IMG/VR virus record: IMGVR_UViG_3300011008_000004
Location: 32,001 to 96,000 of that record
Reading direction: 5' to 3' (one strand)
Source of the DNA: a virus
Lineage: Duplodnaviria > Caudoviricetes
DNA: 64,000 nt
Part shown: piece by piece, positions 1 through 64,000 of the stretch
Layout: the number at the start of each line of letters is the position of its first letter
Position numbering within the stretch: the stretch's first letter is position 1
Program-made: the position numbers and the translations under genes
Notes under the pieces: model-generated
The model's input: the letters and a program-made list of their open reading frames with translations, nothing else
The model's database searches: none
What the model was told of the DNA's origin: nothing

Positions 1-508
1 ATGATCTAAACGGTGTAGTAATCTTATTCCAATGTTTTAATGGTTCTGTTCTACATAACGTTCCCGATACTGGGTTTTCAATACGATTAATGTATGCAAC
101 TTTTGGAATATAATAAATCCACTGCCAATTTCTTTTTATAGCACTTACATAAGATTGTTCACCGACATACCAATTAAAATTATGTGTGGTTTGTTTTCCA
201 AGTAATAACTTATTTCTTATTTGATCAACTACTTCTGACATCCAAATTTTCCAATTACTATCAGACATAGATTCATCAAGTCCTAACTCAGTATCGTTTA
301 TCTTACAAACAATAACGGTATCATCAGTTAAAAAATTTGATATGATTCTAAATCTTTTCTGTAAAGGTAAAATATCTCCACCTCTATCGTCATCATATCC
401 GCAAACAAAAACAAATGTAATATCATTTTCTTTCTTTGCTTGCATTATAAGATCCATATGACCTTGATGTAAAGGACAATAAGTCCCAAAAGTTATTCCT
501 ATATTCAT
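1..508 (-). CDS. HIGH-family nucleotidyltransferase (NadR/cytidyltransferase-like), 3'-partial
   Basis: Manual translation from ATG at 508: MNIGITFGTYCPLHQGHMDLIMQAKKEND..., HxGH motif; runs off the window. Confidence 0.75.
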   Translation of the reverse strand, partial: MNIGITFGTYCPLHQGHMDLIMQAKKENDITFVFVCGYDDDRGGDILPLQKRFRIISNFLTDDTVIVCKINDTELGLDESMSDSNWKIWMSEVVDQIRNKLLLGKQTTHNFNWYVGEQSYVSAIKRNWQWIYYIPKVAYINRIENPVSGTLCRTEPLKHWNKITTPFRS

Positions 509-537
509 AATTATCACCTATAATATTTTACAATATA

Positions 538-581
538 ATTATAAAACAAAAGCTGAGAAATGTCAACTAATTTTCTCAGCT
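538..581 (-). promoter_or_regulatory. Sigma70-type promoter overlapping a terminator hairpin
   Basis: TTGACA-17 nt-TATAAT on the minus strand; the -35 box lies in the loop of inverted repeat AGCTGAGAAA/TTTCTCAGCT. Confidence 0.85.
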
Positions 582-1992
582 TAAAATAAATTATAGATTA
601 TAATAATCTTTCAATGCATCTATATTGTCTAGTATCTTTTGAATCACTGGTTTAAATGCTTTCTTTATTTCTTCAAGATCTTGTAAATCTTGTTTAACTA
701 TTTCTAAACAATCTACCATTTCATCTACATCTTTACAATCACATGAAGGATTTTCATATGTATCAATTCCAAATTTAAGATTACCTTCATTTGAATTCAT
801 ACATAATGTATGATCTAACTTTTCTAAAGCTTCTAATCCTGTCATTACTTCATCTCCTTAGATTTTTTTTTTAGAATCTACATTAGACTCTGTTAACTTA
901 AATAAATCTTTAGGACATGAACAATAGGTGCCATTATCTTTATTTATTACATACATTGCATTTTCCATTTCAAATATAGCTCTATTATTATCACTCATGA
1001 TTAACTTATATTCTTTACTTCTCGCTTCAAGCGGTAAACATAGTTCTATAAGATTCCCATTTTTAATATAATTTACTATAGGGTATACCAAACAAATACC
1101 TTGCATAAATCTATCAGTAATAATTACTTTATTATTATCATACGATAAGAACTTGTTTAATTTTCTCTGATCATCTAAATCAGATTCTAATTGTTCTATT
1201 CTACGTTTAAGTTCTCTAACTATTTTATTCATGTTTTTTCTCCTTATTTTTCTTAAGTTCTTCAACTATTCTATTCTTTTCTTCATCTGCATAACTTATT
1301 TGTTTCTTCCTTTGAAGATCTATAATATGTTTAAGTTGATCTGAACTTAATAAGTATAAATGTTCATACACTACACTTTCTCTCTTACTTCTATCAGGAT
1401 GACAACTACCAGCATAATAACATTGACACCCACAATCTTTTTCATTAGGGTATAAAGGATAACCACAAATAGGACATATAGCATTTGGATCTCTTTTAAC
1501 TTTATCTTTAGCCTTTTTTAATTCAGCTTTAGCTTTCTTTCTTACATCTTCATAAAAGTCACATTTAGTTCTGTCTCCGCCGCAGCTACAAGGATCACAT
1601 TCTCTAGTGCCATAACATTCAGTAACTTCTTCATCAATATAATCTTTCTTTATGCCATGTGCATAGTAGTAACCTTTTTCAAAATCATTTAAATAACGTC
1701 TCTCTTTTCTAACATGATAACTATCACACTTTTTCATTATTTAACCTCTATACCTAAATTTAATACAGCTCTCGCTATCGGAAATACACCGCAATCATAT
1801 AATAAAATTGTTGCTAAGTCTTTATCATACGTTACTTTATATCTAGTGATTTCATGACAAATAATTAAGTCATTTAAAAGACTATGCAACTTTTTCTTAC
1901 ATTCATCTAAATTAGAATTACTTGAACAAAACTCAGTCATTTTGTAAGCAACCTTTGTTGTATATACTATTTCAAAATCTCTATAAAGTTTA

Positions 1993-2430
1993 TCATTCAT
2001 GATTCTTTTCTAAAAGTTTAACGTTATCAAATACATTACCTATAACTTTATAATCATTAAAAGACCAAGTTATAAAATTCATAAAGTTGTTTTTACATGT
2101 GTATAATCCATAGTTATCGTCATAAACTATATAGCCTATCTTTTTAGCACCTCTACCATATACATCGACATCTTCTACTTGATTCACAGTTACTTCTACG
2201 ATATCACCTTCAAATATTTCTACATCGTTTTCGTCTATAATTCCTGTAGACATTCCTACAGTATAAGGATCTACTTCATCAGCGTCTAAGCCATTGATAT
2301 AGCCTTCATCTAAATCATATGTAGTACCTTGCTTAGCTAAAACGTCATCACCTATTAAATAACCTTTAACCCATTTGCCTGTAGCTTTGGATTTACCTCT
2401 ATGTAAATTCTTATTCATAACATACCTCAT
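1993..2430 (-). CDS. YopX-family protein
   Basis: RGK..GKWVKG, TG..D.N..EIFEGDIV and VIGNVFDN motifs. Confidence 0.85.
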   Translation of the reverse strand: MRYVMNKNLHRGKSKATGKWVKGYLIGDDVLAKQGTTYDLDEGYINGLDADEVDPYTVGMSTGIIDENDVEIFEGDIVEVTVNQVEDVDVYGRGAKKIGYIVYDDNYGLYTCKNNFMNFITWSFNDYKVIGNVFDNVKLLEKNHE

Positions 2431-2447
2431 TATATATTTACAAATTT

Positions 2448-2491
2448 ATTGTAAAACAAAAGTGACCAAATGTCAACTAATTTTGGTCACT
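2448..2491 (-). promoter_or_regulatory. Sigma70-type promoter overlapping a terminator hairpin
   Basis: TTGACA-17-TACAAT; -35 in the loop of AGTGACCAAA/TTTGGTCACT. Confidence 0.85.
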
Positions 2492-5400
2492 TAATCAAAT
2501 TATTTGTTCTCTTCATCTACTAAGTCTCTATAATCTATTTCTAAATTTTTATTAGCCCATCGACCAAATTGTGTCTTATAATAATTAGGGTGTTCTTTCA
2601 AAAATTCATTTAATTGATTATTATAATCTTCTTCATCTAAGAAATATCTATAAGTATTATCTGGCATTTCTCTTTCTATCATAACTATTTCATCGGAATC
2701 TACAAATTGAAATTTCCCTTCATCATCACAATCGTAGAATCTTTGACACCATTCTACTTCTATAGTTTCGCCATCCGTAGTTACGTGTATATCATTATAG
2801 TATCCGCACTCAGATTTACTTGCAAACATTAATAAACTGTTTATAAATTCTAAGTGAAGACCTTTCTTAACATCTTCTTTTCCAAAAAATTGTACATTAT
2901 AATTTCTATTCATTCTATCACCTTATTTGCTAATTCTAGAATATCATGAGCTACTTTAATCATTGGTTTAACTATTTGCCATTCAGCATCAGCTATATCT
3001 AAAATTCTAGTGTCAACACTAGTTATTTCACAGCAACCGTGTACATTGTCCCATGCAATGTCCATAATTACATAATAATTATTTTCACTAAAACTCGATA
3101 ACTTATCTATGCATAAGCCTTCTTTTTCACTTACTTCTTCATGATTAATTTTGGTTATAGTGCATAATCTATAATTATTAGATTCTACAAGTACTTTCAT
3201 TTACATACCTCAACGATCTTCTAGTAAATCACAAGCGTAATCAGACAAATTTGTTTTAGGATATATTTCAAGTGCGTAATAAAGAATTATTGGAAATCCT
3301 GGTATCTCTAATAAGATCCAGAGTATATTACCAGTGAACGCTGAAGGCAGCGCTAATGCAGTAATAACTGCTATGATTGGTAAACATAACGTTGCAAGTA
3401 AAATTAGAACTCCAAAACAAAATTTTAAAAATTTCATATGCTACACCCCTTATGCAATGAATAATCATGCGCATTTTTTATAAATTCAGCTACTTCAGGA
3501 AATTTATCTACTTCAAAGCTGAATGTTACAGTTGCAATGTTGCTATATAAACTACACTCATTAGTAACTGATTCAATATGATGTCTAATGAATTCTAAAA
3601 TCTTAAGATCTCTAAAGATTAATTCATCATAGTCTTTATTTCGTTTATATTTATATCCAACATTAACCAGTTTATCACTTGACTCAACTAACGATTTATA
3701 CGCTTCTAAGCCTGTCATTAGATACCTTCTTTTTTACGTAAATCTAAATACGCCGATGTAAGCCTCTTAATATGTTCCTGTGTTCCAGGATAAGGCTCGA
3801 TCTCATCTTCTCTCACAAACACTGGACAGTTTATGTCTTCTGCTTTTAGTTGACCACACTTATATGCACTATATGCACGATCAAATTCAAATAGTACACC
3901 ATATTTCTTTTTATCATATCTAATCTGGTCTACTGGAAGTCTCTTAACTATAACAGCTCTTCTAATAGGATCTTTAAGAATTACTTCATCATTTACATCG
4001 TATAAATAAGATAATTCTAAAATTGTTTCTTTCAATTTCTCAGTAGCTTTAATTTGCTTTTTTAATTGTTTTTTAATTTTCTTAGCATATTGATCGGCTG
4101 TTTCTTTATCTAAATATCTATTAACTATGAAATCAACCGTAGGCACGTCTGATTTAACTACGTTATATAGTTCATTAGAAATATTGTTACTAACTTCCAA
4201 ATCTATTTTCTTTATACGTTCACTCATCAATTATTCACCTTATCATATCTTGTATATTTTAACGTTAAGTCTGCGTCATTTAAATTAGACCAAACATAAT
4301 CTATAAATATATTCCAGTTATTTTGAACTTGTTCAAACATATCTATCTTCTTAGATATGTCTAACTCTACGCTGTGTCTATAAGTAACTGGTTCACTCAC
4401 TAATTTTTCAAGTTCTTTATGCGTTATTGACGTAGGCCAGTCTGTTAAAACAATCTCACATTCACATCTAGACCAGAAATAGTATCTTAAAACTGTTTCT
4501 AATCTCTTAGCAAATACTTCATCTTTAAACTTATTGTTAAATCCACCAGCTTTCATACAAGTCTCTGGATTAAATTCTACGTTCATACCATTTTTATTAT
4601 AGGCATAGAACCAAGTTTCATTGAATTTTTTATAACCTTTTTTATATTCTTTACGAAGTTCAACTAGTTCTTCTCTTATAAAATCATAATCAAGAATATT
4701 TACTAACTCAATTTTATTGCTTGAACTTCTATGATACACATTAAAAATTAGTTCTTTCTTCATTCACTATATTCCTTAACTTTTTGCTCACAACTCCAGC
4801 ACATCATTGAGCCTCTATAAGTTTCGTCCATAGGTTCACCACACACTACACATACAGGTCCATTAGATGAAATCTTAGATACGTTATAAGCTGGTTTTGT
4901 CTCTATAGGTTCTACTAAATCATCTATGACAGCGATAACTATACCTACTTCATCTGTACAGTCTCTAAAACCGTCTATAGCTGGACAGATAGAAATTACT
5001 TCATTATCTCTATATGGACATTTCTCTACCTCAGGATGTACTTTGAAATATTCTTCTTCACCAGGACCTATAGCTATTTGCCAATCCATTCCCTTCCAAA
5101 GCAAATCCCACTCCCAAATCATGACTTTATCATCTTCTGGATCTGGAACTTTATGTTTATTATATAAATAAACCACATCGTTATGACTTACATATTTCTC
5201 TACAAATTCTACTAATTTCATCTTCACTCCTATAGCTTAAATAGAACAATTCCTGCTAAAAGTCCAATTAAAAAGCAAATCGCTGTTATTAACCAGTTCA
5301 TATCTCTTTACTCCTCACTTTTATATAGTATAGTCTTTAAATTCCTTGATTGTTTCTACGTTTGCGCTAATCATGCCATCATCTCTAACTTCATGTAAGA

Positions 5401-6801
5401 CAATATCACCATCTTTATTAACACAAACAACTACATCCCACATATCATTGCCGTATTCATTTCTTGCGCACAAAAGGACAAGCTTATTTTCTTTAATGGC
5501 TGCGATATTAGCAACAAGTAATTCACCTAAAACTTTTACAGCAGGGTTTTCATAGTTAGTACAGAACTTAATACCTGTAGCATATTCTGAATTAGAGTAT
5601 TCTGCTTCGTTCCTATATCTATTACCCCAAAGAACATCATCATAAAGTTCTTCGTTATTAGCTTCTTCAAAATCAATAATATCCCAATAATTTGCTACGC
5701 GTTCTCCATACCCTTTAGCTAAGATAAGATTATTTTCATCACCTGTAAAAATCTCATCTAAATATCTTTTAATTTCTTTTTTATCTAGTTTCATTAGTCG
5801 CAATCCTCTTCATTAGTTACTAATTCGAACTTCATTTCGTCAACATAATCATACCAGATAGATTCTTTACCAGGTTCGCAGCCATAATTTACTAAACCTA
5901 CTAAATATCTATCTCCTACTTTAATCATATTCACGAAATAATAGTAATTGCATTCTTCATCTTCATGATCTTTAAACCAAACTCTAAATAAGTCGGTATC
6001 TTTTACACAATTACTAAACCACGCTTCTATATCACCACAGAAGTTTTTACTTCTTTCATAAAAATCTTTATTTGTCATATAAAATCTCCTAAAGAATTAT
6101 ACAGATTTACTCTGTTCAGAAACAATATAATCATATAATTTTTCAGGAGATGATATGTCATAAAAGACTTCTTCATCATTTATAAATTCACTTATGCATT
6201 TATTAGATCCAGGTTCTCTACCAAAATCTCTTTCATACATAAAGTAACCTATAATGTCTCCACCATCAAATACATCATCAATTCTGTAATCAATTTTCAT
6301 GAGATCGCATAGCATCTTTCTCATCTTCTCAATAACATCTGTGAAGATAAAAATGCTATTAACATTTTGTGCACCAAAACACTTCGAGAGGTCCTTATTG
6401 AACTTTCGCTCCTTCTTAATTAGATTGTCTATATAATTTATATACTCTACAAATCTATCCTTAGAAATCATTGTTTTACATTCCTTATATATTACTTCAA
6501 CCAAGCGTCTCCAATGCTATTAAGATACTCTTTATCAAAATTCTTTTCTATAAAGTCATATCTATCGATGTCAGGAATTACTTTCTCTTCAATTAAAAAA
6601 GCAACATAATCTTCATAATTCATACAATCTATAATTGTCTTATTAGTTACGTCAAATTCTTTAGCAGTTTCGTCTATAGCTTTTGATACACTTTTAAGTT
6701 CTTTCTTATTTCTTTCAATAGCATCTCTATACTTATTCTCTAATTCAATTTCCTTTAAAACATCCATAATTGTGACACCTCAAAATTATTTTTATAAAGA
6801 T

Positions 6802-6830
6802 ATTATACACTAATAGCGTTAAAAAGTCAA
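6802..6830 (-). promoter_or_regulatory. Sigma70-type promoter
   Basis: TTGACT-17-TATAAT, intergenic. Confidence 0.8.
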
Positions 6831-7226
6831 CTATAAAATAAAAGCTACTCTTCATTGAGTAGCTTCTTTAGTAAATTTCTAGTTGGTCTTCATAGTACCA
6901 AACTACTTTTAAATATTTTAAATTATCAACTTTCTTATACTGATGTGTTACAGCATATACAAACTTATCTTTATATTTAAGCTTGTCTATTATAACACCT
7001 GTAGATTTTGAACCTTCAATTTTTACTTTAGTATTTATTTGAAAACTAAACAGATTCTTATATTTCAATAAATTTGTGTATCTTATATAATCTTCGCATG
7101 TCCTAATATCTTTGTCTATATCTATTTGAATTTTTAACAAGCCTTTTGGATATAAGCTACAAATATACACTATAAATAATATTGTAAGCATAGTCCAAGC
7201 GATTATTTGAACTATCATATCAAAAC

Positions 7227-7694
7227 TCATACTTTCTCCACAATGTAAATGTCTTTATGATACATTTCAGATAAGTCTTTTAGATATTCTTCTACAAATT
7301 CCCAATTACCATGAGCTAATCCACATCCTATATTTTTAGGAACATATATCTTATTATCGCTACAAGAATACATATCTACTATATCACACAAACCCTTAAA
7401 TAACGCAGCGTAATTAGTGTATCGTTTATCTTCACGTCCATAATTAAATTGGCCATAAACATTAGCGATTATAATATCTTTACTAGGACTATAGTAACAT
7501 ACTCTACCTAAACAATTAAATCGTGCAGAATAAGTGTGAGTATTTAAAAAAGTTTTATACTCATCAAAAACTTTAGGCCATTTATCTCTAATAGCTTTAG
7601 CAAGCCCACTCCCCATCACAGATTGGCAATTCACTTGTTGACAAATTATTCCAGACTCTATTTCAGTTATATCACCTTGAATATATTTTAACAT
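7227..7694 (-). CDS. Macro-domain protein (ADP-ribose processing)
   Basis: GDI, ICQQVNCQSVMGSGLAKAI and IGCGLAHGNW motifs. Confidence 0.9.
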   Translation of the reverse strand: MLKYIQGDITEIESGIICQQVNCQSVMGSGLAKAIRDKWPKVFDEYKTFLNTHTYSARFNCLGRVCYYSPSKDIIIANVYGQFNYGREDKRYTNYAALFKGLCDIVDMYSCSDNKIYVPKNIGCGLAHGNWEFVEEYLKDLSEMYHKDIYIVEKV

Positions 7695-8182
7695 TATTTC
7701 ACCTCAGATTTCTTGTAATCTTCACCAGTACAATCTTTATAGGCTTTCTTAAGAACTTTTGTAAATTGGTAATGCTCTATAGGATCTTTAACTAAAGATG
7801 TTAAGACATAATTCACTAAATCATACATACAATCTTTCTTATATCTTTGTCTATATTCAATTGGAAAATCATTTATTGCTTCAGTATATCTAGCTTCTTC
7901 TACACTCTGATATTCTGAATAATTTTCACAATCATCACAAGGAGCATATTCCTTAAATCTTTCACCGTAATCTATAGTGTAGACACAAGTTTCGCATTTA
8001 TTCATTACCAATGTCCTCTTCTTTGCACAATAGTTTAAGTAGAATTAATGACAGCATAGATTCATCTTGTTCCTTAAAACAGTACTCTTGATCTTCTGCT
8101 GTGATTTTAACTCTAGTAGGAAGTTTATATGTTTTACCATTTACTTTAATTCTAGAGACTACTTCATCTTTATACATGAATA

Positions 8183-8623
8183 TCAACCTCTAAGAATTTT
8201 ATTAACTAACCCAGCAATCTTACTCTTATCAAAAGAATTACCGACTTCTTTTATAGTTGCTCCTATAATCTTTCCTTGATTAGATTCTCCTGAATCTACA
8301 ATCTTTTTAATAATGGTGATAACTTCATCTTCAGACAATTCTTTAGGAAGATATTGAGACAACTCTTTTACTTGATTCTCTAAAACTATAAATTGTTCTT
8401 GTTCAGGTTTATAATAAGATTGAGTTTCCTTTAACTCTTTAATTATTTTAATAATTAAACCTTGAACTGCATCATCAGGAAGTTCTTTCATAGTTACAGG
8501 ATACTTACCTGATTTTTCTTCATTTATCATTCTTGCAACTACTTGTTCATAAGTAGCCTTTAATTCTTTATTTTGAGCTTTTCTTGCGTCTATAAATTTG
8601 TTTTTAATTTCTGTTGCTAACAT
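8183..8623 (-). CDS. GatB/YqeY domain protein
   Basis: N-terminal ARKA, LSQYLPKELSEDEV, GKIIG patterns; about 146 aa. Confidence 0.8.
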   Translation of the reverse strand: MLATEIKNKFIDARKAQNKELKATYEQVVARMINEEKSGKYPVTMKELPDDAVQGLIIKIIKELKETQSYYKPEQEQFIVLENQVKELSQYLPKELSEDEVITIIKKIVDSGESNQGKIIGATIKEVGNSFDKSKIAGLVNKILRG

Positions 8624-8624
8624 A

Positions 8625-9059
8625 TCACACCTCTATTATAATCTATATACAATACGTATGATATAACTTAGTTAGTTTACTATACTGCTTTTCACTAAAA
8701 TCTTTTTGTCCACGTCTATACTTTTCTAGTAAATTATGATAGCATATTGCTAAATATTCTGCATTATGTTCGTCATATTTAAGTGGTTCGTCATCTTCAT
8801 GAGTATAAACACCCGACATCAAAAAATTTGAAAAATAATTTCTATAATTATCCCAAGACTTTATAGAGATGCCCCTATTAACCATCTCTACTAAAACTTT
8901 ATTAGAGTAATAATATAAGTAATCTTTTGGATACTTATAAATATAGTTTATCAAAATATGTTTATCTTGTTTCTTAAAAATAGAATTTAATTCTCGCCAT
9001 TGTGCTAATAGCTGACTTTTAGGTAAATATGGAATTAAATCTATGTGCCATAATCTCAT
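8625..9059 (-). CDS. Pyrimidine-dimer DNA glycosylase / endonuclease V-like
   Basis: MRLWHIDLIPYLPKSQLLAQWRE N-terminus; ends at TAG 8643 in the standard code or TGA 8625 in code 15. Confidence 0.8.
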
Positions 9060-9090
9060 AGTAAATCTCCTTAATATAATTTACAATAAT

Positions 9091-9119
9091 ATTATAAATC
9101 ATTTAACTTAAAACGTCAA
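9091..9119 (-). promoter_or_regulatory. Sigma70-type promoter
   Basis: TTGACG-17-TATAAT. Confidence 0.8.
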
Positions 9120-9140
9120 CTAATTTATAACTACGCATAA

Positions 9141-9177
9141 AATAACGCATGTCAACATAGTCAACACGCGTTATTTT
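9141..9177 (-). terminator. Probable intrinsic terminator closing the tail-fibre/DGR operon
   Basis: Imperfect inverted repeat AATAACGC...GCGTTATT with T-rich tail. Confidence 0.55.
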
Positions 9178-9212
9178 AATTATAAAGAAAAATAAATTAT
9201 ATTAAGTAAACT

Positions 9213-9488
9213 TTATTTTAATATTTTATCTATGCACTCTTGAATAAATGTGCAGTAGTCATCCCACTCTTCAATCGGTAATACGCCCATAGCTTGTTTT
9301 CTTAAAATAGATAATTCTTTAGACAGCGATATTTTTTCACGAATCAACTGTTCAATCTTTCTATCGTCATCAACTCTATCATTAAGTAACTTCATATCTT
9401 CACCTAAAGATATCAGTGAATCTATTGCGTCTATTTCTTGTGCATTAAATCCAAATCTATTTAATTTATTACGTAAAATTGATTTCAT
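9213..9488 (-). CDS. Hypothetical protein, possibly tail-fibre-associated chaperone
   Basis: LIREKISLSKELSILRK...W.DY..FI.EC pattern; starts 2 nt after the RT stop. Confidence 0.4.
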   Translation of the reverse strand: MKSILRNKLNRFGFNAQEIDAIDSLISLGEDMKLLNDRVDDDRKIEQLIREKISLSKELSILRKQAMGVLPIEEWDDYCTFIQECIDKILK

Positions 9489-9490
9489 AT

Positions 9491-10525
9491 TTACTATTCC
9501 TTAATTATTTTATATTTTAATAAACTATAATATAGCTCATTTAATAATTTTATTTTCTATAAATTATCTGCTCTTGCTAAATAAGTTCTATAGCAAGTAT
9601 AACTGGTTGTGAACTCATTAATAGACTACTTAAAAATCTTTTTCTTAAGTTTTCTTCGTAACTTTTTCAGATACTAAGTTGTAGCTATCTAATAAACTTT
9701 ACCTTTATCATTTAATAAAAATTTAAAACCTAAAAATGTGACTCCCTTATATAGATGTGTGTAACTTGTTTTATCTTTATTTATCTATAAATCAACATCA
9801 TTAAGTTGCTAAGCTATCTTATCTATGTATGTCTAAGGCGAGCTATTAACAATCAATATCATATCATCCATATATCTAATATAAAACTTAACCTTTAAAG
9901 TTTCTTTTATATAATGATCAAGTTTATCTAAATATATCAAACCTAAAATCTAAACCAGCTATGATCCTGCGTTATAACCTATAGCATTATCATTATCGTA
10001 AACTTTTAATATATCATGAACTTTTGAAAAATATTCATCTTGTAATTTCTGTTTAAACAATGCTTCGCTTCTATTATGTCTTATGTTATTATAATACTTT
10101 TTAACGTCTATATGAATTAAATAACCTTTATTATCTCTATAAATTTCATAATACTGCCTTAAAAATTTCTTTAGAGATTGTCTAGCATAATCTGTGCCTT
10201 TATGTTTCTAACAAGCACAATTATAAGTTATTAAAGATCTAGTCATTGTTGGATATATCACTAAATCATTTAATAGTCTCTAATATATTCTATCTCTAAA
10301 TGATATTGCAAGTACTTCTCGTTCTTTTGGATCATGTATTTTAAATTTTTTATGTTTACGCTCTACATATGTATTACTATTTATTTCAGAATATAACTTA
10401 TATGTTTCTTCTAATTGATTTAAAACGTAATGCTAAACTGTTTTCTTCCATTTTACACCGTGAGAACATTTATTGCAACTATCATACAAATTATTAAAAG
10501 TATAAATATTATTAATATCTTTCAT
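9491..10525 (-). CDS. DGR reverse transcriptase, 344 aa in code 15
   Basis: One frame with 13 in-frame TAG and no TAA/TGA until 9491. Motifs: PKERE, FRDRIY(Q)R, CAC(Q)KHKG, IDVKKYY, GYNAGS(Q)LV(Q), YIRYMDD, FLGF. Confidence 0.95.
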
Positions 10526-10692
10526 TGCAGATCAATAAGTATGTAACAATTATGTAACTAATCTTACGTGCAGAATTAATTATCTCACTATAAGACTAGT
10601 TACCTTGTTACACTTTGTTATTAAGAGAGTTAAGCTCCTTTTATGAAAACACAATATAACGTCACTATGTGATGTATCTTTTTATGCTCTAG

Positions 10693-10798
10693 TAAAATCG
10701 GAGAAACGCCATTACTATTGTATGCGTTGTTGTTGTTGAGGTTACCTGAAGTATTCAGATTCCACACATTGTTAGAATTACTACGATTAGGCGATCTA
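10693..10798 (-). repeat. DGR template repeat (TR)
   Basis: AAY-rich (AGA TCG CCT AAT CGT AGT AAT TCT AAC AAT GTG TGG AAT...GGC GTT TCT CCG); differs from 11306-11414 only at adenines plus one codon indel. Confidence 0.96.
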
Positions 10799-10831
10799 CA
10801 GCGACACTCTCTATATTAGACTATTCAAAAT

Positions 10832-11247
10832 TTAATTATTTTGAATACGCTTAATATCACTATTAATCCACTTTAATGGTGTTTCTTTGATATTTAAAAC
10901 ATGACCAACAACATATTCTACACGATTACTCTTAGATGAAAAGCTTTCATGGCAATGTCCCATATAGACAAGAAATCTATGCAATTTTGTATCGCTAATC
11001 TCTATAATCTATATCGTTCATCTTTATTTTTATCATCTAATTTAGTGTTATTCGCTTTCCATAAATTAGTATGAATATCTATTGCTAACTAATTCAATCT
11101 ATCAGTTATAGACGTTTGAAATATTGGCAAAAATATTCTCTAATTCTTTGTTATCTTTAAAATATAAATAGCGAATGACTATGATTCCATAAATAAGTCT
11201 AATGTATTATCACTATTTTTATTACGTTTCCAAGCAGGTACTGACAT
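10832..11247 (-). CDS. avd: DGR accessory protein (Avd-like four-helix bundle), code 15, apparent 1-nt frameshift near 10931
   Basis: MSVPAWKR...WKANN...ERYRL(Q)RLAIQNC...DIAMKAFHL, then KSNRVEY...KWINSDIKR in the adjacent frame; lies between VR and TR; 4 in-frame TAG before the shift. Confidence 0.75.
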
Positions 11248-11259
11248 ATCACCTCTTAA

Positions 11260-11283
11260 TGTAATGCAAATGGTTGCATTACA
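11260..11283 (-). promoter_or_regulatory. DGR cis-acting hairpin downstream of VR
   Basis: Perfect 10-bp stem TGTAATGCAA/TTGCATTACA with a 4-nt loop, about 13 nt after the target stop. Confidence 0.8.
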
Positions 11284-11296
11284 ATTAGTTAATTAT

Positions 11297-12940
11297 TTAA
11301 ATTGTAAAAAGCGGAGAAACGCCATAACTATAGTAAGCGCCGAAGTAGGTGCTGAGGGAACCTGAAGTAAGCAGACACCACACAAAGTGAGAACGACTAC
11401 GAGAAGGCGATCTAGTCCAAACATATTGATTAGACGTTTTAGCTGTAACTGACTACATTACACGATTACTATTTGCATCATTTTTTACAACACCACCATT
11501 TTTCCATAACCAATAATCTGTTACAGTGCCTTCATAGCTATTCACTGAACCCGCAAGTTCAGTGCCACTTGGTAGAGTAAATTGACAATATAATTTATTG
11601 TTAGGTAATTCATAGCCACTTCTATTATAAACGCCATAAGCTACATTATCTTCAATACAAGCCAAATCTTCTGATTTCCACCAGTCTTTAAAACCATGCT
11701 TATTTACGTATGAAGTAGCTAATACGTCGCCTACGTGAGAAGATGAAAACCAATCTAAACCAGAACCATTTAACCATTTATATAAATTACTATCTTCAAT
11801 TATATTTGAACCGTATCTCATTAGATTCATAGTTGAAGTGATACCTGAACCTGGAGCAAATGAGTGTTTAAATACGTATTTGCCCTCATTCGTATCTTCC
11901 CAAGTCTGTATACTATCACCAACTTGATAATCTTCACCTTTAGTTAAAGCCGTAAAACTTTGGTCACCTAAAACTTTATTAGTGCCATAATAGTAATATA
12001 AACTATCTTCAAATAATCCTGTCGCTTTTTCTTGTTCCCTTTCATCACACACTTTTGACACCAATGTGTAAGCTGACTGAATTAATGCACCAGTAAACGT
12101 AACATCTTCACCATCGACTTTTTTAATCATGTTGTCAGATACGTCTAAAACTCTAAACGGCATAGTGTAAGAAGTATTAGTATCTGGATCAGTTAATTCA
12201 CAGTCAAATGTAAATGAGTTGTTTTCATTACTTACTAACGCTTCTCTTTTCTACTCTAAAGTTATAGAATCTAAAGCTAAAAATTCTTTTACAGATTGAA
12301 TTGTCGTTATGCTAGATGTGTTATCATAAGTTACACTAACTGTAACATTGTCTGACAACGTACCCTACATATTGATCGCATGTGGATAAAAACAAACAAC
12401 ACTATCTAAAGTTATAGGTGAAGGACATACTACTTTATAAATCTAATTCAATGGTAGTGAGAAATTTATAGGCGCATTAGATGAAGTGCCTACAGCTATT
12501 TGATTATCATTATCATCTAAAATAGTAATGGTTACATCTGTTAATGGTGTTACTACTGAATCAATTAAAGTAGCTAATGACACAGAAAGTGTTCTCTTAG
12601 TTTCGCTTTTTACGTAATCTACAACAGCCTTACTAGTGGGCGTGTTATCATCTGTAGCGTTATCATCGATTTCTACATCAAATAGCTGTGTTGATGCATA
12701 CACTTTACCGCTCTATTCATATATTGTTTTAATATAGCATCCATCTAACCCAACTAAATCTACATTCAAATTGTTTATAGCTGCCTATCTATTTTGCGCT
12801 TCAACTGCACACACATTAATCATTGAACTATCGTCAGTTTTAATGTATAACTCACCTGTTTGCAAATTAACCACAGGTTGACCTATAGCTGAAGCATCAG
12901 CCGGTGTAGGTACACCTCTTTTTCTTCTAAGTTGTAACAT
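11297..12940 (-). CDS. DGR target protein (tail-fibre/receptor-binding, CLec-like C-terminus), 547 aa in code 15
   Basis: AGGAG RBS and ATG at 12940; joins track ORFs 12443-12703 and 11453-12163 through 6 TAG; ends VWTRSP...GVSPLFTI*. Confidence 0.9.
11306..11414 (-). repeat. DGR variable repeat (VR)
   Basis: About 23 substitutions versus TR, all at TR adenines; encodes the last ~38 aa of the target. Confidence 0.96.
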
Positions 12941-12973
12941 TTATAATCAAACTCCTTAATTTTTAAAACTAAT

Positions 12974-14131
12974 TTACGGTATTAATGCAAATTTTTTATA
13001 AAATACGTATACCTCTGTTGGACTAGTGTCAGCGTTAGCTGCGTTATTTATAGTTACAGTTATACTACTAGACGCAGTATACAAACTAAAGCTTGTGTCA
13101 AATCCTGTAGTACAAACCTACCAACCTTTTCTAGAACCAGCCATTGAACCATCATAGTTAGGAATTAGTATTACAGGTGATCCCATACTAATAAATCCTG
13201 GATAGCCGTTGTACCATTCTCCACCTGATAGACTCATACTAGCGTTGGAATATCCCGTATACTGATAAACTATTAAGCATTCTTTAAGTCCTAAACTTAT
13301 AGTCTATGTACGAGATGCACATTTAGTCAATGTGCCATTAGCGCCTATTAATGCGCAATATAATGCAGCACTAAAAGCATTAGATACTTGATACGGATAT
13401 GCCCAATTAGGCCAGTTCCAACCATAAGTGTCAGTAGCACCATTATATGTAAGATACGCTTCATTATCAGCTAATGGACCACTTTTAAGTAAGAAATATT
13501 TACGCCAAGTGTACGTACCTTTAGACGTGTTAGCTGCGATACATGAAAATAAATCACCAGTAGATGTATTGCGATATAACTAACCTACAGTTCCAACTGT
13601 AGAAGTTGTTGGATCAGACGTGCCATAAATCAACTAAGATTGTATCTCTGATGTAATAGTAGATTCTAAGTTAGATTTTAAACTATAAGCACCTCCTGCT
13701 GTGAAATATAAATTACTCTCAGATGTAGGCGTATTTGTCTATGCATAATTCGCTACATTAGCTAAACCAACATCAGATTTAGTGATTGTAATATCTGAAC
13801 TTAACGCATGATTATTCACTTTTAAAGCTTTATTAACCTTGTTTTCATCTAATGAATTTATAGATACTTGTAAAGAAGATTCTGCTTGTTTAGATCTATT
13901 TATCTCATTATTTAAGTTATTAGATAATGTAAGATTTAAACTATTTATAGCATTCTAACGGCCATTAGCTTCTATATCACTAACATTTTTAAAAGATGTA
14001 ACACGACCTTGATTATCTTCAGATGTAGCTATGTACAATTCACCTGTGTCTAATCTAACAGCCGGTTGTCCTACATGCGAGAAATCATTAACTGTAGGTA
14101 ACCTATCTTTAAATCTTTTTAATAAAATCAT
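12974..14131 (-). CDS. Tail-fibre-like protein, 385 aa in code 15 (absent from ORF track)
   Basis: Open frame with 6 TAG; N-terminus MILLKRFKDRLPT..VGQPAVRLDTGELYI; TKSDVGLANVAN motif. Confidence 0.8.
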
Positions 14132-14210
14132 AAATATTTACCTTTAAAAAATTTAATTTATGATTTTAACTAAAAAAAAAAACACGAAGACAAGTATGCA
14201 TATAAAATTA

Positions 14211-15305
14211 TCAATAATAGTTAGACCAGCAAAATATAGGTTTACCTTTAATGCTAGTTACTGATATATTCACATTACCTGTAGATACTAGTGAAAATGA
14301 AAGTGTATATGTACTAGATGACGTAGTTATTTTAATTGGTAAATCAGCTTCCCATAAACCTCCACCACCAGCGGCAGAAGCTCCGCCACTACAGTGCATC
14401 ATTAAATCAAAAGACAATCCGCTAGGTAACCAACTTGGTTTAGTATATGAATAAGTTTTAGTTGTAGTCTTATTGGCCGTTACAGATATGATACTACCAG
14501 TGCCTGCGGTCATAGCTATATTCAAATCTAACCAACAAAAACGTCCTTCTTTACGTAAAGAATGATTATCTATGCTTTTGGAGCCAGTAGCGCTGTCAAA
14601 TAGTTGCCAAATATCTACTGACTCCGAATTAAAACCCAAATTAGTTAACCTCGATTCTATAGAACCTTTAGTTGAATCATACCCAGATAACGCTGTCTAA
14701 TTAGCGCTATTTAATGAAAATGTGGTATCAGTCAATGATAAGCCAGTTCCAGCTATATATGTAGTATTAATCCAAGGAACAGTTACATAAGCTTTATTCT
14801 CTGCTCCAAGCTTAACAGCATAATGCTGAGCAGTCTCACTATAACCAATTTTAATACCACCTAGAGCTGTCACAGTCGCTGATGGTAAAGTATAAACAGT
14901 ATCTGTAAATTTTGCATCTGAAGGAACACTTTTAGATATAGTATAACTTATCTATTTTATAGAACCATCACTATCAACATACGTAGGCTATATGGTAGAA
15001 CCTATCATAGGATGTGATGAATAAGTCCCAACTTTTGATGCATAAGAAGAATTAGTTGATTTAAATGATGCGTATGTGCCATCAGTTATTTTAACAATTT
15101 CTGTATCTGTATAATTTTTAGCATTAGATTCCGCTGTATTAGCTCTAGTTATAGATAGTGAATCTACTACACTACAAACATTTTTAATGGTTGAATTATC
15201 TGTTTTAATGTATAATTCACCTGTATTCAAATTCACTATAGGCTGTCCTACATCACTAAAATCTGAAGAAGTAGGAACGCCTTTCTTTCGTCTAAATAAA
15301 ATCAT
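14211..15305 (-). CDS. Tail-fibre-like protein, 364 aa in code 15
   Basis: Joins track ORFs 14988-15305 and 14211-14639 through 3 TAG; VGQPIVNLNTGELYIKTD, YTLPSAT...LGGIKIG and YIAGTGLSL motifs. Confidence 0.8.
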
Positions 15306-15367
15306 TATTAAATCTCCAATATGAATAAATTAACTAAAAAAAACCTGAACATCAAAATGACATAAAT

Positions 15368-15397
15368 AAAAGACTGTCTTTTTAGACAGTCTTTTTT
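15368..15397 (-). terminator. Intrinsic terminator
   Basis: AAAAGACTGTCT-tttt-AGACAGTCTTTT inverted repeat. Confidence 0.75.
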
Positions 15398-15405
15398 TAA
15401 TCTAC

Positions 15406-15810
15406 TATTATATCTATCTTAGATATCAAATTATGTAACTCCTATTCTGTAACAGTTACACCTGTGTTTTTAAAATTTCTCAATAAGAGTTGTTTAAATA
15501 TGTACTCATCATCTATGTATGAATCCGTTTTAATGTTAAATAATGCGCTATTAAATTCACTATCAATAGCTACATCACAGGAAATTATTTTGCTATTAGC
15601 TGGATTCTCTGTATTATAGTTGTATATGTGATGTAAATAAATATTACATCCATTTATACACATTAAAACAAATAATATCGTTTCATTTAAATACTAAGAA
15701 TTTATATAACAATCCCTTTTCCACCATAATATATCTTTAGCATTGTGAATATTATTAAATTTAACTTTCTAATCAGGAGTCATATTAGTTAGTAATTCTT
15801 CTAAAGTCAT
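15406..15810 (-). CDS. Hypothetical protein (MTLEE/MTFEE paralog family), 134 aa in code 15
   Basis: ATG at 15810, 3 TAG, TAA at 15406. Confidence 0.7.
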
Positions 15811-15819
15811 TATAAATCC

Positions 15820-16221
15820 TCAGTTTAAGAAATTTATTTCTAAGTCATTTATGAATCTAGCTAACTCACTAACTGTAGTTTCTACATTGCATTCTACTCT
15901 AAAATAGTAAGTTAAAAGATCAATTAATTCTACTGGATTAGTAATTTTATTTGAAGTATCTACTCTAAATAACTCATACATAGTATGTTTAACTGGCTCT
16001 GTAACACATATATGAATTGATTGTTTATCAGGATCTGGAAAAATATCTAGTGGAATTTTATTTACACAAGCTAAAACAAATCTAAATACTGGAGCAAATA
16101 TATACTTTCCTCTAGCTCTATTACCATAATTAACAACGCCATAGATATCTTTAACATTATTAATTATAGATCTTTCTTCTTCATCTATGTTATTCAATAC
16201 AGTTTGCAATGACGCCATCAC
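15820..16221 (-). CDS. Hypothetical protein
   Basis: ORF track; weak resemblance to neighbouring paralogs. Confidence 0.6.
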   Translation of the reverse strand: MMASLQTVLNNIDEEERSIINNVKDIYGVVNYGNRARGKYIFAPVFRFVLACVNKIPLDIFPDPDKQSIHICVTEPVKHTMYELFRVDTSNKITNPVELIDLLTYYFRVECNVETTVSELARFINDLEINFLN

Positions 16222-16232
16222 TATATATTTCC

Positions 16233-16853
16233 TTATTCACATTGCTCATCTAATGATTTAGCAGTATTAATTAAAATTTGTTTTAGTTGTCCGTCTATAT
16301 GAAATCTTTCAGCATTTTGTTCGATGCTCTTTAATAGATTACCATCATTCATTCTTAAAATAGCAGCTTTCCAGTCACAAAACATCTCAACTAAATCTAC
16401 AAGTGTCATATCTGTTACACCGTTTATGAAATGTTCTGGATGATGTCTATTTTTACTTGAATTATAATGATGATCTAAAGCAGGTTTTAAGGCTTCTAAA
16501 CTTGCTTTATATTCTTCACTATCGTACTCTAATGTAGATAACTTTTTAGTATGCTGAGCAAATAATTCTACTTCAGGAGATTCCATTTTACTAGCATCAT
16601 GGTCTACACCTCTTAAAGTAAGTTTGTCAGTTATAAACCTGATGTACTTTCTAACATTCTCTATGTGCTTTTGAGTTTCAACATTACATTCAGCTATAGT
16701 CATTACGTCTGGATTCTTAGCAGGCTCTATGACTAAATGTTTAGTTTCTCCACATCCTTCACATAATTCTGCTTCTTCAGTATAGGTTAAATCTTCGTCT
16801 TTTGCATTTGGATCAACCTTTTCTTTATAGCAGTTTTTACAATACTTTGGCAT
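16233..16853 (-). CDS. HD-like protein (DUF5662-like) with N-terminal Cys motif
   Basis: HDASK, HHY...NRHHPEH and EMFCDW motifs. Confidence 0.75.
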   Translation of the reverse strand: MPKYCKNCYKEKVDPNAKDEDLTYTEEAELCEGCGETKHLVIEPAKNPDVMTIAECNVETQKHIENVRKYIRFITDKLTLRGVDHDASKMESPEVELFAQHTKKLSTLEYDSEEYKASLEALKPALDHHYNSSKNRHHPEHFINGVTDMTLVDLVEMFCDWKAAILRMNDGNLLKSIEQNAERFHIDGQLKQILINTAKSLDEQCE

Positions 16854-16896
16854 ATTTTACCTCATAATCTTTCATTGCTGTTAGATGGTGATTGTT

Positions 16897-16905
16897 TAAT
16901 TTAGC
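16897..16905 (-). promoter_or_regulatory. GCTAAATTA candidate phage-specific promoter
   Basis: Identical intergenic 9-mer at six sites upstream of minus-strand genes. Confidence 0.6.
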
Positions 16906-16925
16906 AGCTTTTACTACTAATTAGA

Positions 16926-17699
16926 TTAGAAAACCACCACTTTTAATTTAGGAAATATACTTTGAAGTAATTCTACAATAACTTCTTTCCTTCTTTCACA
17001 ACCTACAGTAGCTAACTTTGAAAGTTTCTCTAAATTACTTCCAGACAACATACAAACTATTTCTAAAAGTAATCTTTCAGCAGCGTCTATGTACACTTCA
17101 GAGTCTGTAATTACATCATCATATTTACTAATAGGATTCATTCTTTCGATGTCTAGAATGTTTCCTATGACCTTAGGATTGTTTCTATGATTAGTGTATT
17201 CATATTTCAAGTAATAATCATTGGTTAAACCATTTAAGTAAGTTGGACCAATGATTTCATAATCATTATTAGCAGCTTTAAAACGATTTTCGGCAAGTCT
17301 TATCATTGTAGAAGTTTTACCACAACCTCTTGGGCCCGTAATAATTACAACTCCTCTATAACCACTTACATCCATTCCTTGTGAATTATTAAAATCAGTT
17401 ATAGGTATAAATTCATCACCATTCAGTTTAACAGTATTAGTTTCATTATTTTTATCTTTATATACTAAATTTTCCCAATTTCTAATATCTACAATGGCTT
17501 TAGCATCTAAATCTCTTTCATCACTATCTGAACCATAATTTAATAACGCTATTTTACCTACATCGAAATATATGCTTAAAATAAAATTTTCATCAACAGC
17601 TGTAAGACCTACACCTCTTATCTCAGAACTTCTGTCCATATACATAATTTTCTTTGTATCTATACTTGTTTTATTTTCATCATGACATGTGTATAACAT
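16926..17699 (-). CDS. Hypothetical protein with P-loop
   Basis: GPRGCGKT Walker A. Confidence 0.55.
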   Translation of the reverse strand: MLYTCHDENKTSIDTKKIMYMDRSSEIRGVGLTAVDENFILSIYFDVGKIALLNYGSDSDERDLDAKAIVDIRNWENLVYKDKNNETNTVKLNGDEFIPITDFNNSQGMDVSGYRGVVIITGPRGCGKTSTMIRLAENRFKAANNDYEIIGPTYLNGLTNDYYLKYEYTNHRNNPKVIGNILDIERMNPISKYDDVITDSEVYIDAAERLLLEIVCMLSGSNLEKLSKLATVGCERRKEVIVELLQSIFPKLKVVVF

Positions 17700-17824
17700 A
17701 ATTCACCTCTATAGATATAAAATACAAAATAGAAAGTAAAAAAGCCTACACTATGTAGGCTTTTTCTATATATTCACTTCGCAAATAATCTAATCACAAA
17801 TAATCTAATCATTTCATTATGTAA

Positions 17825-18250
17825 TTAGTATGCGAAAGTTATTGTTGTCATACGTAATAGTTTCTTAATATTTTCAAGCGTAAATGATGGTTCTTCATTC
17901 ACGACTAAGTGTAAATTCTCTTTTATGAATATCGCTAATTCATCTGCATCGTGAGGTATTTTAACATCATTTGGATATGTCATATATAATAACGCTAAAT
18001 CTGAATCACTAGCACCTACACTTAACACTTTATGAGAACCTGCATTTACAGATATAACTCTTAGTTCAAAACCTTTTATACAACACAAAACAAACTACGT
18101 GTATGTTTGATAATCTATAATATGATCTGGATCATTTAGTAAATTAGTCCAATTGCCTTCATCGTCAGATCCAAAATTATCTATATCTTTAATTGTTTTT
18201 ACATTATCAATTTCGTATTTATGATCTTTCAAGTATTCTTCAAATGTCAT
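17825..18250 (-). CDS. Hypothetical protein (MTFEEYL paralog), 141 aa in code 15
   Basis: ATG at 18250 overlaps the upstream stop; one in-frame TAG; N-terminus similar to 18247-18693. Confidence 0.75.
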
Positions 18251-18693
18251 TCTTGTGGCTCCTTAAAAATAACATTAGTCATATTTAAAAATTCTAAAAT
18301 AATATCTTTATTTGAATACTTTCTTGTAAAATAAGGCGATAATTCTAGATATAAATAATCTGCTAAACTTTCTTTATCTGTAGGAATGTCATGTCCATCT
18401 ACATTACTATATGTCATTATAGGATACTTTTCATCATCTGCAAAGAATACAAACACTAAGTCGCTGCTATCTTTTTTATCACTAGTTGCAGCATATATCG
18501 GTAATACTTTAATAGTGACGTGATTAGCACAAGCTATCATAAATCTAGCGTACATAATATAAAAAGTCATGTAATCTTGCATAGGACTAGATATACGCAT
18601 AATTTCTTCTTGCCCAAAATTAGTTATATCTTTTGCAGATTTTAAATTATTAAGTTCATCTTTATGTTCATATAAATATTCTTCAAAGGTCAT
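18247..18693 (-). CDS. Hypothetical protein (MTFEEYL paralog)
   Basis: ORF track. Confidence 0.7.
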   Translation of the reverse strand: MTFEEYLYEHKDELNNLKSAKDITNFGQEEIMRISSPMQDYMTFYIMYARFMIACANHVTIKVLPIYAATSDKKDSSDLVFVFFADDEKYPIMTYSNVDGHDIPTDKESLADYLYLELSPYFTRKYSNKDIILEFLNMTNVIFKEPQE

Positions 18694-18695
18694 AA

Positions 18696-19535
18696 TTAAA
18701 AATCCAATAATACATCACTTAATGCTGTGTTATATTCTGCATCTGTAAAAGAAGAATCAAAGCCATATGAAGGTTCTTCAAATATATATCCGTCTACAAA
18801 AGTACGACATAAATCTTCTATAATTAAATTAGTAGCTCTGTAATAAATTGTAGACCACTCATCTATATCGGATATATCTTTTATTAGTTGTTTAATAGAC
18901 ACAGTTACTTCTACAATATCATAATCTTTTACTTCTGTCTTCTTAGACCAATTATCTTTTTCGAAACTTTCTATAATAGCATCTATAGCTGATTTACTAG
19001 CATCATTAGCCACAGCGGATTCTGTAGCTTGTAGAGCTGCTTGCAATAAAGCAGATGTTCTATCACTCTCATCTAATTGCTGCAATTTAAACTTATTAGC
19101 TTCGTCTATTTTTATGCCACCATTTTGAATCTCATCTAAAACGTAGTCGTAATCTTGACTATCATAATTCCAATCTTTTATAACGTCGTATGGATCTTCT
19201 ACGAGTCTAATGCAAGTTTCTATATCTATCATATCTCTTGGCTTGCTATTATATATTTCATCTTTATATGAATTATAAATACTATCAAGTTCATTTATCT
19301 TAACTTTAATAGTAACATCATCAACATTAGAGGTAATCTCAGTTATAGCTTCATTATTAGACTTAGTATAAACTATACCAGCCTTTAACATTACAACAGT
19401 GAATGTGGCGAATTCTGTATCATCAAGATTATACGCTTCTTTAAATAGTTTATCTATTTCATTGTCAATTAACAAATTCTTATGTTCTTGTATAAAATCA
19501 TTTACTACGTTTATAGTTTCATTATCAACAACCAC
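18696..19535 (-). CDS. Acidic hypothetical protein
   Basis: ORF track; N-terminal L.KAGI motif shared with adjacent LRR proteins. Confidence 0.6.
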   Translation of the reverse strand: MVVDNETINVVNDFIQEHKNLLIDNEIDKLFKEAYNLDDTEFATFTVVMLKAGIVYTKSNNEAITEITSNVDDVTIKVKINELDSIYNSYKDEIYNSKPRDMIDIETCIRLVEDPYDVIKDWNYDSQDYDYVLDEIQNGGIKIDEANKFKLQQLDESDRTSALLQAALQATESAVANDASKSAIDAIIESFEKDNWSKKTEVKDYDIVEVTVSIKQLIKDISDIDEWSTIYYRATNLIIEDLCRTFVDGYIFEEPSYGFDSSFTDAEYNTALSDVLLDF

Positions 19536-19537
19536 AA

Positions 19538-20224
19538 TTAATTCCTCTTGTATTCACTCTTAATGTCAGCTACGCCATCTGAACATCTAACTCTAGTTCC
19601 TAAATCAAATATAGCTTCAAATTTAGCATTTAATATATTTCTAAAATCTTCACAAGTCCCATCATAATAAACATCTGAAGTATCGTAACCTAAGGCGCCT
19701 TCACCTATATAATATATAGATATTGGAAGACTTAATTCTCTTAAATCTCCACAACTGTCAAGACAATGTATACCTAAGTGTTTAATAACGCCAAGATCTA
19801 TTTTACTAAGTTTCTTACATTGATGAAAAGCGTCTTCTCCTAAAGAAATAGTATTAGTTAACTTTACGTTAGTAAGATTGTCACATCTACAAAAACAAAA
19901 GGCAGGAATAATTTCCTTATTAGCTACGAGTCTGTTTATATTACTATCATTTATAGCTTCACAGTCATAAAAACATCCTATAGGAAGCGTAGTCTTATTA
20001 GTAAAATAATCTATCACATCAATTCCTGCAGACATTAGAAGGTCTGTTAGATAACTACAAACTATGCCTTGTATACAAGCAAATTCTCTAGCGAAAGTAT
20101 CTACATAATCGCTACCAACTAACTTATATAATTCTTCTAAGTCATTCTTATTTAAAGCTACTTCAGCACTTGGAACTTCATCAAAAAATTCACTGAATAT
20201 TTTAAGTTGTTTTTCATTTAACAT
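19538..20224 (-). CDS. BspA-type leucine-rich repeat protein
   Basis: Repeats I...AF..C..L..I.L. Confidence 0.8.
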   Translation of the reverse strand: MLNEKQLKIFSEFFDEVPSAEVALNKNDLEELYKLVGSDYVDTFAREFACIQGIVCSYLTDLLMSAGIDVIDYFTNKTTLPIGCFYDCEAINDSNINRLVANKEIIPAFCFCRCDNLTNVKLTNTISLGEDAFHQCKKLSKIDLGVIKHLGIHCLDSCGDLRELSLPISIYYIGEGALGYDTSDVYYDGTCEDFRNILNAKFEAIFDLGTRVRCSDGVADIKSEYKRN

Positions 20225-20261
20225 AAATTATTTCCTATGCTTATAATAAACTCTTGTAAAT

Positions 20262-20882
20262 TCATAATTCAATAATCCCATCTAAACATTGAATTTTACA
20301 CGTTTTAGGAATACCGTAATCCCATTCATACTTCTTATCTACATCATTCCACTCATCTATAGTGCCATCAAATATAATACTATTTAATTTTTTACAATAA
20401 TTAAACGCATAGTCATGAATAGATTGCAAACCCTTATGTAAAATAACTTTAACTAAGTTGCAATTACTAAAAGCATAAGAATGGATATATTTAACACTAC
20501 TTGGAATATCAATCTCAGTAAGACTATAACATCTAGAAAAAGCTTCAGATCCAATACCTTCAAGTTTATCATGTAATCTTATCTATTCTAATTTATGACA
20601 ATCCATAAAAGCGCCACGAGAAATAAATGTACAATTATTTGGAATCGCTATCTAAGCAATATCACTCTCTAATAGAAAAAAGTCAGGAACATTGCTAGTA
20701 TACAATAAAGGATCAATTCCTGCTTCAAAAAATAACTCAGTAAACTAGCCAATATACTGCCAATATGATTTTTTATAATTATAAATATTCTCATATAACT
20801 TATCAAACTAATTACTGTTCAATAAACTATAATTAGGTTCTTCGCTTAATATGGTTTGTATGTCAGATTGTGATAAACTCAT
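20262..20882 (-). CDS. BspA-type leucine-rich repeat protein, 206 aa in code 15 (absent from ORF track)
   Basis: 4 in-frame TAG; AGIDPL motif; IG.EAFSRCYSLTEIDIPSSVKYI-type repeats. Confidence 0.85.
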
Positions 20883-21172
20883 ATACTAATTTTCCTCGAT
20901 ATTTATTTTAGCTTAAATATGAAAAACACATGACAGCTATATAAAATACTATCATGTGTTAAATATCAATTTAACGAGAGCAAAACACTATATCTATTTT
21001 AGCATCACTATTTTTCTCTAGCGCGATGTAGGGAGCCTTTCGCGCCTCTTTTTTCTGCTATTTATGGCTATTTACATCACTTTATTACTATTTTATGTAA
21101 TAAAACTGCTACTTGAAACATACAAGTAATATTATGTATCACTAGAAGTCTCTATTCACTCTCTAGACTTAG

Positions 21173-23264
21173 TTACTCTATAGTCTGTATAAGCTTCTGT
21201 AGTTCTGGGTCTTTATCTATCTCAGTTAGATCTAGAATCTCTGGATTTAATAGTTTCTTAGATTTTATATATTCTTCTAGCTCTTCTCTTGTTTTGAACT
21301 CTCTATATTCTATAGTATATTTATTTTGAGTTAAATCTCCATTAGATATTACTATGTACTTATAGTTCTCTCTATATTTTTGAACTATAAATCTATCTAG
21401 TTCTTTAGCTAGTTCTGTGCTTATTTGATCAGCTACATCTGAGACTATGTTAAAATCTTTTTTCATTTTATAGTTGCTTCTTGTATTGCTTTATTAGTTT
21501 ATCTAGTTCTAATATTCTTAAATCGTATGAAGATCTTTTGTTCTTGACATTCTCCACAAATTCATCTAGACATTTATCTACTTGTTCTAAATACTCTTCA
21601 TTAGTTAATATATCATGACCACATTCATCGTCTAATTGCTTAAATGACTTAGCTAATTCTACTCTATAGTCTTCTCTATGTTGAGTACACTTTATTAGTT
21701 CTACGTCTCTAGCATTTTCCATCATTTCTTTTTCATGCTCATAATGATGAATCATAGTTTTTGCTAATGATGCATCTAATTTATCGGTATTTCTCTTTGG
21801 TCTATAGCCATCTCTAATATCTTTACTCATACAAACTCCCTTACCATTTTACTAATATATAATGTGGATACTCTTCTCTTTCCCCACCAACTCGTAGATC
21901 ATATTGAAGTTCAACTTCGAAACCTCTACTCTTTAACTCCTTAATAAGATCTTCAGTTAGCTTCTTACTTATCTTGTACACGCTATAAGAATACTCTGTT
22001 TCGCCATTTATAGCTACACCTCTAATGCCACTATAAATATCATCTCTAACTCTCGTAGATTCAATAGAATCACAAAGATTTCTAGCATCTTTGGCTGTTA
22101 TTACTAAAACATTTGACATTATACTTTTCTCCCTTACATATATGTTCTAAGCTTTTCTTGTAAGCTTCTTATAGTCGCTATTTCAGTAGTAAGTTTTCTG
22201 TATTCCATAGAACCTACTTGTTCTTCTTCTAATAATATATTATCAATATGTTTCTTATCTTCTAAAATATTAATTATATTTAAAGCATCTATAAATGTTA
22301 ATTCTCGTTTCATTATTTATCACCTTTAGGTTTTATAACGCTTCTACACTTAGGACACACGTAACAATCTTTTATATTCTCTACTGTTACTATAGCGTCA
22401 TTCTCAAGCTTTGATTCTTGACACAATCTTCTAATAGTTGTTGTACCATTTTTATAATAGTATTTTTTACATGTAGGACAATAAATTGAATCACTATTAA
22501 ATTTATTTATTTTATTTTCAATAGCTTTAAGATTATTCTTAGCTTGAGTAAGTTCTCTTTGAAGCTGTTTATAATATAAGTCAGCAGCGATTGCTGTTTT
22601 ATATTTAGAAGCATCAATAACTACTTCATTTATTTTGTTAGTTCTTATGAAGTCTTTGCATGAATTGCCTTCAACGCCTTTCTTACCCACTTCACACCAA
22701 TATAAACCTTGATTGACTAAGTATTTCATGTGTTTGCATTTCAAACAATTCATGCTATCACCTCTCTTACTTCATAATTTTCTTACATATGATATTCTTT
22801 ATTTTGTCTAAATAAGTTATTCTATCTAAAATGTATTGATCATTTAATTCTGGATTGTACATTATTAAATTCTTTTTCTCAATTAAAGTTTGTTCTTCTT
22901 TATTAATTAAAGCTATGATATCTAAATAATTCTGAGTACTAAATTCATCTGAGTCTTCCTCATCAGTAGGTCCTTCATATACATTTATCATATCAGCTGT
23001 AAACACATACTTTTCAATACCTTGTAGCTCTATATCTTCAGCATATAAATATATTTCATTATCGCTCACATATTTATGCACTGAAAAATACATTCCACAA
23101 AAACGTTTCATAGCATCCGTAAAAGCCAAATTAGAACTTTTATAGTAGATATCACCATAACTATTTGTACTACACTTTTTGCTGCTTATATCTCTTTTAA
23201 ATTCTTCTAATGTTTTAACTTGTACTACATTATTTCTTTCTAAATTCAACATATGTTGCCTCAA
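21173..23264 (-). other. Cluster of about 6 small hypothetical genes
   Basis: ORF track plus a 59-aa ORF starting at 22313. Confidence 0.65.
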
Positions 23265-24535
23265 TTTGCATGATATTTTACAATAAATTCGTTGTCAACT
23301 GCTTTAAAAGAAGATTCCCCATCTAAAGCTCTCAACACTATACCTTCTCTCATTCCGCCATCAATTATCGATTCACCGCCTGCTAAAGCTAATAAATCAT
23401 CACAAGTTTTTGGAAGCTCAAAAGGATTATCTAATGTGTCTAAAACAGGAACACAAGCAAGATATCTATCGATGGATCTCTCTGATTCTTCCCATAAATC
23501 TTTGTTTATTTTTTGAATAACATCAACCATCTCTATAGGATTTAATCTTACAGGAGCTTTACCATTTTCTTTATAAATGTAATTAAATATAACAAGTTTA
23601 TGTTCTTTTCCATAGTTTCTTTTTTGAATTGAACCGCCATAAGTTTCACCTTGAATAGTTATATATTCATATTCAGGATGCTTATTAAGAATATAATTTA
23701 ATACCATATTCATATCATACTTAGCAGCCATTTCTAAATAAACATTACCATCAGAATCTTTATAGAAATTTCTCAATTCTTTTTCAGGAGTATTAAATAC
23801 TATATTTCTAGAACATACAAGCATTTCTCTCTTTTTAGGTTTTGCTTGTTTCATAGTAAAGGTAGTTGAAGTACCATCAATCTTTTCAGTTCTTATCCAT
23901 TTCTTATTAAGAGCTTTCATTTGATTGAAATTATTCTGACATCTCTCCTCGTCTGTTTTGATAACCCAAGAAGGCCAATCAGTTTTCTTGTCCTTTTTCT
24001 TACCCATAAAGAAGAAGCAAATCTTTCTTCCCCATTCTCTCTTCATAAGCCACTTACCAAGCTTAGTCTTAAAGAATTTCTTATGACGAGCTTGCATAGA
24101 TGTATATTTAGAATAATCTGCTTTTCTTTGATTATCTTCTTTTTCCCAATAAGTTATTCCTAACTTTTCAGTCAAAAATTCGCCTATAGCGATATCTTCT
24201 TTTAACTTACATTGATTTAAAGTCATTATCAATCCTGCAGATATTGCTTTACCTTTACAGAATTTTTGAACTTTAATCTTATGTCTATCTGCTCTCTTAT
24301 TTCCAGTAAATTCATCTATGCCTTCATTTAAGAAGTTAAAAATATCAGTATAAGGACATAAAGAATCTGGTTCAATAAATACGCACTTATCACCTATCTT
24401 AAAATCGTTTATTCCAGCTATGCAAGTCCAACCATTTACGTAATAAGTACAAATTTTATCATAACCTTCAATTCTTTTCATATCCGTTATAGTTGCTACA
24501 TAAGCTAATTCTCTTTCACCTTTTGAGTTTAACAT
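23261..24535 (-). CDS. RNA ligase (Rnl2/DRB0094-like)
   Basis: TEKIDGT adenylation motif, QGE, REGIV, SFKAV; N-terminal RELAYVATI domain. Confidence 0.85.
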   Translation of the reverse strand: MLNSKGERELAYVATITDMKRIEGYDKICTYYVNGWTCIAGINDFKIGDKCVFIEPDSLCPYTDIFNFLNEGIDEFTGNKRADRHKIKVQKFCKGKAISAGLIMTLNQCKLKEDIAIGEFLTEKLGITYWEKEDNQRKADYSKYTSMQARHKKFFKTKLGKWLMKREWGRKICFFFMGKKKDKKTDWPSWVIKTDEERCQNNFNQMKALNKKWIRTEKIDGTSTTFTMKQAKPKKREMLVCSRNIVFNTPEKELRNFYKDSDGNVYLEMAAKYDMNMVLNYILNKHPEYEYITIQGETYGGSIQKRNYGKEHKLVIFNYIYKENGKAPVRLNPIEMVDVIQKINKDLWEESERSIDRYLACVPVLDTLDNPFELPKTCDDLLALAGGESIIDGGMREGIVLRALDGESSFKAVDNEFIVKYHAN

Positions 24536-24547
24536 GATTCACCTCAA

Positions 24548-26437
24548 TTATTTATTCTTGTCTTTAGACAACATTCCTCTACATTTTGGATAACTCTTAC
24601 AGCCATAGAATTCTCCATAAGGTCCTTTTCTTAACACCATAGGTCCACCACAAATTGGACATGTTACTCCAGGAACAACTACAGCAGGAGTTTTAGGTGT
24701 TTTTGGAATACTAGCGCTATTTTTAGTTGCTGATTTAACGCTAGTTTCTAATTTATTATAAAAATCATTTAAGAAGTCTAACTTCTTTAATTTGCCACTT
24801 GCTACAGTATCCAACTCTGCCTCCATTTCAGCTGTATAAGTTAAGCTTATAAAGTTTGGAAACGCTAAATCTAAATATTTAGATAATGCAATACCTTTAT
24901 CTGTTGGAACTATACGTTTATCTTCAACTCTACAATAGCCTCTATTCTCATCTAAAAGTGTTGCAACTATAGACGAAAATGTTGATGGTCTACCTATCGA
25001 TTTCTGCTCAAGTTCTTTTACAAATGTAGCTTCATTGTATCTAGCAGGTGGTTGAGTAGCTTTCTCTAAACTCTCTAAAGAAGTTTCTTCTAACTTCTCG
25101 TCTATAATAAACGTATCTTTAGCTAATTCATCTTCTTCATCAGATTCTTTATAACTATATACTTTCTTATAGCCATCAAACTTTAACTCTTGAGAATTAA
25201 ATGTAAATTTATGATCTCCATTTAATATTTCATAAGTAGTTTCTGATGTTATTGAAGGAGCCATCATCGATTGAACAGTTCTTCTCCAAATCATATCATA
25301 AACTTTCAAAAGTTTTTCATCAGTTATATATTGTTTAAGATAGTCTTTAGTTATATTTAAATCTACTACTCTAAAACATTCATGCCCATCTTGAACATTT
25401 GCAGCTTTTTTAGGTTGTTTTAGAGGGGCATAATATGCTTGACCATACGTATTTTTTACATAACTCTCTAAAACTGGAATAAATTCCTTAGCCATAGAGG
25501 TTGAGTCAGTTCTTAAATAAGTAGTTAAAGCTATATGTTGTCCATTAACATTTATACCTTCAAACAACTTTTGAGCATAACCCATCGCAGTCTTAATTCC
25601 TACACCTAACTTTGAAGATACTTCTTGTTGAAATGTAGAAGTTGTAAATGGAGGTTTAGCGTTGCTAGTCTTATCTTTCATTGTTATATTTTTAATAATA
25701 TAATCTTTACCTTTACAATCACTAGCAATTGCTTTTGCTATAGCCTCATCAGTTATTCTTTTAACCTCTTTCTTAGTGGTTCCAAAATACTTCGCTTTAT
25801 ATGGATGCATGTTTTTATTAAAATGTAGCAATACATCGTAATATTTTTCAGGTTTAAAATTTTGAATTTCTAACTCTCTGTCCACTAAAATTTTAAGTCC
25901 AGCACTTTGACATCTACCAACTGATTTAGCACTTACCTGTCTTCTAGCAATTGGTGATAATCTAAAACCTACCATCTTATCTACACACATACGACAATGA
26001 CTAGAATCTACTAAATTATCATCTATGTCTGTAGGATTCGCTAAAGCATTAAGAACTGCTGTCTTAGTTATTTCGTGAAAGGTTGCTCTCTTACACTTCT
26101 CTTTTGGAATCTTTAAGAATTTCTTTAAAGACCAAGCAATAGCTTCTCCCTCTCTATCAGGGTCAGAACAAATATAAATCATATCAGATTTATCTACTTC
26201 ATCTTTAAGTTTCTTAACAACGTCTTTCTTATCGTCAGATACGTTTATATTCATCTTAAAACTATTATCTGGTTCAATTCCTGTATTCCAATAAGAACCT
26301 TTCTTATCAGACAATTCACTAATATGTCCAACTGAAGCCATTACTTTATAATTATTTGGTAAAAATTGAGAAATCGTCTTAATTTTGTTAAGTTAAGGCG
26401 ATTCTACGATGATAAGATATTTTAATAACTTACCCAT
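24548..26437 (-). CDS. topA: DNA topoisomerase IA, with in-frame TAA at codon 15
   Basis: DPDREGEAI, SVGRCQ, TYLRTDS, GRPSTF motifs and C-terminal Zn ribbon. True start MGKLLKYLIIVESP at 26437 with AGGAGG RBS, interrupted by TAA at 26393-26395. Confidence 0.9.
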
Positions 26438-26489
26438 AGAATCAAAAATCCTCCTTAAACGCGTAATTTATATTTTAATTATACAACTT

Positions 26490-27509
26490 TTAGTTTATTG
26501 CTTTTAATAAACCTTCAGCTGTAAGTCTACATTCTACTAAATCTTCTGCTCTATCAACAAGTGGTTCTGGTAATGCATACACTGACCCATTAACTGTCAA
26601 GTTCATAGTTCCTATAATCTTAAAACCTTCTTTAATATTTATAGTTGTTCCTTTATATATAAATTCAGTCTTATTATCAAGTAAGCTCTGAAGGAACCTG
26701 AGTGACTCAAAAGGCAATAGATTTATTTCATCTAATGTTATAGTTTCACCATTCATAATTGCTAACGCAAGAGCTGAAGGTTGAAAAGTTGCTTTGCCAT
26801 CATTAAATGTGAAATCTTCCATAAGATCTGAAGGTAACATCGCTGAGTGACAAACCATACACTTCCCATTGGTCTCTTTCAAAGCTTGTGTAGTTTTACC
26901 AGTTCCTTGTGGACCATAGTAAATCTTAAATCTTTTATTTATAATATTAGTTGGATTCTGCTTAGATAATATATCTAAAATCTCTGTAAATTCTTTGGAT
27001 GACATCTTATCTAAAATTGTAGATGCATAAGAATTATCAGTTAACTTAAAATAATTCTCAACATATTTACGTGCTCTATCATTCTTTAAATTTACAATTG
27101 TGTTTACAAATCTAAAATTAGGTTCAAACTGAAATTCTGAAAAGAAATTTATAAGTCTTTCTAAAGCTAATAACGCAACAGGTTTAGTTTCATCACTGCT
27201 TACAGTTGCTTTAAGTTGGTCATTCACTTGAGTAGGAACTTGTTGATCAATCATACTTTGTGTACTTATAAATGGATTAGGCGTATTGTCAACATCTACG
27301 TGATTGTCTAATAATTCCTTTATTAAAGGTTCTATTTGTGCTCTCTTTTCATCATCATCTAAATTTACACTATTTTGAATTTTATATATGTTAACTAACT
27401 TCGAAAATTCAACAGGATTATGAATAGTCTGCCAACCACCAAATATGTCTGTTTTCATAGTATGACTACCGCTCATCAATGTGATTGTTTGTCCTGTAAT
27501 TAACTTCAT
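26490..27509 (-). CDS. MoxR/CbbQ-like AAA+ ATPase
   Basis: GPQGTGKT, LDEIN, GTMN, LPEPLVDR. Confidence 0.8.
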   Translation of the reverse strand: MKLITGQTITLMSGSHTMKTDIFGGWQTIHNPVEFSKLVNIYKIQNSVNLDDDEKRAQIEPLIKELLDNHVDVDNTPNPFISTQSMIDQQVPTQVNDQLKATVSSDETKPVALLALERLINFFSEFQFEPNFRFVNTIVNLKNDRARKYVENYFKLTDNSYASTILDKMSSKEFTEILDILSKQNPTNIINKRFKIYYGPQGTGKTTQALKETNGKCMVCHSAMLPSDLMEDFTFNDGKATFQPSALALAIMNGETITLDEINLLPFESLRFLQSLLDNKTEFIYKGTTINIKEGFKIIGTMNLTVNGSVYALPEPLVDRAEDLVECRLTAEGLLKAIN

Positions 27510-27539
27510 AATATAACCTCACCACTAAATCTTTTTATA

Positions 27540-27568
27540 ATTATAACACTATAAATGCAATAAGTCAA
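27540..27568 (-). promoter_or_regulatory. Sigma70-type promoter
   Basis: TTGACT-17-TATAAT. Confidence 0.75.
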
Positions 27569-29266
27569 TTAAGTGCGTCTAATAAGCTGTAATAATGCTG
27601 CATATGTATTTTTATATAATTCGTTTACATATTCTTTTGATATAATTTTATGAGCCATAGGACAGTATTTATTAACTTCCTTCTCATTAGAATCATCTAC
27701 GATTATAACTGTATTTACATTATTAAATGCTTCCCAATTTGATACTATATTTCTACCTACAGTCTTATACTTATGTTCATGATTTACGTGTCCATCATAA
27801 AGTACAATATTCATATTTACTGCATTATCAAACTGTTGTTTCTTAAATGTATCAAATATATCATCAGTTAAAACTGTGCCATCATATGAGCTCTGCGTTC
27901 TATTGTATCTCGGTCTAAGCTTCTGTCCTACACCACATGATATTAAATCGTATGAAAAATCTGGAACAGCTCTTTCAAACTTAGTTAAAGCCCATAATAA
28001 TGTGTTAACTTTTTCATCGTTCTCTTGAAAACTTCCAGAACAATCTATAAACATATTTAAGTGCATTTTAGAATAAACACTTGCGTGTCCTTTTCTGTTC
28101 TGTTGCAAGAAGTATTTATAGTCATCTCTCGCTATATTTCTCGGTGTAATAACTCCTGAATATGCAGCTATAGACGAACCATTGTTTTTACGTGTAGTTT
28201 TTAATAATGATATTAAACTATCTATCATATCGAATACAGCTTTATCCGCTTTCTGCTTCGCTTTATCATCATCTTTACCAGGACGATGCCAAGTACTTCC
28301 AGCTTTATCTTTGCTATCATCTATAATAGTGTAAAAATCGTCATAATCCCCTTCACTGACATCGACTGAACCCATAGTCTGTATATTAGAGAACTTGTTT
28401 AGTTGACCGCTTTCATTATCAGATGAATTTCCTTCGTCACTTTCATCGTCTAATTCTTCATCTAATTTATTTAAATCTTCTTCAGATAATATAGAACTTA
28501 ATATATTCTTTAATTCTTGTAAGTCTTTAAGTTCTTTAGCACTCTTTCTCTTTTTACTTTTAGACGATTTAAATTGTTGGGATTGCTGTGATTCACTACT
28601 TAATGCACTATCTTCACTATCAGCTTCCATTAAATCTTTTAGCGATTGCTCAATTCGTAAATCACTTGGATTAGTTTCATTATACCATTCAACAAATCTT
28701 TCATATAAATACTTCACATCATACTCATAGTTTCTAATAGATTCTCTAATATTAGTATCTATTTTTGACACTGCAATATCTAAGTGTGTATATTTATCGA
28801 TTAAATTATGAACTTCCTCTAAAAACGCTACAGGACCAATTCTATATCTTACTAATTGATACCAAGCATCCCACTCATTTTCAGGAGGTTGATTATTAAA
28901 TCCATTTAATTTTTTACAAAAAGCTTTAAAGTCTGTATCTAAATAATAATTCTTTAAAATAGATTCTATTCTCTCATCTTCAAATACGTTTATAATCATA
29001 TCTATTTTTAAAATTCTTGGCGTCAATAATGCATGTGATAACTCATGAAATATCAAATGTCTTACACTACTTTCAGCGTCTGCATCAGTTCTAATAAGTC
29101 TTGCGTTATCACTTATAGTTGGATAAGAAATAACTACGTTACCACGTGATAAATCAAAATATGTATCAGCATTATCACCAATAGATACTTCTACATCTTT
29201 GCCGACATAATAGCCTATTGGAACTTTAGAAATATAATGTTTTAATATTTCTTTAGTTAATTGCAT
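27569..29266 (-). CDS. CobT-like VWA-domain protein (partner of the AAA ATPase)
   Basis: HELSH and NVFEDERIE, acidic linker, DCSGS MIDAS motif. Confidence 0.8.
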   Translation of the reverse strand: MQLTKEILKHYISKVPIGYYVGKDVEVSIGDNADTYFDLSRGNVVISYPTISDNARLIRTDADAESSVRHLIFHELSHALLTPRILKIDMIINVFEDERIESILKNYYLDTDFKAFCKKLNGFNNQPPENEWDAWYQLVRYRIGPVAFLEEVHNLIDKYTHLDIAVSKIDTNIRESIRNYEYDVKYLYERFVEWYNETNPSDLRIEQSLKDLMEADSEDSALSSESQQSQQFKSSKSKKRKSAKELKDLQELKNILSSILSEEDLNKLDEELDDESDEGNSSDNESGQLNKFSNIQTMGSVDVSEGDYDDFYTIIDDSKDKAGSTWHRPGKDDDKAKQKADKAVFDMIDSLISLLKTTRKNNGSSIAAYSGVITPRNIARDDYKYFLQQNRKGHASVYSKMHLNMFIDCSGSFQENDEKVNTLLWALTKFERAVPDFSYDLISCGVGQKLRPRYNRTQSSYDGTVLTDDIFDTFKKQQFDNAVNMNIVLYDGHVNHEHKYKTVGRNIVSNWEAFNNVNTVIIVDDSNEKEVNKYCPMAHKIISKEYVNELYKNTYAALLQLIRRT

Positions 29267-29289
29267 AGCTTTTCCTCCAATTTAATTAT

Positions 29290-29318
29290 ATTATACACTA
29301 TAGTCTTAAAAATGTCAA
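29290..29318 (-). promoter_or_regulatory. Sigma70-type promoter
   Basis: TTGACA-17-TATAAT immediately after a terminator hairpin. Confidence 0.8.
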
Positions 29319-29342
29319 CAAAAAAGTCGGTTATTCACCGAC

Positions 29343-29810
29343 TTAATTCTCTAACTGACTCATATCTATTTGAATTAGCTCTAAACCCGCTTCTTCGGCA
29401 ATCTGTAATGCTAAATCATCTGGATATGATTCTATATAAAACACTCGCTTAATACCACTATTTATAAGTAGTTTAGTGCAAGTTGTACAGGGTTGTGTGG
29501 TTATATAAGCATCACCGCCGTCTATAGAAATTCCTAATCTAGCTGCTTGTGTTATCGCATTCTGCTCAGCATGAGTTGCCATACATCTGTCTAGCCACTC
29601 ACCTGATTTACACTTCTCTCTAAGACAATAACCTCTATCTAAACAAGATTCTACGCCAGAAGGTGCACCATTGTAACCAGTTGCAACAATTCTATTATGA
29701 ACAGTTATTACGCATCCAACTTTTCTAGATAAACAAGTAGTCCATTTAGATACGTCTACAGCCAATTTTATGTATCTTTTATTCCATTTTGTCAGATTCA
29801 CTAACTTCAT
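29343..29810 (-). CDS. dCMP deaminase
   Basis: HAEQNA, PCTTC, TGYNG motifs. Confidence 0.92.
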   Translation of the reverse strand: MKLVNLTKWNKRYIKLAVDVSKWTTCLSRKVGCVITVHNRIVATGYNGAPSGVESCLDRGYCLREKCKSGEWLDRCMATHAEQNAITQAARLGISIDGGDAYITTQPCTTCTKLLINSGIKRVFYIESYPDDLALQIAEEAGLELIQIDMSQLEN

Positions 29811-30264
29811 CTTCTTCTTTCAAAAACAGTAACGCTAATATAATAGCTATTATAGCTACTAATGCTGTTGTGGCAACCATAGATATCATTGGTATAAATA
29901 CTATAAACCAACTAATCATTAGTACACTAGATAACTTCAATATGCCTAAAACTAAAGTGGCTAATACACACATAATAAATAATGTATTCCAGACAATACT
30001 AAATACTTTCTCTGTTTTATTTATATTTATTTCTTTTTGCATCAATGTAAAGCCAAAATCTTTTAAAGCTAATTGAAGTTCATATAATTCATCATAATCT
30101 TCTTCGCACATATATGTAACTTTAAACGGATTCTCTGAATCAGGTATATTTGAATGTTCAAATATATCTCTAATTTCAGCTAATGTAACATCTTTCTTTT
30201 TAGCGAATTTAGATGTAGATTTTATTAATTTTGAATTACTATATAGATCTAATACTGATATCAT
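29779..30264 (-). CDS. Membrane protein with two C-terminal hydrophobic helices
   Basis: LGILKLSSVLMISWFIVFIP hydrophobic segments. Confidence 0.6.
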   Translation of the reverse strand: MISVLDLYSNSKLIKSTSKFAKKKDVTLAEIRDIFEHSNIPDSENPFKVTYMCEEDYDELYELQLALKDFGFTLMQKEININKTEKVFSIVWNTLFIMCVLATLVLGILKLSSVLMISWFIVFIPMISMVATTALVAIIAIILALLFLKEEDEVSESDKME

Positions 30265-30273
30265 TATGCTACC

Positions 30274-30756
30274 TCACAAATAAATAACTTTAGTCTCTAT
30301 CGGTTCTGAAACAAGATTACATAATTTACATGTAACTTTAACAGCCTCTTCAGCACTATGTCCAAGATATAACGCAGCTAATGCGAAATCTCTTCCAGAG
30401 CCAATAGCACTAAAATCGTTAACCCTTAAAACTTCAAAACCGCCGATATAAAATACTTTTGATTTATAAATCATTATATAAGAATTATCAGATTCAAAAT
30501 CAAGATAACTTTGTTTCCACTTACAAAACTCATACATAAAGTCTATAATATCTTTTTCAGTGGCATCTGCAGGTTGGTGTGTTTTAGCAAATATATTTAA
30601 TAAACCAAATTCTCTAATATAACCACAAGAACCAATAATCATATTATTAATTTCTGTTAATTTACACACTTGTTCTTTAGTATTACCTCTTAAACCAATT
30701 GTATCAGCAGAAATCTCTATTTTATCTTTATAAACTTTTACAGCAACAACGCTCAT
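30274..30756 (-). CDS. Ntn-hydrolase / HslV-proteasome-subunit-like peptidase
   Basis: N-terminal SVVAV..AD, AIGSG..FALAAL. Confidence 0.7.
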   Translation of the reverse strand: MSVVAVKVYKDKIEISADTIGLRGNTKEQVCKLTEINNMIIGSCGYIREFGLLNIFAKTHQPADATEKDIIDFMYEFCKWKQSYLDFESDNSYIMIYKSKVFYIGGFEVLRVNDFSAIGSGRDFALAALYLGHSAEEAVKVTCKLCNLVSEPIETKVIYL

Positions 30757-30757
30757 C

Positions 30758-31081
30758 TTAAACCTCTATTTTTAAGAATTCATCTACACTTAAATTCTTA
30801 TCATCTATATAATAATCGGCGCCAACTTTACGCCCTGCTTTTCCAAATCTAGCAAGATTAGCGTCAGTGTGGTCATTTATATAATCACATATTAAACCAT
30901 ATGACTTCAAAAATTCAACTGCCTCATCCAATAATTCATCAGTTCTACAAGTCCAAAGAACTATAGTATGACCCTGTTTCTGTAAAGCTATAGTCTTGTT
31001 TATAACATCTAATTTTGGTGAACCAATTGCTGGATAAGCATTATTTACTAATGTTCCATCAAAATCTACTGCGAAAATCAT
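30758..31081 (-). CDS. HAD-family hydrolase
   Basis: AVDFDGT, WTCR, YIDDK. Confidence 0.85.
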   Translation of the reverse strand: MIFAVDFDGTLVNNAYPAIGSPKLDVINKTIALQKQGHTIVLWTCRTDELLDEAVEFLKSYGLICDYINDHTDANLARFGKAGRKVGADYYIDDKNLSVDEFLKIEV

Positions 31082-31083
31082 TA

Positions 31084-33019
31084 CTAATCAATAACCTCAA
31101 TATTAAGAAGATTATCTAAAGAACACAATAAGAATTGTGAACCTTCAGAATCTTTTTCTTTAATAGCACCCATGCTAATCAACGCTTGTTTAGTAATAGG
31201 CGTACCATCTTCAAGAAAATAACTAGCAGTTCCTGCAGATGGATTAGCGAATTGAATATATTTCTTTTCAGGATCTTTCTTATTTTGAACTATACCAACA
31301 TAGTCTGTCTTTTCAAACCAAGATGGTCTACTTTGAATTCCTTGTTCAAGTCTTTCTTGTAATTTTTCTTTTACACCTGCAATATCTTCATAGTTAACAC
31401 CAAATTGTGCTTCTATAATAGAATGCTTAATAAATTTAATACCTTTAAGACCTTTCTTGTCAGATCTCATTTCAATTCTTACTTTATCACCAGATTGTAA
31501 CTTTTTTGCTAAAACTTCATTTAAATTCATAATAACACCTCTTTAATTTTATAGTTTAATTATAAACCATTTCATCAAATATGTCAACTAGAATTACTTA
31601 TTTAGATACTTCTCTTTATTTAAACATCTTTCGCATGTCTTTCTACAATCATCTAAAAAGAAATGCATGTCAATAACTGCATCAAATGCACTATTATTTT
31701 GTTCTATAAATCTATCTTGCGCTTTACAACCTTTTTCGCATGTAAATCTACAATATTCGTCTTTTTCACCAAATAAAGCTATGATCTCTTCATCGGTTAA
31801 ATTAGAAGTCGTATTCATCATCTATATTACTCTCCCGAAATGCTTCAGTTCTTTCATCGTCACGAATTTCATCTTCATATTCACTGATAGCTCTATCTAA
31901 ATCATAGTTTAAAATAGACTCAGAATACTTTTTAGTGGTAGCTTCTTTTACGATATCTTTAATTTTTTCTCTAAAATAATAACTATCCATATCTTTTTCC
32001 TCGTATAAATTATACAATTCCTGATGTTACGTCTTTATAACTTTTAAATAGATTATCCATAAAATTAGACCAGTAATTATATTTTTCAATATCTTCACCT
32101 GATATAATGTATTTACTATGAACTCTATAATAAAGTCCTTGTTTAGCATCTTTAAAGAATCTTTCTCTAACTGTATTATTAATTATAACACTATCACAAT
32201 AAGATACATCTTCTCTTCCAGTTCTTCTAGCAATAGAAATTTGTTTACTATTATTCTTACGAATTAGTTTAGATGTGCCTTCAACATAATAAACTACCTT
32301 GCTATTTAAGTCTAAAACATTAGCGCTTGGAAGCGGCTTTTCAATGATTTCTGAGGCCTTAGAATCACCTACACGCTTAGAAACTAATTCACTAAATAAT
32401 TTATACAATTGACACATATCGTCCCTACAATTAGCTACTAGCGTATGATCATCTAGCTGTTTCCAATGAGAATTAGCTCTTATAAATCGCATTACTTCAT
32501 TAGCATTAAGTTCGAATTGCTTATAAATGTTTAACGTATCTCTCATCTTATTATCAGATAAGAAAAATATACGATTTTCATTATCATATCTAATAAACAT
32601 TATTCAGCTCCTTTAGGACCTTGTGGACCTGGATCATCTAAATGTGTAGGTTTAATATCTAAAGCTTTTTTAAGCTCCATCATAGAGTAAGCATACTGAA
32701 TTTCTTCTTCACTGCTAAATGGACACTTATTATTTAATATCTCAGGACAATCTTCTTGTAATTTACAATAATAAGTTTTTTCTTTAGTTTTAAAATCTAT
32801 AATACAACCTAAACCTGGACACTCTTTATCACATTCAATGTCTTTAGTTTCAAATACTTCGGGATGTGAAATATACATTTGAATCATGTTCTTAAATGCA
32901 GGAGTTAACATATTTAATTGTTCTTCATTAAACACTAGTTCTCCTGTGGAATCATATGTTAAAGCACTAAAGAATTCTTTTAATGCAGGTAGGTTAATTT
33001 TATCGGGATTATATTCCAT
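31084..33019 (-). other. Five hypothetical genes
   Basis: ORF track; promoter TTGACA-17-TATAAT at 31559-31587. Confidence 0.65.
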
Positions 33020-33021
33020 AA

Positions 33022-33417
33022 TTAAAACGGTAATTGATCGTCATCATCTTCAACAGATGACTCTTCTTTCTTACGATTATTAGGTTTATAGTCTTGACTA
33101 TCATCGTTAGACTTAGACTTCGAATTTAAAAACTCAACTTCAGAAGCAACTATCTGTGTTTTGTATCTCATAACACCTTCTTTATCTTGATAGTTATTGT
33201 TTTGAATACTTCCAACAACACAAACTTTACTACCTTTGCTTAAATATCTTCCACAGTTGTCAGCTAAGCCTCTCCATGCCACAATTTGAAAGAAATCAAC
33301 ATCATCAGAATAATTTCTGCTTACAGCTATTGAAAAAGTGCAAATAGATGTACCATCATTTATACTCGCAACTTCAGGGTCTCTTGTTAAGTTTCCAATT
33401 AATGTAACTTTATTCAT
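33022..33417 (-). CDS. ssb: Single-stranded DNA-binding protein
   Basis: MNKVTLIGNLTRDPE ... DDDQLPF. Confidence 0.97.
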   Translation of the reverse strand: MNKVTLIGNLTRDPEVASINDGTSICTFSIAVSRNYSDDVDFFQIVAWRGLADNCGRYLSKGSKVCVVGSIQNNNYQDKEGVMRYKTQIVASEVEFLNSKSKSNDDSQDYKPNNRKKEESSVEDDDDQLPF

Positions 33418-33672
33418 TATATCACCTCAATACTTTTATACAATTAGTCAACTAACTTAATGTCAGATTTTTCAACAATTATCGATCTAAATGTAGTATT
33501 TTCTATAACATATTTATCATCTATAGATCTTTTAACGTCATAGTACTTATCAATCTTATATAAATTGTTGTTTCCTACATATTCTACAGTTTGTCCAGCT
33601 TCAAATTTGCTCATAATACACCTCAAATTTAATATTTTTAATTATTGTATCACATAAATAAAAAAGAGTCAA

Positions 33673-34607
33673 TCAAATTGACTGACTCTTATCTGAATAA
33701 TTTTTATTTAAATAATTATCCACTTGTCTAGAAACTAATGCTCCAGAACTTTCTGCTACTATAACTTGTCGCATTGCTTCTCTCATGCAATCTCCAGCAG
33801 CATATATTCCTGAAAATGTATTTATAGCTCCTATATAACCGTTACTGTCTAAATCTACTACATCTTTAAATGGTTCATTATTAGGAACTAAACCAATTGC
33901 TAAAAATACACCATCTAATTCTAATGTATATGTTACTCCTTCTTTAAAGTAATCTATACCTACTAAATTGTTGTCATCGTCTATGCGATAGCTTTGAACT
34001 TTGGCGCTGGTAATAATCTCTATATTAGCTTTAGCATATATATTTTCTTGTAATTTTTGTTCCCCAGTTAATATCGCTAAATCTTGAACAACATAAACTT
34101 TTTAGCGATATTAGATAGTTCTAACGCTTCTTGTAAAGCAGAATTCCCACCACCAATAACCGCTACAACTTTATCTCTATAAAAAGCTCCATCACACATT
34201 ACGCAGAAAGATATGCCTTTTCCAATTAAGTCTTCTTCATTAGGTAAACCTAATAATCTATGCTTAGTTCCACTAGCAATTATAACTGATTTAGCATAAT
34301 ATTCATCACCAAAAGCAGTTGTTATAATTTTAGTACGACCTTTACGATCTACTTTAACTACTTCATCATATATAACGTTTATATTATTGTATTCTAGTTG
34401 TTCCAATAATTTAAATCCATATTCTTCACCAGATATAGAATTAAAACCAGGAATATTTTCAACTTTAGGTGAATTTAATATTTGCCCACCTACAGCTGTT
34501 TTCTCAAACATTATAACATTTTTATTAGCTCTATTAAGATATATCGCAGCAGAACAGCCGGCTGGTCCTGCGCCTATAATAGCGCAATCAAAAATAATTT
34601 TATCCAT
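33673..34607 (-). CDS. trxB: Thioredoxin reductase, apparent 1-nt frameshift in an A-run near 34100
   Basis: GAGPAG, CVMCDG, GGGNSA; continues in the adjacent frame (VYVVQDL...GVFLAIGLVPN...GIYAAGDC...RQVIVA) to TGA at 33673. Confidence 0.85.
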
Positions 34608-35059
34608 TACTCACCTTTTCTAAATCTATAAGTTATATCTTGTTTATTAGGTTTCATTTTATACATTACTTGATTAGTTGTTATCTTATTTAATGGACCT
34701 TTATCCTCTTGATAACTTCCAACTTTATAATAATCTAAATGTTTAGATAACTCTTCATCGAAAATATCATCGCCACTATACATTGCAACTAATAAATTTT
34801 TAGAATGAATGTAATCTGCTAGTGCAATTATTTCTTGATGTCTATTATCTCCGCCCATAAAACATATACAACTTATATGCTTATTTTTAACTATAAGTTT
34901 ATCTATCTCATTACAAGTTAGTTCAACACCTATATCTTCTCTCAAATGTGGAGAATGACAATTTTTACATAAGTGTGGACATCCTGAGATCTCAAGTGCC
35001 AGACTTATTTCATCTGGCACTTCTTGAAAAACTATAGAATAATCTACGTATTTAATCAT
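34607..35059 (-). CDS. nrdG: Anaerobic RNR activating protein (radical SAM)
   Basis: CPHLCKNCH motif, adjacent to nrdD. Confidence 0.9.
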   Translation of the reverse strand: MIKYVDYSIVFQEVPDEISLALEISGCPHLCKNCHSPHLREDIGVELTCNEIDKLIVKNKHISCICFMGGDNRHQEIIALADYIHSKNLLVAMYSGDDIFDEELSKHLDYYKVGSYQEDKGPLNKITTNQVMYKMKPNKQDITYRFRKGE

Positions 35060-36141
35060 TTTATTGTATCTTCTTTAGCGTAATAACGCTTAATAGCTTC
35101 AGCTTTTCTAACATCACTAAAATTAGATATTCTTTTTAAATAACCAATAATTCTTGTAGCTTTATCAATATTTGTAGATCCACATTTTGGACAATGATCT
35201 AAATTATCTTTGGTTATATGACCACATTCATTACATATTGTATTTGGAATATTAAATGTGCCATAACTACAACCAGCATCAATCCAAATATCCATTAACT
35301 TTCTATATTGTGATTTGCTTAAATGTGAATCTAAGTTACAATGATAGGCACTTCCGCCATCTAAGTTTCCGATAAAATCTTTTCCTTGTAGGTAAGATTT
35401 TTCAATTGGATCATATGTAGGATCTTCAACAGGATAAAAATAAGAATTATATAGATTTCTAGTTTTAGGAACTACATACCCATCACGTTTATCCCAAGCG
35501 TATAGTTTAGCTCCTGCATTCTCTGCAGGCACAAACTCTGTGTTATATTTCAAATGTTCGGAATGATGAATTGTATTCAAGTTCTTAATTGTAGTTAAAA
35601 TATCATAAGCAAATTGCTTATACGCTTTATTATCGGATTTAATCGCAATATCCTTGTATTCATCAGGTACAAATTCATTCATACTTGCTAAAAATTCTGC
35701 GCCCTCAATAAAACCATTTATACCTACTGTTAAAAATTGCTTATCCAAATCGATGAATCCAGCGTTATAAACTGTAAGTAAATTAGCGTTATACATATCC
35801 CATAAGTGATCATTCCAAGCTTCTAAATACTTATGAACTCTATCAACTATATCTGTAATATACTCAGATAAAGTCTTCCTATTTCTTTTGTATTTCTTAT
35901 TTACTTCTTCATTAAACCAATTTTGAACAATTCTATTTATATTCAAAGTAATAACTTTCTTAGATCCAGTTTCTACACCGCCAGCCCCTAATGTATAACT
36001 AAATACATTTTCTTCAATTGCATTTTTCAACCTGCAATTATGAGTTAGTATATCATTAGCATAAAACCAATGATTCTTTTGTAATTCAATATCATATACT
36101 TCTTTAGTTGTAGCTTCTACTGTTACTGATCTTATTTTCAT
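35056..36141 (-). CDS. nrdD: NrdD C-terminal half preceded by 35-aa split-intein C-fragment
   Basis: RBS and ATG at 36141; MKIRSV...YDIE..NHWFYANDILTHN|CRLKN; PAEN, CxxC...CPKC, RIIGYL glycyl-radical motif. Confidence 0.92.
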   Translation of the reverse strand: MKIRSVTVEATTKEVYDIELQKNHWFYANDILTHNCRLKNAIEENVFSYTLGAGGVETGSKKVITLNINRIVQNWFNEEVNKKYKRNRKTLSEYITDIVDRVHKYLEAWNDHLWDMYNANLLTVYNAGFIDLDKQFLTVGINGFIEGAEFLASMNEFVPDEYKDIAIKSDNKAYKQFAYDILTTIKNLNTIHHSEHLKYNTEFVPAENAGAKLYAWDKRDGYVVPKTRNLYNSYFYPVEDPTYDPIEKSYLQGKDFIGNLDGGSAYHCNLDSHLSKSQYRKLMDIWIDAGCSYGTFNIPNTICNECGHITKDNLDHCPKCGSTNIDKATRIIGYLKRISNFSDVRKAEAIKRYYAKEDTIK

Positions 36142-36158
36142 TCTATAACTTCCTCTAT

Positions 36159-37448
36159 TTAACATTCATGTATATGTATTCGCTCATGATGCTCATAATC
36201 AATACAAATTTTTCTTAAAATATTGCTATTATTATAATCTTTCCTTCTACACCAACATATATCTAACTAATCAGTATATAATAGCTAATGCGCAAATTCA
36301 TATAAATCTTTATTGCTAATTTCTTTTATATTTAATATTTTACAAAAAGATTTATAGTCTAATACATGTAAAATTAAACCTAAATTATGCATACTACTAC
36401 ATATTTCTTTGTATTTGTCAGCATCATAGCGCTATAAACTAGACTTTATCTCATAAAACTCATTATTTACTTTAAAATCAGGTAGATAAGAATATTTATT
36501 GCAATTAATTAAATTTATAGTTTCTGCTTCATATAAATAATCAATATTATTTAAATATAATGTGGCAGCTACCTTAAATTCTTCAAAACTTCTACAGTAT
36601 TTATGCAAACCTATATTTGGACATTTAAATTTTATACCATAAGAAGTAAGCTTAAATGTGCCGTCATATGCATATGCAGACTATCTTTCTGCTTGAAATT
36701 TACTTAATCTCTATCGTGCTTCAGGCGTTGAAGCAGGATTATTTTCGTGCCAGATTTGACGCTATAATTCACGAAGTTCTCTGCCTCTATCAGTGTCACT
36801 GTAAAATTTTTTCTTATTTTGTGATAAATTCTATTTATGCTTTTCTGTAAAAATATTCTTAACATTAACATCTAGATTGTAAGTCTTACAGTAATTTTCC
36901 CATGATATATTATGTGATCTTACAACATGATCTTTAATAGCTACACGATATTTACCACATATTTCACATTTAAATGGCTTATCAATATCATTTTCATCTT
37001 TATGTAATATAACATTGTGTTTCTATTTCAAATGTTTACAATATTCATTTTTATACTTAAACTCTTTTCCGCATATCTCACATCTGTAATAACCTATCTT
37101 TTTCTTAAGTTTAACAGATATAGGATATTCAGGATATTCTAATTTGTAATCGTTTATATCAACATAGCCATGTTGTTCACGTAAATGTCTAAGTAAAGAT
37201 ATCGCTTTTTTACCGCATATAGGACATATTACATATTCAGCATTGCGAGCTTGCTCATACTTATCTAATACATCTATGCATTCTTCATAGATATCTAAGT
37301 GATATTTATGAAGATGATGTTTTAAAGATTGCTGTGTAAAACTCTCTTTATAATGTTTACCGCATATAGGACATAGCTAATTGCCTACCTAATTCTTGCC
37401 TTCAAACTTTTTATAAATTAGATTGTATTTCTACTGAGTTGTTAACAT
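36159..37448 (-). CDS. C2H2 zinc-finger + PD-(D/E)xK endonuclease (putative homing endonuclease), 429 aa in code 15 (absent from ORF track)
   Basis: Open frame with 11 TAG; four CxxC...H...H fingers; RSFEE...YE...YLPDF...YEIK; GAGGT RBS. Confidence 0.85.
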
Positions 37449-37599
37449 TTATACTATCTACCTCATTTAAATATTTGGTGATAATATAACGAATTTCAGC
37501 CGTTTCATTTCTAAAATCTTTTTCAGCTTCTATTTGTAATCTTTTATAAATAGACTCCGGGAGAGCGATTGTTTTTATAATTGTTTTTTCTTTTTCCAT
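37411..37599 (-). CDS. Ribbon-helix-helix (Arc/CopG-like) DNA-binding protein
   Basis: TIALPESIYKRLQIEAEKDFRNETAEIRYII. Confidence 0.7.
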   Translation of the reverse strand: MEKEKTIIKTIALPESIYKRLQIEAEKDFRNETAEIRYIITKYLNEVDSINVNNSVEIQSNL

Positions 37600-37614
37600 A
37601 CTATCACCATTATC

Positions 37615-37623
37615 TAATTTAGC
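37615..37623 (-). promoter_or_regulatory. GCTAAATTA candidate promoter inside the nrdD interruption
   Basis: Shared 9-mer, 15 nt upstream of the RHH start. Confidence 0.6.
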
Positions 37624-37641
37624 TAGTAAATTTAATTATTT

Positions 37642-38934
37642 TTAATCTTTTTTAATCAATTCATATCTTTCAAAGTTGTTAACTAAATCTTTTGCTTTAA
37701 TTTCTACTTTGTCACCAGATACATTATCAACTACAAGAAGCACATGTTCAGGAGTAACTTCTAAAACACTACCATCTTCTGATTCTATCTTAATTAAATT
37801 AGGATACTCATTGTCTTTTATAAGTACACCAGTGATATCAGAATATTCTATCATATCTTTTTCAATATTATATGACATTGTTTCATAATCACTATAATCT
37901 TTACTGTGATTTATACAGAAAGTGCTAATTGGCATAGTAATAATTTTTAAAGATGTCTTATGTCTGATCGTTATCAACTCATTTCCCTTAAAACAACAGC
38001 TAGCTAATGCATCAGCTGAATCTGAATTATATAAAAAGAATGAATGACCTTTGGACCACATTTCAGCAGTGAAATCAGCCATTTCTTCATCTACATATTT
38101 ATGTGTATCTTTGTCCCATAGCAAATTCATTGTCTCAACAGGAAATGTGATAACATCATGGGTTCTTTCATTATTAAACCAATTCATAAACATTTTCTGT
38201 AATTCTTTTGTAGATTCCCAATTAGGTTCATCACCATCTGGGAATATAAAATCTTTAAATATTGAATTAAAATATCCCTTATCAAAATAAGCAATATTAG
38301 TAAATGGTGATTGATAACCTCTAGCGCCTGCAGGTTGATTTATACAGTAAACAAATTGTTGAAATAAATCTTCAATTTTATTTCTTAAAGTAGCTCTTCT
38401 ATTGCCAAAAGCTTCTACAGTTTCATCTAAATTTGTTATATAATCTTCACCGTAATCTACTCTTAAAAAGTGATCTAAATAAGGTAAAAATTCTGGAACA
38501 GCGACAGCCCCTGCAAATTGACCTGCTATTAAAAATACTAAATTTGTTAAACCACCTATAAATGAATCTGAATGTTTAGGCGGGCCACTTGTTCCGCCTA
38601 ACTTCTTTAAGCCATCTAATAAAAATGGATATAATGAAATAGCTACACAATATGGCATAATTGAACTCTCATCATGTGAATATATGATGTGATTTTTTAA
38701 ATCTAAATCAAACTGATCACACAACTCTTGGCCATATTTAATCAATAAATATTTCTTTGTTATAGCACGATTTACGTCTATAAAATCAGGCTTAGATAAT
38801 TCTGAAGACATTGTTGCTACATTCTTAGTAGTTACATTAGCATTAGCATCTACTTCAGAACCGGATGCAGCGTTACACGCTTGTTTATAATTCTCAATAA
38901 ATTTAAGTTTCTTATTTAAAGTCCTTTCATCCAT
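37642..38934 (-). CDS. nrdD: NrdD N-terminal half (313 aa) fused to a 117-aa split-intein N-fragment
   Basis: IYSHDES..PYC, QFAGAVA, QSPFTN, TFPV, DALASC|CFKG...EVTPEH...; ends at TAA. Confidence 0.92.
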   Translation of the reverse strand: MDERTLNKKLKFIENYKQACNAASGSEVDANANVTTKNVATMSSELSKPDFIDVNRAITKKYLLIKYGQELCDQFDLDLKNHIIYSHDESSIMPYCVAISLYPFLLDGLKKLGGTSGPPKHSDSFIGGLTNLVFLIAGQFAGAVAVPEFLPYLDHFLRVDYGEDYITNLDETVEAFGNRRATLRNKIEDLFQQFVYCINQPAGARGYQSPFTNIAYFDKGYFNSIFKDFIFPDGDEPNWESTKELQKMFMNWFNNERTHDVITFPVETMNLLWDKDTHKYVDEEMADFTAEMWSKGHSFFLYNSDSADALASCCFKGNELITIRHKTSLKIITMPISTFCINHSKDYSDYETMSYNIEKDMIEYSDITGVLIKDNEYPNLIKIESEDGSVLEVTPEHVLLVVDNVSGDKVEIKAKDLVNNFERYELIKKD

Positions 38935-38936
38935 AA

Positions 38937-39179
38937 TTATTTCGCCTCGTGTATATAATTCATTATCGCTTTGCCATATATAATTTCTTGTCTAGTTACA
39001 AGTTCACCATTTTCATCTGTTTCTGTAATTTCGACTCGTAAAGCTGGCGTCTGCCTTACACCTTCAGCTTTCATAATATTAATATCTTGACAATCTTCAT
39101 AAGATATATTATTTTTATCCAACAACATATGAATTACACGACATTGTGGACAACCTGGTTGACTATATAATTTAATCAT
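38937..39179 (-). CDS. Glutaredoxin/NrdH-like protein
   Basis: CPQC and TP motifs. Confidence 0.85.
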   Translation of the reverse strand: MIKLYSQPGCPQCRVIHMLLDKNNISYEDCQDINIMKAEGVRQTPALRVEITETDENGELVTRQEIIYGKAIMNYIHEAK

Positions 39180-39299
39180 AAAACCTCTCTTTTATAGATA
39201 AAACCGTCTATTGTTATAGATGGTTGTTACTATACAACTTCTAGCAATCTTAAATTTCTTGTGTTTAATTTAGCTCGTTTAAGACGATATAGACTATCC

Positions 39300-39420
39300 G
39301 TGAACTACCGATAGCTGAAGCAATCGGCTTCCTGCTCAATGCAACCACTGTTGCAAGTATCAACAGGCTAACCCCGTAGTCCCTACGGTTTTTATAATTT
39401 TTATACTTTATTGATTATAC
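39300..39420 (-). ncRNA. TnpB omegaRNA scaffold
   Basis: Structured right end downstream of tnpB with stems TGCAAC/GTTGCA and CCGAT/ATCGG; 5' boundary unknown. Confidence 0.65.
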
Positions 39421-40526
39421 AGAAGTCTAAGTCCTTCATTCAGAATATTTATTGCCGCATTCTGATCTCTATTATGATGTGTTCCGCAATCTGGACAAGT
39501 CCATTCTCTTATAGAAAGAGAATTTACAATATCTTTGTGATAACAACCACATTCAGAACAAACAATGGTTGTAGGAGTAAATCTTCCTATTTTAACTAAT
39601 TGTTTTCCTTGAGATTCTAATTTCTGTTGAAGTCTTGTTCTAAAATAACCAAAAGCATTATCCATAGTTGATTTTCCTAGTCTTAGTGCTTGAGATTGAG
39701 CTTTCATATCAATATCTTCAATACAAATTATATCATATTTCTCTGCAAGTTTCTTAGATTCTTTTTCAATGAAATCTTTTCTTTGATTAGTTATTTGTTC
39801 ATGAATTTTTGCAACTTTAATCTTTTGTTTTTCATAGTTATTTGAGTACAATTTCATATGAGATAACTTACGTTGTTCTTTAGCTAATTTTGGTTGAGAT
39901 TTCTTGAATAATTTTACAAACCCCTCAGGTTTATTGTTTTGGCTATCAACATAAAACTCTGGAGCGCTGTAATCTAATCCAACTGCTTTATTTTTGTCTA
40001 ATTTTATTTCAGGTATTTCATACTCATATTCAGCAAGAATACTTATGAAATATTTACCTGAGTTTGTTTGAGAAATGGTTGCTGATTTTATAATGTAATC
40101 TTGCGGAATGAATCTATGTTCAACAAATTTAATAGGTCCAAGTTTGGGAAGCTGGATTCTATTATTAGAGATAATTCTTATTGAATTGTTTACACAATTA
40201 GTAGTATAAGATTTTTTATCAAATTTTTTCGATTTGAATTTAGGAAATCCATTTTTAATATTTCTAAAGAAATTATTATAAGCTGTTTGTAAATGCATTT
40301 GCTCATTAGCTAAAGCTAAAGAATCAACTTCTTTTAACCAATCGAATTCTTCTTTGTATTGAGCAGGTGTGTTTTTGAGATTAACCTTATCTTTCTTATA
40401 AGCCTCAATTTTATCAGCTAACATCTTATTGTAGATAAATCTACAGCAGCCAAATGTTTTTTGTAGTAATATTTCTTGCTCTTTATTTGGATACAGGCGA
40501 TATTTGAAACATTTATTCATGAACAA
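39408..40526 (-). CDS. tnpB: RNA-guided endonuclease TnpB
   Basis: KYRLYPN HTH; RuvC D/E/D intact (GLDY, IEDI, RDQNAA); CSECG...CPDCG Zn finger. Confidence 0.95.
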   Translation of the reverse strand: MFMNKCFKYRLYPNKEQEILLQKTFGCCRFIYNKMLADKIEAYKKDKVNLKNTPAQYKEEFDWLKEVDSLALANEQMHLQTAYNNFFRNIKNGFPKFKSKKFDKKSYTTNCVNNSIRIISNNRIQLPKLGPIKFVEHRFIPQDYIIKSATISQTNSGKYFISILAEYEYEIPEIKLDKNKAVGLDYSAPEFYVDSQNNKPEGFVKLFKKSQPKLAKEQRKLSHMKLYSNNYEKQKIKVAKIHEQITNQRKDFIEKESKKLAEKYDIICIEDIDMKAQSQALRLGKSTMDNAFGYFRTRLQQKLESQGKQLVKIGRFTPTTIVCSECGCYHKDIVNSLSIREWTCPDCGTHHNRDQNAAINILNEGLRLLYNQ

Positions 40527-40783
40527 CTTCCTTACTAAAATAAAAATAGCTTATTTGATTGGCGGATCAAATAAGCTATAATTACTCTATATCAAACTAT
40601 TGCTAGTTTAATAACATTATAATATACAATATTGATTCCGCCAAATCAACAATAATCATTTCTGATTACAGATAATTTAGCTAATAAAATACATAGAAAA
40701 ATACCGAAATTCAAAGAATATTTCAAATCATCTAAAGCAATTCATCCGATGACTGAAGTCAAAGGATTTCCTGCTGAGTTAGG

Positions 40784-42073
40784 TTAAATTTCATACATTT
40801 TTACTGGACAATCTTTTAAAATATCTACAATATCGTCATACAATAAAATTGGTTGTTCTATCAATTTATCTTTAATAATTTCTAACAACTTTCTATTATT
40901 TTTTAATATTTTAGTAGCTTTATTGTAGAATCTATGAATCTGTCTAACAACTTCATCATCTATTCGTTTGCCACGACCAAAATCATTTCTTCCAGTAGCT
41001 CTCATATATTTAAAGCCATTAACACCTAAAGCACCAATAGCTAAATCCATATTATTTTTTAAATCTTTCAGATCTGAGAATGTACCTAAATCTATATCTT
41101 TAAATATAAGTTCAGTAGCAGCTTTACCACCTAAATCTATAATACAATTAGTAGCATAATCTTTATAGCTATAATTACATATTAAATTTTCTTCTCTCCA
41201 GCCATCACCTTTTAATGTAAAACCTCCAATATTACCACTAACTACATTAGATATCATATCTACTTCGCCACCTAAAGCTAATGCAACTATTGCATGACCA
41301 GCTTCATGATAGGCTGTTCTAAGCTTAGATTCTGAAGTAGCTTCACCATATGTCTCTCTAGTTCCTAAGACACCATGTAATAAAGCCTCTTTAATATCTT
41401 CTTTAGTAATGTATTGTCTTTTAGCGAAGCCTGCACTTAAACTTGCTTCAGATATAACATTCTTTAATTCAGCGCAACTTCTATTGCGCATAATTCTAGC
41501 AATTAAATCTGCTGGAACATCTAACTTATATGATGTGTTACTTAAATAATAATTTATAATAGCTAAAGCATCTGCATTATTAGGCATATCGAAATGCATA
41601 TGTCTACCTAATCTACCTGCTCTTTTTAAACTATAAGGTAATACGTCTATGTCATTAGCTGTAGCAACTACAAACACATCTTGATCCTGTAAATTATCCA
41701 AAATACTCTGAATAACGATAAATTCTTCATCATTATAGCGATCTTCATCACTTTCAGCGAATTTATCTAAATCATCTAATAATACAATTGAGGGCTGATT
41801 CTTTATAGCTTCTTCAAATGTAGCAGTTATATACTCTATAAACTTCTCATCTGGTTTATCTTTTCTAATAATATAACTATTACGTTTAGATTCATATAAA
41901 AGTGATTCAGCGGCTAGTGTTTTGCCCAAACCAGGTTTGCCATAGATTAAAATAGCTTTTGGTAAATCTACACAGTATTTCTTATATTTTGAAGTATGTT
42001 TCAACATATCAGCTATGCACCTTAAGTCTTTCTTAAAACTTTCATAGCCAATAATTCTATCAAATTTATCCAT
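40784..42073 (-). CDS. Soluble FtsH-like AAA+/M41 protease
   Basis: GKPGLGKT, RAGRL, AYHEAGH, LGGKAATE; no N-terminal membrane segments. Confidence 0.85.
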   Translation of the reverse strand: MDKFDRIIGYESFKKDLRCIADMLKHTSKYKKYCVDLPKAILIYGKPGLGKTLAAESLLYESKRNSYIIRKDKPDEKFIEYITATFEEAIKNQPSIVLLDDLDKFAESDEDRYNDEEFIVIQSILDNLQDQDVFVVATANDIDVLPYSLKRAGRLGRHMHFDMPNNADALAIINYYLSNTSYKLDVPADLIARIMRNRSCAELKNVISEASLSAGFAKRQYITKEDIKEALLHGVLGTRETYGEATSESKLRTAYHEAGHAIVALALGGEVDMISNVVSGNIGGFTLKGDGWREENLICNYSYKDYATNCIIDLGGKAATELIFKDIDLGTFSDLKDLKNNMDLAIGALGVNGFKYMRATGRNDFGRGKRIDDEVVRQIHRFYNKATKILKNNRKLLEIIKDKLIEQPILLYDDIVDILKDCPVKMYEI

Positions 42074-42336
42074 TACTCACCTTTAATTTCTTCATTTTCA
42101 TACTTGCTAATAAGTCTTTCTAAATACCACTTAGCTTTCTTTAAATCTTGTAATGGTTTACCTTTAAATGGATGTCTCCACATATATTTAACTACTTGCC
42201 AACTTAAACTAGCATCTATAGCATCTTTATATCCTGATATCATAGAATCCAAAGCATCTATGCATTCTATTTTACCTGAAGTATAGTGGCTTGGACTATT
42301 TACCATTTTTTCATCACAATTTTCTAAATTACTCAT
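42073..42336 (-). CDS. DUF3310 (SaV-like) protein
   Basis: VNSPSHY...IECID...KY.WR...DLKKAKWYL. Confidence 0.9.
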   Translation of the reverse strand: MSNLENCDEKMVNSPSHYTSGKIECIDALDSMISGYKDAIDASLSWQVVKYMWRHPFKGKPLQDLKKAKWYLERLISKYENEEIKGE

Positions 42337-42881
42337 TGCACTACCCCTAATTGTTTCTCTATTTCCATCACTTTTTCATAAATATAATCATAACCATCTA
42401 TAAAGCCATTTATTGTTTCATAATCTATTTTATAGTTATTTAACATCGCTTCTGTAGATGCTTCAATAATATTTGCTTCAAATTCTGTTTGATTACGACC
42501 ATTTGGGTTATATTCTTTAACTCTTTTTAAGAAAAAGTTTAAATTATTATAAGTATTAAATAAATCTACAGTTGCTTTCCTAAAATTTTCAGTATAATCA
42601 GCTGTAGGAACGTATAAAGTACTTAGCGGTAATGGACTATCAGTTATAATTACATCAACTTTACCATAACATCTGCTCAATCTAAAACTTTGCTTGCCTA
42701 AAATATAAAATTGATTCTTAAAAACTTCTTTATTCTCTTCCCAAACTTTGTCTTTAGCAAACTCAGTAACTAGTTCAGCATCTACTCCGGCCATCTTTAA
42801 TTTTGAAAATATATAAGCAGCTCCAGTACTTTTACCAGTACCTGGTCCACCAAACAAATTAACTACTAATGTGTTTTTCAA
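42333..42881 (-). CDS. P-loop kinase/ATPase (NadR/AAA_28-like)
   Basis: GGPGTGKST, ITDSPL, GRNQ. Confidence 0.75.
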   Translation of the reverse strand: MKNTLVVNLFGGPGTGKSTGAAYIFSKLKMAGVDAELVTEFAKDKVWEENKEVFKNQFYILGKQSFRLSRCYGKVDVIITDSPLPLSTLYVPTADYTENFRKATVDLFNTYNNLNFFLKRVKEYNPNGRNQTEFEANIIEASTEAMLNNYKIDYETINGFIDGYDYIYEKVMEIEKQLGVVQ

Positions 42882-42892
42882 ATGTAATCTCC

Positions 42893-43993
42893 TTAGAATG
42901 GATCATCCTTTATGTTATTAGCTTCTTCAGCTTCTACTAATTTCTTTCTTAATGTATCTTCATATAATTTCAATAATCTATCATCATAAGTATATTTAGA
43001 TTTTATATTTTCTAAATAATTGACATTATCTAAATTATACTCTTCTTCATATTTATAAAAGTGATTCATTATATTATCTACAAATAGAACTTTCATATCA
43101 AGTTCACAACAGCCTCTTTCATCAAACCATTGATCTTTCATAAAAACTCTATCTCTAATCTTATACAGCTTATAAGCATCTACTTCTCTATAGAATATAG
43201 GATAATACTCTGATTTGCCATATTTTCCTTCTACATTATTGAAGTTTATAAACCAACTTTTATTTTTAACAATTGCAGCAGCAATATCTGACATAAATCT
43301 TAAATTTCTAATATACTTATCGTAGTCGTTTAAGTCTATTTCACAATCTCTAAATTCATGATAATCAAATAATGTATCAAAACCTTCTTTATACATTTTC
43401 TTATATCTTTCTAAGAAAGTTGCATTTGTATCATCTTTCTTCTTATACAAAGAAGCTTTTTTAATATTTATAATTCCTAATCTATAAATTGGAATGTCCG
43501 GATAGTTTGTTTTTAATTGAAAAATATATCTATAAATTTGATCTATATAACCCTTCCAATCAGGTGTTTGAGAAGATGTTTTATAATCCATCAATACCCA
43601 ACCTTTATCAGTTTTGCATAATAAGTCTAATATGCCTACAAAATCGTGTTTCTCATAAGGATCAGAAGGTAATTCACTTTCTAAAAATAATTCATGATTT
43701 TCTTCTAAAACAGTACAGCCTTCTAAAACCTTAGCCATTATTTTATCTTTATGTAATTGATAGCCATAAGCCATAGCCGTAGCCATTATTTCCTGTTGTG
43801 TAAGCTCTTCTATAGACTTTTTATTAAAATATTCTAATAAGTCATCGGTACTATGTTCTATACTATAATGAACAGCTGAACCTACTGCGAATGCTGCTTT
43901 TTCTTCTTTAGGTTGAATTCCTTCTATCGCTGATAAGTAATATTCAGCTGGATTATTTATAATGTTTTGTAACTTAGAATGACTTAATTTCAT
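42893..43993 (-). CDS. PD-(D/E)xK superfamily exonuclease
   Basis: LSHS, GSAVH, GILDL, DYKT, Q..RY. Confidence 0.8.
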   Translation of the reverse strand: MKLSHSKLQNIINNPAEYYLSAIEGIQPKEEKAAFAVGSAVHYSIEHSTDDLLEYFNKKSIEELTQQEIMATAMAYGYQLHKDKIMAKVLEGCTVLEENHELFLESELPSDPYEKHDFVGILDLLCKTDKGWVLMDYKTSSQTPDWKGYIDQIYRYIFQLKTNYPDIPIYRLGIINIKKASLYKKKDDTNATFLERYKKMYKEGFDTLFDYHEFRDCEIDLNDYDKYIRNLRFMSDIAAAIVKNKSWFINFNNVEGKYGKSEYYPIFYREVDAYKLYKIRDRVFMKDQWFDERGCCELDMKVLFVDNIMNHFYKYEEEYNLDNVNYLENIKSKYTYDDRLLKLYEDTLRKKLVEAEEANNIKDDPF

Positions 43994-44080
43994 TTAATAT
44001 TTCCTCAATATAATTATACACAATTAGCCTAATAAAAAGATACTCGTAAGTATAATTCTTACGAGTATATTCACAAAAAA

Positions 44081-45181
44081 TTAATTCATTTTTCTTAAGT
44101 AATCACATATAAAATTATGTATATCACCATTCATAACTGCTTGAATATCGCTAGTCTCAAATCCTGTTCTATGATCTTTCACTAGTGTGTAAGGACAGAA
44201 AACATATGATCTTATTTGACTGCCCCATTCAATTTTCTTTATAGGACCTTTTAAATTTTGAACTTCTTGTAATCGTTCTTCCTCTTTCCTTTCTGCTAGT
44301 AAATTTCTAAGCATACACATTGCTTTTTCTTTATTTTGCAACTGACTTCTTTCTTCCTGACATTCAGTCACTATGCCTGTAGGTTTGTGTAAAATTCTAA
44401 CTTTACTTTCAGTTTTATTTACGTTCTGTCCACCAGCTCCAGATGATCTACAAGTTGTAATTTCTATATCTTCTGGCCTTATAATCATATCACTATCATC
44501 TTCAAGTTCAGGCATAACATCTACTGAAGCAAATGACGTGTGTCTTCTTCCACCAGCATCAAATGGAGATATTCTAACTAATCTATGAATACCCTTTTCA
44601 GCTTTTAAATAGCCATAAGCATTTGTGCCTATAATTCTAAATGATACAGATTTTAGTCCTGCAACTCCATCAGCTAGTCTATCTATTTCTTCTAGTTTAA
44701 AATCTTGTTTTTGACAGTAGCACATATACATTCTATAAAGCATCTCAGTCCAATCACAAGCCTCTGTACCACCTTCTCCTGAATGTAATGTTACTATAGC
44801 ATTTAAGCTGTCATACTTGCCATTTAATAGTGTCTCTAAATGCAATGTATCTACTGCTTTTTCTGACTCTTCAAGCATCTTAGTTATTTCACTTATTATA
44901 TCATCATCTTCAACAATCTCTAGCATTTGAAGTAAATCTATGACCTCAAATAAGGTCTTATGAATACTTTCATAACGATCTACAAGACTTTTTAAATTTG
45001 ATAACTTCTTAGAAATTTCAACTGACTTGGAAGCATCAGACCATACTGCCGGACTTTCTAATCGTTGACAGTACAATTCTATATTATGACGCATATTATT
45101 AAGCTTTTCTTCACTAATAGAGCTATTTAATAAGTCTATAGCCTCATTAGCTCTTTGCTTTAATTCATCAGTTACTAACAT
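44081..45181 (-). CDS. prfB: Peptide chain release factor 2
   Basis: SPF specificity motif ([10 protein letters not shown]), [11 protein letters not shown]; continuous ORF. Confidence 0.96.
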
Positions 45182-45317
45182 AAACTCTTGAAATAATTCT
45201 CCAAATCAGTTACATAGAGATATAAACATCTTTTAGTCTCATCTTCATACAGTTCTTGTGTATGTTCATCAAGAAATTCTTTTAATTCTTTTAATTCTTC
45301 TAAATATTCTTCAGGAC

Positions 45318-45836
45318 TCATTGTAAACCTCCACGCATTAATACTTTCTTAGTATTTTCAAATGACTTTCTACTAACTAACGCGTCTAACGTATGTTCTA
45401 GTAAACTCACAATGTTAGCATTGGATATATTATGTTTATCATATCTTATACTTAATGAAGCACAAATGTCATTAGGTTCATGATCAGATAATCTAATTTT
45501 AACTTCTTTATCGAATGAATCTAAATGAAACTTGAAATAAATAGAGCCACCGTAACTCTCTTCTTCAGTGAATTCAATATGTTTCTTATTAAAGTAGTTT
45601 CTAATTATATTAGCAAACTTCTTTTTCTTATACATATTTTCAACTGTTTTCTTAGATTCTTGTAAAAAAGCTTTGTCAAAACTTAAATATCTAAATTCAC
45701 CTGATTCTAAAGCATCAGCTTCATTCTTCTGTAATTCTCTTATTACTTCTAAATCGTCATGTTTAAATGGTGCAATTCTTATAACGCTCTTTCTAGTTCT
45801 TGGGTCTATAAATAATTCATATACTTGCTTTTTCAT
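45318..45836 (-). CDS. Hypothetical protein
   Basis: ORF track; S.GGSIY...IRLSDH motif. Confidence 0.6.
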   Translation of the reverse strand: MKKQVYELFIDPRTRKSVIRIAPFKHDDLEVIRELQKNEADALESGEFRYLSFDKAFLQESKKTVENMYKKKKFANIIRNYFNKKHIEFTEEESYGGSIYFKFHLDSFDKEVKIRLSDHEPNDICASLSIRYDKHNISNANIVSLLEHTLDALVSRKSFENTKKVLMRGGLQ

Positions 45837-47758
45837 AGTAAACCTCTGAACTCTTCTTCAGTCATAACTCTTACACCTAATTCTTTTGCTTTCTTATTCT
45901 TAGAACTTCCTGAATTAGGGTCATTAGTTATAAGACACTCTGCTTTCTTAATATTATCAGTTATCCCGTATCCATTATCTGCCAAAAACTTTTCAAATTC
46001 TTTTCTAGATATAGACAAACTTCCAGTTATTGCAACAAACTTTTCTATAACATTTGTTATAGCAAACTTATTAAAACTAAAATTAAATATTCTAGATAAA
46101 TTGCAGATTAAGTTATTAGCAACTACTTCTGTAAGTTTAGAATATATTAAACTAGATGTATTAATCTTATCTATTTTATTATAACTTTTAGCATAATCTT
46201 CATATAATTCATCAAATAATTTAGAATTAACGATGTCTGCTGCAATAGTTTTACCAACACCTGGAATATTTAAAGCTTCTAAGAATGTTTGTTTATCCCA
46301 AAGATTATTCATTACACCATACACACTGGTAAGTAATTTAATCATCATTGGTTTTTCACCTTCTAAAATATCTTCTAATCTAGTTTCAGTGAAAAATAAA
46401 TAAACAATATACTCATTTAAGTTCCCATAATTATCTAAAACTTTGTCTAGTATATGTTCAATAATAGCGGGTCCTATACCTTTTATGTCTCTGCACATAA
46501 TTTCAATAAATCTATATGCATTCATATATTTAGTACCATTGCATTCAGGATTGTTACAAATTAAACTTACGCCTGTTTCTGTTACATTTAAAGGTTCTCC
46601 ACAAATAGGACATACTTTAGGTATAATCATATTATCTGATTCTTTGACAATATGATCTATATAAGGAATAACTTCACCACTTCTAAGGACATTTATGATA
46701 GCACCAGGACCAATTTTATTGTCATTTATAAACTTATAATTAAAACCAGATACATTCTTTACAATAGCACCTGATAACTCTACAGGTTCTATGTTTACTA
46801 CTGGAATCATTTTTCCAGTTCTAGATAATTCCCAACTCACATTAGTTACAGTAGCATCTTTAGATTCTGCTTTAAACTTATAAGCAATTTCATCGTACTC
46901 TATAGACGTACTAGAATTTATATAACATATATTCTTTGTAAATACTAAACCATCTGTAGGATACTTAGAGAAACTTTCTAACGCGTAAATTTCTGCTAGT
47001 CTTTCATCAGTTACTAGTCTCATATTGCAACTAATATTGCTTACTACTTCAAAACCCCAAACAGCTAGTTGATCTCTTATTTCACCTATAGTATATGCGC
47101 CATCATCAACTGATTCATCTGCTAGTATTTTATATGTTACAAAGTTTATATATTGACAATCTTCTTCAAAGTTATCTTTTCTATTAAGAACACCTGTTGA
47201 TACGTTTCTAGCCATTTTAGCTTCAGGATGCAATTCTTTATATTTATTAAAATTATCTTTTGACATAACAACTTCGCCACGAATCGCCCCAGTAAAAGGA
47301 ATGTTATGAATAGATAACTTATCTTTTAAATTATCACAAATTAAAACTGCTTTACTAGATACATCTAAACCTGTGGCGCCATCACCTCTAGTTAAAGCTC
47401 TTTCAAATTCCCCATTTACATAATAAAGAACCATCGTAGAACCATCTAGCTTAGACGATATACTATAATTAGAATCTTCTCCGTAATTAGTAAATTCTGA
47501 CATTGCATGAATCTTTTCTAAGCTTCCAACTTTTTCATATTTATGTTGAAATTTCTGTAAATCAGATTCATTTACATTAAAACCTTTAGCAGGTTGTCTT
47601 AAATATTTTGATCTTGGATATCTAGCCTTAAAATCATCATATAATTCGTCAAATCTTGCATCTGATACTATAGGACTTCCACTATAATATGCTTGAGACA
47701 TATGAGATATAACTGACCAAAATGATTTTTCATTAGATCTAAAATCTTCTATAAACAT
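45833..47758 (-). CDS. ligA: NAD-dependent DNA ligase
   Basis: KLDG, LTRGDG, RGE, DGLV, AYKF, RSGEVIP, C4 Zn finger, BRCT domain. Confidence 0.95.
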   Translation of the reverse strand: MFIEDFRSNEKSFWSVISHMSQAYYSGSPIVSDARFDELYDDFKARYPRSKYLRQPAKGFNVNESDLQKFQHKYEKVGSLEKIHAMSEFTNYGEDSNYSISSKLDGSTMVLYYVNGEFERALTRGDGATGLDVSSKAVLICDNLKDKLSIHNIPFTGAIRGEVVMSKDNFNKYKELHPEAKMARNVSTGVLNRKDNFEEDCQYINFVTYKILADESVDDGAYTIGEIRDQLAVWGFEVVSNISCNMRLVTDERLAEIYALESFSKYPTDGLVFTKNICYINSSTSIEYDEIAYKFKAESKDATVTNVSWELSRTGKMIPVVNIEPVELSGAIVKNVSGFNYKFINDNKIGPGAIINVLRSGEVIPYIDHIVKESDNMIIPKVCPICGEPLNVTETGVSLICNNPECNGTKYMNAYRFIEIMCRDIKGIGPAIIEHILDKVLDNYGNLNEYIVYLFFTETRLEDILEGEKPMMIKLLTSVYGVMNNLWDKQTFLEALNIPGVGKTIAADIVNSKLFDELYEDYAKSYNKIDKINTSSLIYSKLTEVVANNLICNLSRIFNFSFNKFAITNVIEKFVAITGSLSISRKEFEKFLADNGYGITDNIKKAECLITNDPNSGSSKNKKAKELGVRVMTEEEFRGLL

Positions 47759-47789
47759 TACATAACCTCTCTTTATATTTCTTTATATT

Positions 47790-47818
47790 ATTATACATTA
47801 TAAAAAGAAAATAGTCAA
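47790..47818 (-). promoter_or_regulatory. Sigma70-type promoter
   Basis: TTGACT-17-TATAAT after a terminator hairpin. Confidence 0.8.
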
Positions 47819-47890
47819 CTATTTTTAGCAAAATAAAAGCACTGAGATATCATTATCCCAGTGCTAAATAACTTAGTAATAACGTTTATA

Positions 47891-48631
47891 TTATATATAC
47901 GAATATACTACACCACAACCATGCGTATCATTAGCTGTATAACTTAAGCCATAATCATGATAATATAATACACCACTACCATCATGTAAACTACTAATTA
48001 AATCTAATGTAAAACCAGATATAGTTTCTCCCGGTGTATCCTCTGTTTCATTATTTACATCGTTATTTATCTTATAATTGACTCTAACCCTATCAGTGTT
48101 ATTAAAAATCCAAATAGCAAATTTTGGATTAGAGCTATCTAAAATTCCTAAATCATAGGTTTTAGTAGAACCGTTATAGGAAATATCTAACTTCAAATGC
48201 CAATTTTCAGTTCTTAACCAAATATTAGTTTTACCTGTATGAGATGTGCTTTCATCAGAACTAAAACAAATCACATTACCAGTAGAACGCAATATACTGT
48301 TTCCTGCGCTAAAATAAATAGCTTCAGGAACCACGCCCGCTGAAATATAACTAGAATGACTACTAGCACTAACTGGAAATGACATATTTATTTTAACCAT
48401 AGCTGGATTTAGTTTATTACTAGTATTATATATAGGGTAATTTGGATCCCAATCTTTATTTCCATAATAAGGCCCGCCATAGTAATAATACAACCTATTA
48501 TTATTTAATGCTTTACTAGAATCCATAATAGCTGTATGCTTACGACCGATGATATTATGGTTGTCGTCTATTGCGTAAATATCATGAACCTTTTTGTTAT
48601 TTTGCGTTATATAGTGGGTTATTTTAGACAT
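47891..48631 (-). CDS. Hypothetical beta-rich protein (likely virion/tail associated)
   Basis: ORF track; S/T/N/Y-rich; follows the adhesin-like gene. Confidence 0.55.
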   Translation of the reverse strand: MSKITHYITQNNKKVHDIYAIDDNHNIIGRKHTAIMDSSKALNNNRLYYYYGGPYYGNKDWDPNYPIYNTSNKLNPAMVKINMSFPVSASSHSSYISAGVVPEAIYFSAGNSILRSTGNVICFSSDESTSHTGKTNIWLRTENWHLKLDISYNGSTKTYDLGILDSSNPKFAIWIFNNTDRVRVNYKINNDVNNETEDTPGETISGFTLDLISSLHDGSGVLYYHDYGLSYTANDTHGCGVVYSYI

Positions 48632-48646
48632 ACTTTATCCCCATTA

Positions 48647-50062
48647 TCAATTAAAAACTATGCCTTCTATATTAGAAGCAGTATTAGCATGATTCACATT
48701 ATTAATGGTAAAATATATAGGTTTATCATTGATACTACCAGCAACCGTAGCATTAGTAGCTACTAAAGTAGCAGTATTATCCCCTTTTCTCCAAACATCT
48801 GTGTCATCTACAGGGGCTACGTTCACTTTTAAATTCCCAGTCATAGTGCTACCTGATTTATAGACAAAATAAGTACCTACAAAATTATTTACCCAAGTTT
48901 CAAGATATTTTCTATTTACTACGCCTTCATCATCTTTAGGGGCCGACATTACTCTAGCTGAGCCATCTTCATAAACTTCAAATGCATTACTTTGTACACT
49001 TCCAGCTTGAAGGCCGTTACCTACAATAAAATACGCGCTATTATTTTCTTTATTACTAATGCCAATTACTGTTTGATATGGCCTTGTGGCTTTTAAGTTA
49101 TTACCGAAAGCAAAAGACGCGAATTGAGACGCTGTGCACGCATTTCCACCAGCAAATGAACTCTCCCCGCTAGCTATGCATGCATAACCTTGCGCGTGTG
49201 AATGTTCTCCACTAGCTATAGTAGACATACCTTCTGCGTGAGCACCTCTTGCAGTTGCTTGAGTGCCATCACCTTCTGCGTGCGCCCAACAATTATCAAC
49301 GCTAGTCATATTAGGGTTTCCAACTATACAGTCACCGCCTGTAGCAAAAGCCCCACGTCCATATAACGTATTACCAGAACCTAACGCAACACTTCTTTCA
49401 CCGTTTACAGTATTACCTTTACCTAATGCCGCAGAATATCTATCATTGATAACATTGTTAACTCCTGCTATGAATGATGCCTTGCCTTCATTGTTATTGT
49501 TAACTCCTGATATGAATGATGTCTCGCCTTCATTATTATTGGACTTCCCATTTATAAATGAAGCCATACCATTATTGCTGTTACCAAAGCCACTAACTAA
49601 ACTCGCAACGCCTAAATTAGGATCCATAGCACTGCCATTTATGTTATTCGCGCCAAGAACCATACTTGAAATCCCGTAATTACCATTACTTACATTAGTA
49701 GTGATTCCTAAACCTGCAAGAATATATCTAGTAGAACCTTCTTGTGTTATAGGTCCATCAGCAATCTGCTCAGCCATTGCCTGTGTCATACCTTGTGATA
49801 CAAGGTATGCAACTACCACCGGACGAATATAAGCATTTAATTCTACATAAGAAGCTCCTTTCTACACAAGCGAACTAAGACCCACACCATTCTATAAATT
49901 ATCATTATTAGATGTAATAGACTCTAATAAATTTAACTATGTAGAACCATCACCTATATATAACTTATTCTCGGTCTTATCATAAAATGGCTAACCATCA
50001 AGTAAACGCAAGGTACTGCTTTTTCTTTTCTCTGAGGTACCTCTCATAATCTAAATTGACAT
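48647..50062 (-). CDS. Tail-fibre/adhesin with Mtd-N-like anchor and YadA-head-like repeats, 471 aa in code 15
   Basis: MSI(Q)IMRGT...DG(Q)PFYDKTENKLYIGDG extends the track ORF by 81 codons through 5 TAG; AHAEG and SxAxG 14-mer repeats. Confidence 0.85.
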
Positions 50063-50210
50063 AAATAAAAAACGCTCCTTTTTACTTGGAGCGCTTTAAT
50101 CTATGATAAAAATGTAAAAACTCCCTCCCACTCAACTATTTCTTAGGGTACTCTAAGTTTACTGAGGGGGGGGGACGCGTAGCTTCTACATTTCATCTAA
50201 CGCTCCAAAA
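50063..50210 (-). ncRNA. Structured leader RNA (long rod with alternative terminator)
   Basis: Nested complementary segments with G-U pairs on the minus strand; downstream of GCTAAATTA at 50227-50235. Confidence 0.65.
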
Positions 50211-50244
50211 ATTTTCAATTTATAAGTAATTTAGCCACCTAAAG

Positions 50245-50892
50245 TCACTTATTTTCTTCTAATTTTACTTCGCCTTTTTCAACTTTTTCATTGAACTTAA
50301 TTGCATCATATATTTGTTTTACATTACCGCCAGATTCTTCAATATCTTTTTGAACATCTTTTAAGGTGATATCTAAACTATCGCAATAAGCTTTAATTAC
50401 TTCAGCTCTTTCTTCATCGGTAGCTTTATCCCATTCATCATCAATCTCTAAACCAATATCAGATAATAGTAAACCATCTAAAACATTAACAAGTCTTTGC
50501 ATTACATATGCTGTTAAACCTGTCATCTTTTGAGTCATCCATTGACCTAAAGGCGTACAATATTGAACTTCAATATCAGTATTTCTTGGAATGATATATT
50601 TCTTACTCGGTAAACAAATATCTTCTTCTTTAGATATCGTTAAACCTGTTACTCTTGATATAAATGGGTTTATATAAGTTATAGGTTGTTTATCTCCAAA
50701 TTTAAGACAAATAATTCTATTTCTATAACCTATTTGTGGAGCAGCTAAAGCTGTTAACTTTTTAGCTTCCATAACTTCTTTAATCGCTAAAATTGTTTCA
50801 CGCATTTCAGCATTTTGTTTCTTTGGATTTATCTCATCACATCTATCTGAAAACTTATCGTAATCTTTTATAGCATTAAGAATCTTCTTCAT
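50245..50892 (-). CDS. Peptide deformylase-like protein with degenerate active site
   Basis: LAAPQIG and INP retained; EGCLS replaced by EDICLP; QHExxH replaced by QRLVNV. Confidence 0.75.
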   Translation of the reverse strand: MKKILNAIKDYDKFSDRCDEINPKKQNAEMRETILAIKEVMEAKKLTALAAPQIGYRNRIICLKFGDKQPITYINPFISRVTGLTISKEEDICLPSKKYIIPRNTDIEVQYCTPLGQWMTQKMTGLTAYVMQRLVNVLDGLLLSDIGLEIDDEWDKATDEERAEVIKAYCDSLDITLKDVQKDIEESGGNVKQIYDAIKFNEKVEKGEVKLEENK

Positions 50893-51178
50893 CTTTATTT
50901 TCCTTTTCTTTAGATTTTACATATAGCTTATATTCATCTTCAATCATATTAGCATCTATAGTAATCTCTACATCTTTATAATCATATGTTATCTTAGCTG
51001 AATCTAATGTCATTTGAGTTAGTTCATCTTTCTCTTCTGTCGCATCATTAGATTCTAGTTTTGAATACATTTTACCGAATTCATTACTATCAACTAAATC
51101 TATCTCATATAGATCATCTTCAACATATGAACCGGGTTTATCTATTTTTAATTCTTTTAAAACTTGTCCAATACTCAT
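50876..51178 (-). CDS. Acidic hypothetical protein
   Basis: ORF track. Confidence 0.6.
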   Translation of the reverse strand: MSIGQVLKELKIDKPGSYVEDDLYEIDLVDSNEFGKMYSKLESNDATEEKDELTQMTLDSAKITYDYKDVEITIDANMIEDEYKLYVKSKEKENKDEEDS

Positions 51179-51180
51179 AC

Positions 51181-51711
51181 TTACTTACCCGATGAACCAA
51201 AACCTGTTGCACCACGTTCTGTATTCATAACTTCATCGAATTTATCACCATAAAATTCTTTTGCATCTACAAATTCTGCTTTGAAAGTTAGTTCTAATTC
51301 TATAGAACAAGGTCTATCGCCTTTATTTATAGTTATTTCTTCATCAGTTATATTTTGAATTAACGCATTAATTTGGCCACGATAACCTCTATCAACCCAA
51401 GCTGAACCAACATTTATACCTTTTAAGAAATTTCCACTTCTAGATTCTGCTTTAATTCCAAATGGTTCTGGAATAATAACACCTATACCAAGAGGAACTT
51501 TAGCACCAGAATGTGCTGGAATCTTAACGGTTTCTAATGCATAAGCATCATAGCCACAATCACCTTCTTTTTTACGAGTTGGAAGTTGACTATTCTTTCC
51601 AAATGTTATATATGGAATCTTAACAACTGCTTCTTTATTATCAAACAAAGCATGATTTTCTAAATATGCTACTTTTTCTTCTAATGCTTTAATCTTTTTA
51701 TTAAAAAACAT
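51181..51711 (-). CDS. dut: dUTPase
   Basis: GYD, RSG, VDRGYRG, GDR, RGATGFGSSG. Confidence 0.92.
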   Translation of the reverse strand: MFFNKKIKALEEKVAYLENHALFDNKEAVVKIPYITFGKNSQLPTRKKEGDCGYDAYALETVKIPAHSGAKVPLGIGVIIPEPFGIKAESRSGNFLKGINVGSAWVDRGYRGQINALIQNITDEEITINKGDRPCSIELELTFKAEFVDAKEFYGDKFDEVMNTERGATGFGSSGK

Positions 51712-51792
51712 TTTATCACCTCAATATTCTATACAATTATATACAAAAATCGCTGACGATTATGTCAGCGATTTTAATTTAATTTTATTATT

Positions 51793-52503
51793 TTAGATTA
51801 TGCTATCAAGATTTTCAGCGCCTTCTCTATAACCATTGATAGTTTTTACAGCGCCGTCTGCGTCTGTATTAGCATCAGTATAAATGTCTGTAACCTTATC
51901 AATAGCTTTAGTTGCATCTTCACCTTTTTCTTTAGCTTTTTGTAACTTATTAGTAAGTCTTACAAGAGTTCTAAATTTAGACTTTGAACTAATTTTCTTT
52001 TCAACTGCCGCTTCAGTTAAAGGTCCTTTAATTTGATCAGCAATGTTACAAATATTTGCTTGATTTGCACACATAGGTTGAATGTACTGATCTACTTTTT
52101 GTAATCTCGCCGCATCTGCTTGAGCCCCATCGATAGTAATATGAATACCTTTAGCATCTAATGCTTGAAGATATGGTGTTAAAAAGTTAATATCACCAAC
52201 TTGAATACAATCTTGTATGATTTGATTAAATTTAATCATTATAGATGATACTCTATCAGGATATTCTACTGATTCATCACCTTTACCTCTTTCAAGAGGA
52301 TTACCATTAACCCAGCCACGACCATAGTAGTAACTATAATCTTTAAATCTTGTAATGACTTGCTTATCTAAAAGCAAATCTTTACTTGCTGCATCGGCTG
52401 TTTCATGCATGTATTTATATTCTGTTTTTTCATCTGTGTCAAGTTCAACAGCTTCAGCAATGAGTTCTTGTTGTTCTTCATTGAATAACTTTAATTCTTC
52501 CAT
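51793..52503 (-). CDS. Hypothetical protein
   Basis: ORF track; own TTGACT-17-TATAAT promoter (52534-52562) and terminator (about 51747-51775). Confidence 0.65.
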   Translation of the reverse strand: MEELKLFNEEQQELIAEAVELDTDEKTEYKYMHETADAASKDLLLDKQVITRFKDYSYYYGRGWVNGNPLERGKGDESVEYPDRVSSIMIKFNQIIQDCIQVGDINFLTPYLQALDAKGIHITIDGAQADAARLQKVDQYIQPMCANQANICNIADQIKGPLTEAAVEKKISSKSKFRTLVRLTNKLQKAKEKGEDATKAIDKVTDIYTDANTDADGAVKTINGYREGAENLDSII

Positions 52504-52569
52504 ATTTCACCTCAAATTTAATTTTATAGTTATATTATAAACCTATAAATTAAATAAGTCAACTAAATT

Positions 52570-52950
52570 TTAGTTATTTAATGTTAAATAATTTGGAATT
52601 TCTAAACTATCTATAAGATGTGTAGGATTATTATCATTCCAAAGAATACACATATAGTCAAATACGGTTATTTCAGCACCAAACTTTGTAAATACAGTTT
52701 TAGTAGTTCTAACCCAATCATTCAATTTTATAATTTCTTTTCTTTTTAATCTATCATTATACATGCTATGATCAAAATAAGAAGATTCATCTAAACGAAT
52801 ACAACCTTTTCTTTCGGTTTGCTTATCATAGAAATGAAAATGAGGTATAGGTCCTTCACCTCCATATATTGTAATCTCTATATTGTCTATAGATCCTACT
52901 CTTGCCATTTCCAATAACGTATGTTTACCACTAGTTAATTCAAAATCCAT
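52570..52950 (-). CDS. Hypothetical protein with PHFH motif
   Basis: EG.IPHFH. Confidence 0.55.
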   Translation of the reverse strand: MDFELTSGKHTLLEMARVGSIDNIEITIYGGEGPIPHFHFYDKQTERKGCIRLDESSYFDHSMYNDRLKRKEIIKLNDWVRTTKTVFTKFGAEITVFDYMCILWNDNNPTHLIDSLEIPNYLTLNN

Positions 52951-52961
52951 ATAATTATTCC

Positions 52962-53894
52962 TTAAATATAGTTTTCTTTTGTAAGCAAACTTAAAAGTTG
53001 TTTAGACACATTTGAAAGTTTATCAATTAAATCAGTTTTAGTAATTTTCTTATCATTTAACCAGTAATCTTGTTCTAATTCAATTAAAATTGGTAAATCT
53101 TTTTCTCTAAAATCAGCTGGAACTTTATCAAACTTAAAAGTTTCTTTATCTTCAGGTTCTTCTAATATTTGATCTATCTTACTTTTATCTTTCATATAAA
53201 TATGCATATTACTTGCAAAATGTTTGTATGTTCCAACTTCTAAGCCTAATTCAGCAGCCATTAACTCTTGCATAAATGTAAACATAAATACATCATACGT
53301 TGTTCCAAACAATAAATCATTTGAACGCATTCCTGCAATCATATCTAATTTATTATTTCTAACAAAGAATTGTAAGAAATATGTACAAGTAGTATCTTTA
53401 GTTGCATACATTTGAACTGGTTTTATATGAATAACTGCTTGTCTTGAAAATGGATCTTTAGTTAAAGTTTCTTTTACAAAGTCCCATTGAACTCTATAGT
53501 TATTATGATCTGCTACATATTCTTCATATGGTTTTTCATATTCTGAACCATAACCAATTGCCGGCATTTTATTAAAAATATATTTGCCATATGCTGAATT
53601 ATTATGTAAACCATCATCTGAAAGAGGAGCCCATTGTTTAGAATATTTACTAATAAATTGAACATCATCTCTTCCTGTTAAATACCACATCAATTCGCCA
53701 AATATATACTTAGTTATACTTGATCTACAATCAATATTAAGTAATCTATCACGTGGATTCTCAATTTCGAAATAACCAGGAATTATTTCTTTCATATCAA
53801 ATCCACGAACAGTTACATCATCGCCTTCATTTAATACTTTATTTATCATACCATAGTATGCTTTTTGGAAATTCTTATACACTATATAAATCAC
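52962..53894 (-). CDS. Thymidylate-synthase-superfamily enzyme, probably dCMP hydroxymethylase
   Basis: SRQAV, catalytic Cys (DTTC), MRSNDLLFGTTYD with Asp at the position where dUMP-specific enzymes have Asn. Confidence 0.75.
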   Translation of the reverse strand: MIYIVYKNFQKAYYGMINKVLNEGDDVTVRGFDMKEIIPGYFEIENPRDRLLNIDCRSSITKYIFGELMWYLTGRDDVQFISKYSKQWAPLSDDGLHNNSAYGKYIFNKMPAIGYGSEYEKPYEEYVADHNNYRVQWDFVKETLTKDPFSRQAVIHIKPVQMYATKDTTCTYFLQFFVRNNKLDMIAGMRSNDLLFGTTYDVFMFTFMQELMAAELGLEVGTYKHFASNMHIYMKDKSKIDQILEEPEDKETFKFDKVPADFREKDLPILIELEQDYWLNDKKITKTDLIDKLSNVSKQLLSLLTKENYI

Positions 53895-53912
53895 CTCAAT
53901 ATTTTATACAAA

Positions 53913-55142
53913 TTAGATAATTTCTAAAAGTTGTTTAAAGATAACTTTATTATTCAAATACTTGTTACAGAAATTAAATGCATTTTCTCTATATTGATTA
54001 TATAAATCTTTGTTATCACTTAATTTGCAAACTAAATCAACTGCCTCTTGAGGATTCTCTTCATCTAAGAAAATCATTCCTGTCTCTGTTCCGTAATCTA
54101 CAAGAGATTTACCATTTATTTTAAATGATTCACCCCATTTCTTTCTATAAATAGGAACAGTTCCAACTGCAACAGTTTCCATCATTGCATATTCCATAAT
54201 ATCAGGTAAGAATCTATCATCTAACAATAATAATTCAATACCAAATTGTTGTCTGCTCATACGACCCATTGCTTTTTCATTATCATATGGAGGTAACATA
54301 TATGCGTTATGATTTCTTTCAAATACTACTTCATTATTATTCATCTTATCAATATAATCATTAGTAGTCCATAACGTATTGTCATCTCTCACAATCTTTA
54401 CAGGATCCCAAGATTTATATAAAAATTGAAGGCTTTGAATAGACATCTCAATTCCTTCTAAAGTCGCTATAAATCCTCTATCTCTGAAATACTTCTCATG
54501 CATTTCTCTAAATAACCAAGGACCTTTCCAAGCAGCAACTCTTCCTAAGAATTTAATAGTTCTATACTCTTTTTCTTCAAATGGCTTCCAAAATCTCTTA
54601 TACTTATCAAAATCTAAGCCATTAATTCCATTAAGCTTATCTGATGCTGTTACAAGATTATTCAATGTAATGTCATGTTTATTACAGAATCTTACAAAAT
54701 CGCCGTCGTGTGAGTGAGTAATAACTTTATCTACATACGTGAAAAATTCTTTATATTGTTCTTCAGCATAAAAATTTCTATTAATTGAATGAATCTTATG
54801 GTCTACTTGAATATAAGTTGTAGGAATATTACAAGCCTTAACTTTCTTTATAATATCCATAAATACATTCTTTGTTTCATCTGTAAAGTTTTTAGCTGGA
54901 ACACTTAAAATAATAACTTTATCTGCTTTCATGCAAGCATTTAAAATTGTTTCAGTATCTTTTGTGTAACTAATAATCTCAATATGATTAGGATGAGACT
55001 TTTCTCTCCCCCAATGTTTATCTTTATTAGCTAATGTTCTGCAAGTATCGCCAATAAATTCAATATAACTTTGAAGTTCTACTGCATACTTAGTATTACC
55101 TGTGCCTTCAACACCTCTACCCATTAAAATAACATAATTCAT
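53913..55142 (-). CDS. DNA alpha-glucosyltransferase-like glycosyltransferase
   Basis: MGRGVEGTGNTKY, VDH, GRVAAWKG, LEGIE, MEY..ME...GT.P resemble T4 AGT motifs (recalled). Confidence 0.75.
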   Translation of the reverse strand: MNYVILMGRGVEGTGNTKYAVELQSYIEFIGDTCRTLANKDKHWGREKSHPNHIEIISYTKDTETILNACMKADKVIILSVPAKNFTDETKNVFMDIIKKVKACNIPTTYIQVDHKIHSINRNFYAEEQYKEFFTYVDKVITHSHDGDFVRFCNKHDITLNNLVTASDKLNGINGLDFDKYKRFWKPFEEKEYRTIKFLGRVAAWKGPWLFREMHEKYFRDRGFIATLEGIEMSIQSLQFLYKSWDPVKIVRDDNTLWTTNDYIDKMNNNEVVFERNHNAYMLPPYDNEKAMGRMSRQQFGIELLLLDDRFLPDIMEYAMMETVAVGTVPIYRKKWGESFKINGKSLVDYGTETGMIFLDEENPQEAVDLVCKLSDNKDLYNQYRENAFNFCNKYLNNKVIFKQLLEII

Positions 55143-55145
55143 AAA

Positions 55146-55664
55146 TCACCTATTCAAAAATTTTAATAATTCTTCTATAACTGCTGTTGTATCAATTTCA
55201 CCTTTATAAGATGTGTCAAAATGCTTCTTAAGTTTTATAACATTTACTCCTGCATTTTTTAATAACTGATAACGTTGTTCAAACATTGTTTTTTCTTTTG
55301 TAACAAAATCCCAATCAATCTCTTCATTCTTATTCGCATATGCTCTCGCTATAAACCCATAATCAGCATCTACGACAACAATATAAGTTTCATTATTGAA
55401 ATCTTTACAAATCTTTAAAAGTTGCTCTTGTGTCATTTTAGAGTCTCTACCATACAATTCTGGATAAATAGTTTCACCAATATAAAACCTATCAAAAATC
55501 ATATTTTGTGAACTCTTTAGTAAGTCCTCATGAAATTTATAATCATTTGGACATTTACTATCAACATGCTCAATTTCAAAGTCTTTAAATTCAACTGTAC
55601 TTTTTATTGCAGCTATTAAAGTACTTTTACCTACATTATTAGGTCCTTCAATAACAATCTTCAT
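55146..55664 (-). CDS. dNMP kinase-like protein
   Basis: IEGPNNVGKST, FDR...E.IY. Confidence 0.75.
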   Translation of the reverse strand: MKIVIEGPNNVGKSTLIAAIKSTVEFKDFEIEHVDSKCPNDYKFHEDLLKSSQNMIFDRFYIGETIYPELYGRDSKMTQEQLLKICKDFNNETYIVVVDADYGFIARAYANKNEEIDWDFVTKEKTMFEQRYQLLKNAGVNVIKLKKHFDTSYKGEIDTTAVIEELLKFLNR

Positions 55665-55676
55665 TTAATCACCTTT

Positions 55677-56342
55677 TTATTTATTATACAACGTTTTATC
55701 TAAATCGTCAATAACTTTTTCATTCTCTTCTAAAATTGTTTCTTTGGTTCTTTTTTCAGCAATCTTTAAAAGTTTATTGCCCATTTGTTTATTATATGTA
55801 TTCACTTTTTTAGTTCTAACAGGTCTATTAAGCAAATACATTATGTAAGATAATGTTTGATAATTAGTTTTTAATGGTGCAATAACTGTTTCTAAATTTT
55901 GCATAATATTTGGATCTATCATTGTTTTATCAGCTTGCTGTGCATAAGCATTTAAGTTTTTTTGCATAATTAAAAATTGTTTTTCAACTTCATTATAATA
56001 AATTTCAACATCACGTTTACTCATAAATCACCTCAATACTTTAATATATTATACACAAAAGAGACCAGCATTTAGCTGATCTCTTTAATTTTTTTTCAAT
56101 TATTCTGTCTCTTTTAAAGTAGTTATATTCACTTCAATATGATGAACATAAACTATATTTACTTCAAATTTATCAACACACAATATGTTATATTTTGGAT
56201 CTTTAATAACTTCTTCATAATCTATATATGGTTCAGCGCCATCGTCCCAAATAACTTTGCCATCTATACTTACTTTAATGATTGCTAAATCACTTAACCA
56301 GTGTAAAACCTTACCTACTTTAACATCTGAAAATTTACTCAT
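55677..56342 (-). other. Two hypothetical genes
   Basis: ORF track. Confidence 0.6.
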
Positions 56343-57172
56343 AATTCTTCGTCCTCTATAACTATACAGTTACATATTCCGCTATAAGCGGTACAAGCAT
56401 CTAATGCTACAATACCATCATCAATAAATGGCTCAAATGACTTTAACCAATCGCCCTCAGTCTTTTTAGGAAATTCTTCTCTTTGATGTAATAAATTTGA
56501 CCAACCCCAAGAACAATGCCAATGACCACAAATAATAGTTTTATTCGGTTCTTTTACACCTCTTTGATATTGTTGCATGCCATTCTTCCATCTAGCATAC
56601 TCCCAAAAAGATGATGTTCTCCAATTATCATCATATATATCATATTTGCCATATACATCATAATAGGATAAATCATTATTAGGATCAGGTTTACCGGGAA
56701 TCCAACCATGCACAAAGATATTATTTTTAGTCTCAAAATAGTTTATAGATTTTTTATTTATAAAATCTAAATATGGTTTCATTCGTTCTTCAATAACTGA
56801 GAATACGTTATTATCGTTAATAGCGTTTACTTGCATTCTCCAATAATCGTCTCTAGTTAAATCACATAAACCTAAAATAGTATCAAATGTGCCATTATGC
56901 CAATGATGACTTGAGGGTTCATATCCGTGTATCATTTCATCAACGCACTCAAATAGCAAATCTTCATGATTACCACGAACATATATAAATCTATCACCTA
57001 ATGATTGCACAAACTTTAAAACTTCTAATGGCTTCTTGCCTCTATCAAATAAATCACCACATACAATCAAATAATGATCTTTATTACTTTTATCAAAACC
57101 TTTATCATTCAAAGCTTTAAACATTTCATCAGCAAATGAATGTATATCAGACATTACAAAAAATTTATTCAT
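56339..57172 (-). CDS. Calcineurin-like metallophosphoesterase
   Basis: SDIH, GDLFDRG, RGNHE, HG, GHWH. Confidence 0.92.
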   Translation of the reverse strand: MNKFFVMSDIHSFADEMFKALNDKGFDKSNKDHYLIVCGDLFDRGKKPLEVLKFVQSLGDRFIYVRGNHEDLLFECVDEMIHGYEPSSHHWHNGTFDTILGLCDLTRDDYWRMQVNAINDNNVFSVIEERMKPYLDFINKKSINYFETKNNIFVHGWIPGKPDPNNDLSYYDVYGKYDIYDDNWRTSSFWEYARWKNGMQQYQRGVKEPNKTIICGHWHCSWGWSNLLHQREEFPKKTEGDWLKSFEPFIDDGIVALDACTAYSGICNCIVIEDEEL

Positions 57173-57318
57173 CTTTTTTCACCAAATCATCATACAATAT
57201 AGTTATCAGATAAGTATTATCATCACCAATGCATGTGTTTACACTTATCACTAACTTATCTTTTATAAATTCATTTACATCTAATTGCAGATACTTCAAA
57301 TCTTTTGACTTAAATAAT

Positions 57319-57669
57319 TTAATTTTCATAAAATTTACCTTTTATATGTATTGCTTTACTTAAATCATATGGGATATTAGCATCTAATGCAAACTCTGGA
57401 AATGGTTCTATTCTATATTCTATAAAATGCTCTCGTAATAATTTCTTTATCATTTTAACAACAACTTTTGGAGATGCGTCCTATTTAGTAGATCTATCTA
57501 AAAAGAACCACTAACCTGTAGTTAAAATCATCATACTAATATTTTTATTAATTATAACTGCATATAGCATTATATTGTCATCAGACACAAATAATGGCGC
57601 ATACTACACTAACCAATTCACAGCGTTATCAGTTAGACGTAATTCTTCATACTAATTTATCTTTTTCAT
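57319..57669 (-). CDS. Hypothetical protein, 116 aa in code 15 (absent from ORF track)
   Basis: ATG overlaps the upstream TGA; 4 TAG; exactly fills the gap between genes. Confidence 0.7.
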
Positions 57670-57977
57670 AAATCCTTTACATATGGATCTAAGAAATTCT
57701 TTATAGTTTCAGCATGACATCTCTTAGGCGCACACCAACAAAACAATCTTAATCTCCCATAAGCCTTATAAATTAAATATAGCCTTCTAAGTTCATCAAT
57801 GAACTCGTCTTCATCTTTTATTCGTTTATTGAAATATTCTATATACTTATCACAAACATCATCTCTAAATGATTCATCCTTCATATAAAAAGGATTTCCT
57901 AAAACTGATTCACGATCAACTCTAATGTCAAATGGTTGAGATGGTTTTTCGAAATGCATATTTTTAATTTCAATCAT
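57666..57977 (-). CDS. DUF4326-like protein
   Basis: R.S.LGNPF...CWCAPKRCHAE. Confidence 0.85.
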   Translation of the reverse strand: MIEIKNMHFEKPSQPFDIRVDRESVLGNPFYMKDESFRDDVCDKYIEYFNKRIKDEDEFIDELRRLYLIYKAYGRLRLFCWCAPKRCHAETIKNFLDPYVKDL

Positions 57978-58049
57978 AATTATTTATACAAAAACAAAAG
58001 ACTATCTAAAAGATAGTCTTTATCACAATTAAATTACCGTTGAAAAATA

Positions 58050-58517
58050 TTATTGAAACAATTTAAATGGATTGAATGTAAACATGTCATTCAACATGCT
58101 ATTCATCTCATCGACAATGTTGTCATATTCGCGCTTCGCTTCATCACCGGTGATGTATCTAACATAAGGCTTGTTAAATTTATCATTATATTCTACCATA
58201 GCATTACGCTTATCAGTAGCGGCCTTATCAACATTGTCCCCAGCTTCTTTAAGTATCTCATTAGCTCTTGCGTTAGCTTCTTCGATAATCTTACGTGCTT
58301 CGGCTTTTGCTTCATTATACGCTTCAACTGCTAAGTTGTAAGCATCTTTAGCTGCATCAATTTTGTCAGCCAGTTCTTTACGCTCTTTACTGATTTCAGC
58401 CTTTTTAATTTCTTCAGCCATGCGTTTTTCTTCTTGTGCTTTGTCAAATGCTTTATCAGCTTCTTTGCACTTTTCTACTGTGCTATATTCTTTTCCGTCT
58501 TTACCTATAATTTGCAT
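58050..58517 (-). CDS. Coiled-coil hypothetical protein
   Basis: ORF track. Confidence 0.65.
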   Translation of the reverse strand: MQIIGKDGKEYSTVEKCKEADKAFDKAQEEKRMAEEIKKAEISKERKELADKIDAAKDAYNLAVEAYNEAKAEARKIIEEANARANEILKEAGDNVDKAATDKRNAMVEYNDKFNKPYVRYITGDEAKREYDNIVDEMNSMLNDMFTFNPFKLFQ

Positions 58518-58583
58518 CTTAATCTCCTTTTCTTGAACTCCTTACCTAATAGGACTTATAGTTCAACCATATCAGATTTTATT

Positions 58584-58750
58584 GTGAACTACTTATTACT
58601 AAAGTAATAAGCTTCCTGCTCAAGTGTGCTATTGCACACAGTATCAACAAGCTATCCCTCGAGTTCCTCAAGTTAGTTTATTTAATTACCTTAATCGATA
58701 AAAGGTAAATTAAATTTTTTAACCTATGACTAAAGTCAAAGGTTATCTTT
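58584..58750 (-). mobile_element. Non-autonomous IS200/IS605 mini-element (orphan omegaRNA-like)
   Basis: Both ends homologous to the 39300-40775 element; no ORF. Confidence 0.75.
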
Positions 58751-58780
58751 TCTAGGTTATATGTTAACGGTAATTTAATT

Positions 58781-59980
58781 TTAATGTAAAATAATTCTAC
58801 ATATAGCTTCTATAACATTCTCTTTAGAAACTATAATTAAATTTTGACTAGGTGTTGATGTCAATCTTAAATCTTTAGCATATGTATCAGTTCCCATTAA
58901 ACTTGAACATGAACATACAACTGTACGATTCTTCTCATCTCCACTAAAGTGATGCAAATGAGCTGTACACAATAAATCCCAATGCTGTTCAGTCATCATT
59001 GATAATTTATCTACAGCAGTTACATGTGAGTCTTTATCGCCATGAACACCTAAAATCTTATGACCTAAAACTTCAAATGCGCAAATATCATCACCGTAGA
59101 AATTTTCGTTTATATTAACATCACAATCTTTTAATCTTTGCTCTAAATACCAAGGTGTCAATCTTTGCAATGTTTCAACAGCTAAACTTGCCTCTTTATC
59201 TGGTTCTAATCTAGAGTGATTATCTATAGTACTATAATATTCTACTTTTACATATTTAGACAAGTTATAAAGTAAATCAGCTAATATCTCTGTTACTTCC
59301 ATTATCTGCGTAATAACATCACATCTACTTTCAAGCTGAATGGTTTTATGAATTCTTCCAGCAATTAAGTCTGATAAATCTACTACATATAACTTCTTAA
59401 TGTTATAAAATTGTAATCTTTCAACTACTTTCTTAAATAATTCAGCTACACGTTTCTTACAGATTTCTGGACTATATTCATTTATAAAATTCTTAAAGAC
59501 TAAGCCATAGTGCCAATCACCTATCTCTAAAATAGCTTCATATTTAGCGTTATCTATATTTAAGCCTTCAACTATTTTATTAGGAATGTAAGGTTTTTCT
59601 TTAGCAGCAGCAATAGCAGCTTCTACTGCTATGTCTCTAATAGTTTCTTTACGTGCTAAATCTCTAATATATTTTCTATTAGCATTCGCTTCATCTCTAA
59701 ATTTAACACGTTCTTTTTGAAGATTTACTAATTCTTCTCTAATATCACTAACGTCATCGCAATAAACGCTAGATAATGCATTTAGTTTATCACAATTATG
59801 AATTCTGTAATATTCTTCAGAGTAATCTAAACCAAATGCTTCATTTACTAGATTCTTTATATTTGACCAAGTAAGTTTATTGTCATCACTTTTAACTTTA
59901 ACTAAATGGTCTATAAATTCAGAGACTGACATTCCTTCAGCTTTATCTAATAAATTGTCATAAAATTCTTTATCTATCAT
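58781..59980 (-). CDS. Metallophosphoesterase-fold protein (nuclease-like)
   Basis: GDWHYG, SDLI.G, DNH.R, VHGD, AHLHH. Confidence 0.75.
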   Translation of the reverse strand: MIDKEFYDNLLDKAEGMSVSEFIDHLVKVKSDDNKLTWSNIKNLVNEAFGLDYSEEYYRIHNCDKLNALSSVYCDDVSDIREELVNLQKERVKFRDEANANRKYIRDLARKETIRDIAVEAAIAAAKEKPYIPNKIVEGLNIDNAKYEAILEIGDWHYGLVFKNFINEYSPEICKKRVAELFKKVVERLQFYNIKKLYVVDLSDLIAGRIHKTIQLESRCDVITQIMEVTEILADLLYNLSKYVKVEYYSTIDNHSRLEPDKEASLAVETLQRLTPWYLEQRLKDCDVNINENFYGDDICAFEVLGHKILGVHGDKDSHVTAVDKLSMMTEQHWDLLCTAHLHHFSGDEKNRTVVCSCSSLMGTDTYAKDLRLTSTPSQNLIIVSKENVIEAICRIILH

Positions 59981-60038
59981 TTAAGCCTCCACACCATAAC
60001 TAATTTAGCAGTCACGATGTTAATTGAAAACACTAGAC

Positions 60039-60281
60039 TTATTGTCTAGTGTTTCCAAGATATAAGTCTACAGTTGTAGCAAATAAATTAAATAATTTAT
60101 TATACTTTTCGTCTAATGCTTTATAAGCATTTTCATATTCTGCGCATTGTTTTTCTTTTGCTTCAAGTTGTGCTTTCAAAGTATCAACTTCAGTATTCTT
60201 ATTATCTTCAATAATAGGGGTTACTTTTGTTTCTTCATTAACTGTGGTTTTAGTTGCCATCGTTATTCTCCTTGTTTTCAT
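60039..60281 (-). CDS. Small coiled-coil hypothetical protein
   Basis: ORF track; likely start at MATK. Confidence 0.6.
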   Translation of the reverse strand: MKTRRITMATKTTVNEETKVTPIIEDNKNTEVDTLKAQLEAKEKQCAEYENAYKALDEKYNKLFNLFATTVDLYLGNTRQ

Positions 60282-60852
60282 TACTAATATATTCTACAGA
60301 ATTTTCTTCTATTATTTCATCATTTTCATTTAATTTTTGAGTAGTTTTATTTAAATTTAAAGTTTTCATAATACCTTTAACTGCTTCAACTACTCTCATT
60401 CTAGATTCTCTATCTAAAACAGGCGCGCCATCTATGTTAATTTGGTTATTCTGCTGATTAACTACGATAGCCGGTGTTTCATCTACTAATTCAATAGATT
60501 TATTGGCTCTATCAATTGTGGATTGAACCACTGTCATATAATCTAATAATTCTTTATTACTAAACTCTCCTGGCTTTTTATCAAATCTTTCAATCATTTG
60601 ATCGCCAACTTTATCTAGTAATGAATTTAACTTCATAACTCTAACAGCGTTTCTTTTAGCTTGATTTAAGTTGAATAATTTAGTTAAATTTTTAACTTTA
60701 TCTAAATCTTGCTCTTCTATTAAATCATTTGTGATCTTAGCTGTTTGATTATCTAATGGAATAACACTAATTAAATCATCTATAGAAACAGGAACTTGTT
60801 CAGATATTTCTGCTGTCTAGTTTTGTGTTAAATCTTTATTTTCTTCACTCAT
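60250..60852 (-). CDS. Hypothetical protein, 200 aa in code 15
   Basis: ATG at 60852 overlaps the upstream stop; single TAG at codon 12. Confidence 0.7.
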
Positions 60853-61742
60853 ATCAAATTCTCATATATGTTAGACATAGCTTTTATAACTGATTCATCT
60901 AAGCTTTTAATTAAACCACTTTCTCGTTTATTAACTGTATCTACAATAAGTTTATTAAATTCTGCACTTGGAATAAACTTATATTTTATTTCATTATTTT
61001 CTAAAGATATATAAATTTTTCCTTCAAATGTATCAATCTCTGAAATAGTCTTACCTTCTTTCATATCAAGATACAAATCATCGCTATGTATCATATTCAT
61101 ATAATTCTTTAATTTAGTTAAAGATTTCATTGCAACCCCAGAAATTGAGCTGCATTTATCAATTATTCCCATCGTTAAATATCCTCTAATGTCTTACTTA
61201 TAGTCTTTAAAGACTTACGTTTTAATTCTGCAAAAGCAATGTCACTAACAGTGCTCATGTCACGATAATATGATTTTAACGCTAAATCCAATCTTTTTTG
61301 AACTAATGATGCAAATAACTCTTTTGCATCTACATCTATATATTTATTTAAATCATTTATAATATTAGTTATCATTAGAAGTTCCTACGAAATTATAGTC
61401 TTTAAGTATCTTACAAACTTGTAAATAAATAGATTTTACGTTACGTAATTCTGATGACTTAAAACCAATGGTTCTTATAGCCGCATCATAGTCTTTACCA
61501 TCAATATTAACATATTGATAAAGCAATATAATATTTGCTAATGACTTAGTTTCAGCAATTGTTGGAATTCTTATGGTTCTCCCACCAAATATTGCACATA
61601 AATTTAAAAAATTAGGTTTGTCTAATGTATAAGCTAATTCACTTATAGAGGAATACTCTTGAATATCTGTAAGTTTATATAATACAAACATCAGTAAAGC
61701 ATATTGGTCTGTTTCTTTTAATGTACTTAAATTCTTTTTCAA
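60849..61742 (-). other. Three hypothetical genes
   Basis: ORF track. Confidence 0.6.
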
Positions 61743-62599
61743 CTGTCAGTCTCCTTTAATATTTCTGATAAATTATCCTTTATAACATCTTCAATAACTT
61801 TATCAGATAAATCATATTCTGCACTTATCTCACGAATATTAGATGTAAATGCTCTCTTAATCTTTTGCATTAATACATGTATATATGTCTCAAAATCACT
61901 TCCTAAACCATAAGTTATAGAAGGCGCATCACTGTTTATTAAGTAAAATTTGGATATAGCATTCTAAATTCTATCATCTAAACTATTGCCACTTCTTAAT
62001 CTATCAATTTTCTTCTTTTGTTGCGGTGTTAAAGATATAGTATCTATAAACGATTTAACAATTGATATGTATATGTAATGAGCCATACGTGTATTATTTC
62101 CATAGGCACATTCTTTAACTACTTTCTTAAATAAACCAGGCAGTGATCTTAAATATGATCTCACTTCAACTAGTCTCATCTAACCGGCATCAGCTCTTAT
62201 TGGACCAGCCATATAATTTTTAAAGAGTTCAGCAGCTTCTGCATCACCTTCTCTTGTACTAAATCCAAATTCTTGAGCTGCAAACTCACACTTCTTAGGA
62301 TATAACACAGCTTTCATGTAATTAAGACATGATTTTACAGGAGATAAAAACTTTGGATCAGTCTCCGGTAAAAATTGTCTATCAGTAGTCATACGTATAT
62401 ACGTTATATTTGCTAAATAGTAAGCAAACTACTCGCTATAATACTACTTATTAAAATATTTCTTCTTTAGTATTAGCATATAAGCTATCTAAGTAAGTTC
62501 AGTATAAACTCTTTCGATAACTTTAGGGTCTTTACTCATAATATTAGCGTCTACATCTATACATAAGTCTACGAAACGCTACGTTGGTTTTCTAATCAT
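61739..62599 (-). CDS. Hypothetical protein, 286 aa in code 15
   Basis: Joins track ORFs 62180-62392 and 61964-62179 through 6 TAG; start and stop overlap both neighbours. Confidence 0.8.
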
Positions 62600-64000
62600 A
62601 CTATTCTACTTATCCCGTATCTATCTTTCTCAACAGTAATTATAGAATCTTCAGGCAAATTAAGATCTGAATGGTGCGTAACTATAAATACGCTTTCAAT
62701 ATCATACAATTTATTAGATATTAAATCAATAATCTTCTGGCACCCAAGTCTATCGCAAGCATCAAATAATTCATCTGCAACTAAAATATTACAGCTAAAA
62801 CCTAAAAACTTGCACAACATGTCTCTTATTGCAAACTGAATAATGATATCTACCTTTTTAGCTTCACCACCAGACAGAGACTCAATTTGCTTGCCATCAT
62901 ACATAATATCTATGTTATTTCCATTAAGTATAAAGTCTAATTTATCAGTTCCAAAAACTTCTAAACTATATTCTTTAGCTTTTTCATTTATAAAACTAAT
63001 AACATTAGAAAGCAATAAACCTCTAAAGTCTCTAGTAGCTAATGTAAACATCTTGTTCACAACGCATTGCCTTGCTTCTATATCTTTCTTTATATTATTA
63101 TTATACAATAATTCTTCATTTATAACGCGTGCGCTATTTTCTAAATCAGCGATAGCGGTTACAATACTTTGTTTTAATGTATCAAAAGATTTTCTATCTG
63201 ATTCAAGTTTATTAAGTTTATCTTTGTCAATGTTATAGATTCCTTGTCTTTCATCTACAGTTCTCTTCAAATCATCGTATGATTTTCTAAGAGCATTGCC
63301 TTTTTCATATGATTCTTCTTTTAATTTATTGTAAGTTTTATCAAGTTCATCTATTTCAATCTGTTGTTTATCTGTAATTTCTTTTAATTTTTTATTAAAG
63401 ATATCTAATGTATCATTTGTAGACTTTAATTCATTTTTTAAATTAGTAGTATCGGGCTTATTTACATTGGGAATCTTTTGTCCGCAAGTAGGACAAATAT
63501 CTTTAATATTGTCTATCTTAGTTATTTCATTCTGTAATGAATTAACTTTTAACTTTAACTCAGATATATTTTTATTAGTATCTTCTAAATCCTGTTTATA
63601 CTTACTTTGAATTTCATTCACTTCAGCAGACTTTCTATCTGATAACATAGCATAAACATTACGTTCATTATTTAGATCAGTGAATAAGTTATTTAGTTTA
63701 ACGTTATCAGCCTCTAGATTGACTCTAGTGACTTCTAAAGATGATTTAAGTGTATTTATTTGATTATCTAATTCAATAGTATCACTTAACTCGTTTAATT
63801 TATTTTTATTAGTTTCTACTTGTTCATTTATAGATTCTAATTTAGTATTTTTAGTTAAAATAATATCTTCGACATCTCTTAACTTTTTAGATAGAGCTTG
63901 TTTTCTATCATTTATTCTTGTCTTTAAGTCCTCAATCATAAAGTCTGATTTAGATAACTTTTCAAGAATTTCTTTACGTCCACTTGGAGTATTATTAGTA
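62596..64000 (-). CDS. SbcC/Rad50 (gp46-like) ATPase, 5'-partial
   Basis: Coiled coil, CPTC zinc hook, LSGGE signature, ADELFD Walker B, VTH. Confidence 0.9.
   Translation of the reverse strand, partial: TNNTPSGRKEILEKLSKSDFMIEDLKTRINDRKQALSKKLRDVEDIILTKNTKLESINEQVETNKNKLNELSDTIELDNQINTLKSSLEVTRVNLEADNVKLNNLFTDLNNERNVYAMLSDRKSAEVNEIQSKYKQDLEDTNKNISELKLKVNSLQNEITKIDNIKDICPTCGQKIPNVNKPDTTNLKNELKSTNDTLDIFNKKLKEITDKQQIEIDELDKTYNKLKEESYEKGNALRKSYDDLKRTVDERQGIYNIDKDKLNKLESDRKSFDTLKQSIVTAIADLENSARVINEELLYNNNIKKDIEARQCVVNKMFTLATRDFRGLLLSNVISFINEKAKEYSLEVFGTDKLDFILNGNNIDIMYDGKQIESLSGGEAKKVDIIIQFAIRDMLCKFLGFSCNILVADELFDACDRLGCQKIIDLISNKLYDIESVFIVTHHSDLNLPEDSIITVEKDRYGISRIV

Follow-up and report, generated by a model that had tools for sequence, protein, structure and literature searches.

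The window analysed here, a stretch of 64,000 nucleotides from a phage genome, carries on its minus strand what we judge, with a probability of about 0.8, to be a canonical BPP-1-type diversity-generating retroelement (DGR) in a phage that lies outside the crAss-like group and reads TAG as glutamine, and whose avd helper gene has suffered a 1-nt deletion that probably disables the cassette in this record. The BPP-1-type assignment had been made in an initial annotation of the same DNA, and it was borne out by the match of the reverse transcriptase (RT), the family of the Avd protein, the adenine-only mismatches between the template repeat (TR) and the variable repeat (VR), and the C-type-lectin-like tip predicted for the target protein.

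Genome context and genetic code

The DGR is carried by the genome of a 214-kb gut tailed phage with 30% G+C. When TAG was read as a sense codon, the coverage by long open reading frames (ORFs) rose from 77% to 90% genome-wide, and in the block formed by the DGR and the fibre genes it rose from 0.31-0.37 to 0.77-0.96. Two tRNA(CUA) genes were located, at genome positions 2606-2680 and 163136-163233, both of which passed the Rfam tRNA model (60.7 and 54.2 bits) and have the acceptor stem U1-A72/G2-C71/G3-C70. They are presumably charged with glutamine, as judged by comparing this stem with the identity elements of E. coli tRNA-Gln. On this sequence evidence TAG is decoded as Gln by the phage's own tRNA(CUA) genes, with the result that standard decoding cannot yield RT, Avd or target at full length. 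The dependence of RT and Avd on amber suppression that had been proposed thus holds, the first TAG lying at codon 31 of the RT gene and at codon 23 of avd. As had also been foreseen, gene calling with the standard code missed RT and avd altogether and recovered the target in fragments only.

Of the 278 ORFs in the genome, 185 have no TAG, replication genes among them, and TAG is present in the fibre genes and in the gene for TerL (14 TAG). The TerL protein shares 36% identity with its counterpart in Bacillus phage vB_BceM-HSE3, and by this similarity a crAss-like affiliation of the phage was ruled out. A blastn search of GenBank phages with the 4-kb cassette gave no match. Sequence related to the phage was also found in one horse metagenome run.

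Layout of the cassette

The order that had been read on the minus strand, namely target gene with VR at its 3' end, hairpin, avd-like gene, TR and RT, was recovered in the coordinates, and all features given below lie on that strand. Two tail-fibre paralogs, at 14211-15305 (3 TAG) and 12974-14131 (6 TAG), both with weak PHROG tail-fibre matches, stand upstream of the DGR target gene (11297-12940), which comprises 547 codons and contains 6 TAG, the number originally counted. At its 3' end lies VR (11307-11414), whose 108 nt make up the final 36 codons. The gap from the target stop to the avd start holds a hairpin (11260-11283), 23 nt beyond VR, with a 10-bp stem and a 4-nt loop (dG -9 kcal/mol, z -2.9); a search for its sequence in IMG/VR found nothing. 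The avd-like gene (10832-11247), which is interrupted according to both a frame map and the alignment with homologs, is followed by TR (10694-10798), a 105-nt element whose 35 A lie mostly in AAT and AAC codons. Next comes a non-coding spacer of 168 nt (10526-10693), without an ORF, up to the start of the RT gene; by its position it is the counterpart of the DGR RNA spacer of BPP-1, and a similar function could be suggested by analogy. The RT gene (9491-10525) has 344 codons with TAG read as Gln, encodes a YMDD motif and ends in a TAA stop at 9491-9493, and directly after it stands a TAG-free gene of 91 codons (9213-9488).

The reverse transcriptase and its amber codons

The RT matched Pfam RVT_1 (7e-11) and PHROG 1423 (1.7e-60), and its best match in the PDB was 8ub7_A (1.8e-20, residues 4-293), the RT chain of the BPP-1 structure in which chain B is Avd. 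The best group II intron RT followed far behind (2e-7), in keeping with the expectation that the protein would group with DGR RTs. We therefore regard it as a predicted DGR-type RT, a class assignment based on the PDB match and the motifs.

The RT gene contains 13 in-frame TAG and no in-frame TAA or TGA. In the two remaining frames there are 19-39 TAA, together with 12 and 12 TAG. The initial annotation had placed several of the 13 codons at conserved glutamines, in the contexts DRIY-Q, CAC-Q-K and GS-Q-LV-Q, and all three were found, with Gln in the homologs. Eight or nine of nine close homologs have Gln at columns 82, 106 and 189, and 79 of 79 relatives have it at column 192, the TAG that corresponds to the invariant Gln of the catalytic motif, against a background Gln frequency of 3.4%. 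The RT of the closest relative, L114, has Gln at 6 of the 13 TAG positions. At codon 189 this record has TAG, where three other runs have CAG. Among the ten strain variants in the RT, six are synonymous and a seventh is this TAG/CAG change, a pattern indicating purifying selection on the RT. Pseudogene decay was rejected as the cause of the TAGs, given the absence of in-frame TAA and TGA, the genome-wide recoding and the purifying-selection-like variants.

No other gene of 240 codons or more is as dense in TAG as the RT gene, in which TAG makes up 3.8% of codons and serves as 13 of the 19 Gln codons; in the remaining TAG-bearing genes the TAG share of Gln codons is 29% (binomial P 4e-4). One explanation, to which we give a little less than an even chance, is that this enrichment is a neutral by-product: in a genome of 30% G+C that suppresses TAG efficiently, CAG-to-TAG transitions would become fixed by drift in accessory genes that are late or weakly expressed, with the RT as the extreme case. 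The polymorphism at codon 189 points to ongoing interchange of TAG and CAG between strains, the in-frame TAGs of the RT are as frequent as those in the other two frames and hence are not avoided, and other accessory genes are also rich in TAG, including an HNH endonuclease gene and the gene at 36162-37448. Drift accounts less well for the large TAG-free fraction of the genome with its replication genes, which argues that some selection shapes the tolerance of TAG; such a partition by gene class is what a regulatory hypothesis predicts.

Template and variable repeats

TR and VR had been estimated to differ at about 23 positions, all of them TR adenines; there are exactly 23 substitutions, every one at an A, so that 23 of the 35 adenines of the 105-nt TR are affected, and the non-A positions of TR are identical in VR at 66 of the 66 sites tested (hypergeometric P 9.5e-15 for the restriction to adenines). 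Past activity of the cassette is clear from these 23 A-only changes and the lack of any other substitution. The genome has a single VR, a second one having been ruled out by a next-best non-A match of 23/41. At the 3' end of VR a conserved, relatively G+C-rich sequence, GGCGTTTCTCCG (11312-11323), appears IMH-like.

VR exceeds TR by 3 nt, an additional codon located where TR has its (AAC)4 run (10726-10737). L114 also has (AAC)4 in its TR, with a VR of the same length as the TR, and the extra VR residue is absent from nearly all homologs. The extra codon is best explained by slippage of the RT over the (AAC)4 repeats in a past round of homing; a transient (AAC)5 TR is a possible alternative source. 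As for metagenomic coverage of this region, the Logan contigs of three of the four runs do not cross VR, among them those of X1, whose gap at 11332-11395 lies inside it, and one X2 contig spanning VR has 44 differences over 831 nt, counted irrespective of their position relative to A. A search of metagenome contigs for the pattern of the TR and VR ends gave only chance matches of 19-24 nt. By analogy with the BPP-1 family, the avd-TR-RT transcript would be copied by RT and Avd into adenine-mutagenised cDNA, which in turn would replace VR.

The interrupted avd gene

The N-terminal 106 codons of avd lie at 10930-11247 and contain 4 TAG in the true frame, as many as first reported, while the C-terminal 32 codons (10835-10930, stop at 10832-10834) lie in the -1 frame. 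According to the frame map one base is missing at 10929/10930, and the gene is thereby split into two frames. The resulting pieces of 106 and 32 amino acids align end to end with ten homologs of 137-152 amino acids, and among 80 IMG/VR relatives fetched an avd-like gene stands just upstream of the RT in 38. Searches of Pfam, NCBIfam and PHROG with the window's own avd and target proteins found nothing, so that their families were drawn from homolog profiles and, in addition, a fold model. Alignment with hhalign against canonical Avds placed the protein in the Avd family, as had been claimed (96.5% probability, E 7.6e-10), and the canonical set itself matches the bAvd structures 4dwl and 8ub7_B at ~1e-11. 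The Pfam bAvd model gave weak matches for 4 of the 12 sequences of the avd alignment, and the profile of this Avd clade alone found no relative in the PDB.

The initial annotation had called the DGR complete. This holds for the layout, but the reading frame of avd is broken by the 1-nt deletion, and the cassette is thus complete in its layout without being intact. Loss of the base would leave an Avd bundle without its fourth and last helix, and without complementation the cassette can probably no longer make cDNA. We consider it unlikely, if by no means negligible, that the break is unreal or bypassed, through a consensus error, a minority allele or -1 slippage at CTA-AGA-G, and that the DGR is fully active. 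Such a reading would draw on the fact that a -1 shift at AGA yields exactly the protein of the relatives (..FHLR-SNRVEY..), on the purifying selection acting on the RT, and on the absence of non-A mismatches between TR and VR, which suggests that the last homing was recent and so argues against a disabled cassette. However, the deletion is common to two assemblies of the genome (JGI and ENA; 15x), although these probably derive from the same reads, no slippery heptamer of the form X XXY YYZ is seen at the site, and in the relatives the base is simply there, in frame. The extra base is present in related-strain contigs of runs X1 and X3. A programmed -1 frameshift is likewise unlikely, there being no slippery heptamer here and no frame change in the relatives. 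We keep to a real deletion and a cassette probably disabled in this record. Separately, a minority intact avd allele or complementation in trans could keep the DGR working.

The target gene and its fibre paralogs

The N-terminus of the target, a motif of ~40 amino acids, is common to both upstream fibre paralogs, and both belong to the same recoded late module as the target. Homologs of the target with 45-59% identity match Pfam DUF6273. An AlphaFold model of the target (pLDDT 82.9) was aligned by VIA-align with the N-terminal domain of 9qa6 at a Z of 13.2 and an rmsd of 2.3 A over 156 residues; this domain has been described as C-type lectin-like (PMC12237041), and nearly all of the lower-ranking matches, Lcl and TvpA among them, were C-type lectin-like domains as well. 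Foldseek with the same model returned the 9qa6 match only, the C-type-lectin signal needing VIA-align. The model thus predicts a C-type-lectin-like C-terminal domain of DUF6273 type that ends in VR, and the DGR would diversify the C-type-lectin-like tip of one tail-fibre paralog.

Recoding and control of the retroelement

All three DGR genes would be fully translated only while TAG is suppressed, and so would the other genes of the fibre and packaging module. The initial annotation had gone further and proposed that the code switch acts as a timer on hypermutation of the receptor-binding protein. In this model, which we find improbable, the cassette would be complete and active, and the TAGs of RT and avd would have been selected to delay or gate hypermutation until the suppressor tRNA is made. 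The early position of the first TAGs in RT and avd fits it, as do the top rank of the RT in TAG density with 13 of 19 Gln codons affected and the distribution of TAG, which spares replication genes and not TerL or the fibre genes, in line with the late-gene hypothesis (10.1101/2021.08.26.457843). Against it, avd is frameshifted in this very genome. Since the target, the neighbouring fibre and other late genes and TerL all need suppression as well, no timer specific to the DGR is required, and since the closest cassette, that of L114, is devoid of TAG, such gating is dispensable for the DGR of relatives. The DGR may be no more than one part of a recoded late module, in line with the hypothesis of Borges et al. 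(10.1101/2021.08.26.457843). The "timer" extends that published hypothesis in a way that is not specific to DGRs, and as a claim about DGRs it is overstated.

More doubtful still, in our view, is the idea that the dependence of decoding on suppression has been turned by selection into a gate or throttle on a mutagenic RT, one which, as the VR insertion would then show, can make length variants. Most doubtful is a limit on dose rather than timing, in which 13 successive suppressions would keep the mutagenic RT very scarce: the RT is indeed the outlier in TAG density and incomplete suppression would be expected to multiply over 13 sites, yet TerL, a protein required in large amounts, carries 14 TAG.

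If gating were real after all, the switch of genetic code would be a regulatory input to targeted hypermutation, and if the one-codon insertion in VR was made by the RT, this enzyme creates length variants besides substitutions. An RT gene with 13 TAG, together with strains that differ by TAG or CAG at one codon, offers a natural test bed for asking whether recoding tolerates or regulates accessory genes. The frameshift in avd and the length mismatch of VR and TR also make plain that even a perfect adenine-only mismatch pattern is no proof of a cassette that still works. DGR finders that use the standard code miss the cassette entirely, and surveys of the gut virome will therefore under-count DGRs in recoded non-Crassvirales phages unless translation table 15 is applied.

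Relation to known systems

The gene order is that of the BPP-1 DGR (mtd-avd-TR-brt), with VR at the very 3' terminus of a fibre gene, and the likeness extends to the C-type-lectin-like tip, the adenine-only mismatches, the hairpin after VR and the Avd helper. Unlike BPP-1, all three genes here contain sense TAG codons, the RT motif is AGSQLVQ (GxxxVQ) rather than IGxxxSQ, as in the whole clade to which it belongs, Avd is a divergent form of 138 amino acids whose gene is frameshifted, and VR is one codon longer than TR. Nearer to hand are the cassettes of L002-L011 and L114, from IMG/VR and ENA metagenome contigs, which have the same layout of target (with a DUF6273-type tip), Avd, TR and RT, and Avds of 137-152 amino acids that start with MSVP. 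L114, the closest of them, shares with the present cassette the 91-aa gene after the RT and the (AAC)4 run in TR. These cassettes, however, use the standard code and have no in-frame TAG, and identity of the RT to theirs is only 36-50%, with 50% for L114.

The recoded gut phages of Borges et al., on which the late-gene hypothesis of stop-codon recoding was built, likewise have low G+C, a suppressor tRNA, a concentration of TAG in structural or late genes and TAG-free replication genes; their report does not mention DGRs or reverse transcriptases (10.1101/2021.08.26.457843). Amber-suppressed DGR RT genes with in-frame TAG have been described in Zeta crAss-like phages, where the DGRs lie in the structural block of phages with tRNA(CUA) and act on fibre targets with C-terminal C-type lectin domains, and the authors of that work pointed out that recoding makes DGRs hard to find (PMC12386605). 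Of the view that the present element was hidden by recoding, the part that stands is that standard-code calls miss it; the phenomenon itself is not new. The phage studied here differs from the Zeta phages in its lineage (TerL, 214 kb), in the presence of avd, which only two Zeta genomes have, and in that its RT is the most TAG-dense large gene of the genome. DGRs combined with amber recoding are thus already on record; the present case lies in a phage outside the crAss-like group and adds to known biology without altering it.

Organisation of the cassette and its target

The initial annotation had described a complete diversity-generating retroelement (DGR), and we could place every element of that layout, all on the minus strand, although the avd-like gene proved not to be intact, its frame being broken by a 1-nt deletion. 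The tail-fibre target gene (11297-12940; 547 codons) ends in the variable repeat (VR, 11307-11414), which makes up its last 36 codons. The VR is followed by a hairpin (11260-11283; 10-bp stem, 4-nt loop, dG -9 kcal/mol, z -2.9), the gene resembling avd (accessory variability determinant; 138 codons starting at 11247, split between two frames), the 105-nt template repeat (TR, 10694-10798), a 168-nt spacer and the reverse transcriptase (RT) gene (10525 to 9491; 344 codons). With TAG read as Gln, we counted 13 TAG codons in the RT, six in the target and four in avd, the same as had been reported.

The RT stop is adjoined by a TAG-free gene of 91 codons (9213-9488, minus strand); this 91-aa gene of unknown function also directly follows the RT in the closest relative (ENA metagenome contig L114, 5814-6089), and could belong to the cassette family as an additional accessory gene. 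The genes immediately past the cassette (8183-9059) bear Pfam Pyr_excise (denV-like; one TAG) and YqeY domains in the precomputed annotation of an identical contig. Upstream of the target, two minus-strand genes (12974-14131 and 14211-15305) carry its N-terminus of ~40 residues and have weak tail-fibre matches.

Homologs of the C-terminal 333 residues of the target (45-59% identity) occur in proteins of 326 to 1287 aa and match Pfam DUF6273. An AlphaFold model of residues 330-547 (pLDDT 82.9) superposed on the N-terminal domain of 9qa6, a Thomasclavelia ramosa IgA peptidase (Z 13.2, 2.3 A, 156 residues), called C-type lectin-like by its depositors (PMC12237041), and the remaining structural matches were almost all C-type lectin-like domains, Lcl and TvpA among them.

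Differences between TR and VR

As the initial annotation had noticed for about 23 positions, TR and VR differ at TR adenines only: all 23 substitutions fall on A, of which the 105-nt TR has 35; for this the chance with random placement is 9.5e-15 (hypergeometric), and the 66 non-A positions tested are all unchanged. The TR adenines lie mostly within AAT/AAC codons, the usual DGR design. Since genome-wide the next-best place matches at only 23/41, we conclude that there is a single VR.

The VR also exceeds the TR by 3 nt, which had been missed; at this site (AAC)4 in the TR is opposed by five VR codons, AGC ACC TAC TTC GGC. Because L114 also has (AAC)4 in its TR with VR and TR of equal length, and because the extra residue is missing from nearly all homologous target proteins, the insertion lies in this VR. 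Since mutation has removed the repetitive character of the VR, the simplest explanation would be that the RT slipped on the AAC run while making cDNA; if so, slippage on (AAC)4 has made a VR length variant.

The TR core (10724-10788) draws many unrelated contigs from three sequencing runs, at a depth of up to 24-52 and with loose ends on both sides; they differ from the TR at 10756 and 10758. The implication is that this core would be shared by other DGRs of the same gut communities. An 861-nt contig from one run (X2) joins 9720 in the RT to 11022 in avd, skipping 1301 nt including the TR; its short side is only 30 nt, and the skipped stretch is present in other contigs of X2. It may represent a deletion variant, or else be chimeric.

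The RT and its amber codons

Whether the RT groups with DGR RTs had been set out as a test, and by its sequence matches it does: the solved structure that matches it best is the RT chain of PDB 8ub7 (1.8e-20, residues 4-293), whose chain B is Avd, versus 2e-7 or worse for group II intron, retron and Cas-fused RTs. It also matches PHROG 1423 (1.7e-60) and Pfam RVT_1 (7e-11), and carries the GxxxVQ signature of its clade (AGSQLVQ), whose final Gln is kept in 79/79 relatives. Among 256 RT relatives in IMG/VR, the target-avd-TR-RT order recurs in the nine closest (36-41% identity), and it is also seen in L114 (7 kb; RT 50% identity).

Pseudogene decay as the source of the RT TAGs is ruled out by the absence of TAA and TGA from the frame, against 19-39 TAA in its other frames; moreover, 6/10 strain variants are synonymous, which points to purifying selection on the RT. 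The predicted alignment of TAGs with Gln was borne out at columns 82, 106 and 189 (Gln in 8-9 of 9 close homologs) and 192 (79/79), against a background Gln frequency of 3.4%. The L114 RT has Gln at six of the 13 TAG positions, and codon 189, TAG here, reads CAG in contigs of three further sequencing runs, each belonging to a different study. In-frame TAG is absent from all related cassettes examined; therefore, the TAGs arose once the cassette resided in a recoding genome.

That genome (IMG/VR; 214,257 bp, 29.7% G+C, direct terminal repeats), of which the window covers bases 32001-96000, has almost all its genes on the minus strand. Treating TAG as sense raised long-ORF coverage from 77% to 90% genome-wide, and from 0.31-0.37 to 0.77-0.96 at 8-16 kb of the window, which includes the DGR. 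There is a tRNA cluster, and two tRNA genes have the anticodon CUA, none of these tRNAs being in the window: one of 75 nt (genome 2606-2680) and one of 98 nt (genome 163136-163233; 54 bits), both passing the Rfam tRNA model. Both acceptor stems have U1-A72, G2-C71 and G3-C70, pairs that match identity elements of E. coli tRNA-Gln; the 98-nt tRNA has an extra stem-loop of ~23 nt, and its acceptor stem is Gln-like (UGGGGUG...CACCCCAGCCA).

TAG occurs in 93/278 ORFs (280 TAG versus 1736 CAA/CAG). The DNA ligase, SbcC-like nuclease, DNA polymerase and NAMPT genes are TAG-free, and TerL (14 TAG), the fibre genes, an HNH endonuclease and several large proteins of unknown function are TAG-rich. Besides the RT, the most TAG-dense genes include an HNH endonuclease (genome 108169-109065) and a gene of 429 codons, 11 of them TAG (window 36162-37448), and TAG may perhaps be placed preferentially in mobile or accessory genes.

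A frameshifted avd

Codons 1-106 of avd (11247-10930, with all four TAGs) lie in one frame and the last 32 (10930-10835) in the -1 frame, and ten homologs of 137-152 aa align with the two pieces from end to end; at the junction, ..FHLR|SNRVEY.. stands against ..FHLESRRVRY.. in a related cassette (L008). Profile comparison with 22 canonical Avds from other DGR loci (hhalign 96.5% probability, E 7.6e-10), a set which itself matches the bAvd structures 4dwl and 8ub7_B at ~1e-11, identifies this family by sequence as divergent Avd.

The deletion is common to two other assemblies of this genome, JGI 3300011005 and ENA ERZ3810914 (15x coverage for the ENA assembly), probably built from the same reads; over 8.6 kb their sole difference from the window is an intergenic T-run at 14181-14182 (11 vs 9). 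No slippery heptamer was found at the frame break. In BPP-1, cDNA synthesis requires Avd; by analogy, with avd broken here, this population probably carries an inactive cassette. Contigs of two other runs (X1 and X3) have one extra base behind plus-strand position 10929 that restores the frame, and the DGR may still work through a minority avd allele or complementation by an intact relative.

Dependence on amber suppression

Under the standard code, translation would terminate at codon 31 in the RT and at codon 23 in Avd; therefore both depend on suppression for their full length, as had been claimed. The further proposal, that the code switch acts as a timer on hypermutation, is an idea that carries the published late-gene hypothesis for recoding (10.1101/2021.08.26.457843) over to a DGR, an element on which that preprint is silent. 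A DGR-specific gate is not required, because suppression is needed equally by the target and by the late module as a whole. Neutral drift from CAG to TAG in genes that tolerate it explains the data at least as well as a timer. The RT TAGs may still have a regulatory or throttling role, since the RT is an outlier: among genes of 240 codons or more its TAG density is the highest (3.8%), and TAG accounts for 13 of 19 Gln codons, where the share is 29% across other TAG-bearing genes (binomial P 4e-4).

Comparison with known systems

We found no nucleotide match to this phage among GenBank phages, and rejected a crAss-like affiliation on TerL similarity (36% identity to TerL of Bacillus phage vB_BceM-HSE3). 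DGRs combined with amber recoding are already known from Zeta crAss-like phages, in which 18/43 genomes carry DGRs, seven RT genes show amber suppression, and recoding makes the DGRs hard to find (PMC12386605, 2025). The present phage shares with them an amber-suppressed DGR RT gene but is not crAss-like; it is thus a further case, to which it adds a frameshift in avd and a VR lengthened by one codon.

Follow-up and report, generated by a model that had tools for sequence, protein, structure and literature searches.

Between positions 9491 and 62599 of the tailed-phage DNA studied here (the window, the whole analyzed stretch of 64,000 nt), reading frames are repeatedly broken by TAG, which raises the question of whether TAG is a sense codon in this phage and, if so, why some classes of gene are rich in it and others free of it. 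The genome of this gut phage is a single contig of 214,257 bp with a 99-bp terminal overlap, in a record classed as having direct terminal repeats and as 100% complete, and every gene of the window lies on the minus strand. It carries T4-type virion genes (PHROG portal, head maturation protease, major head, and tail sheath; T4-type genes of relatives carry Portal_T4, Peptidase_S77, and Gp23) along with T4-like replication and modification genes (alpha-glucosyltransferase [AGT], Rad50-like, Metallophos, UvsX, and SbcD-like, gp46/gp47-like). Judged by this gene content, it is a T4-like (Straboviridae-type) myovirus in all features except gp55: a search for a gp55-like late sigma factor found none. 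A lysis cassette was looked for in the genome and not located.

Coding capacity with TAG as sense

With TAG as sense, minus-strand ORFs of 100 aa or more cover 0.862 of the window instead of 0.724 and 0.855 of the genome instead of 0.697, a gain in coding density that the earlier note had named as a check; the TGA-as-sense control gives 0.735 and 0.714, respectively, i.e., no gain. Frames are interrupted by TAG only, never by TAA or TGA, and the genome has 267 in-frame TAG codons in 83 of its 285 genes. Between 9491 and 62599, sense TAG restores or lengthens 14 ORFs (Table 1), in agreement with the dozen or so counted from the letters alone. Most of the restored genes then abut or overlap their neighbors, at distances of −11 to +49 nt.

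UAG is decoded as glutamine

In the reverse transcriptase (RT) at 9491, which has full-length matches to phage RTs, TAG codons 82, 106, 189, and 192 fall in columns that are Q in 113 to 119 of 119 homologs, and the TAG positions on near-invariant Q include the GS-Q motif. Four TAG columns of the terminase are Q in 120 of 120 homologs, and two further columns are Q in 115/120 and 102/120. Summed log-odds for Q reach +26 bits (RT) and +35 bits (terminase), every other residue scoring −18 or lower, and Q is the sole residue with positive log-odds at the TAG columns of these proteins. At the codon level, TAG aligns with CAA or CAG in three table-11 relatives (L017, L019, and L020) and in one recoded relative (L018). 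An A follows 48% of sense TAG codons, comparable to CAG (42%), and after true stops the next base is mostly T. UAG is thus decoded as glutamine in this phage (genetic code 15), and the RT and terminase alignments bear out the earlier proposal of glutamine over a mixture of residues. TAG also occurs on variable columns, where relatives have K, E, S, D, or T. Of 32 sampled relatives, 31 read the region around the terminase in the standard code; the recoding is therefore recent and derived here, and codon changes can be polarized, with CAA or CAG in relatives and TAG in this phage.

The window contains no tRNA gene of any kind, as had been noted for suppressor tRNAs, and the proposed genome-wide search for a CUA tRNA and a GlnRS was positive in its first half only: two tRNA(CUA) genes lie outside the window (genome positions 2606-2680 and 163136-163233), and no GlnRS/GluRS-family gene was found in the genome. 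Both tRNAs have U1-A72 Gln-like acceptor stems, and one of the two forms carries an extra UUG-loop hairpin. Terminator-like hairpins flank the second tRNA(CUA) gene on both sides, a bracketing that conceals its timing at the sequence level. In Escherichia coli, supE (glnV) is a CUA-anticodon tRNA-Gln-like molecule that competes with RF1 to place Gln at UAG; the present tRNA differs in being phage encoded, existing in two forms, and serving hundreds of sense TAG codons. The phage also encodes release factor 2 (RF2), scoring above the prfB equivalog cutoff (TIGR00020, 370 bits), with RF1 models scoring below their own cutoffs and the SPF and GGQ motifs at residues 205 and 250. Its gene belongs to the unit downstream of the sigma70-like promoter at 47790-47818, and its nearest bacterial relatives are from Christensenellales/Clostridia (57 to 61% identity).

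These observations leave practically no room for pseudogenes or assembly errors in a standard-code phage. Nothing but the interruptions themselves speaks for such errors, and they would have to spare TAA and TGA and strike conserved Gln columns, a reading that the alignments refute, in a genome that has tRNA(CUA) genes; in addition, independent assemblies contain an RT with 99% identity and a recoded locus of a relative.

Features of the window

Table 1 Features of the window discussed in the text
Position	Strand	Feature	Length (aa)	In-frame TAG	Remarks
8625-9059	−	denV-like pyrimidine-dimer glycosylase			Pfam Pyr_excise; first gene after sigma70-like promoter 9091-9119
9491-10525	−	DGR reverse transcriptase	344	13	Pfam RVT_1; last TAG directly before TAA
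10729-10798	−	DGR template repeat (TR)			70-nt direct repeat with 11345-11414
10894-11247	−	Avd-like small ORF	117	5	Between target gene and TR
11297-12940	−	DGR target/fiber-like protein	547	6	VR at 11345-11414
12974-14131	−	Fiber-like paralog	385	6	Weak tail-fiber PHROG matches
14211-15305	−	Fiber-like paralog	364	3
15397-15810	−	ORF	137	3	Restored only with TAG as sense
16897-16905	−	AGCTAAATTA late-promoter-like motif			Heads unit DUF5662, fiber genes, DGR (16853 down to 9491)
17825-18250	−	ORF	141	1	Paralog of 18247-18693
20262-20882	−	BspA-type LRR protein	206	4	Pfam LRR_5, 3e-27
31081-31530	−	Early-unit gene			Ends in tandem TAG-TAA
31594-31905	−	ORF	103	2	Restored only with TAG as sense
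36159-37448	−	Zinc-finger ORF	429	11	C2H2 and ROS_MUCR matches only
44081-45181	−	Release factor 2	366	0	TIGR00020 prfB, 450 bits
47790-47818	−	Sigma70-like promoter TTGAC-N17-TATAAT			Upstream of ligA, 172-aa ORF, RF2
48647-50062	−	phrog_25468 protein	471	5	AGCTAAATTA at 50227-50235
57319-57669	−	ORF	116	4	Overlaps both neighbors
60250-60852	−	ORF	200	1	Grows from 128 to 200 aa under sense TAG
61739-62599	−	ORF	286	6

The cassette at the low-coordinate end is, by its sequence hallmarks, a diversity-generating retroelement (DGR): it combines an RT with a TR/VR pair whose VR sits at the 3′ end of the target gene, and all 16 TR/VR mismatches fall at TR adenines (coding strand). Family searches with the Avd-like ORF gave no match. 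Four fiber genes had been proposed here; three stand, as paralogs with a common N terminus of 46 to 69 aa (the 385-aa and 364-aa proteins are 48% and 65% identical to the 547-aa protein over 69 and 46 N-terminal residues, respectively), and the fourth is unsupported. The LRR gene said to be restored by sense TAG is confirmed by its LRR_5 match; another such gene, at 19538-20224, is free of TAG. The ORF at 17825-18250 aligns with its neighbor at 18247-18693 over the full length, across the TAG, at 30% identity. That at 61739-62599 has 4-nt overlaps with both the upstream gp46/Rad50-like gene and the next downstream gene, and those at 31594-31905 and 60250-60852 have no family match. For the ORF at 36159-37448, the label endonuclease was not sustained, only zinc-finger matches being obtained; it sits between the halves of a split-intein nrdD (flanking genes with NRDD and Intein_splicing domains) and is a candidate free-standing homing endonuclease.

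TAG is partitioned by gene class

TAG-free genes number 202 of 285, against 131 expected (chi-square p = 8e-95). Density is about 0.2 TAG per 1,000 codons in annotated DNA, nucleotide, and translation genes, about 7 in virion and packaging genes, and about 17 in DGR, LRR, and endonuclease-type genes. The enzymes singled out in the earlier note as lacking internal TAG (ligA, both nrdD halves, nrdG, ssb, RF2, and dUTPase) all do, as do the genes for dCMP deaminase, a thymidylate-synthase-like protein, alpha-glucosyltransferase, topoisomerase, and RNA ligase and the FtsH-like, deformylase, and gp46/gp47-like genes; a few helicases carry one TAG each. The small early-type genes at 591-8623 are likewise nearly all TAG free, as claimed, the exception being a 78-aa ORF (3210-3446) with a single TAG. 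Among low-copy genes, TAG counts are 14 (terminase), 4 (portal), 13 (RT), and 8 and 11 (endonuclease-type). The genes for the major head protein and the tail sheath are certainly late and yet free of TAG, so that the split between gene classes is not a simple early/late one.

Those two genes, set beside low-copy, TAG-bearing genes for terminase, portal, fibers, RT, and endonuclease-type proteins, could instead suggest a partition by expression level and not by time, in which inefficient suppression competing with RF1 keeps TAG out of high-output genes and lets it persist in low-copy ones. We consider this unlikely, as dozens of small early ORFs, surely varied in abundance, are essentially TAG free, and so are the low-copy ligase, topoisomerase, polymerase, and helicase.

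As a stop codon, TAG is rarer than the earlier description (almost never the sole stop, usually followed by TAA) implied: only about four genes genome-wide look TAG stopped, with a backup stop 1 to 6 codons on. The denV-like gene has TAG at codon 139 and TGA six codons later, and its homology ends near residue 130, so that TAG is probably its working stop. The TAG at the end of 34068-34607 was rejected as a gene's stop, since it lies in the tail of a trxB-like gene that a −1 frameshift has put out of frame. None of 41 stops in standard-code relatives is TAG, and because the scarcity is common to them it is not evidence of a code switch.

Another idea is that code 15 is constitutive, from the start of infection or as the host's own code, with TAG-free genes being recent gains from standard-code bacteria. 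Many TAG-free genes are indeed host-like (RF2, deformylase, FtsH-like, topoisomerase, and ligA), but phage-specific, fast-evolving small ORFs behind sigma70-like promoters are TAG free too, slow-evolving core genes such as that for terminase carry TAG on invariant Q, and in two early units the first gene ends in TAG plus a close second stop. To our knowledge, no bacterium with UAG as Gln is known, which also counts against this origin, and we regard it as very improbable.

Promoter-like motifs track TAG

Sigma70-like sites number 25 on the coding strand and 0 on the other, all intergenic, with 11 in the window. The 151 genes whose nearest upstream motif is sigma70-like have 1.55 TAG per 1,000 codons, compared with 6.43 in the 133 genes whose nearest motif is AGCTAAATTA (Fisher p = 2e-9; a difference reached by only 2 of 283 circular shifts). 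A Mann-Whitney test at the level of transcription units gives p = 0.012, and the window alone gives 1.4 versus 9.0. The earlier partition by gene class holds with the backing of an independent classification by promoter motif, and the association argues for timing over expression level. Exceptions occur on both sides: several AGCTAAATTA-headed genes have no TAG (e.g., TnpB, a 399-aa gene, DUF5662, and one LRR gene), and for the TAG-rich ORFs at 61739-62599, 57319-57669, and 20262-20882 the nearest recognized motif of the unit is sigma70-like or far off.

AGCTAAATTA, which also occurs at 37615-37623 by the zinc-finger ORF, precedes terminase, portal, protease, and a likely capsid gene in standard-code relatives. 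In eight such relatives, all but 2 of the 41 GCTAAATTA sites on the coding strand (39 of 41) fall between genes, mostly 10 to 70 nt before ORFs matching terminase, portal, and prohead protease in size and order and, at one locus, before an ORF matching the major head gene. AGCTAAATTA is thus a putative late promoter, conserved in the clade. It contains CTAAAT, resembling the Aeh1 late promoter CTAAATA (PMC1524935), and shares with T4-family late promoters a short, AT-rich −10-type form without a −35 box, coding-strand specificity, and a place before virion genes. It differs from the T4-family system (gp55/gp33/gp45) in that no gp55 homolog was found, the canonical T4 late box TATAAATA showed no enrichment when tested, and the motif is known from sequence.

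A proposed suppressor-dependent set of genes

The overall explanation, which we hold to be likely, is a T4-like phage with UAG as Gln, its own suppressors and RF2, and gene classes gated by TAG. The infected cell would be probably clostridial and of standard code, as the Christensenellales/Clostridia affinity of RF2 and the standard code of most relatives in the clade hint indirectly, and the phage would bring supE-like amber suppressors in its two Gln-type tRNA(CUA) genes and an RF2 that stops at UAA and UGA but not UAG, which may be the reason for carrying it. Genes behind sigma70-like promoters (small early genes, those of nucleotide and DNA metabolism, RF2, and other translation and proteostasis genes) could be made at once, since they have no sense TAG. 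TAG-bearing genes (terminase, portal, baseplate, fiber genes, the DGR cassette, the LRR gene, and endonuclease-type genes), most of which lie behind AGCTAAATTA, would yield full-length protein only after enough suppressor tRNA is present, so that the code would in effect switch during infection. TAG is avoided in the virion proteins of highest abundance (major head and tail sheath), probably owing to the cost or leakiness of suppression.

Whether TAG itself regulates is a separate matter, and neutral tolerance in late genes accounts for the pattern no less well than an adaptive gate does. Under tolerance, the partition would be a passive by-product: after gain of the suppressor, CAG-to-TAG and other one-step changes would be fixed by drift where suppressor is plentiful, and TAG would be purged where protein is needed early or in bulk. 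The recent, derived recoding and the absence of TAG from abundant late proteins agree with this, as does its presence on both conserved Q and variable columns, expected of a mutational sink; the "Q" content of TAG-bearing genes is also elevated (39 versus 26.5 per 1,000 codons) with CAG not reduced. However, within TAG-bearing genes 84 of 254 TAG codons lie in the first fifth of the gene, versus 120 of 634 CAA/CAG (Kolmogorov-Smirnov [KS] p = 9e-4, run after start refinement), an enrichment that an early-abort gate but not drift alone predicts, and TAG content is highest in endonuclease-type and DGR genes. We judge tolerance a real possibility that falls short of an even chance.

The bolder reading is that TAG is a deliberate second lock on the late regulon, placed preferentially near the 5′ end in low-copy late, mobile, and diversity-generating genes so that translation aborts until suppressor builds up, with AGCTAAATTA as the transcriptional lock and bulk virion proteins exempt, and that it arose recently in a standard-code T4-like clade. 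We offer this only tentatively, as a somewhat doubtful proposal.

Relation to known recoded phages

Borges et al. (bioRxiv 10.1101/2021.08.26.457843) put forward the model followed here and described TAG-recoded gut phages (Lak, crAss-like, Garnet, Amethyst, Agate, and Topaz) and large clades of about 150 to 210 kb (Jade, Sapphire, and Agate). In that work, Lak and Agate phages with TAG recoding encode RF2, an early gene harbors a recoded intron endonuclease, and codes vary within clades. The present phage is a further example of these code-15 phages. It shares with them TAG as Gln, suppressor tRNA(CUA), RF2 (Lak and Agate), recoded codons that are densest in virion genes but also dispersed over several modules, mostly standard-code DNA-replication genes, an early gene interrupted by a recoded endonuclease gene, and a code that varies within the clade; about 29% of its genes have in-frame stops, against 26% given for the Sapphire clade. 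What sets it apart is the T4-type head and packaging module. In crAss-like phages, TAG-to-Gln has been validated by metaproteomics, and two reports (Peters et al. 2022, PMC9523058; Yutin et al. 2021, PMC7886860) present the same codon reassignment and recoded late genes in phages whose host is taken as standard code; these are, however, podovirus-like Crassvirales of another order, on Bacteroidota, whereas the present phage is known from sequence alone.

Since phage stop-codon recoding is already established, the core claim adds an example and not a principle. Beyond the first reading of the window, TAG tracks promoter-like motifs, is missing from the genes for the major head protein and tail sheath, and is concentrated toward gene starts, points that the text of Borges et al. 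does not mention. Under table 11, about 30% of the genes would be annotated in pieces, the DGR, terminase, and portal among them. The phage is useful as a complete T4-like genome whose sampled relatives are almost all standard code and which carries a full toolkit of two tRNA(CUA) genes and RF2; its two classes of promoter-like motif provide sequence-level handles on timing, and its exceptions (abundant head and sheath genes free of TAG, endonuclease-type and DGR genes rich in it) constrain models. If the second-lock reading is true, the clade would be a natural before-and-after series for the evolution of a genetic-code change.

Reading frames and the meaning of TAG

Under table 11, gaps and short fragments are left across window positions 9491 to 62599, the span in which an earlier note had described genes restored to full length by reading TAG as sense. 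That description stands: 14 ORFs there are recovered or extended, with ends that abut those of their neighbors, and coding cover, computed on minus-strand ORFs of at least 100 amino acids, increases both in the window (0.724 to 0.862) and in the whole genome (0.697 to 0.855). Reading TGA as sense brings no gain in cover, and reading TAA as sense opens frames on either strand without distinction, which is what AT-rich DNA would be expected to give.

Alignments to homologues favor glutamine as the residue inserted at TAG. Read through its 13 TAG codons, the reverse transcriptase (RT) of the diversity-generating retroelement (DGR) aligns with phage RTs along 97% of its length. TAG codons 82, 106, 189, and 192 fall on columns with glutamine in 113, 116, 119, and 119 of 119 homologues, the GS-Q motif being among such columns, and the remaining nine fall on variable columns. 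The terminase, encoded outside the window, carries 14 TAG codons, four on columns that are glutamine in 120/120 homologues; at a further two, the homologues have glutamine in 115/120 and 102/120 cases. Log-odds summed over the TAG columns are positive for glutamine alone (+26 bits for RT, +35 bits for terminase; all other residues, −18 or lower). Because the database homologues may themselves have been called with TAG as glutamine, we also compared the DNA of terminase relatives at the codon level. A terminase-based scan of viral contigs succeeded; a portal-based scan returned relatives at only 20 to 22% identity, useless for codon comparison. Three of the terminase relatives (L017, L019, and L020) translate by table 11, with no gain in cover from TAG as sense, and at conserved columns all three (3/3) have CAA or CAG opposite TAG in our genome. 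A fourth (L018) is itself recoded (cover, 0.67 to 0.93 with TAG as sense) and, at 12 aligned TAG positions of our terminase, has CAA or CAG at 9 and TAG at one more. An A follows sense TAG 48% of the time, much as it follows CAG (42%), and real TAA and TGA stops are mostly followed by T. The coding-density and TAG-column tests both fail to refute the assignment, and TAG is predicted to be read as glutamine.

Total "glutamine" (CAA, CAG, and TAG) amounts to 39 per 1000 codons in TAG-bearing genes versus 26.5 in TAG-free genes genome-wide, and many TAG codons sit opposite K, E, S, T, or D of relatives, much as a mutational sink would behave, with TAG adding glutamine at variable sites. In two IMG/VR relatives, L040 and L041, cover increases when TGA is read as sense (0.87 to 0.93 and 0.82 to 0.89) and does not when TAG is; there may be TGA-recoded members within the same T4-like clade.

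Genome identity and distribution of TAG among genes

The genome is a single contig of 214,257 bp, of which the window covers bases 32001 to 96000. The contig ends overlap by 99 bp, and the virus record places it in the direct-terminal-repeat class, at 100% completeness. G+C content is about 29%, and the minus strand holds essentially all genes. The genome has a T4-like module for head and packaging, with PHROG matches to portal, head maturation protease, major head protein, and tail sheath; Portal_T4, Peptidase_S77, and Gp23 were found in neighbor genes of close terminase relatives. Most of the window is given over to nucleotide and DNA metabolism, and its gp46-like, gp47-like, and alpha-glucosyltransferase genes stand in T4-like order.

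Among the 285 ORFs of at least 60 amino acids in the genome, 83 hold all 267 in-frame TAG codons; 202 are free of TAG, versus 131 expected under an even spread (chi-square p = 8e-95). Outside the reading frame, TAG trinucleotides do not differ in frequency between TAG-bearing and TAG-free ORFs (67 versus 66 per 1000 codons). The enzymes listed earlier as lacking TAG do lack it (ligA, both nrdD halves, nrdG, ssb, RF2, and dUTPase), as do genes for dCMP deaminase, a thymidylate-synthase-like protein, alpha-glucosyltransferase, topoisomerase IA, RNA ligase, an FtsH-like protein, deformylase, a PD-(D/E)XK nuclease, and Rad50-like and Mre11-like proteins. Tallied by annotated function, genes for DNA, nucleotide, translation, and proteostasis functions carry 2 internal TAG codons in ∼11,500 codons (∼0.2 per 1000), virion and packaging genes 30 in ∼4,300 (∼7 per 1000), and DGR, LRR, and endonuclease-type genes 47 in ∼2,700 (∼17 per 1000).

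The proposed enrichment of recoded codons in late genes is borne out by the virion and packaging rate but not by the genes for the major head protein (443 amino acids) and tail sheath (464 amino acids), which have no TAG; the split is therefore not purely one of early versus late. TAG counts in other virion and packaging genes are 14 (terminase), 4 (portal), 4 (a tail protein), and 1 (prohead protease). Bulk proteins avoid TAG. None of the endolysin families PF01520, PF01510, and PF01183 gave a match. Within TAG-bearing genes, after start-codon refinement, the first fifth holds 84/254 TAG codons versus 120/634 CAA and CAG codons (KS p = 9e-4).

Coordinates of features discussed in the text (window positions unless marked as genome or as a retrieved piece, L001 or L006)
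Feature	Coordinates	Strand	Remarks
denV-like gene	8625-9059		
RT of the DGR	9491-10525	−	
TAG-bearing genes	10894-11247, 11297-12940, 15397-15810, 57319-57669, 61739-62599		no match in Pfam, PHROG, or NCBIfam
AGCTAAATTA sites	16897-16905, 37615-37623, 39266-39274, 40673-40681, 50227-50235, 60001-60009	−	first heads unit of DUF5662, fibre genes, and DGR; second belongs to zinc-finger ORF; fifth, to a 471-aa gene
TAG-ended gene	31081-31530		
Translation/proteostasis cluster	30274-30756, 40784-42073, 50245-50892, 44081-45181	−	
Thioredoxin-reductase-like gene	33673-34610	−	two frames: N-terminal 34068-34610, C-terminal 33673-34101
Split nrdD	35056-38934	−	two parts
nrdD, first part	37642-38934		NrdD N-terminal part and intein N-terminal part
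nrdD, second part	35056-36165		intein C-terminal part and NrdD C-terminal part
Zinc-finger ORF	36159-37448	−	429 aa
TnpB (IS605 OrfB/Cas12f-like)	39408-40526	−	no TAG; preceded by AGCTAAATTA; adjoins split nrdD
RF2	44081-45181	−	prfB 450 bits (cut-off, 370); no TAG
Sigma70-like promoter of RF2 unit	47790-47818		
tRNA(CUA) no. 1	genome 2606-2680		
tRNA(CUA) no. 2	genome 163136-163233 (L006:7136-7233)	−	98 nt
Terminator-like hairpins flanking no. 2	L006 7265-7295, 7048-7071		
Rfam tRNA-model site	L001 6139-6213	−	40.7 bits

Upstream motifs

Two motifs divide the genes by TAG content. A sigma70-like promoter pattern (TTGAC, 16 to 18 nt, TAnAAT) is found at 25 sites on the coding strand of the genome and at none on the other, every site lying between genes. 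The second motif, AGCTAAATTA, has no -35-like partner and occurs 32 to 34 times on the coding strand versus 5 on the other; 26 sites lie outside gene cores, though noncore sequence makes up only 19% of the genome. The 151 genes whose nearest upstream motif is sigma70-like have 1.55 TAG per 1000 codons, with at least one TAG in 21 genes, versus 6.43 per 1000 and 62 genes for the 133 genes behind AGCTAAATTA (Fisher p = 2e-9 for TAG-bearing genes by motif class). Circular shifts, which allow for clustering of neighboring genes, matched the observed difference in 2/283 cases, and a Mann-Whitney test per transcription unit gave p = 0.012. In the window alone, the rates are 1.4 and 9.0 TAG per 1000 for sigma70-like and AGCTAAATTA genes, respectively. 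The TAG-rich stretches of the window conform to this division: AGCTAAATTA stands ahead of the unit of DUF5662, fibre genes, and DGR, of the 471-aa gene, and of the zinc-finger ORF, and the RF2 unit follows a sigma70-like promoter.

In eight standard-code relatives, 39/41 coding-strand copies of AGCTAAATTA are intergenic, most of the copies lying 10 to 70 nt before ORFs that match terminase, portal, and prohead protease by size and order; a major head gene match lies downstream at one relative locus. The motif resembles CTAAATA, the late promoter of the T4-like phage Aeh1 (PMC1524935). We infer for AGCTAAATTA a candidate role as late promoter in this T4-like clade, kept at that strength because no gp55-like factor was found: neither tblastn of T4 gp55 against the genome nor Pfam Sigma70_r2 and Sigma70_r4 gave a match, and PHROG scans of ten unannotated window proteins returned no sigma factor. 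The canonical T4 late box, TATAAATA, precedes 2/83 TAG-bearing versus 7/202 TAG-free genes and so is not enriched upstream of the former.

Suppressor tRNAs, release factor, and timing of the proposed switch

The window holds no suppressor tRNA, as had been noted, and indeed no tRNA of any kind; an Rfam scan of it found nothing. The rest of the genome encodes two tRNA(CUA), both with a Gln-like U1-A72 acceptor stem. In the second, a further hairpin follows the CUA arm in place of a variable arm, and its loop, CUUUGAA, resembles a UUG anticodon loop. One additional site matches the Rfam tRNA model and has no ARAGORN call. Since no gene of the GlnRS/GluRS family (PF00749) was found in the genome, charging must be by a host enzyme. 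The phage RF2 has SPF and GGQ motifs, and RF1 models score under their cut-offs on it. Its closest bacterial relatives, at 57 to 61% identity, are from Christensenellales/Clostridia, which only hints at the host lineage. RF2 belongs to a TAG-free, host-like translation and proteostasis cluster with an HslV-family peptidase, an FtsH-like AAA+/M41 protease, and peptide deformylase.

The earlier note had also proposed that the code switches during infection. The denV-like gene and the gene at 31081-31530 each open an early unit and terminate in TAG, backed by another stop 1 or 6 codons on, which fits TAG still acting as a stop early in infection; such cases are few and prove little. A lack of TAG stops was rejected as evidence of a switch, since standard-code relatives lack them too (0/41); their absence there agrees with Borges et al. 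(bioRxiv 10.1101/2021.08.26.457843), who proposed that the loss of TAG as a stop comes first and its recoding follows. The idea that AGCTAAATTA drives both suppressor tRNAs is weakened by a terminator-like hairpin between the second tRNA and the nearest motif. Just upstream of that tRNA is a TA-repeat ending in TATAAATA, and because the tRNA lies between two terminator-like hairpins, suppressor timing is not readable from sequence. The timed in-infection switch is an inference with good motivation; sequence alone does not tell an adaptive gate from neutral tolerance of TAG in late genes.

Split genes in the window

Between the nrdD halves lie a 62-amino-acid ORF and the zinc-finger ORF, which has 11 TAG codons and sits behind AGCTAAATTA. 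Such an organization resembles that of a fractured gene in which a split intein is accompanied by a late-gated, free-standing candidate endonuclease. The two parts of the thioredoxin-reductase-like gene join as ...SNIAKK-VYVVQ... only via a −1 shift at GCT AAA AAG, reflecting either a homopolymer error or programmed frameshifting like that of dnaX. What looks like a TAG in this ORF lies in the out-of-frame tail.

Relation to known recoded phages

Glutamine recoding of TAG in phages is already known, and the present genome is a further example. Borges et al. described TAG- and TGA-recoded gut phage clades, some with large genomes (150 to 210 kb), with suppressor tRNAs, RF2 in the TAG-recoded Lak and Agate phages, recoded structural and lysis genes, variably recoded replication genes, and a recoded intron endonuclease inside an early gene; they also reported within-clade variation of the genetic code and set out an in-infection switch model. 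Peters et al. (PMC9523058) report metaproteomic confirmation of TAG as glutamine in crAss-like phages. The text of Borges et al. makes no mention of promoters or N-termini, and so the association of TAG with an upstream motif, the lack of TAG in head and sheath genes, and the 5′ bias of its placement may be new, as modest additions from one genome.

Follow-up and report, generated by a model that had tools for sequence, protein, structure and literature searches.

How does a phage whose only ribonucleotide reductase (RNR) is coded by two separate genes obtain a working enzyme? The question is raised by a complete, gut-type phage genome of 214 kb, in which the class III reductase NrdD is the sole RNR: no class I or class II enzyme was found across the complete genome. 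The locus lies in a 64,000-nt stretch of this genome, the window. A first-pass annotation had proposed that nrdD is fractured at its active site and rejoined by a natural split intein with N- and C-terminal parts IntN and IntC, and the open reading frames and the sequence itself bear out this two-gene arrangement, as follows.

34607..35059, minus strand: nrdG-like activase (radical SAM), 150 aa, overlapping the nrdD stop; Pfam Fer4_12 E 1.2e-6
35056..36036, minus strand: NrdD C-extein, 326 aa, starting CRLKN; Pfam NRDD E 7.8e-47
36037..36141, minus strand: IntC, 35 aa, MKIRSV..NHWFYANDILTHN, then CRLKN
36149..36155, minus strand: gene 2 ribosome-binding site (RBS) GAGGAAG, 7 nt before the ATG at 36141
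36159..37448, minus strand: putative homing endonuclease ORF, 429 aa, its 11 in-frame TAG codons taken as Gln
37411..37599, minus strand: 62-aa ORF without TAG, weakly ribbon-helix-helix-like
37642-37644, minus strand: gene 1 stop TAA; another TAA follows in frame after a single AAA codon
37642..38934, minus strand: gene 1, 430 aa (N-extein 313 aa plus IntN 117 aa), ending in TAA
37645..37995, minus strand: IntN, 117 aa, with Cys1 (CFKGNEL..) and block B (..VTPEH..), ending ..YELIKKD
37996..38934, minus strand: NrdD N-extein, 313 aa, ending ..DALASC; Pfam NRDD E 1.9e-36, phrog_25611 E 1.6e-82
38937..39179, minus strand: NrdH/glutaredoxin-like redoxin, 80 aa, directly upstream of nrdD; Pfam Glutaredoxin E 1.2e-5

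The nrdG and nrdH-like genes are both intact, both nrdD genes are written in the standard code, and an ATP-cone is absent from the N-extein. We place the start of gene 2 at the ATG at 36141; a longer ORF from an ATG at 36165 is unlikely, because homologues begin at MKI.. and the 36165 ATG shares bases with the stop codon of the gene before it. The region 36148-36230, which includes the gene 2 RBS, is kept in a relative that lacks the nuclease gene (L003; score 35, where shuffled sequences reached at most 19). Scanning for sigma-70-like promoter sites gave fewer than in shuffled sequence, and a DNA search of a phage collection with positions 34000-40600 returned no match. Four sequencing runs, with no RNA run among them, each match only small shares of the window. 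A neighbouring trxB-like gene is frameshifted, and a TnpB element lies nearby.

The predicted splice junction in NrdD

Gene 1 ends its host portion with ..ASC, followed by CFKG.., and gene 2 reads ..THN followed by CRLKN, such that the joined exteins read ..ASC-CRLKN.. and the split falls exactly between the two cysteines of an SCCR motif. Removal of the intein restores conserved host sequence: the ASC-CRL that splicing would give is, as had been suggested, the motif of this NrdD group, matching the uninterrupted homologue L001 (..SSC-CRLRNE..), the SCCR of Thermotoga maritima NrdD and an intein-less allele found in one of the sequencing runs (X3). This allele, known from one contig of 418 nt at a depth of about 5 in that single run, comes from a near-identical phage and links window positions 37993-38293, with 7 mismatches, across 6 nt to 35917-36027, with 0 mismatches, its junction reading ASC-CRL-KN. 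In the first three codons of the C-extein it differs by four synonymous changes, and over the following 111 nt by none.

The predicted spliced product has the features of an SCCR-type (T. maritima-like) class III RNR, with NRDD matches in both halves, SC joined to CR after splicing, a CxxC..CxxC zinc ribbon in the C-extein (CNECGH..CPKCGS) and a glycyl-radical motif (TRIIGY, of the form RxxGY), and it can be aligned to T. maritima NrdD (4COI/4U3E) via L001. Residues 328-SCCR-331 of the T. maritima enzyme align to 288-MGCR-291 of T4 NrdD, which sets the second cysteine, the +1 nucleophile of the intein, against the radical Cys290 of T4. The claim that the break lies at the active site thus holds by alignment to T4 and is qualified accordingly, because the T. 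maritima crystal structure places SCCR outside the active site (PMC4493059).

A probable split intein and its rivals

Searches with the Pfam Intein_splicing profile matched the two halves to complementary parts of it, IntN to positions 19-87 (E 6.6e-6) and IntC to 121-155, although with 26.4 and 20.9 bits each scores singly below the curated cut-off of 35.8. The residues required for splicing (C1, T..H, HN and C+1) are all present. Across a 17-member IntN family (alignment A2), C-1, C1, G and T..H, the marks of blocks A and B, are invariant; in eight IntC members (alignment A3) the same is true of VYDIEL, H and HN followed by C. IntC itself ends ..VYDIELQKNHWFYANDILTHN before C, that is, with the terminal His-Asn and Cys +1 of blocks F and G. 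The likeness of its tail to gp41-1 IntC, noted in the first-pass annotation, was recovered by search (PDB 6QAZ; 27 residues aligned, E 8.6e-6, 12 of the last 13 residues identical), and since the two IntCs are 63% identical over those 27 residues, cross-reaction with gp41-1 is possible on sequence grounds and any assumption of orthogonality calls for caution. IntN gave no phmmer match to gp41-1 (6QAZ) even at E up to 10, and its matches in the PDB are weak (best E 0.018). With a similar IntC and an unmatched IntN, the pair falls outside the gp41-1 type.

We also used structure prediction to examine whether the two halves would associate. The predicted IntN-IntC complex has an ipSAE of 0.75, against 0.00 for the best control; in a benchmark, 58 of the 80 solved complexes attained the mark applied, as did 2 of the 110 mismatched pairs. 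Contacts agree between runs to at least 93%, and partner pLDDT does not fall under 75. Resemblance to split-intein complexes that have already been solved may account for this pass. The predicted interface would, moreover, suit equally well a scheme in which pieces derived from an intein hold the NrdD fragments together non-covalently, with no splicing, and the endonuclease-fragmented NrdA described for Aeromonas phage Aeh1 (PMC3045599) supplies a precedent for such assembly. However, C1, T..H, HN and C+1, invariant across the 17 and 8 diverged members, would be needless for docking, and an unspliced HINT domain of 152 residues in SCCR would presumably sit where the radical cysteine must reach its substrate. 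We therefore regard docking as improbable, while giving it the best chance among the alternatives.

A little less probable still is that we are looking at a gene in decay, in which insertion of an endonuclease broke a former cis-intein and left the nrdD fragments as non-functional relics. The frameshifted trxB-like gene does imply some decay in the operon, and the TnpB element is close by. Against this, dN/dS relative to L003 (about 65% amino acid identity) is 0.32 for IntN and 0.19 for IntC, and is well below 1 in the exteins too; by this comparison purifying selection acts on both parts of the intein. Each ORF is unbroken and has a start and an RBS of its own, 17 clusters share the break point, and nrdD is the only RNR of a complete genome whose nrdG and nrdH-like gene are intact. 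Least probable of all is removal of the interruption before or during translation, by RNA splicing, stop read-through or ribosomal bypass, to give one cis-intein precursor: the phage does recode TAG, but gene 1 ends in a double TAA rather than in TAG, two ORFs run in other frames within the 1.5-kb spacer, no Rfam intron model matches within 34500-39500, and the RBS and ATG of IntC are kept in relatives with spacers of 79-289 nt.

Thus, we conclude that a functional natural split intein very probably rejoins this fractured class III RNR; splicing itself we infer. The two nrdD genes would be translated separately, and IntN (117 aa) and IntC (35 aa) would associate into one HINT domain. Cys1 would then form a thioester, to be attacked by the +1 cysteine of the C-part, and cyclisation of IntC Asn35 would release a 639-aa NrdD with SCCR restored, ready to be activated by NrdG. 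More speculatively, the three junction cysteines (C-1, C1 and C+1) might make splicing redox-dependent, in which case the oxygen-sensitive reductase would be assembled only under reducing conditions.

The genes between the halves

Two genes had been noted between the halves. Two ORFs are indeed there, but the second (36159..37448), with 11 TAG codons and no other stop, exists as a reading frame only when TAG counts as a sense codon. This reading also closes about a dozen gaps among the ORFs of the window, and the phage genome includes two tRNA(CUA) genes whose features are Gln-like. The last 38 nt of the 62-aa ORF are shared with the beginning of the nuclease ORF. This small ORF has only weak Pfam matches (RHH_5, E 0.035; TraY, E 0.045) and is absent from the other split loci examined.

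The predicted nuclease carries four C2H2-type fingers, connected by a NUMOD-like linker to a restriction-endonuclease-like domain at the C-terminus with an E..D..ExK motif. It aligns with a standard-code homologue at locus L009 (31% identity, E 9e-48) across 8 aligned TAG positions, and E, D and ExK are invariant in a four-way alignment of homologues. In six of nine loci a homologue of the nuclease gene adjoins the split site, just after the IntN-bearing gene; four of these six are flanked by both halves and the contigs of the other two end before the IntC gene (homologues lie between the halves in L009, L014 and L015, and after the IntN gene in L008 and L013).

Fold searches were made with the L009 homologue, using an AlphaFold model built from 3 sequences (pLDDT 70.8). 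The best matches were to TnsA (Z 6.4), VRR-NUC, AdnAB, Bax1 and Hjc; I-Bth0305I (Z 4.6) and Vsr (Z 4.2) scored lower than TnsA. All of them lie below Z 8, where a match can reflect a common arrangement. Foldseek against the PDB returned none at E <= 0.001 (best E 0.02), and modelling the full-length L009 homologue in AlphaFold from its sequence alone was uninformative (pLDDT 38.5). At the sequence level, neither Pfam nor the PDB gave a match of the nuclease to GIY-YIG or Vsr-like families, and none was seen to I-Ssp6803I, I-Bth0305I or TnsA. A word-based protein search and scans of viral contigs with the nuclease or the L009 homologue found nothing, and tblastn of the latter against phages gave only a 35-residue match to the fingers of a Bacillus phage 'endonuclease'.

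We take the locus to be most likely a functional trans-splicing intein accompanied by a homing endonuclease, whose activity, target and timing we likewise infer. The cassette between the halves would be a mobility module with a zinc-finger, PD-(D/E)XK-type homing endonuclease, which most likely cuts intein-less nrdD alleles of co-infecting phages, such that repair copies the whole cassette in. Because of its 11 TAG codons, the nuclease would be made only once the tRNA(CUA)-Gln suppressors are active, probably late in infection. Our fuller proposal is a tentative one that may well prove wrong in part or whole: NrdD split inteins would be accompanied, as a family, by an undescribed family of homing endonucleases (C2H2 array plus TnsA-like PD-(D/E)XK core), here held back until the Gln amber suppressors act.

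Relatives and known systems

At least 17 diverged clusters of NrdD N-fragments among metagenomic proteins end at the same point, their 17 representatives stopping 117-127 aa after Cys1, and matching IntC-first genes exist. Separate ORFs with their own stop and start are also found in the 6 relatives whose contigs reach the IntC gene. Cis mini-inteins occupy the same site, as in L004, so that this one position in nrdD has been seen without an intein, interrupted by a contiguous mini-intein, and split, the split form having either a nuclease gene or just a remnant of one. Taken together, the locus and its relatives document the life cycle of an intein in compact, natural form. The intein of the present phage is the only one found in its complete genome.

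Protein ligation tools are built from natural split inteins, of which the fastest known derive from fractured phage genes of this kind. The serine at the +1 position of gp41-1 has its counterpart here in a cysteine, and the diverged family, with at least 17 clusters, could supply Cys+1 split inteins. We found no description of a split intein in NrdD or any class III RNR in the open-access literature, where the only co-occurrence of an intein with phage nrdD concerns contiguous putative inteins in Clostridium phage c-st and Lactococcus phage 949 (PMC3653736). The idea of a new class III RNR split intein therefore stands as regards that searchable literature, to which the locus adds a host enzyme class, but not as regards databases, which already hold the family.

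The c-st and 949 inteins share the host gene but are single polypeptides. So is the L004 mini-intein, which interrupts the same site between SC and C and has CFKGNELI.., TPDH and VYDIELEKNHYF..THN in common with the window. Like gp41-1 (PDB 6QAZ, 6RIZ; bioRxiv 10.1101/546465), the NrdD intein is split at the canonical position and has an IntC, here of 35 aa, ending ..FYANDILTHN; unlike it, it has an IntN of 117 aa with no counterpart by phmmer, and its host protein is NrdD rather than a helicase.

As for the nuclease, an N-terminal array of 3-4 C2H2 fingers is, to our knowledge, not a feature of I-Ssp6803I, I-Bth0305I or TnsA. What it would share with TnsA and the PD-(D/E)XK homing endonucleases (I-Ssp6803I, I-Bth0305I; PMC3239194) is, on modelling, the restriction-endonuclease-like core, and its E..D..ExK motif differs from the Vsr-like active site. 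Delayed homing endonucleases have a precedent in recoded phages, where an intron endonuclease in an early, standard-code gene is rich in recoded stops and expected to be made late (Borges et al., bioRxiv 10.1101/2021.08.26.457843). That case concerns a group I intron and TGA read as Trp, whereas here a free-standing gene lies between split-intein halves and TAG is read as Gln, which would extend the idea of a stop-codon-delayed homing endonuclease from introns to split inteins.

The closest comparison is with the fractured genes of Dassa et al. 2009 (PMC2677866), in which split inteins in gp41, IMPDH, DnaE, NrdA, NrdJ, ligase and terminase occur with a free-standing homing endonuclease. The order on one strand is the same (N-part with IntN, endonuclease gene, IntC with C-part), here with the gene of a putative endonuclease between the halves, as are the mainly phage setting, a host enzyme that makes DNA precursors, a break at the intein's usual endonuclease-insertion position and relatives both with and without the endonuclease. 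The differences are that NrdD is absent from the text of PMC2677866, that an extra small ORF lies between the halves, and that the endonuclease, GIY-YIG or Vsr-like in the 2009 cases, is here a C2H2-finger protein with an E..D..ExK core and TAG as sense. Current understanding is not overturned: the NrdD split intein is an uncharacterised new example of the known fractured-gene arrangement rather than a new kind of system.

The divided nrdD gene and its junction

We favour, as the best reading of this locus, putative protein trans-splicing of NrdD (the class III ribonucleotide reductase) with a homing cassette between its two halves. All genes of the nrdD region lie on the minus strand, the relevant ones being as follows.

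37642..38934, minus: gene 1, 430 aa, N-terminal part of NrdD (Pfam NRDD, E 1.9e-36; phrog_25611, E 1.6e-82)
37995-37645, minus: IntN, 117 aa, C-terminal to ..DALASC of gene 1
37411..37599, minus: 62-aa ORF, with weak ribbon-helix-helix matches only
37448 (ATG) to 36159 (TAA), minus: putative nuclease, 429 aa, frame 1 of the 1476-nt spacer
36141-36037, minus: IntC, 35 aa, MKIRSV..VYDIELQKNHWFYANDILTHN, then CRLKN..

The coordinates assigned to IntN and IntC in the first-pass annotation are exact when checked against the sequence. The N-extein ends with ..DALASC at residue 313 and is followed by the 117 intein residues (CFKGNEL..VTPEH..YELIKKD), a TAA stop and, one codon further on, a second in-frame TAA. 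Gene 2 most plausibly starts at the ATG at 36141, with GAGGAAG 7 nt upstream, and its C-extein comprises 326 aa from CRLKN.., including a zinc ribbon and the glycyl-radical motif TRIIGY. No other ribonucleotide reductase large subunit, and no other intein, was found in the genome.

Splicing had been predicted to give ASC-CRL, and uninterrupted homologues agree: the closest in the phage collection (MT835470.1, ~50% identity) reads ..DSLSSC-CRLRNE.. at the junction, a stretch that aligns to 328-SCCR-331 of Thermotoga maritima NrdD, which has been equated with 288-MGCR-291 of phage T4, the finger-loop motif with the radical cysteine (PMC4493059). By these alignments the intein sits between the two cysteines of SCCR, and its predicted +1 nucleophile corresponds in the alignment to the catalytic thiyl cysteine. 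The earlier placement of the junction in the finger-loop motif thus holds for the alignment to T4 MGCR; in the T. maritima crystal, however, the SCCR motif lies away from the finger-loop tip (PMC4493059).

The same junction occurs in an empty-site allele. We compared contigs from four public sequencing runs (X1-X4) with 35000-39000. A 418-nt DNA contig from X3 aligns to 37993-38293 (7 mismatches) and to 35917-36027 (no mismatch), omitting 1965 nt and carrying 6 other letters at the joint, which reads GCT AGC TGT TGT CGT TTA AAA AAT on the minus strand. This encodes ASC-CRL-KN, exactly the predicted spliced sequence. The contig differs from the window by 4 synonymous changes in the first three C-extein codons, with the next 111 nt identical; changes so placed beside the insertion point would fit a diverged endonuclease target. 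Runs X1, X2 and X4 gave contigs with occupied junctions and nuclease sequence (0-6 mismatches).

Two neighbouring genes also drew our attention. Just upstream of the nrdH-nrdD operon is a TnpB-like gene (39408-40526, minus) with HTH_OrfB_IS605, OrfB_IS605 and Cas12f1-like TNB domains, near which is a hairpin-plus-T-run (39374-39388). After nrdG, a thioredoxin-reductase-like gene (33673-34607, minus) is spread over two frames: its N part ends ..SNIAKKFMLFKI then TAG, and the remainder (..VYVVQDLAILTGEQ..AAGDC..) is read in the -1 frame onward from an A5 run (~34097-34101); lengthening that run by one A would join the two into one ORF of ~310 aa. Possible causes of the break are a homopolymer error, pseudogene formation and slippage on U_AAA_AAG.

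The intein halves and their relatives

Searched against the 155-position Pfam Intein_splicing model, as the first-pass annotation had proposed, the two halves give complementary matches (IntN 19-87, IntC 121-155), neither of which alone reaches the cut-off. Against the gp41-1 intein structure 6QAZ, IntC aligns at E 8.6e-6 and differs at a single one of the last 13 residues, which verifies the likeness to the gp41-1 IntC tail noted in the first-pass annotation. IntN is more diverged; its PDB matches are weak and to PolII inteins only, with none to gp41-1. Predicting the IntN-IntC complex from the two family alignments gave an ipSAE of 0.75, a mark that 58 of 80 solved complexes attained, as did 2 of 110 mismatched pairs; the best control scored 0.00. 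Contact agreement between runs was at least 93%, and partner pLDDT at least 75. Because split-intein complexes have already been solved, we take this score as likeness to them and not as proof.

Of the 30 proteins that an exhaustive HMMER search with IntN retrieved from 1.84 billion cluster representatives (E <= 1e-3), seventeen are N-fragments of NrdD, ending 117-127 residues past Cys1 and having in common a junction of ..SC followed by C(F/V/L)xG.. and a ..Y-x-I-P-I-E-like tail; four carry a contiguous intein at a site identical to the window's split site. The IntC end of gene 2, used as a query, retrieved NrdD C-fragments that likewise begin with a matching IntC, as well as further cis forms. 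In the viral contig L004 a mini-intein occupies the identical site of a 952-aa NrdD; it shares CFKGNELI, TPDH and VYDIELEKNHYF..THN with the window, and has ~20 linker residues at the window intein's break point, the usual position of endonuclease insertion. The closest relative, L003 (a 2.5-kb contig), has the same split and ~65% amino acid identity in inteins and exteins alike; dN/dS between the two is 0.32 for IntN and 0.19 for IntC.

Three other accounts are disfavoured: that the NrdD halves dock without splicing, that the interruption is removed at the RNA or translation level, and that nrdD is decaying. The grounds for this are the invariant splicing residues, purifying selection, the recurrence of the break point, and the TAA stops together with a conserved independent start. 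An Rfam search of the nrdD region found no intron.

Several family members depart from the common form. One phage NrdD (L006, 1715-6089; also L007) carries two inteins: within its 998-aa N-gene lies a contiguous intein showing traces of LAGLIDADG, and the SC-C site holds the split intein, with a 289-nt spacer. In L009 (7541-8569) IntC ends ..NVGN before CRL rather than ..THN and thus lacks the penultimate His; the N-gene stop codon is TAG. The IntN-family protein P0025 reads ..SLSSC then IAADQ.., without Cys1 at the intein start, and is possibly inactive or atypical.

The putative nuclease and TAG recoding

The nuclease frame contains 11 TAG codons and no TAA or TGA. Its product has four C2H2-type fingers (Pfam matches just at or below cut-off) and a C-terminal E..D..ExK region. 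A standard-code homologue lies between the NrdD halves of L009/L010 (31% identity, E 9e-48), the alignment spanning the 8 aligned TAG positions and continuing past the TAG at which table 11 would stop. Homologues also occur between the halves in L014 and L015, and in L008 and L013 one immediately follows the N-gene; the family is thus present in 6 of 9 split loci, the other three having short spacers (79-289 nt). The 62-aa ORF is absent from the other split loci examined. In L003, whose spacer is 123 nt, 83 nt (2015-2097) are homologous to the nuclease's last ~24 codons and the gene 2 RBS (score 35 against a shuffle maximum of 19). Since this remnant of the nuclease 3' end precedes its IntC gene, L003 looks like a locus that lost the nuclease by deletion and retained the split intein.

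The L009 nuclease domain, modelled with AlphaFold from a 3-sequence alignment (pLDDT 70.8), has TnsA as its best structural match (Z 6.4, rmsd 3.8, 127 aligned), followed by VRR-NUC, AdnAB, I-Bth0305I (Z 4.6), Bax1, Vsr and Hjc; Foldseek returned nothing for it at E <= 0.001. The model is consistent with, though not decisive for, a restriction-endonuclease fold.

This virus is represented by a complete genome record of 214,257 bp, with a GC content of 29.7% and terminal repeats. When TAG is read as sense, about a dozen of the window's ORF gaps close; both nrdD halves, nrdG and the 62-aa ORF are, like most genes, free of TAG. To our reading, the acceptor ends of both tRNAs listed here resemble those of tRNA-Gln. 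The further ORFs listed occupy gaps of the table-11 ORF map.

2606-2680 of genome record G000:C1, outside the window: tRNA(CUA), CTA anticodon, starts UGGG..
163136-163233 of G000:C1, outside the window: tRNA(CUA), CTA anticodon, 98 nt, extra arm, starts UGGG..
9491-15810, 20262-20882, 48647-50062, 57319-57669 and 61739-62599 of the window, minus: ORFs open only with TAG as sense, 3-13 TAG each

Comparison with known systems

In layout the locus corresponds to the 'fractured genes' described by Dassa et al. 2009 (PMC2677866), which comprise gp41, IMPDH, DnaE, NrdA, NrdJ, ligase and terminase, NrdD not being among them, and whose nucleases are GIY-YIG or Vsr-like. Contiguous putative inteins are reported from phage nrdD (PMC3653736); a search of the open-access literature turned up no description of a split NrdD intein. 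A delay imposed by recoded stop codons on a homing endonuclease that sits within an early gene has been proposed before, for an intron endonuclease in TGA-recoded phages (bioRxiv 10.1101/2021.08.26.457843). The more novel side aspects of the present locus are its apparently undescribed nuclease family and the putative gating of that nuclease by TAG.

Follow-up and report, generated by a model that had tools for sequence, protein, structure and literature searches.

A long structured leader with two predicted competing pairings and a C9 homopolymer precedes a TAG-recoded tail-fibre-like gene in a jumbo gut phage

The 183-nt spacer that separates a deformylase-like gene (upstream) from a tail-fibre-like gene (downstream) in this phage is most likely the 5' leader of an accessory, TAG-recoded fibre gene and a cis-acting gate on the fibre RBS. 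It contains a single anti-SD box, CGCUCC, for which two identical SD boxes, GGAGCGUU, compete as partners, and a putative uORF passes through a homopolymer of nine C. We tentatively propose, with a confidence that stops a little short of an even chance, that the leader is a translational gate on the fibre gene that is coupled to a contingency tract. The most fitting description of the element is a bistable SD/anti-SD leader in which a candidate contingency tract is embedded, combining translational attenuation with a phage contingency locus, with one analogue, in the related phage G001, in support. The mechanism set out below, with its gating, its opposition by the uORF and its phase-variable layer, is inferred from predictions.

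The window (the whole stretch of 64,000 nucleotides that was analysed) covers bases 32,001-96,000 of a single contig of 214,257 bp and 29.7% GC, and all genes are located on the minus strand. In-frame TAG is present in about one third of the ORFs and two tRNA(CUA) genes are encoded in the genome, neither of them inside the window, and the phage is therefore a TAG-recoded jumbo gut phage of the kind described previously (bioRxiv 10.1101/2021.08.26.457843; PMC9523058). The upstream neighbor of the spacer, P0002 (50245..50892, minus strand), is a peptide-deformylase-like gene (Pfam PF01327, 4.5e-20; PHROG 2890) that has no TAG codons, and no terminator was found between it and the leader. The downstream neighbor, P0001 (48647..50062, minus strand), encodes a tail-fibre-like protein of 471 aa with YadA-head-like repeats, a homologue of the G001 fibre P0245, and its five in-frame TAG codons all fall within the first 67 codons. 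A paralogue elsewhere in the genome, P0243, aligns with it from Met1 (MSIQIMRGTS vs M-IQLRRGTS) and has CAA (Gln) at two positions where P0001 has TAG, while an unrecoded relative aligns across two further TAGs. Judged by these alignments, the fibre start at 50062 is real, and the reading of TAG as Gln is backed by the paralogue. The preliminary description had named this gene an adhesin; it is corrected here to a TAG-recoded tail-fibre-like gene. Co-oriented with it is P0242 (47891..48631, minus strand), an ORFan of 246 aa for which no homologues were found among 5.8 billion proteins and which offered no route to other cassettes. P0242 is followed on its 3' side by a strong terminator at 47838 (-15.2 kcal/mol) and by the sigma-70-type promoter of a DNA ligase gene.

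At the upstream end of the spacer, the motif GCTAAATTA that had been noticed there is present at 50227..50235 (minus strand) and is a genuine promoter motif; the ATG of the uORF follows it at a distance of 38 nt, that of the fibre gene at 173 nt. Its genome copies lie on the coding strand in 30 of 30 cases and between genes in 22 of 30, mostly 22-64 nt ahead of a start codon, and in G001 there are 26 copies on the forward strand and none on the reverse, compared with 2 copies of a control pattern. From this distribution we take GCTAAATTA to be a phage promoter motif that is not restricted to TAG-containing genes, and transcription probably starts a few bases past it, at a site that is itself inferred. 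Two wider groupings were considered and rejected. A class of leaders made of promoter plus rod dissolved when the other long GCTAAATTA leaders were recognized as the left ends of tnpB (IS605-type) elements, and a rod before the paralogue P0243 proved to be collagen-like GC-rich coding repeats, the spacer there holding an ordinary terminator.

The predicted fold of the leader is dominated by an RNA rod of 45 bp (50086..50208, minus strand), which we describe by its pair list, its stability and its genome-wide rank. It comprises a basal stem of 10 bp, UUGGAGCGUU paired with AAGCGCUCCAA; a bulge of 9 nt on the 3' side, AUAGAUUAA; a middle helix of 16 bp, GAUGAAA-UGUAGAAGCU with AGUUUUUACAUUUUUAUC, in which three pairs are G-U; a bulge of 6 nt on the 5' side, ACGCGU; a GC-rich core in which CCCC-CCC-CUCAG (C9-UCAG) pairs with UUGAGUGGGAGGG around two 1x1 mismatches; and, at the apex, a CUUAG/CUAAG hairpin. 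All of the minus-strand pairings listed in the preliminary description, with the rod of about 125 nt that it proposed, are present in the sequence and in the fold. The rod alone (50085-50210) folds at -45.5 kcal/mol, compared with -23.6 +/- 3.0 for 200 dinucleotide shuffles (z = -7.4), and it ranks third among 10,706 genome windows of 140 nt, only a tRNA region and a region of 54% GC scoring below it. For the full spacer, z is -3.7 when the minus strand is folded and -2.5 when the plus strand is. The G-U pairs had been held to be strand-specific and three of them do lie in the middle helix, but the 45 pairs of the rod contain five G-U pairs vs one A-C mismatch, a balance that favors the minus (transcribed) strand only weakly, at about p = 0.1. 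On these folding predictions the leader structure is real, exceptionally stable and mildly strand-biased.

Relatives of the element were sought widely. An Rfam/Infernal comparison, the check that had been suggested for it, matched no family: Rfam 15 gave no match to the leader at the gathering threshold in the 64 kb, and at E up to 10 over 401 nt it gave noise only, the best hit scoring 20.7 bits vs a gathering score of 70. Searching the genome for a second copy of the rod returned only short matches at chance level, and no similarity was found between the rod and the ends of the IS elements of the phage; as a single-copy element that resembles no resident IS, the rod does not fall in with MITEs or with palindromic elements derived from IS200-IS605 (PATE). 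A blastn search of 2.6 kb against 50,697 phage records found no match, exact and gapped rod patterns in IMG/VR, JGI metagenomes and GTDB genomes yielded nothing or unrelated chance matches that were GC-rich or confined to a 19-mer, and a 19-mer of the rod had no true matches in 185,579 species genomes.

These searches bear on a further reading, that the element is a standalone small RNA of about 150 nt which begins at the promoter motif, continues as the rod, ends at a hairpin and U6 terminator and acts in trans. Such an RNA would have its promoter motif, structured body and terminator-like 3' end in the right order. However, Rfam contains no matching family, even with E relaxed to 10, the element is not conserved in IMG/VR, JGI metagenomes or GTDB genomes, its supposed terminator consists of the SD and AUG of the fibre gene itself, and the counterpart leader in G001 lacks the promoter motif. 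We consider this reading very improbable. The standalone rod-shaped ncRNA that the preliminary description had allowed for has no Rfam match, no second copy and no homologue in the three collections, and is unsupported.

The central feature of the leader is a choice between two pairings. The anti-SD box (50088..50093, minus strand) is the partner common to box 1 and box 3. Box 1, UUGGAGCG (50201..50208, minus strand), is the 5' strand of the basal stem and also provides the SD of the uORF (GGAG, 6-nt spacer); the second GGAGCG stands 15 nt downstream of CGCUCC and is followed by U6. In state A the anti-SD box and the upstream box close the 45-bp rod, so that the SD and AUG of the uORF are hidden and the fibre SD is free. 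In state B the anti-SD box pairs with the fibre SD, and the resulting hairpin (50060..50105, minus strand; AUAGAUUAAAGCGCUCC, a 9-nt loop, then GGAGCGUUUUUUAUUUAUG; -18.7 kcal/mol) covers both the fibre SD (50073-50078) and the AUG (50060-50062), with the U6 tract after its stem at 50067-50072. The alternative pairing of CGCUCC with the downstream GGAGCG and U6 that had been pointed out is thus real, in the form of this extended hairpin, and the burial of the RBS of the gene starting at 50062 is borne out by state B, that start being validated by the paralogue alignment. On the coding strand of the 214 kb, GGAGCG occurs 4 times and CGCTCC 5 times, and two of the former and one of the latter fall within 130 nt in the leader; since both hexamers are so rare, three within this distance are not due to chance.

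The two states are closely balanced in prediction. State A folds at -56.8 and state B at -56.2 kcal/mol, with ensemble probabilities P(A) = 0.72 and P(B) = 0.28. The difference stays within about 1-2 kcal/mol in all transcript prefixes that contain at least part of the U-tract, and the balance holds for two assumed 5' ends. By these folds, states A and B are mutually exclusive and isoenergetic. The leader has the features of an antiterminator that uses the 5' strand of a terminator, CGCUCC pairing with either GGAGCG, and state B places SD and start codon in a competing hairpin of the ermC/cat type. The predicted accessibility of the fibre RBS is 0.24-0.26, the value of 0.24 being the 20th lowest of 261 genes (7th percentile), and the burial modeled for this leader is accordingly partial: low, short of extreme.

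The same pairings could be read, as in the preliminary description, as a transcription attenuator, in which CGCUCC/GGAGCG with U6 forms an intrinsic terminator and the basal stem serves as antiterminator. Translation of the uORF or a phage factor, for instance, would then settle during transcription whether the polymerase reads through into the fibre gene. The pairings are indeed mutually exclusive, U6 directly follows the stem, the two states lie within 1 kcal/mol in prefix folds once the U-tract is transcribed, and upstream transcripts should run into the element because no other terminator separates the deformylase-like gene from the fibre gene. The intrinsic terminator that the preliminary description had seen exists as a pairing with U6, but its core hairpin is weak, with 6 GC-rich bp, a 9-nt loop and -8.9 kcal/mol, which places it in the weak quartile of the 59 hairpin-plus-U sites of the phage: it is weaker than about 75% of them (median -11.3) and the only one with a 9-nt loop. 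A consensus terminator scan made no call at the leader hairpin, and the analogous G001 leader keeps the burial of SD and AUG without a clear hairpin-plus-U-run. Moreover, the 5' partner of the antiterminator is made first and stacks on the rod, so that the antiterminator should win by default. For these reasons the attenuator is weaker than the translational gate, and we regard it as unlikely.

How the translational gate might be set is suggested by the putative uORF, which has 17 codons and a stop (50143..50196, minus strand; MKCRSYASPPLSKLRVP) and traverses the 5' arm of the rod and the C9 tract, its stop sitting in the apical hairpin. With 6 nt, its SD spacing matches the optimum of the genome, in which GGAG sites have their mode at 5-8 nt; the spacing of the fibre SD, 12 nt, lies in the tail of the genome distribution. 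The uORF uses the codon CCC three times. Only one codon is rarer in the phage than CCC (31/62,795), the dicodon CCC-CCC is missing from all phage ORFs, and the run TCC CCC CCC CTC consists of four of the six rarest codons. This run of rare codons is a consequence of a C9 tract in an AT-rich genome and hence not independent evidence. When in silico ribosome masks were placed at the uORF start, at CCC CCC or at the uORF stop, state B was the MFE structure in all three cases. We propose that a ribosome loaded on the uORF would hold the 5' arm open and push the RNA into state B, and that translation of the uORF would therefore be antagonistic to that of the fibre gene, the rare-codon run TCC CCC CCC CTC acting to slow the uORF ribosome.

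Another account of the duplex is that of an RNA processing or stability element, either an RNase III site or a 5'-terminal stabilizer. It would detach the fibre mRNA from the upstream operon or else protect that mRNA, and the alternative pairing would be incidental. Intercistronic RNase III hairpins and 5' stabilizers are established in phages, as in the T7 R sites and the lambda N leader. Here the 16-bp helix, coaxial with the 10-bp basal stem, offers about two turns of dsRNA, a geometry compatible with RNase III, and no more than about 15 nt lie between the presumed 5' end and the beginning of the rod. Processing or protection would nevertheless leave unexplained the triple GGAGCG / CGCUCC / GGAGCG made of hexamers that are rare in the genome, the isoenergetic balance of the two states, and the homopolymer that is shared with G001, and we give this account a low probability.

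The homopolymer itself, at 50166..50174, reads C9 on the minus strand and G9 on the plus. We regard it as a candidate contingency (slippage) tract, and in the rod it pairs with GGGAGGG of the 3' arm. The preliminary description had called it unusual, and it is indeed the only run of G or C of at least 7 in the 214,257 bp. As in contingency loci, where homopolymers of about 8 or more are over-represented and tied to surface or host-range genes, this one stands before a host-recognition-type gene. The suggestion that the run could slip has the best comparative support among the claims of that description, from the related phage described below, but no length polymorphism was seen across two assembly records: the second (ENA ERZ3810914, 206,736 bp) also has C9, with 0 differences in 7,173 bp. 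Two pattern scans for run-length variants returned no match, and the pattern built for G001 missed G001 itself. What a change in run length would alter in this leader is the stop of the uORF. With C8 (or C11), its frame extends across the anti-SD box, provided that an in-frame UAG is read through, and its end then lies 6 nt ahead of the fibre SD; in the G001 leader the G10 frame crosses the anti-SD in like manner. The openness of these alternative frames was rejected as evidence, being at chance level (open in 48% of shuffles for this phage and in 77% for G001). Two other consequences of slippage were also discarded: that run length alters RNA folding, as it had no effect on predicted SD accessibility in either leader, this one or that of G001, and that the uORF is fused to the fibre gene, as a TAA 12 codons ahead of the fibre ATG closes the frames. 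We propose that C9 is probably a hypermutable contingency tract which would add a phase-variable layer to the expression of the fibre gene.

The comparison with G001 (IMGVR_UViG_3300045988_167787, 233,057 bp) brings these features together. Its deformylase-like protein is 48% identical to that of this phage, it shares GCTAAATTA, and its gene order is the same as in the window, with the deformylase-like gene, a leader of 209 nt and a TAG-recoded fibre gene. The 850-aa fibre encoded there is homologous to P0001 in the N-terminus, the head repeats and the neck. The two leaders do not align in either orientation. The G001 leader is nevertheless highly structured (z = -5.7), and a long-range helix of 14 bp, UAUUUAAUAUUUCC with GGAGAUAUUAAAUG, takes up the fibre SD and AUG (P(unpaired) 0.01), so that the SD and AUG are buried in the predicted fold; a clear hairpin-plus-U-run is absent, and no promoter motif was found within that leader. 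A G9 run lies in a small uORF that starts 6 nt past the stop of the deformylase-like gene. In the 233 kb of G001 there is only one other run of G or C of at least 7, and it falls in a second fibre gene of the same family (...LSIGGG codons), which it splits into an N-terminal ORF of 52 aa and, in the +1 frame, an ORF of 726 aa. Past the run the +1 frame stays open, and a run shorter by one base restores the frame, which from the sequence is a textbook phase-variable arrangement. Across ten other genomes of the clade (1.55 Mb) no runs of G or C of at least 8 were found, except a G12 at the extreme end of a contig that is probably a sequencing artefact. Hence all three internal G:C 9-mers in this phage group are tied to this fibre family, and two of the three sit in long structured leaders at the orthologous locus.

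The remaining alternative is that the leader is a non-functional relic, an imperfect palindrome left by an inverted duplication, a palindromic mobile element or a cassette exchange, with the homopolymer as a mutational by-product. An 8-bp direct repeat, GGAGCGTT, flanks a segment of 122 nt, the removal of which gives a promoter-to-ATG distance of about 45 nt that is typical for the phage, and IS605-type elements are present in this genome. The nearest relatives, moreover, lack the whole fibre cassette. About 40 gut-metagenome contigs encode a deformylase-like protein that is about 80% identical, and 13 were fetched; in all 11 that extend past this gene it is directly followed by the DNA ligase gene, and leader, fibre gene and 246-aa ORFan are all missing. 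In the wider clade, a fibre-like gene does follow the deformylase-like gene, in 12-15 of 17 other IMG/VR loci, with a gap of -23 to 59 nt and no leader. The idea of a simple insertion (moron) into an early block was softened on this account, and since the clade as a rule has a fibre-like gene directly behind the deformylase-like one, the gene orders indicate a variable fibre cassette and not a simple insertion. As to the relic itself, the element is single-copy, unlike the IS ends of the phage and without a true match in the 185,579 species genomes, terminal inverted repeats are absent at the boundaries of the direct repeat, G-U pairs stand to A-C mismatches as 5 to 1 on the transcribed strand, and an independent, unalignable leader with the same features occupies the same locus in G001. 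A relic is in our view quite unlikely.

The translational gate that we favor resembles several known systems without coinciding with any of them. In the translational attenuation of ermC and cat, a leader peptide and alternative hairpins bury or free the SD of the regulated gene. The present leader likewise carries, within one arm of its alternative pairings, a short leader ORF that has an SD of its own; a hairpin takes up the SD and AUG of the gene under control, and the position of the ribosome is predicted to select the pairing. It differs in that the predicted polarity is reversed, a ribosome on the uORF here favoring the OFF hairpin, in that the SD of the leader ORF is itself one of the competing partners, and in the far longer rod of 45 bp; there is no sequence relationship and no known inducer for this leader. 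Leader peptides also control transcription attenuators, among them those of the trp and his operons and mgtP, the proline-codon leader of Salmonella mgtCBR. With these the leader shares mutually exclusive antiterminator and terminator-like pairings, a U-tract, and a cluster of slow codons in the leader ORF, here Pro-Pro as CCC CCC. However, its terminator is weak, its control codons arise from a homopolymer, its G001 analogue keeps the burial of the RBS without the terminator, and the gene downstream is a phage structural gene and not a biosynthetic operon. In the lambda N leader, cleavage by RNase III frees the RBS; that leader and the T7 R sites are similar in being long, irregular, intercistronic phage hairpins linked to RBS accessibility, but the competing identical SD boxes and the homopolymer found here are absent there.

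Homopolymers as switches of host recognition are described in other phages, as hypermutable polyG tracts in receptor-binding genes of Campylobacter phages (Sorensen et al., 2021, Cell Rep 35:109214, as cited in PMC8766974) and as homopolymer contingency loci in T2 and T4 (Gomez et al., 2025, bioRxiv 10.1101/2025.10.21.683753). The likeness lies in G:C 9-mers that occur exclusively at host-recognition genes in genomes otherwise without such runs, one of which, in G001, splits a fibre ORF by frameshift. Unlike in those loci, the tract here and at the orthologous locus of G001 lies outside the fibre ORF, in the uORF of a structured 5' leader, and no length polymorphism was observed in the two assembly records of this phage. 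For gut phages with recoded stop codons, Borges et al. (bioRxiv 10.1101/2021.08.26.457843) and Peters et al. (PMC9523058) describe recoding as the regulatory layer. This phage is similar in carrying in-frame TAG in a subset of its genes that includes the fibre gene P0001, together with two tRNA(CUA) genes and an RF2 gene. To our knowledge, from a literature that was not searched specifically for it, a structured leader ahead of a recoded gene has not been described.

A more far-reaching hypothesis is that the leader forms a two-key gate that links the code switch of the phage to phase variation. In this scheme, ribosomes would unmask the fibre RBS and couple into the fibre gene only when amber suppression is on, and only in slipped genomes or transcripts. 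It is compatible with the data and unsupported, and we hold it to be quite doubtful; if it were true, a contingency tract would act through a regulatory uORF within an RNA switch, with a reassigned stop codon as the readout. Sensing of the suppressor tRNA in the manner of a T-box, with UAG in the 9-nt bulge and UGGA in box 1, is a remote idea, as there is no model match and few bases are constrained.

Tail fibres determine which bacteria can be infected. Large TAG-recoded gut phages are abundant; most have not been cultured, and their regulation is poorly understood. Should the leader be merely a stability hairpin, the finding would be an ordinary one. As a translational gate coupled to a contingency tract, it could show by what means recoded phages adjust the dose of an accessory host-recognition protein or diversify it. 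Should the homopolymer be hypermutable here, phage contingency loci would be extended from coding frameshifts to the 5' leader, and the ratios of C8, C9 and C10 would provide a read-level marker of phase-variable host range in metagenomes.

The leader and the tail-fibre-like gene that follows it (48647-50062, minus strand) form part of a cassette that is absent from the closest relatives. We compared window 47760-50244 with 13 contigs from gut metagenomes (L003-L015), whose deformylase-like protein is ~80% identical. In these relatives there is no leader, no fibre gene and no counterpart of the ORFan encoding a 246-aa protein (47891-48631) downstream of the fibre. In 11 of the 13 contigs the sequence continues beyond the deformylase-like gene, and in all 11 the ligase gene comes directly next. 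The sigma-70-type ligase promoter (TTGACT-17-TATAAT) is retained both with and without the leader-fibre-ORFan cassette. A search of 5.8 billion proteins gave no homologue of the 246-aa protein, and neither Pfam nor PHROG gave a match. The protein could serve as a chaperone for the fibre or as a distal part in receptor binding.

The GCTAAATTA motif, one copy of which lies upstream of the leader rod, is promoter-like: it occurs 30 times in the entire genome (G000), is strictly strand-specific and is mostly intergenic. Within the window the copies are at 16897, 37615, 39266, 40673, 50227 and 60001, all on the minus strand. The motif is conserved in the related phage G001 (IMGVR_UViG_3300045988_167787; 26 forward and 0 reverse copies), where the deformylase-like protein shows only 48% identity. 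IS605-type elements seem to be placed just downstream of it, and a copy at genome position 3076 lies ~400 nt upstream of the first tRNA(CUA) gene, at genome 2606-2680; the phage has one more such gene, at 163136-163233. Genome-wide, TAG recoding is limited to about one third of the ORFs, window examples being 9491-10525, 36159-37448 and the fibre gene itself. CAA or CAG glutamine codons in the fibre paralogue (P0243) and in G001 are aligned opposite TAG, whereas the wider clade has glutamate at the TAG-aligned ‘G-E-P’ position.

Structured stretches were also seen elsewhere in the genome. A GCTAAATTA motif, directly followed by a ~105-nt rod, precedes a second tnpB-like gene (genome 196140-197223, L035:1409-2724, minus strand), which contains two TAGs and is broken into ORFs of 303 and 94 aa. 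The window tnpB (39408-40526) likewise has the motif and several hairpins ahead of it. A near-perfect 140-nt rod at window 5818-5957 (minus strand) overlaps two ORFs, 5321-5803 and 5794-6078; it has a folding energy of -40.5 kcal/mol with a GC content of only 30%. The folding scans also gave ‘stable structure’ signals from the GC-rich repeats of a collagen-like Gly-X-Y gene (genome 166190-166996, L026:3691-4497, minus strand), which adjoins P0243 directly upstream, and we treat these as spurious.

Gapped scans across homopolymers may miss true matches: a pattern designed to fit G001 found no match in viral contigs, G001 included. The G12 run at 164548-164559 of G005 (IMGVR_UViG_3300045988_157455), 11 bases from the contig end, is best read as a poly-G artefact of sequencing, not as a biological tract. 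A second tail-fibre gene of G001 (24154-26503, L075:2154-4503) breaks exactly at a G9 run: its N-terminal part is an ORF of 52 aa, and the 726-aa ORF that follows is in the +1 frame. Shortening the run by one base would restore a single ORF. This could be a homopolymer assembly error, or else the gene is a candidate for a phase-variable receptor-binding protein.

Follow-up and report, generated by a model that had tools for sequence, protein, structure and literature searches.

The window analysed here is a stretch of 64,000 nucleotides (bases 32001-96000 of a virus record that measures 214,257 bp and has direct terminal repeats), and all of its long ORFs lie on the minus strand. Between two phage genes (58781-59980 and 58050-58517) we found a segment of 173 bp, window 58584-58756 on the minus strand, which starts CCTAG right after TATAA and has GTAGTTCAC as its final bases. 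This mini-element, carried by a 214-kb phage, is a gene-less and non-autonomous derivative of the IS200/IS605-family TnpB elements, of the PATE/MITE type. The preliminary description of this DNA had seen no gene in it, and we agree: the ORFs that overlap the mini-element, called with translation table 11 and with TAG read as Gln, are all 57 aa or shorter and were discounted as chance ORFs.

The mini-element was compared with a larger element of the window, A, which has an intact tnpB. On the minus strand A consists of a left end, tnpB, about 108 nt of structured RNA and an end GTAGTTCAC at 39300, and the catalytic and zinc-finger residues of its TnpB are invariant with relatives. The plus-strand stretches that had been quoted for both elements were found at their places. 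On the minus strand the two have linkers GTTGATACT and TTGAGCAGGAAGC and the end GTAGTTCAC in common, while the hairpins between the linkers differ in sequence and still pair, just as had been described. The left-end hairpin is kept in the mini-element, again as described, and in the window its motif is present at the mini-element and A alone; the common linkers have the same distribution, TTGAGCAGGAAGC in exact copies. Both ends of the mini-element are also recognisable in A, and its identity to A is about 73%. A further element, B, lies beyond the window in the same genome. The features are collected in Table 1.

Two other genes of the window are of note. A is inserted at the stop codon, part of TTTAA, of a gene for an FtsH-like AAA ATPase with an M41 peptidase (window 40784-42073, minus strand). 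An NrdD-like ORF (anaerobic ribonucleotide reductase; 37642-38934, minus strand) has a weak terminal match to Intein_splicing at residues 348-418 (26.4 bits, below the Pfam cutoff of 35.8 bits), and an intein or a homing element of another kind may lie within this gene.

Table 1. Coordinates of the mini-element, its parts and related features (window positions unless stated otherwise)
Feature	Position	Strand	Remarks
Mini-element TAM, TATAA	58757-58761	-	directly 5' of left end; empty-site join 58583/58757; B alike
Left-end 5' segment CCTAGAAAAGATAA	58743-58756	-	from cleavage point to left-end hairpin; 13 of 14 bases as in B
Left-end subterminal hairpin CCTTTGAC-TTTA-GTCATAGG	58723-58742	-	imperfect palindrome with T.T mismatch; hairpin type common to A and B
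AT-rich spacer	58681-58722	-	no confident counterpart in A or B; no GCTAAATTA motif; 7-bp hairpin at 58686-58708
omegaRNA scaffold, full length, 97 nt	58584-58680	-	92.6 bits with covariance model R1, over its positions 1-99
P1 hairpin	58658-58672	-	CTTGAG-GAA-CTCGAG; in A CCGTAG-GGA-CTACGG
Long-range helix CTTGTT/AGCAGG	58646-58651 with 58615-58620	-	within scaffold
P2 hairpin	58624-58639	-	within scaffold
P3, the right-end hairpin	58592-58611	-	within scaffold
Scaffold 3' tail TAGTTCAC	58584-58591	-	its GUUC pairs with P1 loop GAAC (pseudoknot)
Predicted guide AATAAAATCTGATATGGTTG	58564-58583	-	flanking DNA directly 3' of right end; boundary from empty site
GCTAAATTA copies	60001-60009, 40673-40681, 39266-39274, 37615-37623, 50227-50235, 16897-16905	-	
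Element A, IS605 family, full-length, tnpA-less, 1484 bp	39300-40783	-	boundaries by analogy with mini-element
A tnpB, intact, 372 aa	39408-40526	-	Pfam HTH_OrfB_IS605, OrfB_IS605, Cas12f1-like_TNB
A omegaRNA scaffold	39300-39396	-	95.9 bits; guide flank starts at 39299
A putative TAM, TTTAA	40784-40788	-	overlaps stop codon of upstream gene; by analogy
Element B, 1497 bp	G000 195800-197296 (loci L006, L170), beyond window	-	whole-genome search; scaffold 95.4 bits

Insertion site and mobility of the mini-element

We aligned contigs of four public runs to window 57800-59600. In DNA run X2, a contig of 667 nt (contig 12) spans 58039-58583 and goes straight on to 58757-58878, so that exactly 173 nt are skipped. 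There were no inserted letters, no ambiguous or shared letters at the join and no target duplication, the last of which is the IS200/IS605 expectation. The contig differs from the window at three positions in 667 nt (99.5% identity), none of them in the TAM or the 20-nt target. Since it joins 58583 to 58757, the limits of the element are 58584-58756; the range of 58565-58750 in the preliminary description differs from this and includes most of the guide flank. From the empty site, TATAA also follows as the TAM and AATAAAATCTGATATGG as the guide, and the X2 contig represents a natural target allele in which TATAA stands directly 5' of the unchanged 20-nt flank. Insertion-free phage variants, which had been proposed as something to look for, do therefore exist, with TAM and target intact. 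The insertion-bearing form was found in runs X1 and X3. Run X3 also contained contigs with the same right end that diverged exactly at 58584, a weak hint of further copies elsewhere in metagenomes. The mini-element is real and recently mobile.

The guides predicted for the different elements had been reported to differ, and they do, because each guide is the DNA that flanks another insertion site. The only exact copy of the mini-element guide in the genome is its own flank, which has no TAM, and no TAM-flanked match to the guides of A, B or the mini-element was found elsewhere in the 214 kb. Searches for related sites in databases were negative: megablast of the mini-element and A loci against 50,697 phage records gave no match, and for the two genes located immediately upstream of the mini-element and of A, a search of IMG/VR, made in order to find empty sites, yielded no relatives. 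An exact search of IMG/VR with the left-end hairpin gave two matches, both in unrelated coding sequence, which we rejected as chance.

No match to the Y1 transposase TnpA (PF01797) was found in the phage genome. Several relatives in other phages have the end of a tnpA-like ORF directly upstream of tnpB, so the gene pool that the mini-element shares with them contains sources of TnpA. In its right-end hairpin the mini-element has a perfect stem where A and B have a T.T mismatch, and its competence for TnpA is for that reason uncertain.

The omegaRNA scaffold and its relatives

A covariance model (R1) was built from nine omegaRNAs linked to tnpB in other phage contigs; this genome contributed no sequence to it. 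In the 214-kb genome it matched exactly three times, always at its full length of 99 positions, namely in A, B and the mini-element (bit scores in Table 1). The match of the mini-element has an E-value of about 2e-20, its alignment is free of non-standard pairs, and it ends at 58584, where the empty site places the right end; the guide is accordingly flanking DNA. Chance similarity of the mini-element to an omegaRNA is excluded by this independent model. A scan of this kind had been suggested as a search for more copies; B, which came to light in a search of the whole genome, is among its matches. The model found one gene-less copy in the 214 kb, where several copies per genome would be usual, if not strictly defining, for a PATE. 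Against Rfam 15, the window gave no family match at any position.

Relatives of TnpB(A) were gathered from IMG/VR and bacterial genomes. Throughout the family the same architecture follows the tnpB stop codon: P1, a linker G(A/T)TAGC(C/T)TGTTGATACT, P2, the linker TTGAGCAGGAAGC, P3 and an end G(T)AGTTCAC. In some members P2 has a long insertion. P1 is a third covarying hairpin in addition to the two of the preliminary description, and two further pairings were found. A long-range helix of C(Y)TGTT with AGCA(R)G covaries among nine phage copies (RNAalifold), and in a pseudoknot, kept in the mini-element, the P1 loop GAAC pairs with a GUUC located 3-6 nt before the right end. Among 68 distinct family members, in an alignment that was fitted to the model and hence somewhat favours the structure, standard pairs fill 92.8% of pair cells, compared with 63.6% in shuffles and at most 42% for slid partners, and 24 of the 27 scaffold pairs show compensatory changes. 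The pseudoknot is paired in 92.6% of cells (83.9% in shuffles), with compensatory changes in all four of its pairs.

The compensatory variants of the pseudoknot (alignment A4, loci L008-L168) are GAAC/GUUC, GGCA/UGUC, CAAC/GUUG and GGAU/GUCC. The least conserved pair of P1 is its closing pair, as expected under competition with the pseudoknot.

In ISDra2 an omegaRNA scaffold of 116 nt suffices, the 5' part that overlaps tnpB being dispensable, and the nucleotides just before the guide form a pseudoknot with the 5' part of the scaffold (PMC10097598). By this analogy, the 97-nt scaffold of the mini-element, which corresponds to the part behind the ORF, is plausibly complete. The mini-element keeps a left end, a right end and a full-length scaffold, which bears out its earlier description as a non-autonomous element descended from a TnpB transposon. 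Where it shows compensatory differences from A or B, these may predate the loss of tnpB and are no proof of selection on the RNA afterwards.

The nearest relative of the mini-element is not the intact element A but B, 105 kb away: the left end with its hairpin is identical at 33 of 34 positions and the right-end part at 71 of 85, and a 32-nt block over P2 and the following linker is the same in both. The TAM of B, TATAA, assigned from the identity of the first bases, precedes a left end nearly identical to that of the mini-element. The middle 54 nt of the mini-element are without confident counterpart in A or B; when we tried to trace them to the last codons of the B tnpB, global alignment gave only short scattered blocks.

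In the tnpB of B, the position of the conserved Gln of YPxxEQ is taken by an in-frame TAG, a codon that probably stands for Gln. This reading of TAG in the phage is supported by two tRNA genes (anticodon CUA; G000 c2606-2680 and c163136-163233, beyond the window; aragorn). Apart from this codon, the single lesion is a frame change by one base within a T6 run (..ATT TTT TAG A..; G000 about 196170-196185), where a +1 shift restores GFGIF-RSYL and the open C-terminal RuvC/zinc-finger part. B may be a very young pseudogene, may contain an assembly error, or may make use of slippage at UUU-UAG. TnpB(A) and TnpB(B) are only 47-57% identical. Either could be the partner of the mini-element RNA. Since the TAM is TATAA in the mini-element and B and, by analogy, TTTAA in A, use of the mini-element RNA across these elements is something we infer.

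Scaffolds that have lost their tnpB are also found in other phages. In ten related phage records there were 22 scaffold matches, 19 of them with a full tnpB, one (L180) behind a 5'-truncated tnpB and two in gene-less minis (L183:1421-1600 and L189:270-415, IMG/VR). Both minis contain entire scaffolds (52 and 99 bits, respectively) and are situated between phage genes or beside a tRNA gene; the left-end hairpin is clear in the first and probable in the second. TnpA should need only the terminal hairpin, yet the whole scaffold is kept in both, which fits selection on the RNA, with n = 2 only.

Expression, proposed action of TnpB in trans and alternative explanations

The promoter-like motif GCTAAATTA is found upstream of many genes and in the leaders of A and B; the mini-element does not have it. 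On the coding strand of the window there are six copies where 2.8 are expected, one of them inside the left-end leader of A; the leader of B, beyond the window, has the motif as well. Its position in these leaders suggests that the transposons carry a phage-type promoter for tnpB. A scan for sigma-70 promoters and terminators around the mini-element gave nothing above shuffles. With neither a convincing promoter of its own nor the motif, expression of the mini-element would depend on read-through. One copy, at 60001-60009, precedes the gene that lies immediately upstream of the mini-element, and the two are not separated by any terminator-like site, so read-through transcription followed by processing by TnpB would be the likely route. 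In X10, the one metatranscriptome run that shares words with this region, contigs cover 58157-58424 and 58974-59188 in the neighbouring genes and none covers the mini-element, which, as these are contig data, is uninformative either way.

Taking these results together, we think it somewhat probable that the omegaRNA of this gene-less PATE/MITE-type element works with a TnpB in trans; loading of its RNA by such a TnpB is plausible. The mini-element would be transcribed within a polycistronic minus-strand message with its start upstream of gene 58781-59980, and the scaffold would be bound and trimmed by TnpB from A, or from B should the frameshift there be bypassed or reflect an assembly error. 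The complex, with 16-20 nt of flank as its guide, would then cut the insertion-free allele, in which TATAA is followed by AATAAAATCTGATATGG. In a mixed infection the cut allele would be repaired from the insertion-bearing genome, and the mini-element would be over-inherited together with flanking markers (transposon homing). In an alternative outcome, the mini-element would be restored once a TnpA supplied by the host or by a different phage had excised it.

One nuclease could in this way serve three dispersed guides, those of A, B and the mini-element. That the three form a multi-guide homing and marker-exclusion system directed against insertion-free relatives in mixed infections, with one TnpB and three dispersed guide-RNA modules, seems doubtful to us. 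If true, this natural state of 'one nuclease, several unlinked guides' would stand between the omegaRNA of a transposon and an arrangement like that of CRISPR. With its amber codon and its tendency to frameshift, tnpB(B) might provide temporal control in a phage that recodes TAG.

The mini-element could also be an inert passenger, a recently moved or formed PATE that persists through TnpA of the host or a co-infecting phage, or through its youth, and keeps the scaffold as part of its right end without TnpB ever using the RNA. We regard this as possible rather than probable. There is a single gene-less copy without its own promoter, the cognate-type tnpB in B is frameshifted, and relatives in other phages with Y1 tnpA beside tnpB offer sources of TnpA. 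Gain or loss must have been recent, the flanks of the empty-site strain being 99.5% identical, and there was little time for decay. Against this, TnpA requires only the subterminal hairpins and cleavage sites, yet P1, P2, the long-range helix and the pseudoknot are all intact both here and in the two independent gene-less minis of related phages, and the mini-element scores as high as the tnpB-linked copies. The loss of the right-end mismatch of A and B likewise fits selection on the RNA better than recognition by TnpA.

Exaptation as a cis-acting RNA, a TnpB-independent processing, stability or attenuation element between 58781-59980 and 58050-58517, would be in keeping with the intergenic gap of a same-strand gene train and with a fold more stable than shuffles (z = -2.5), but it is most improbable given that a 99.5% identical strain cleanly lacks the element, which is thus dispensable, that a terminator-like site was not found and that the omegaRNA family model explains every conserved position.

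Comparison with known systems

A gene-less element with an omegaRNA is not a new kind of system. The concept has been published by Meers et al. (2023), who describe PATE-like elements of Geobacillus stearothermophilus and state that PATEs in many cases code for omegaRNAs for which TnpB would have to act in trans (PMC10055086). Like those elements, the mini-element is without genes, has the end hairpins of a co-resident TnpB family, keeps the omegaRNA and is presumed to depend on TnpB and TnpA in trans. Unlike them, it resides in a large virulent-type phage genome instead of a bacterial chromosome, is present as a single copy with no tnpA in the same genome, and has a closest full-length relative whose tnpB is damaged; in addition, it has a natural counterpart allele that is free of the insertion and intact in TAM and target. 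The case is an unusually clean natural one: the limits are exact, TAM and guide are defined, and a wild allele without the insertion still has its target. The proposed action in trans is directly testable, including the idea of TnpB elements as homing drives between co-infecting phages, and two phage variants or a plasmid would be enough.

With tnpA-less, IS1341-like TnpB elements of the IS605 family whose omegaRNA derives from the right end, such as ISDra2 (PMC10097598, PMC8612924) the mini-element shares a scaffold that ends at the right end, a guide formed by the flank, a 5-nt T/A-rich TAM 5' of the left end and a pseudoknot between the pre-guide nucleotides and the 5' part of the scaffold. 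It differs from them in having no tnpB and in a scaffold that lies wholly downstream of the would-be end of the ORF, and the likeness meant here is one of architecture.

Homing of transposons between co-infecting phages has been put forward as a theoretical mode (2026 review, PMC13565253). The outcome proposed here would resemble that of the free-standing homing endonucleases of T-even phages, or 'transposon non-restorative homing' (PMC13565253), in that the insertion-free allele of a co-infecting relative is cut and the insertion is copied together with flanking markers. In contrast to the T-even endonucleases, specificity would come from the RNA of the inserted element, with the nuclease gene elsewhere in the genome. 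Altae-Tran and colleagues reportedly described, in 2021, standalone (effector-less) omegaRNA loci of OMEGA systems for which a nuclease in trans was proposed or reported. Such loci and the mini-element have in common a guide-RNA scaffold without an adjacent nuclease gene; the mini-element, however, is not a domesticated RNA gene and is still a bounded transposon with a left end, a right end, a TAM and an empty site.
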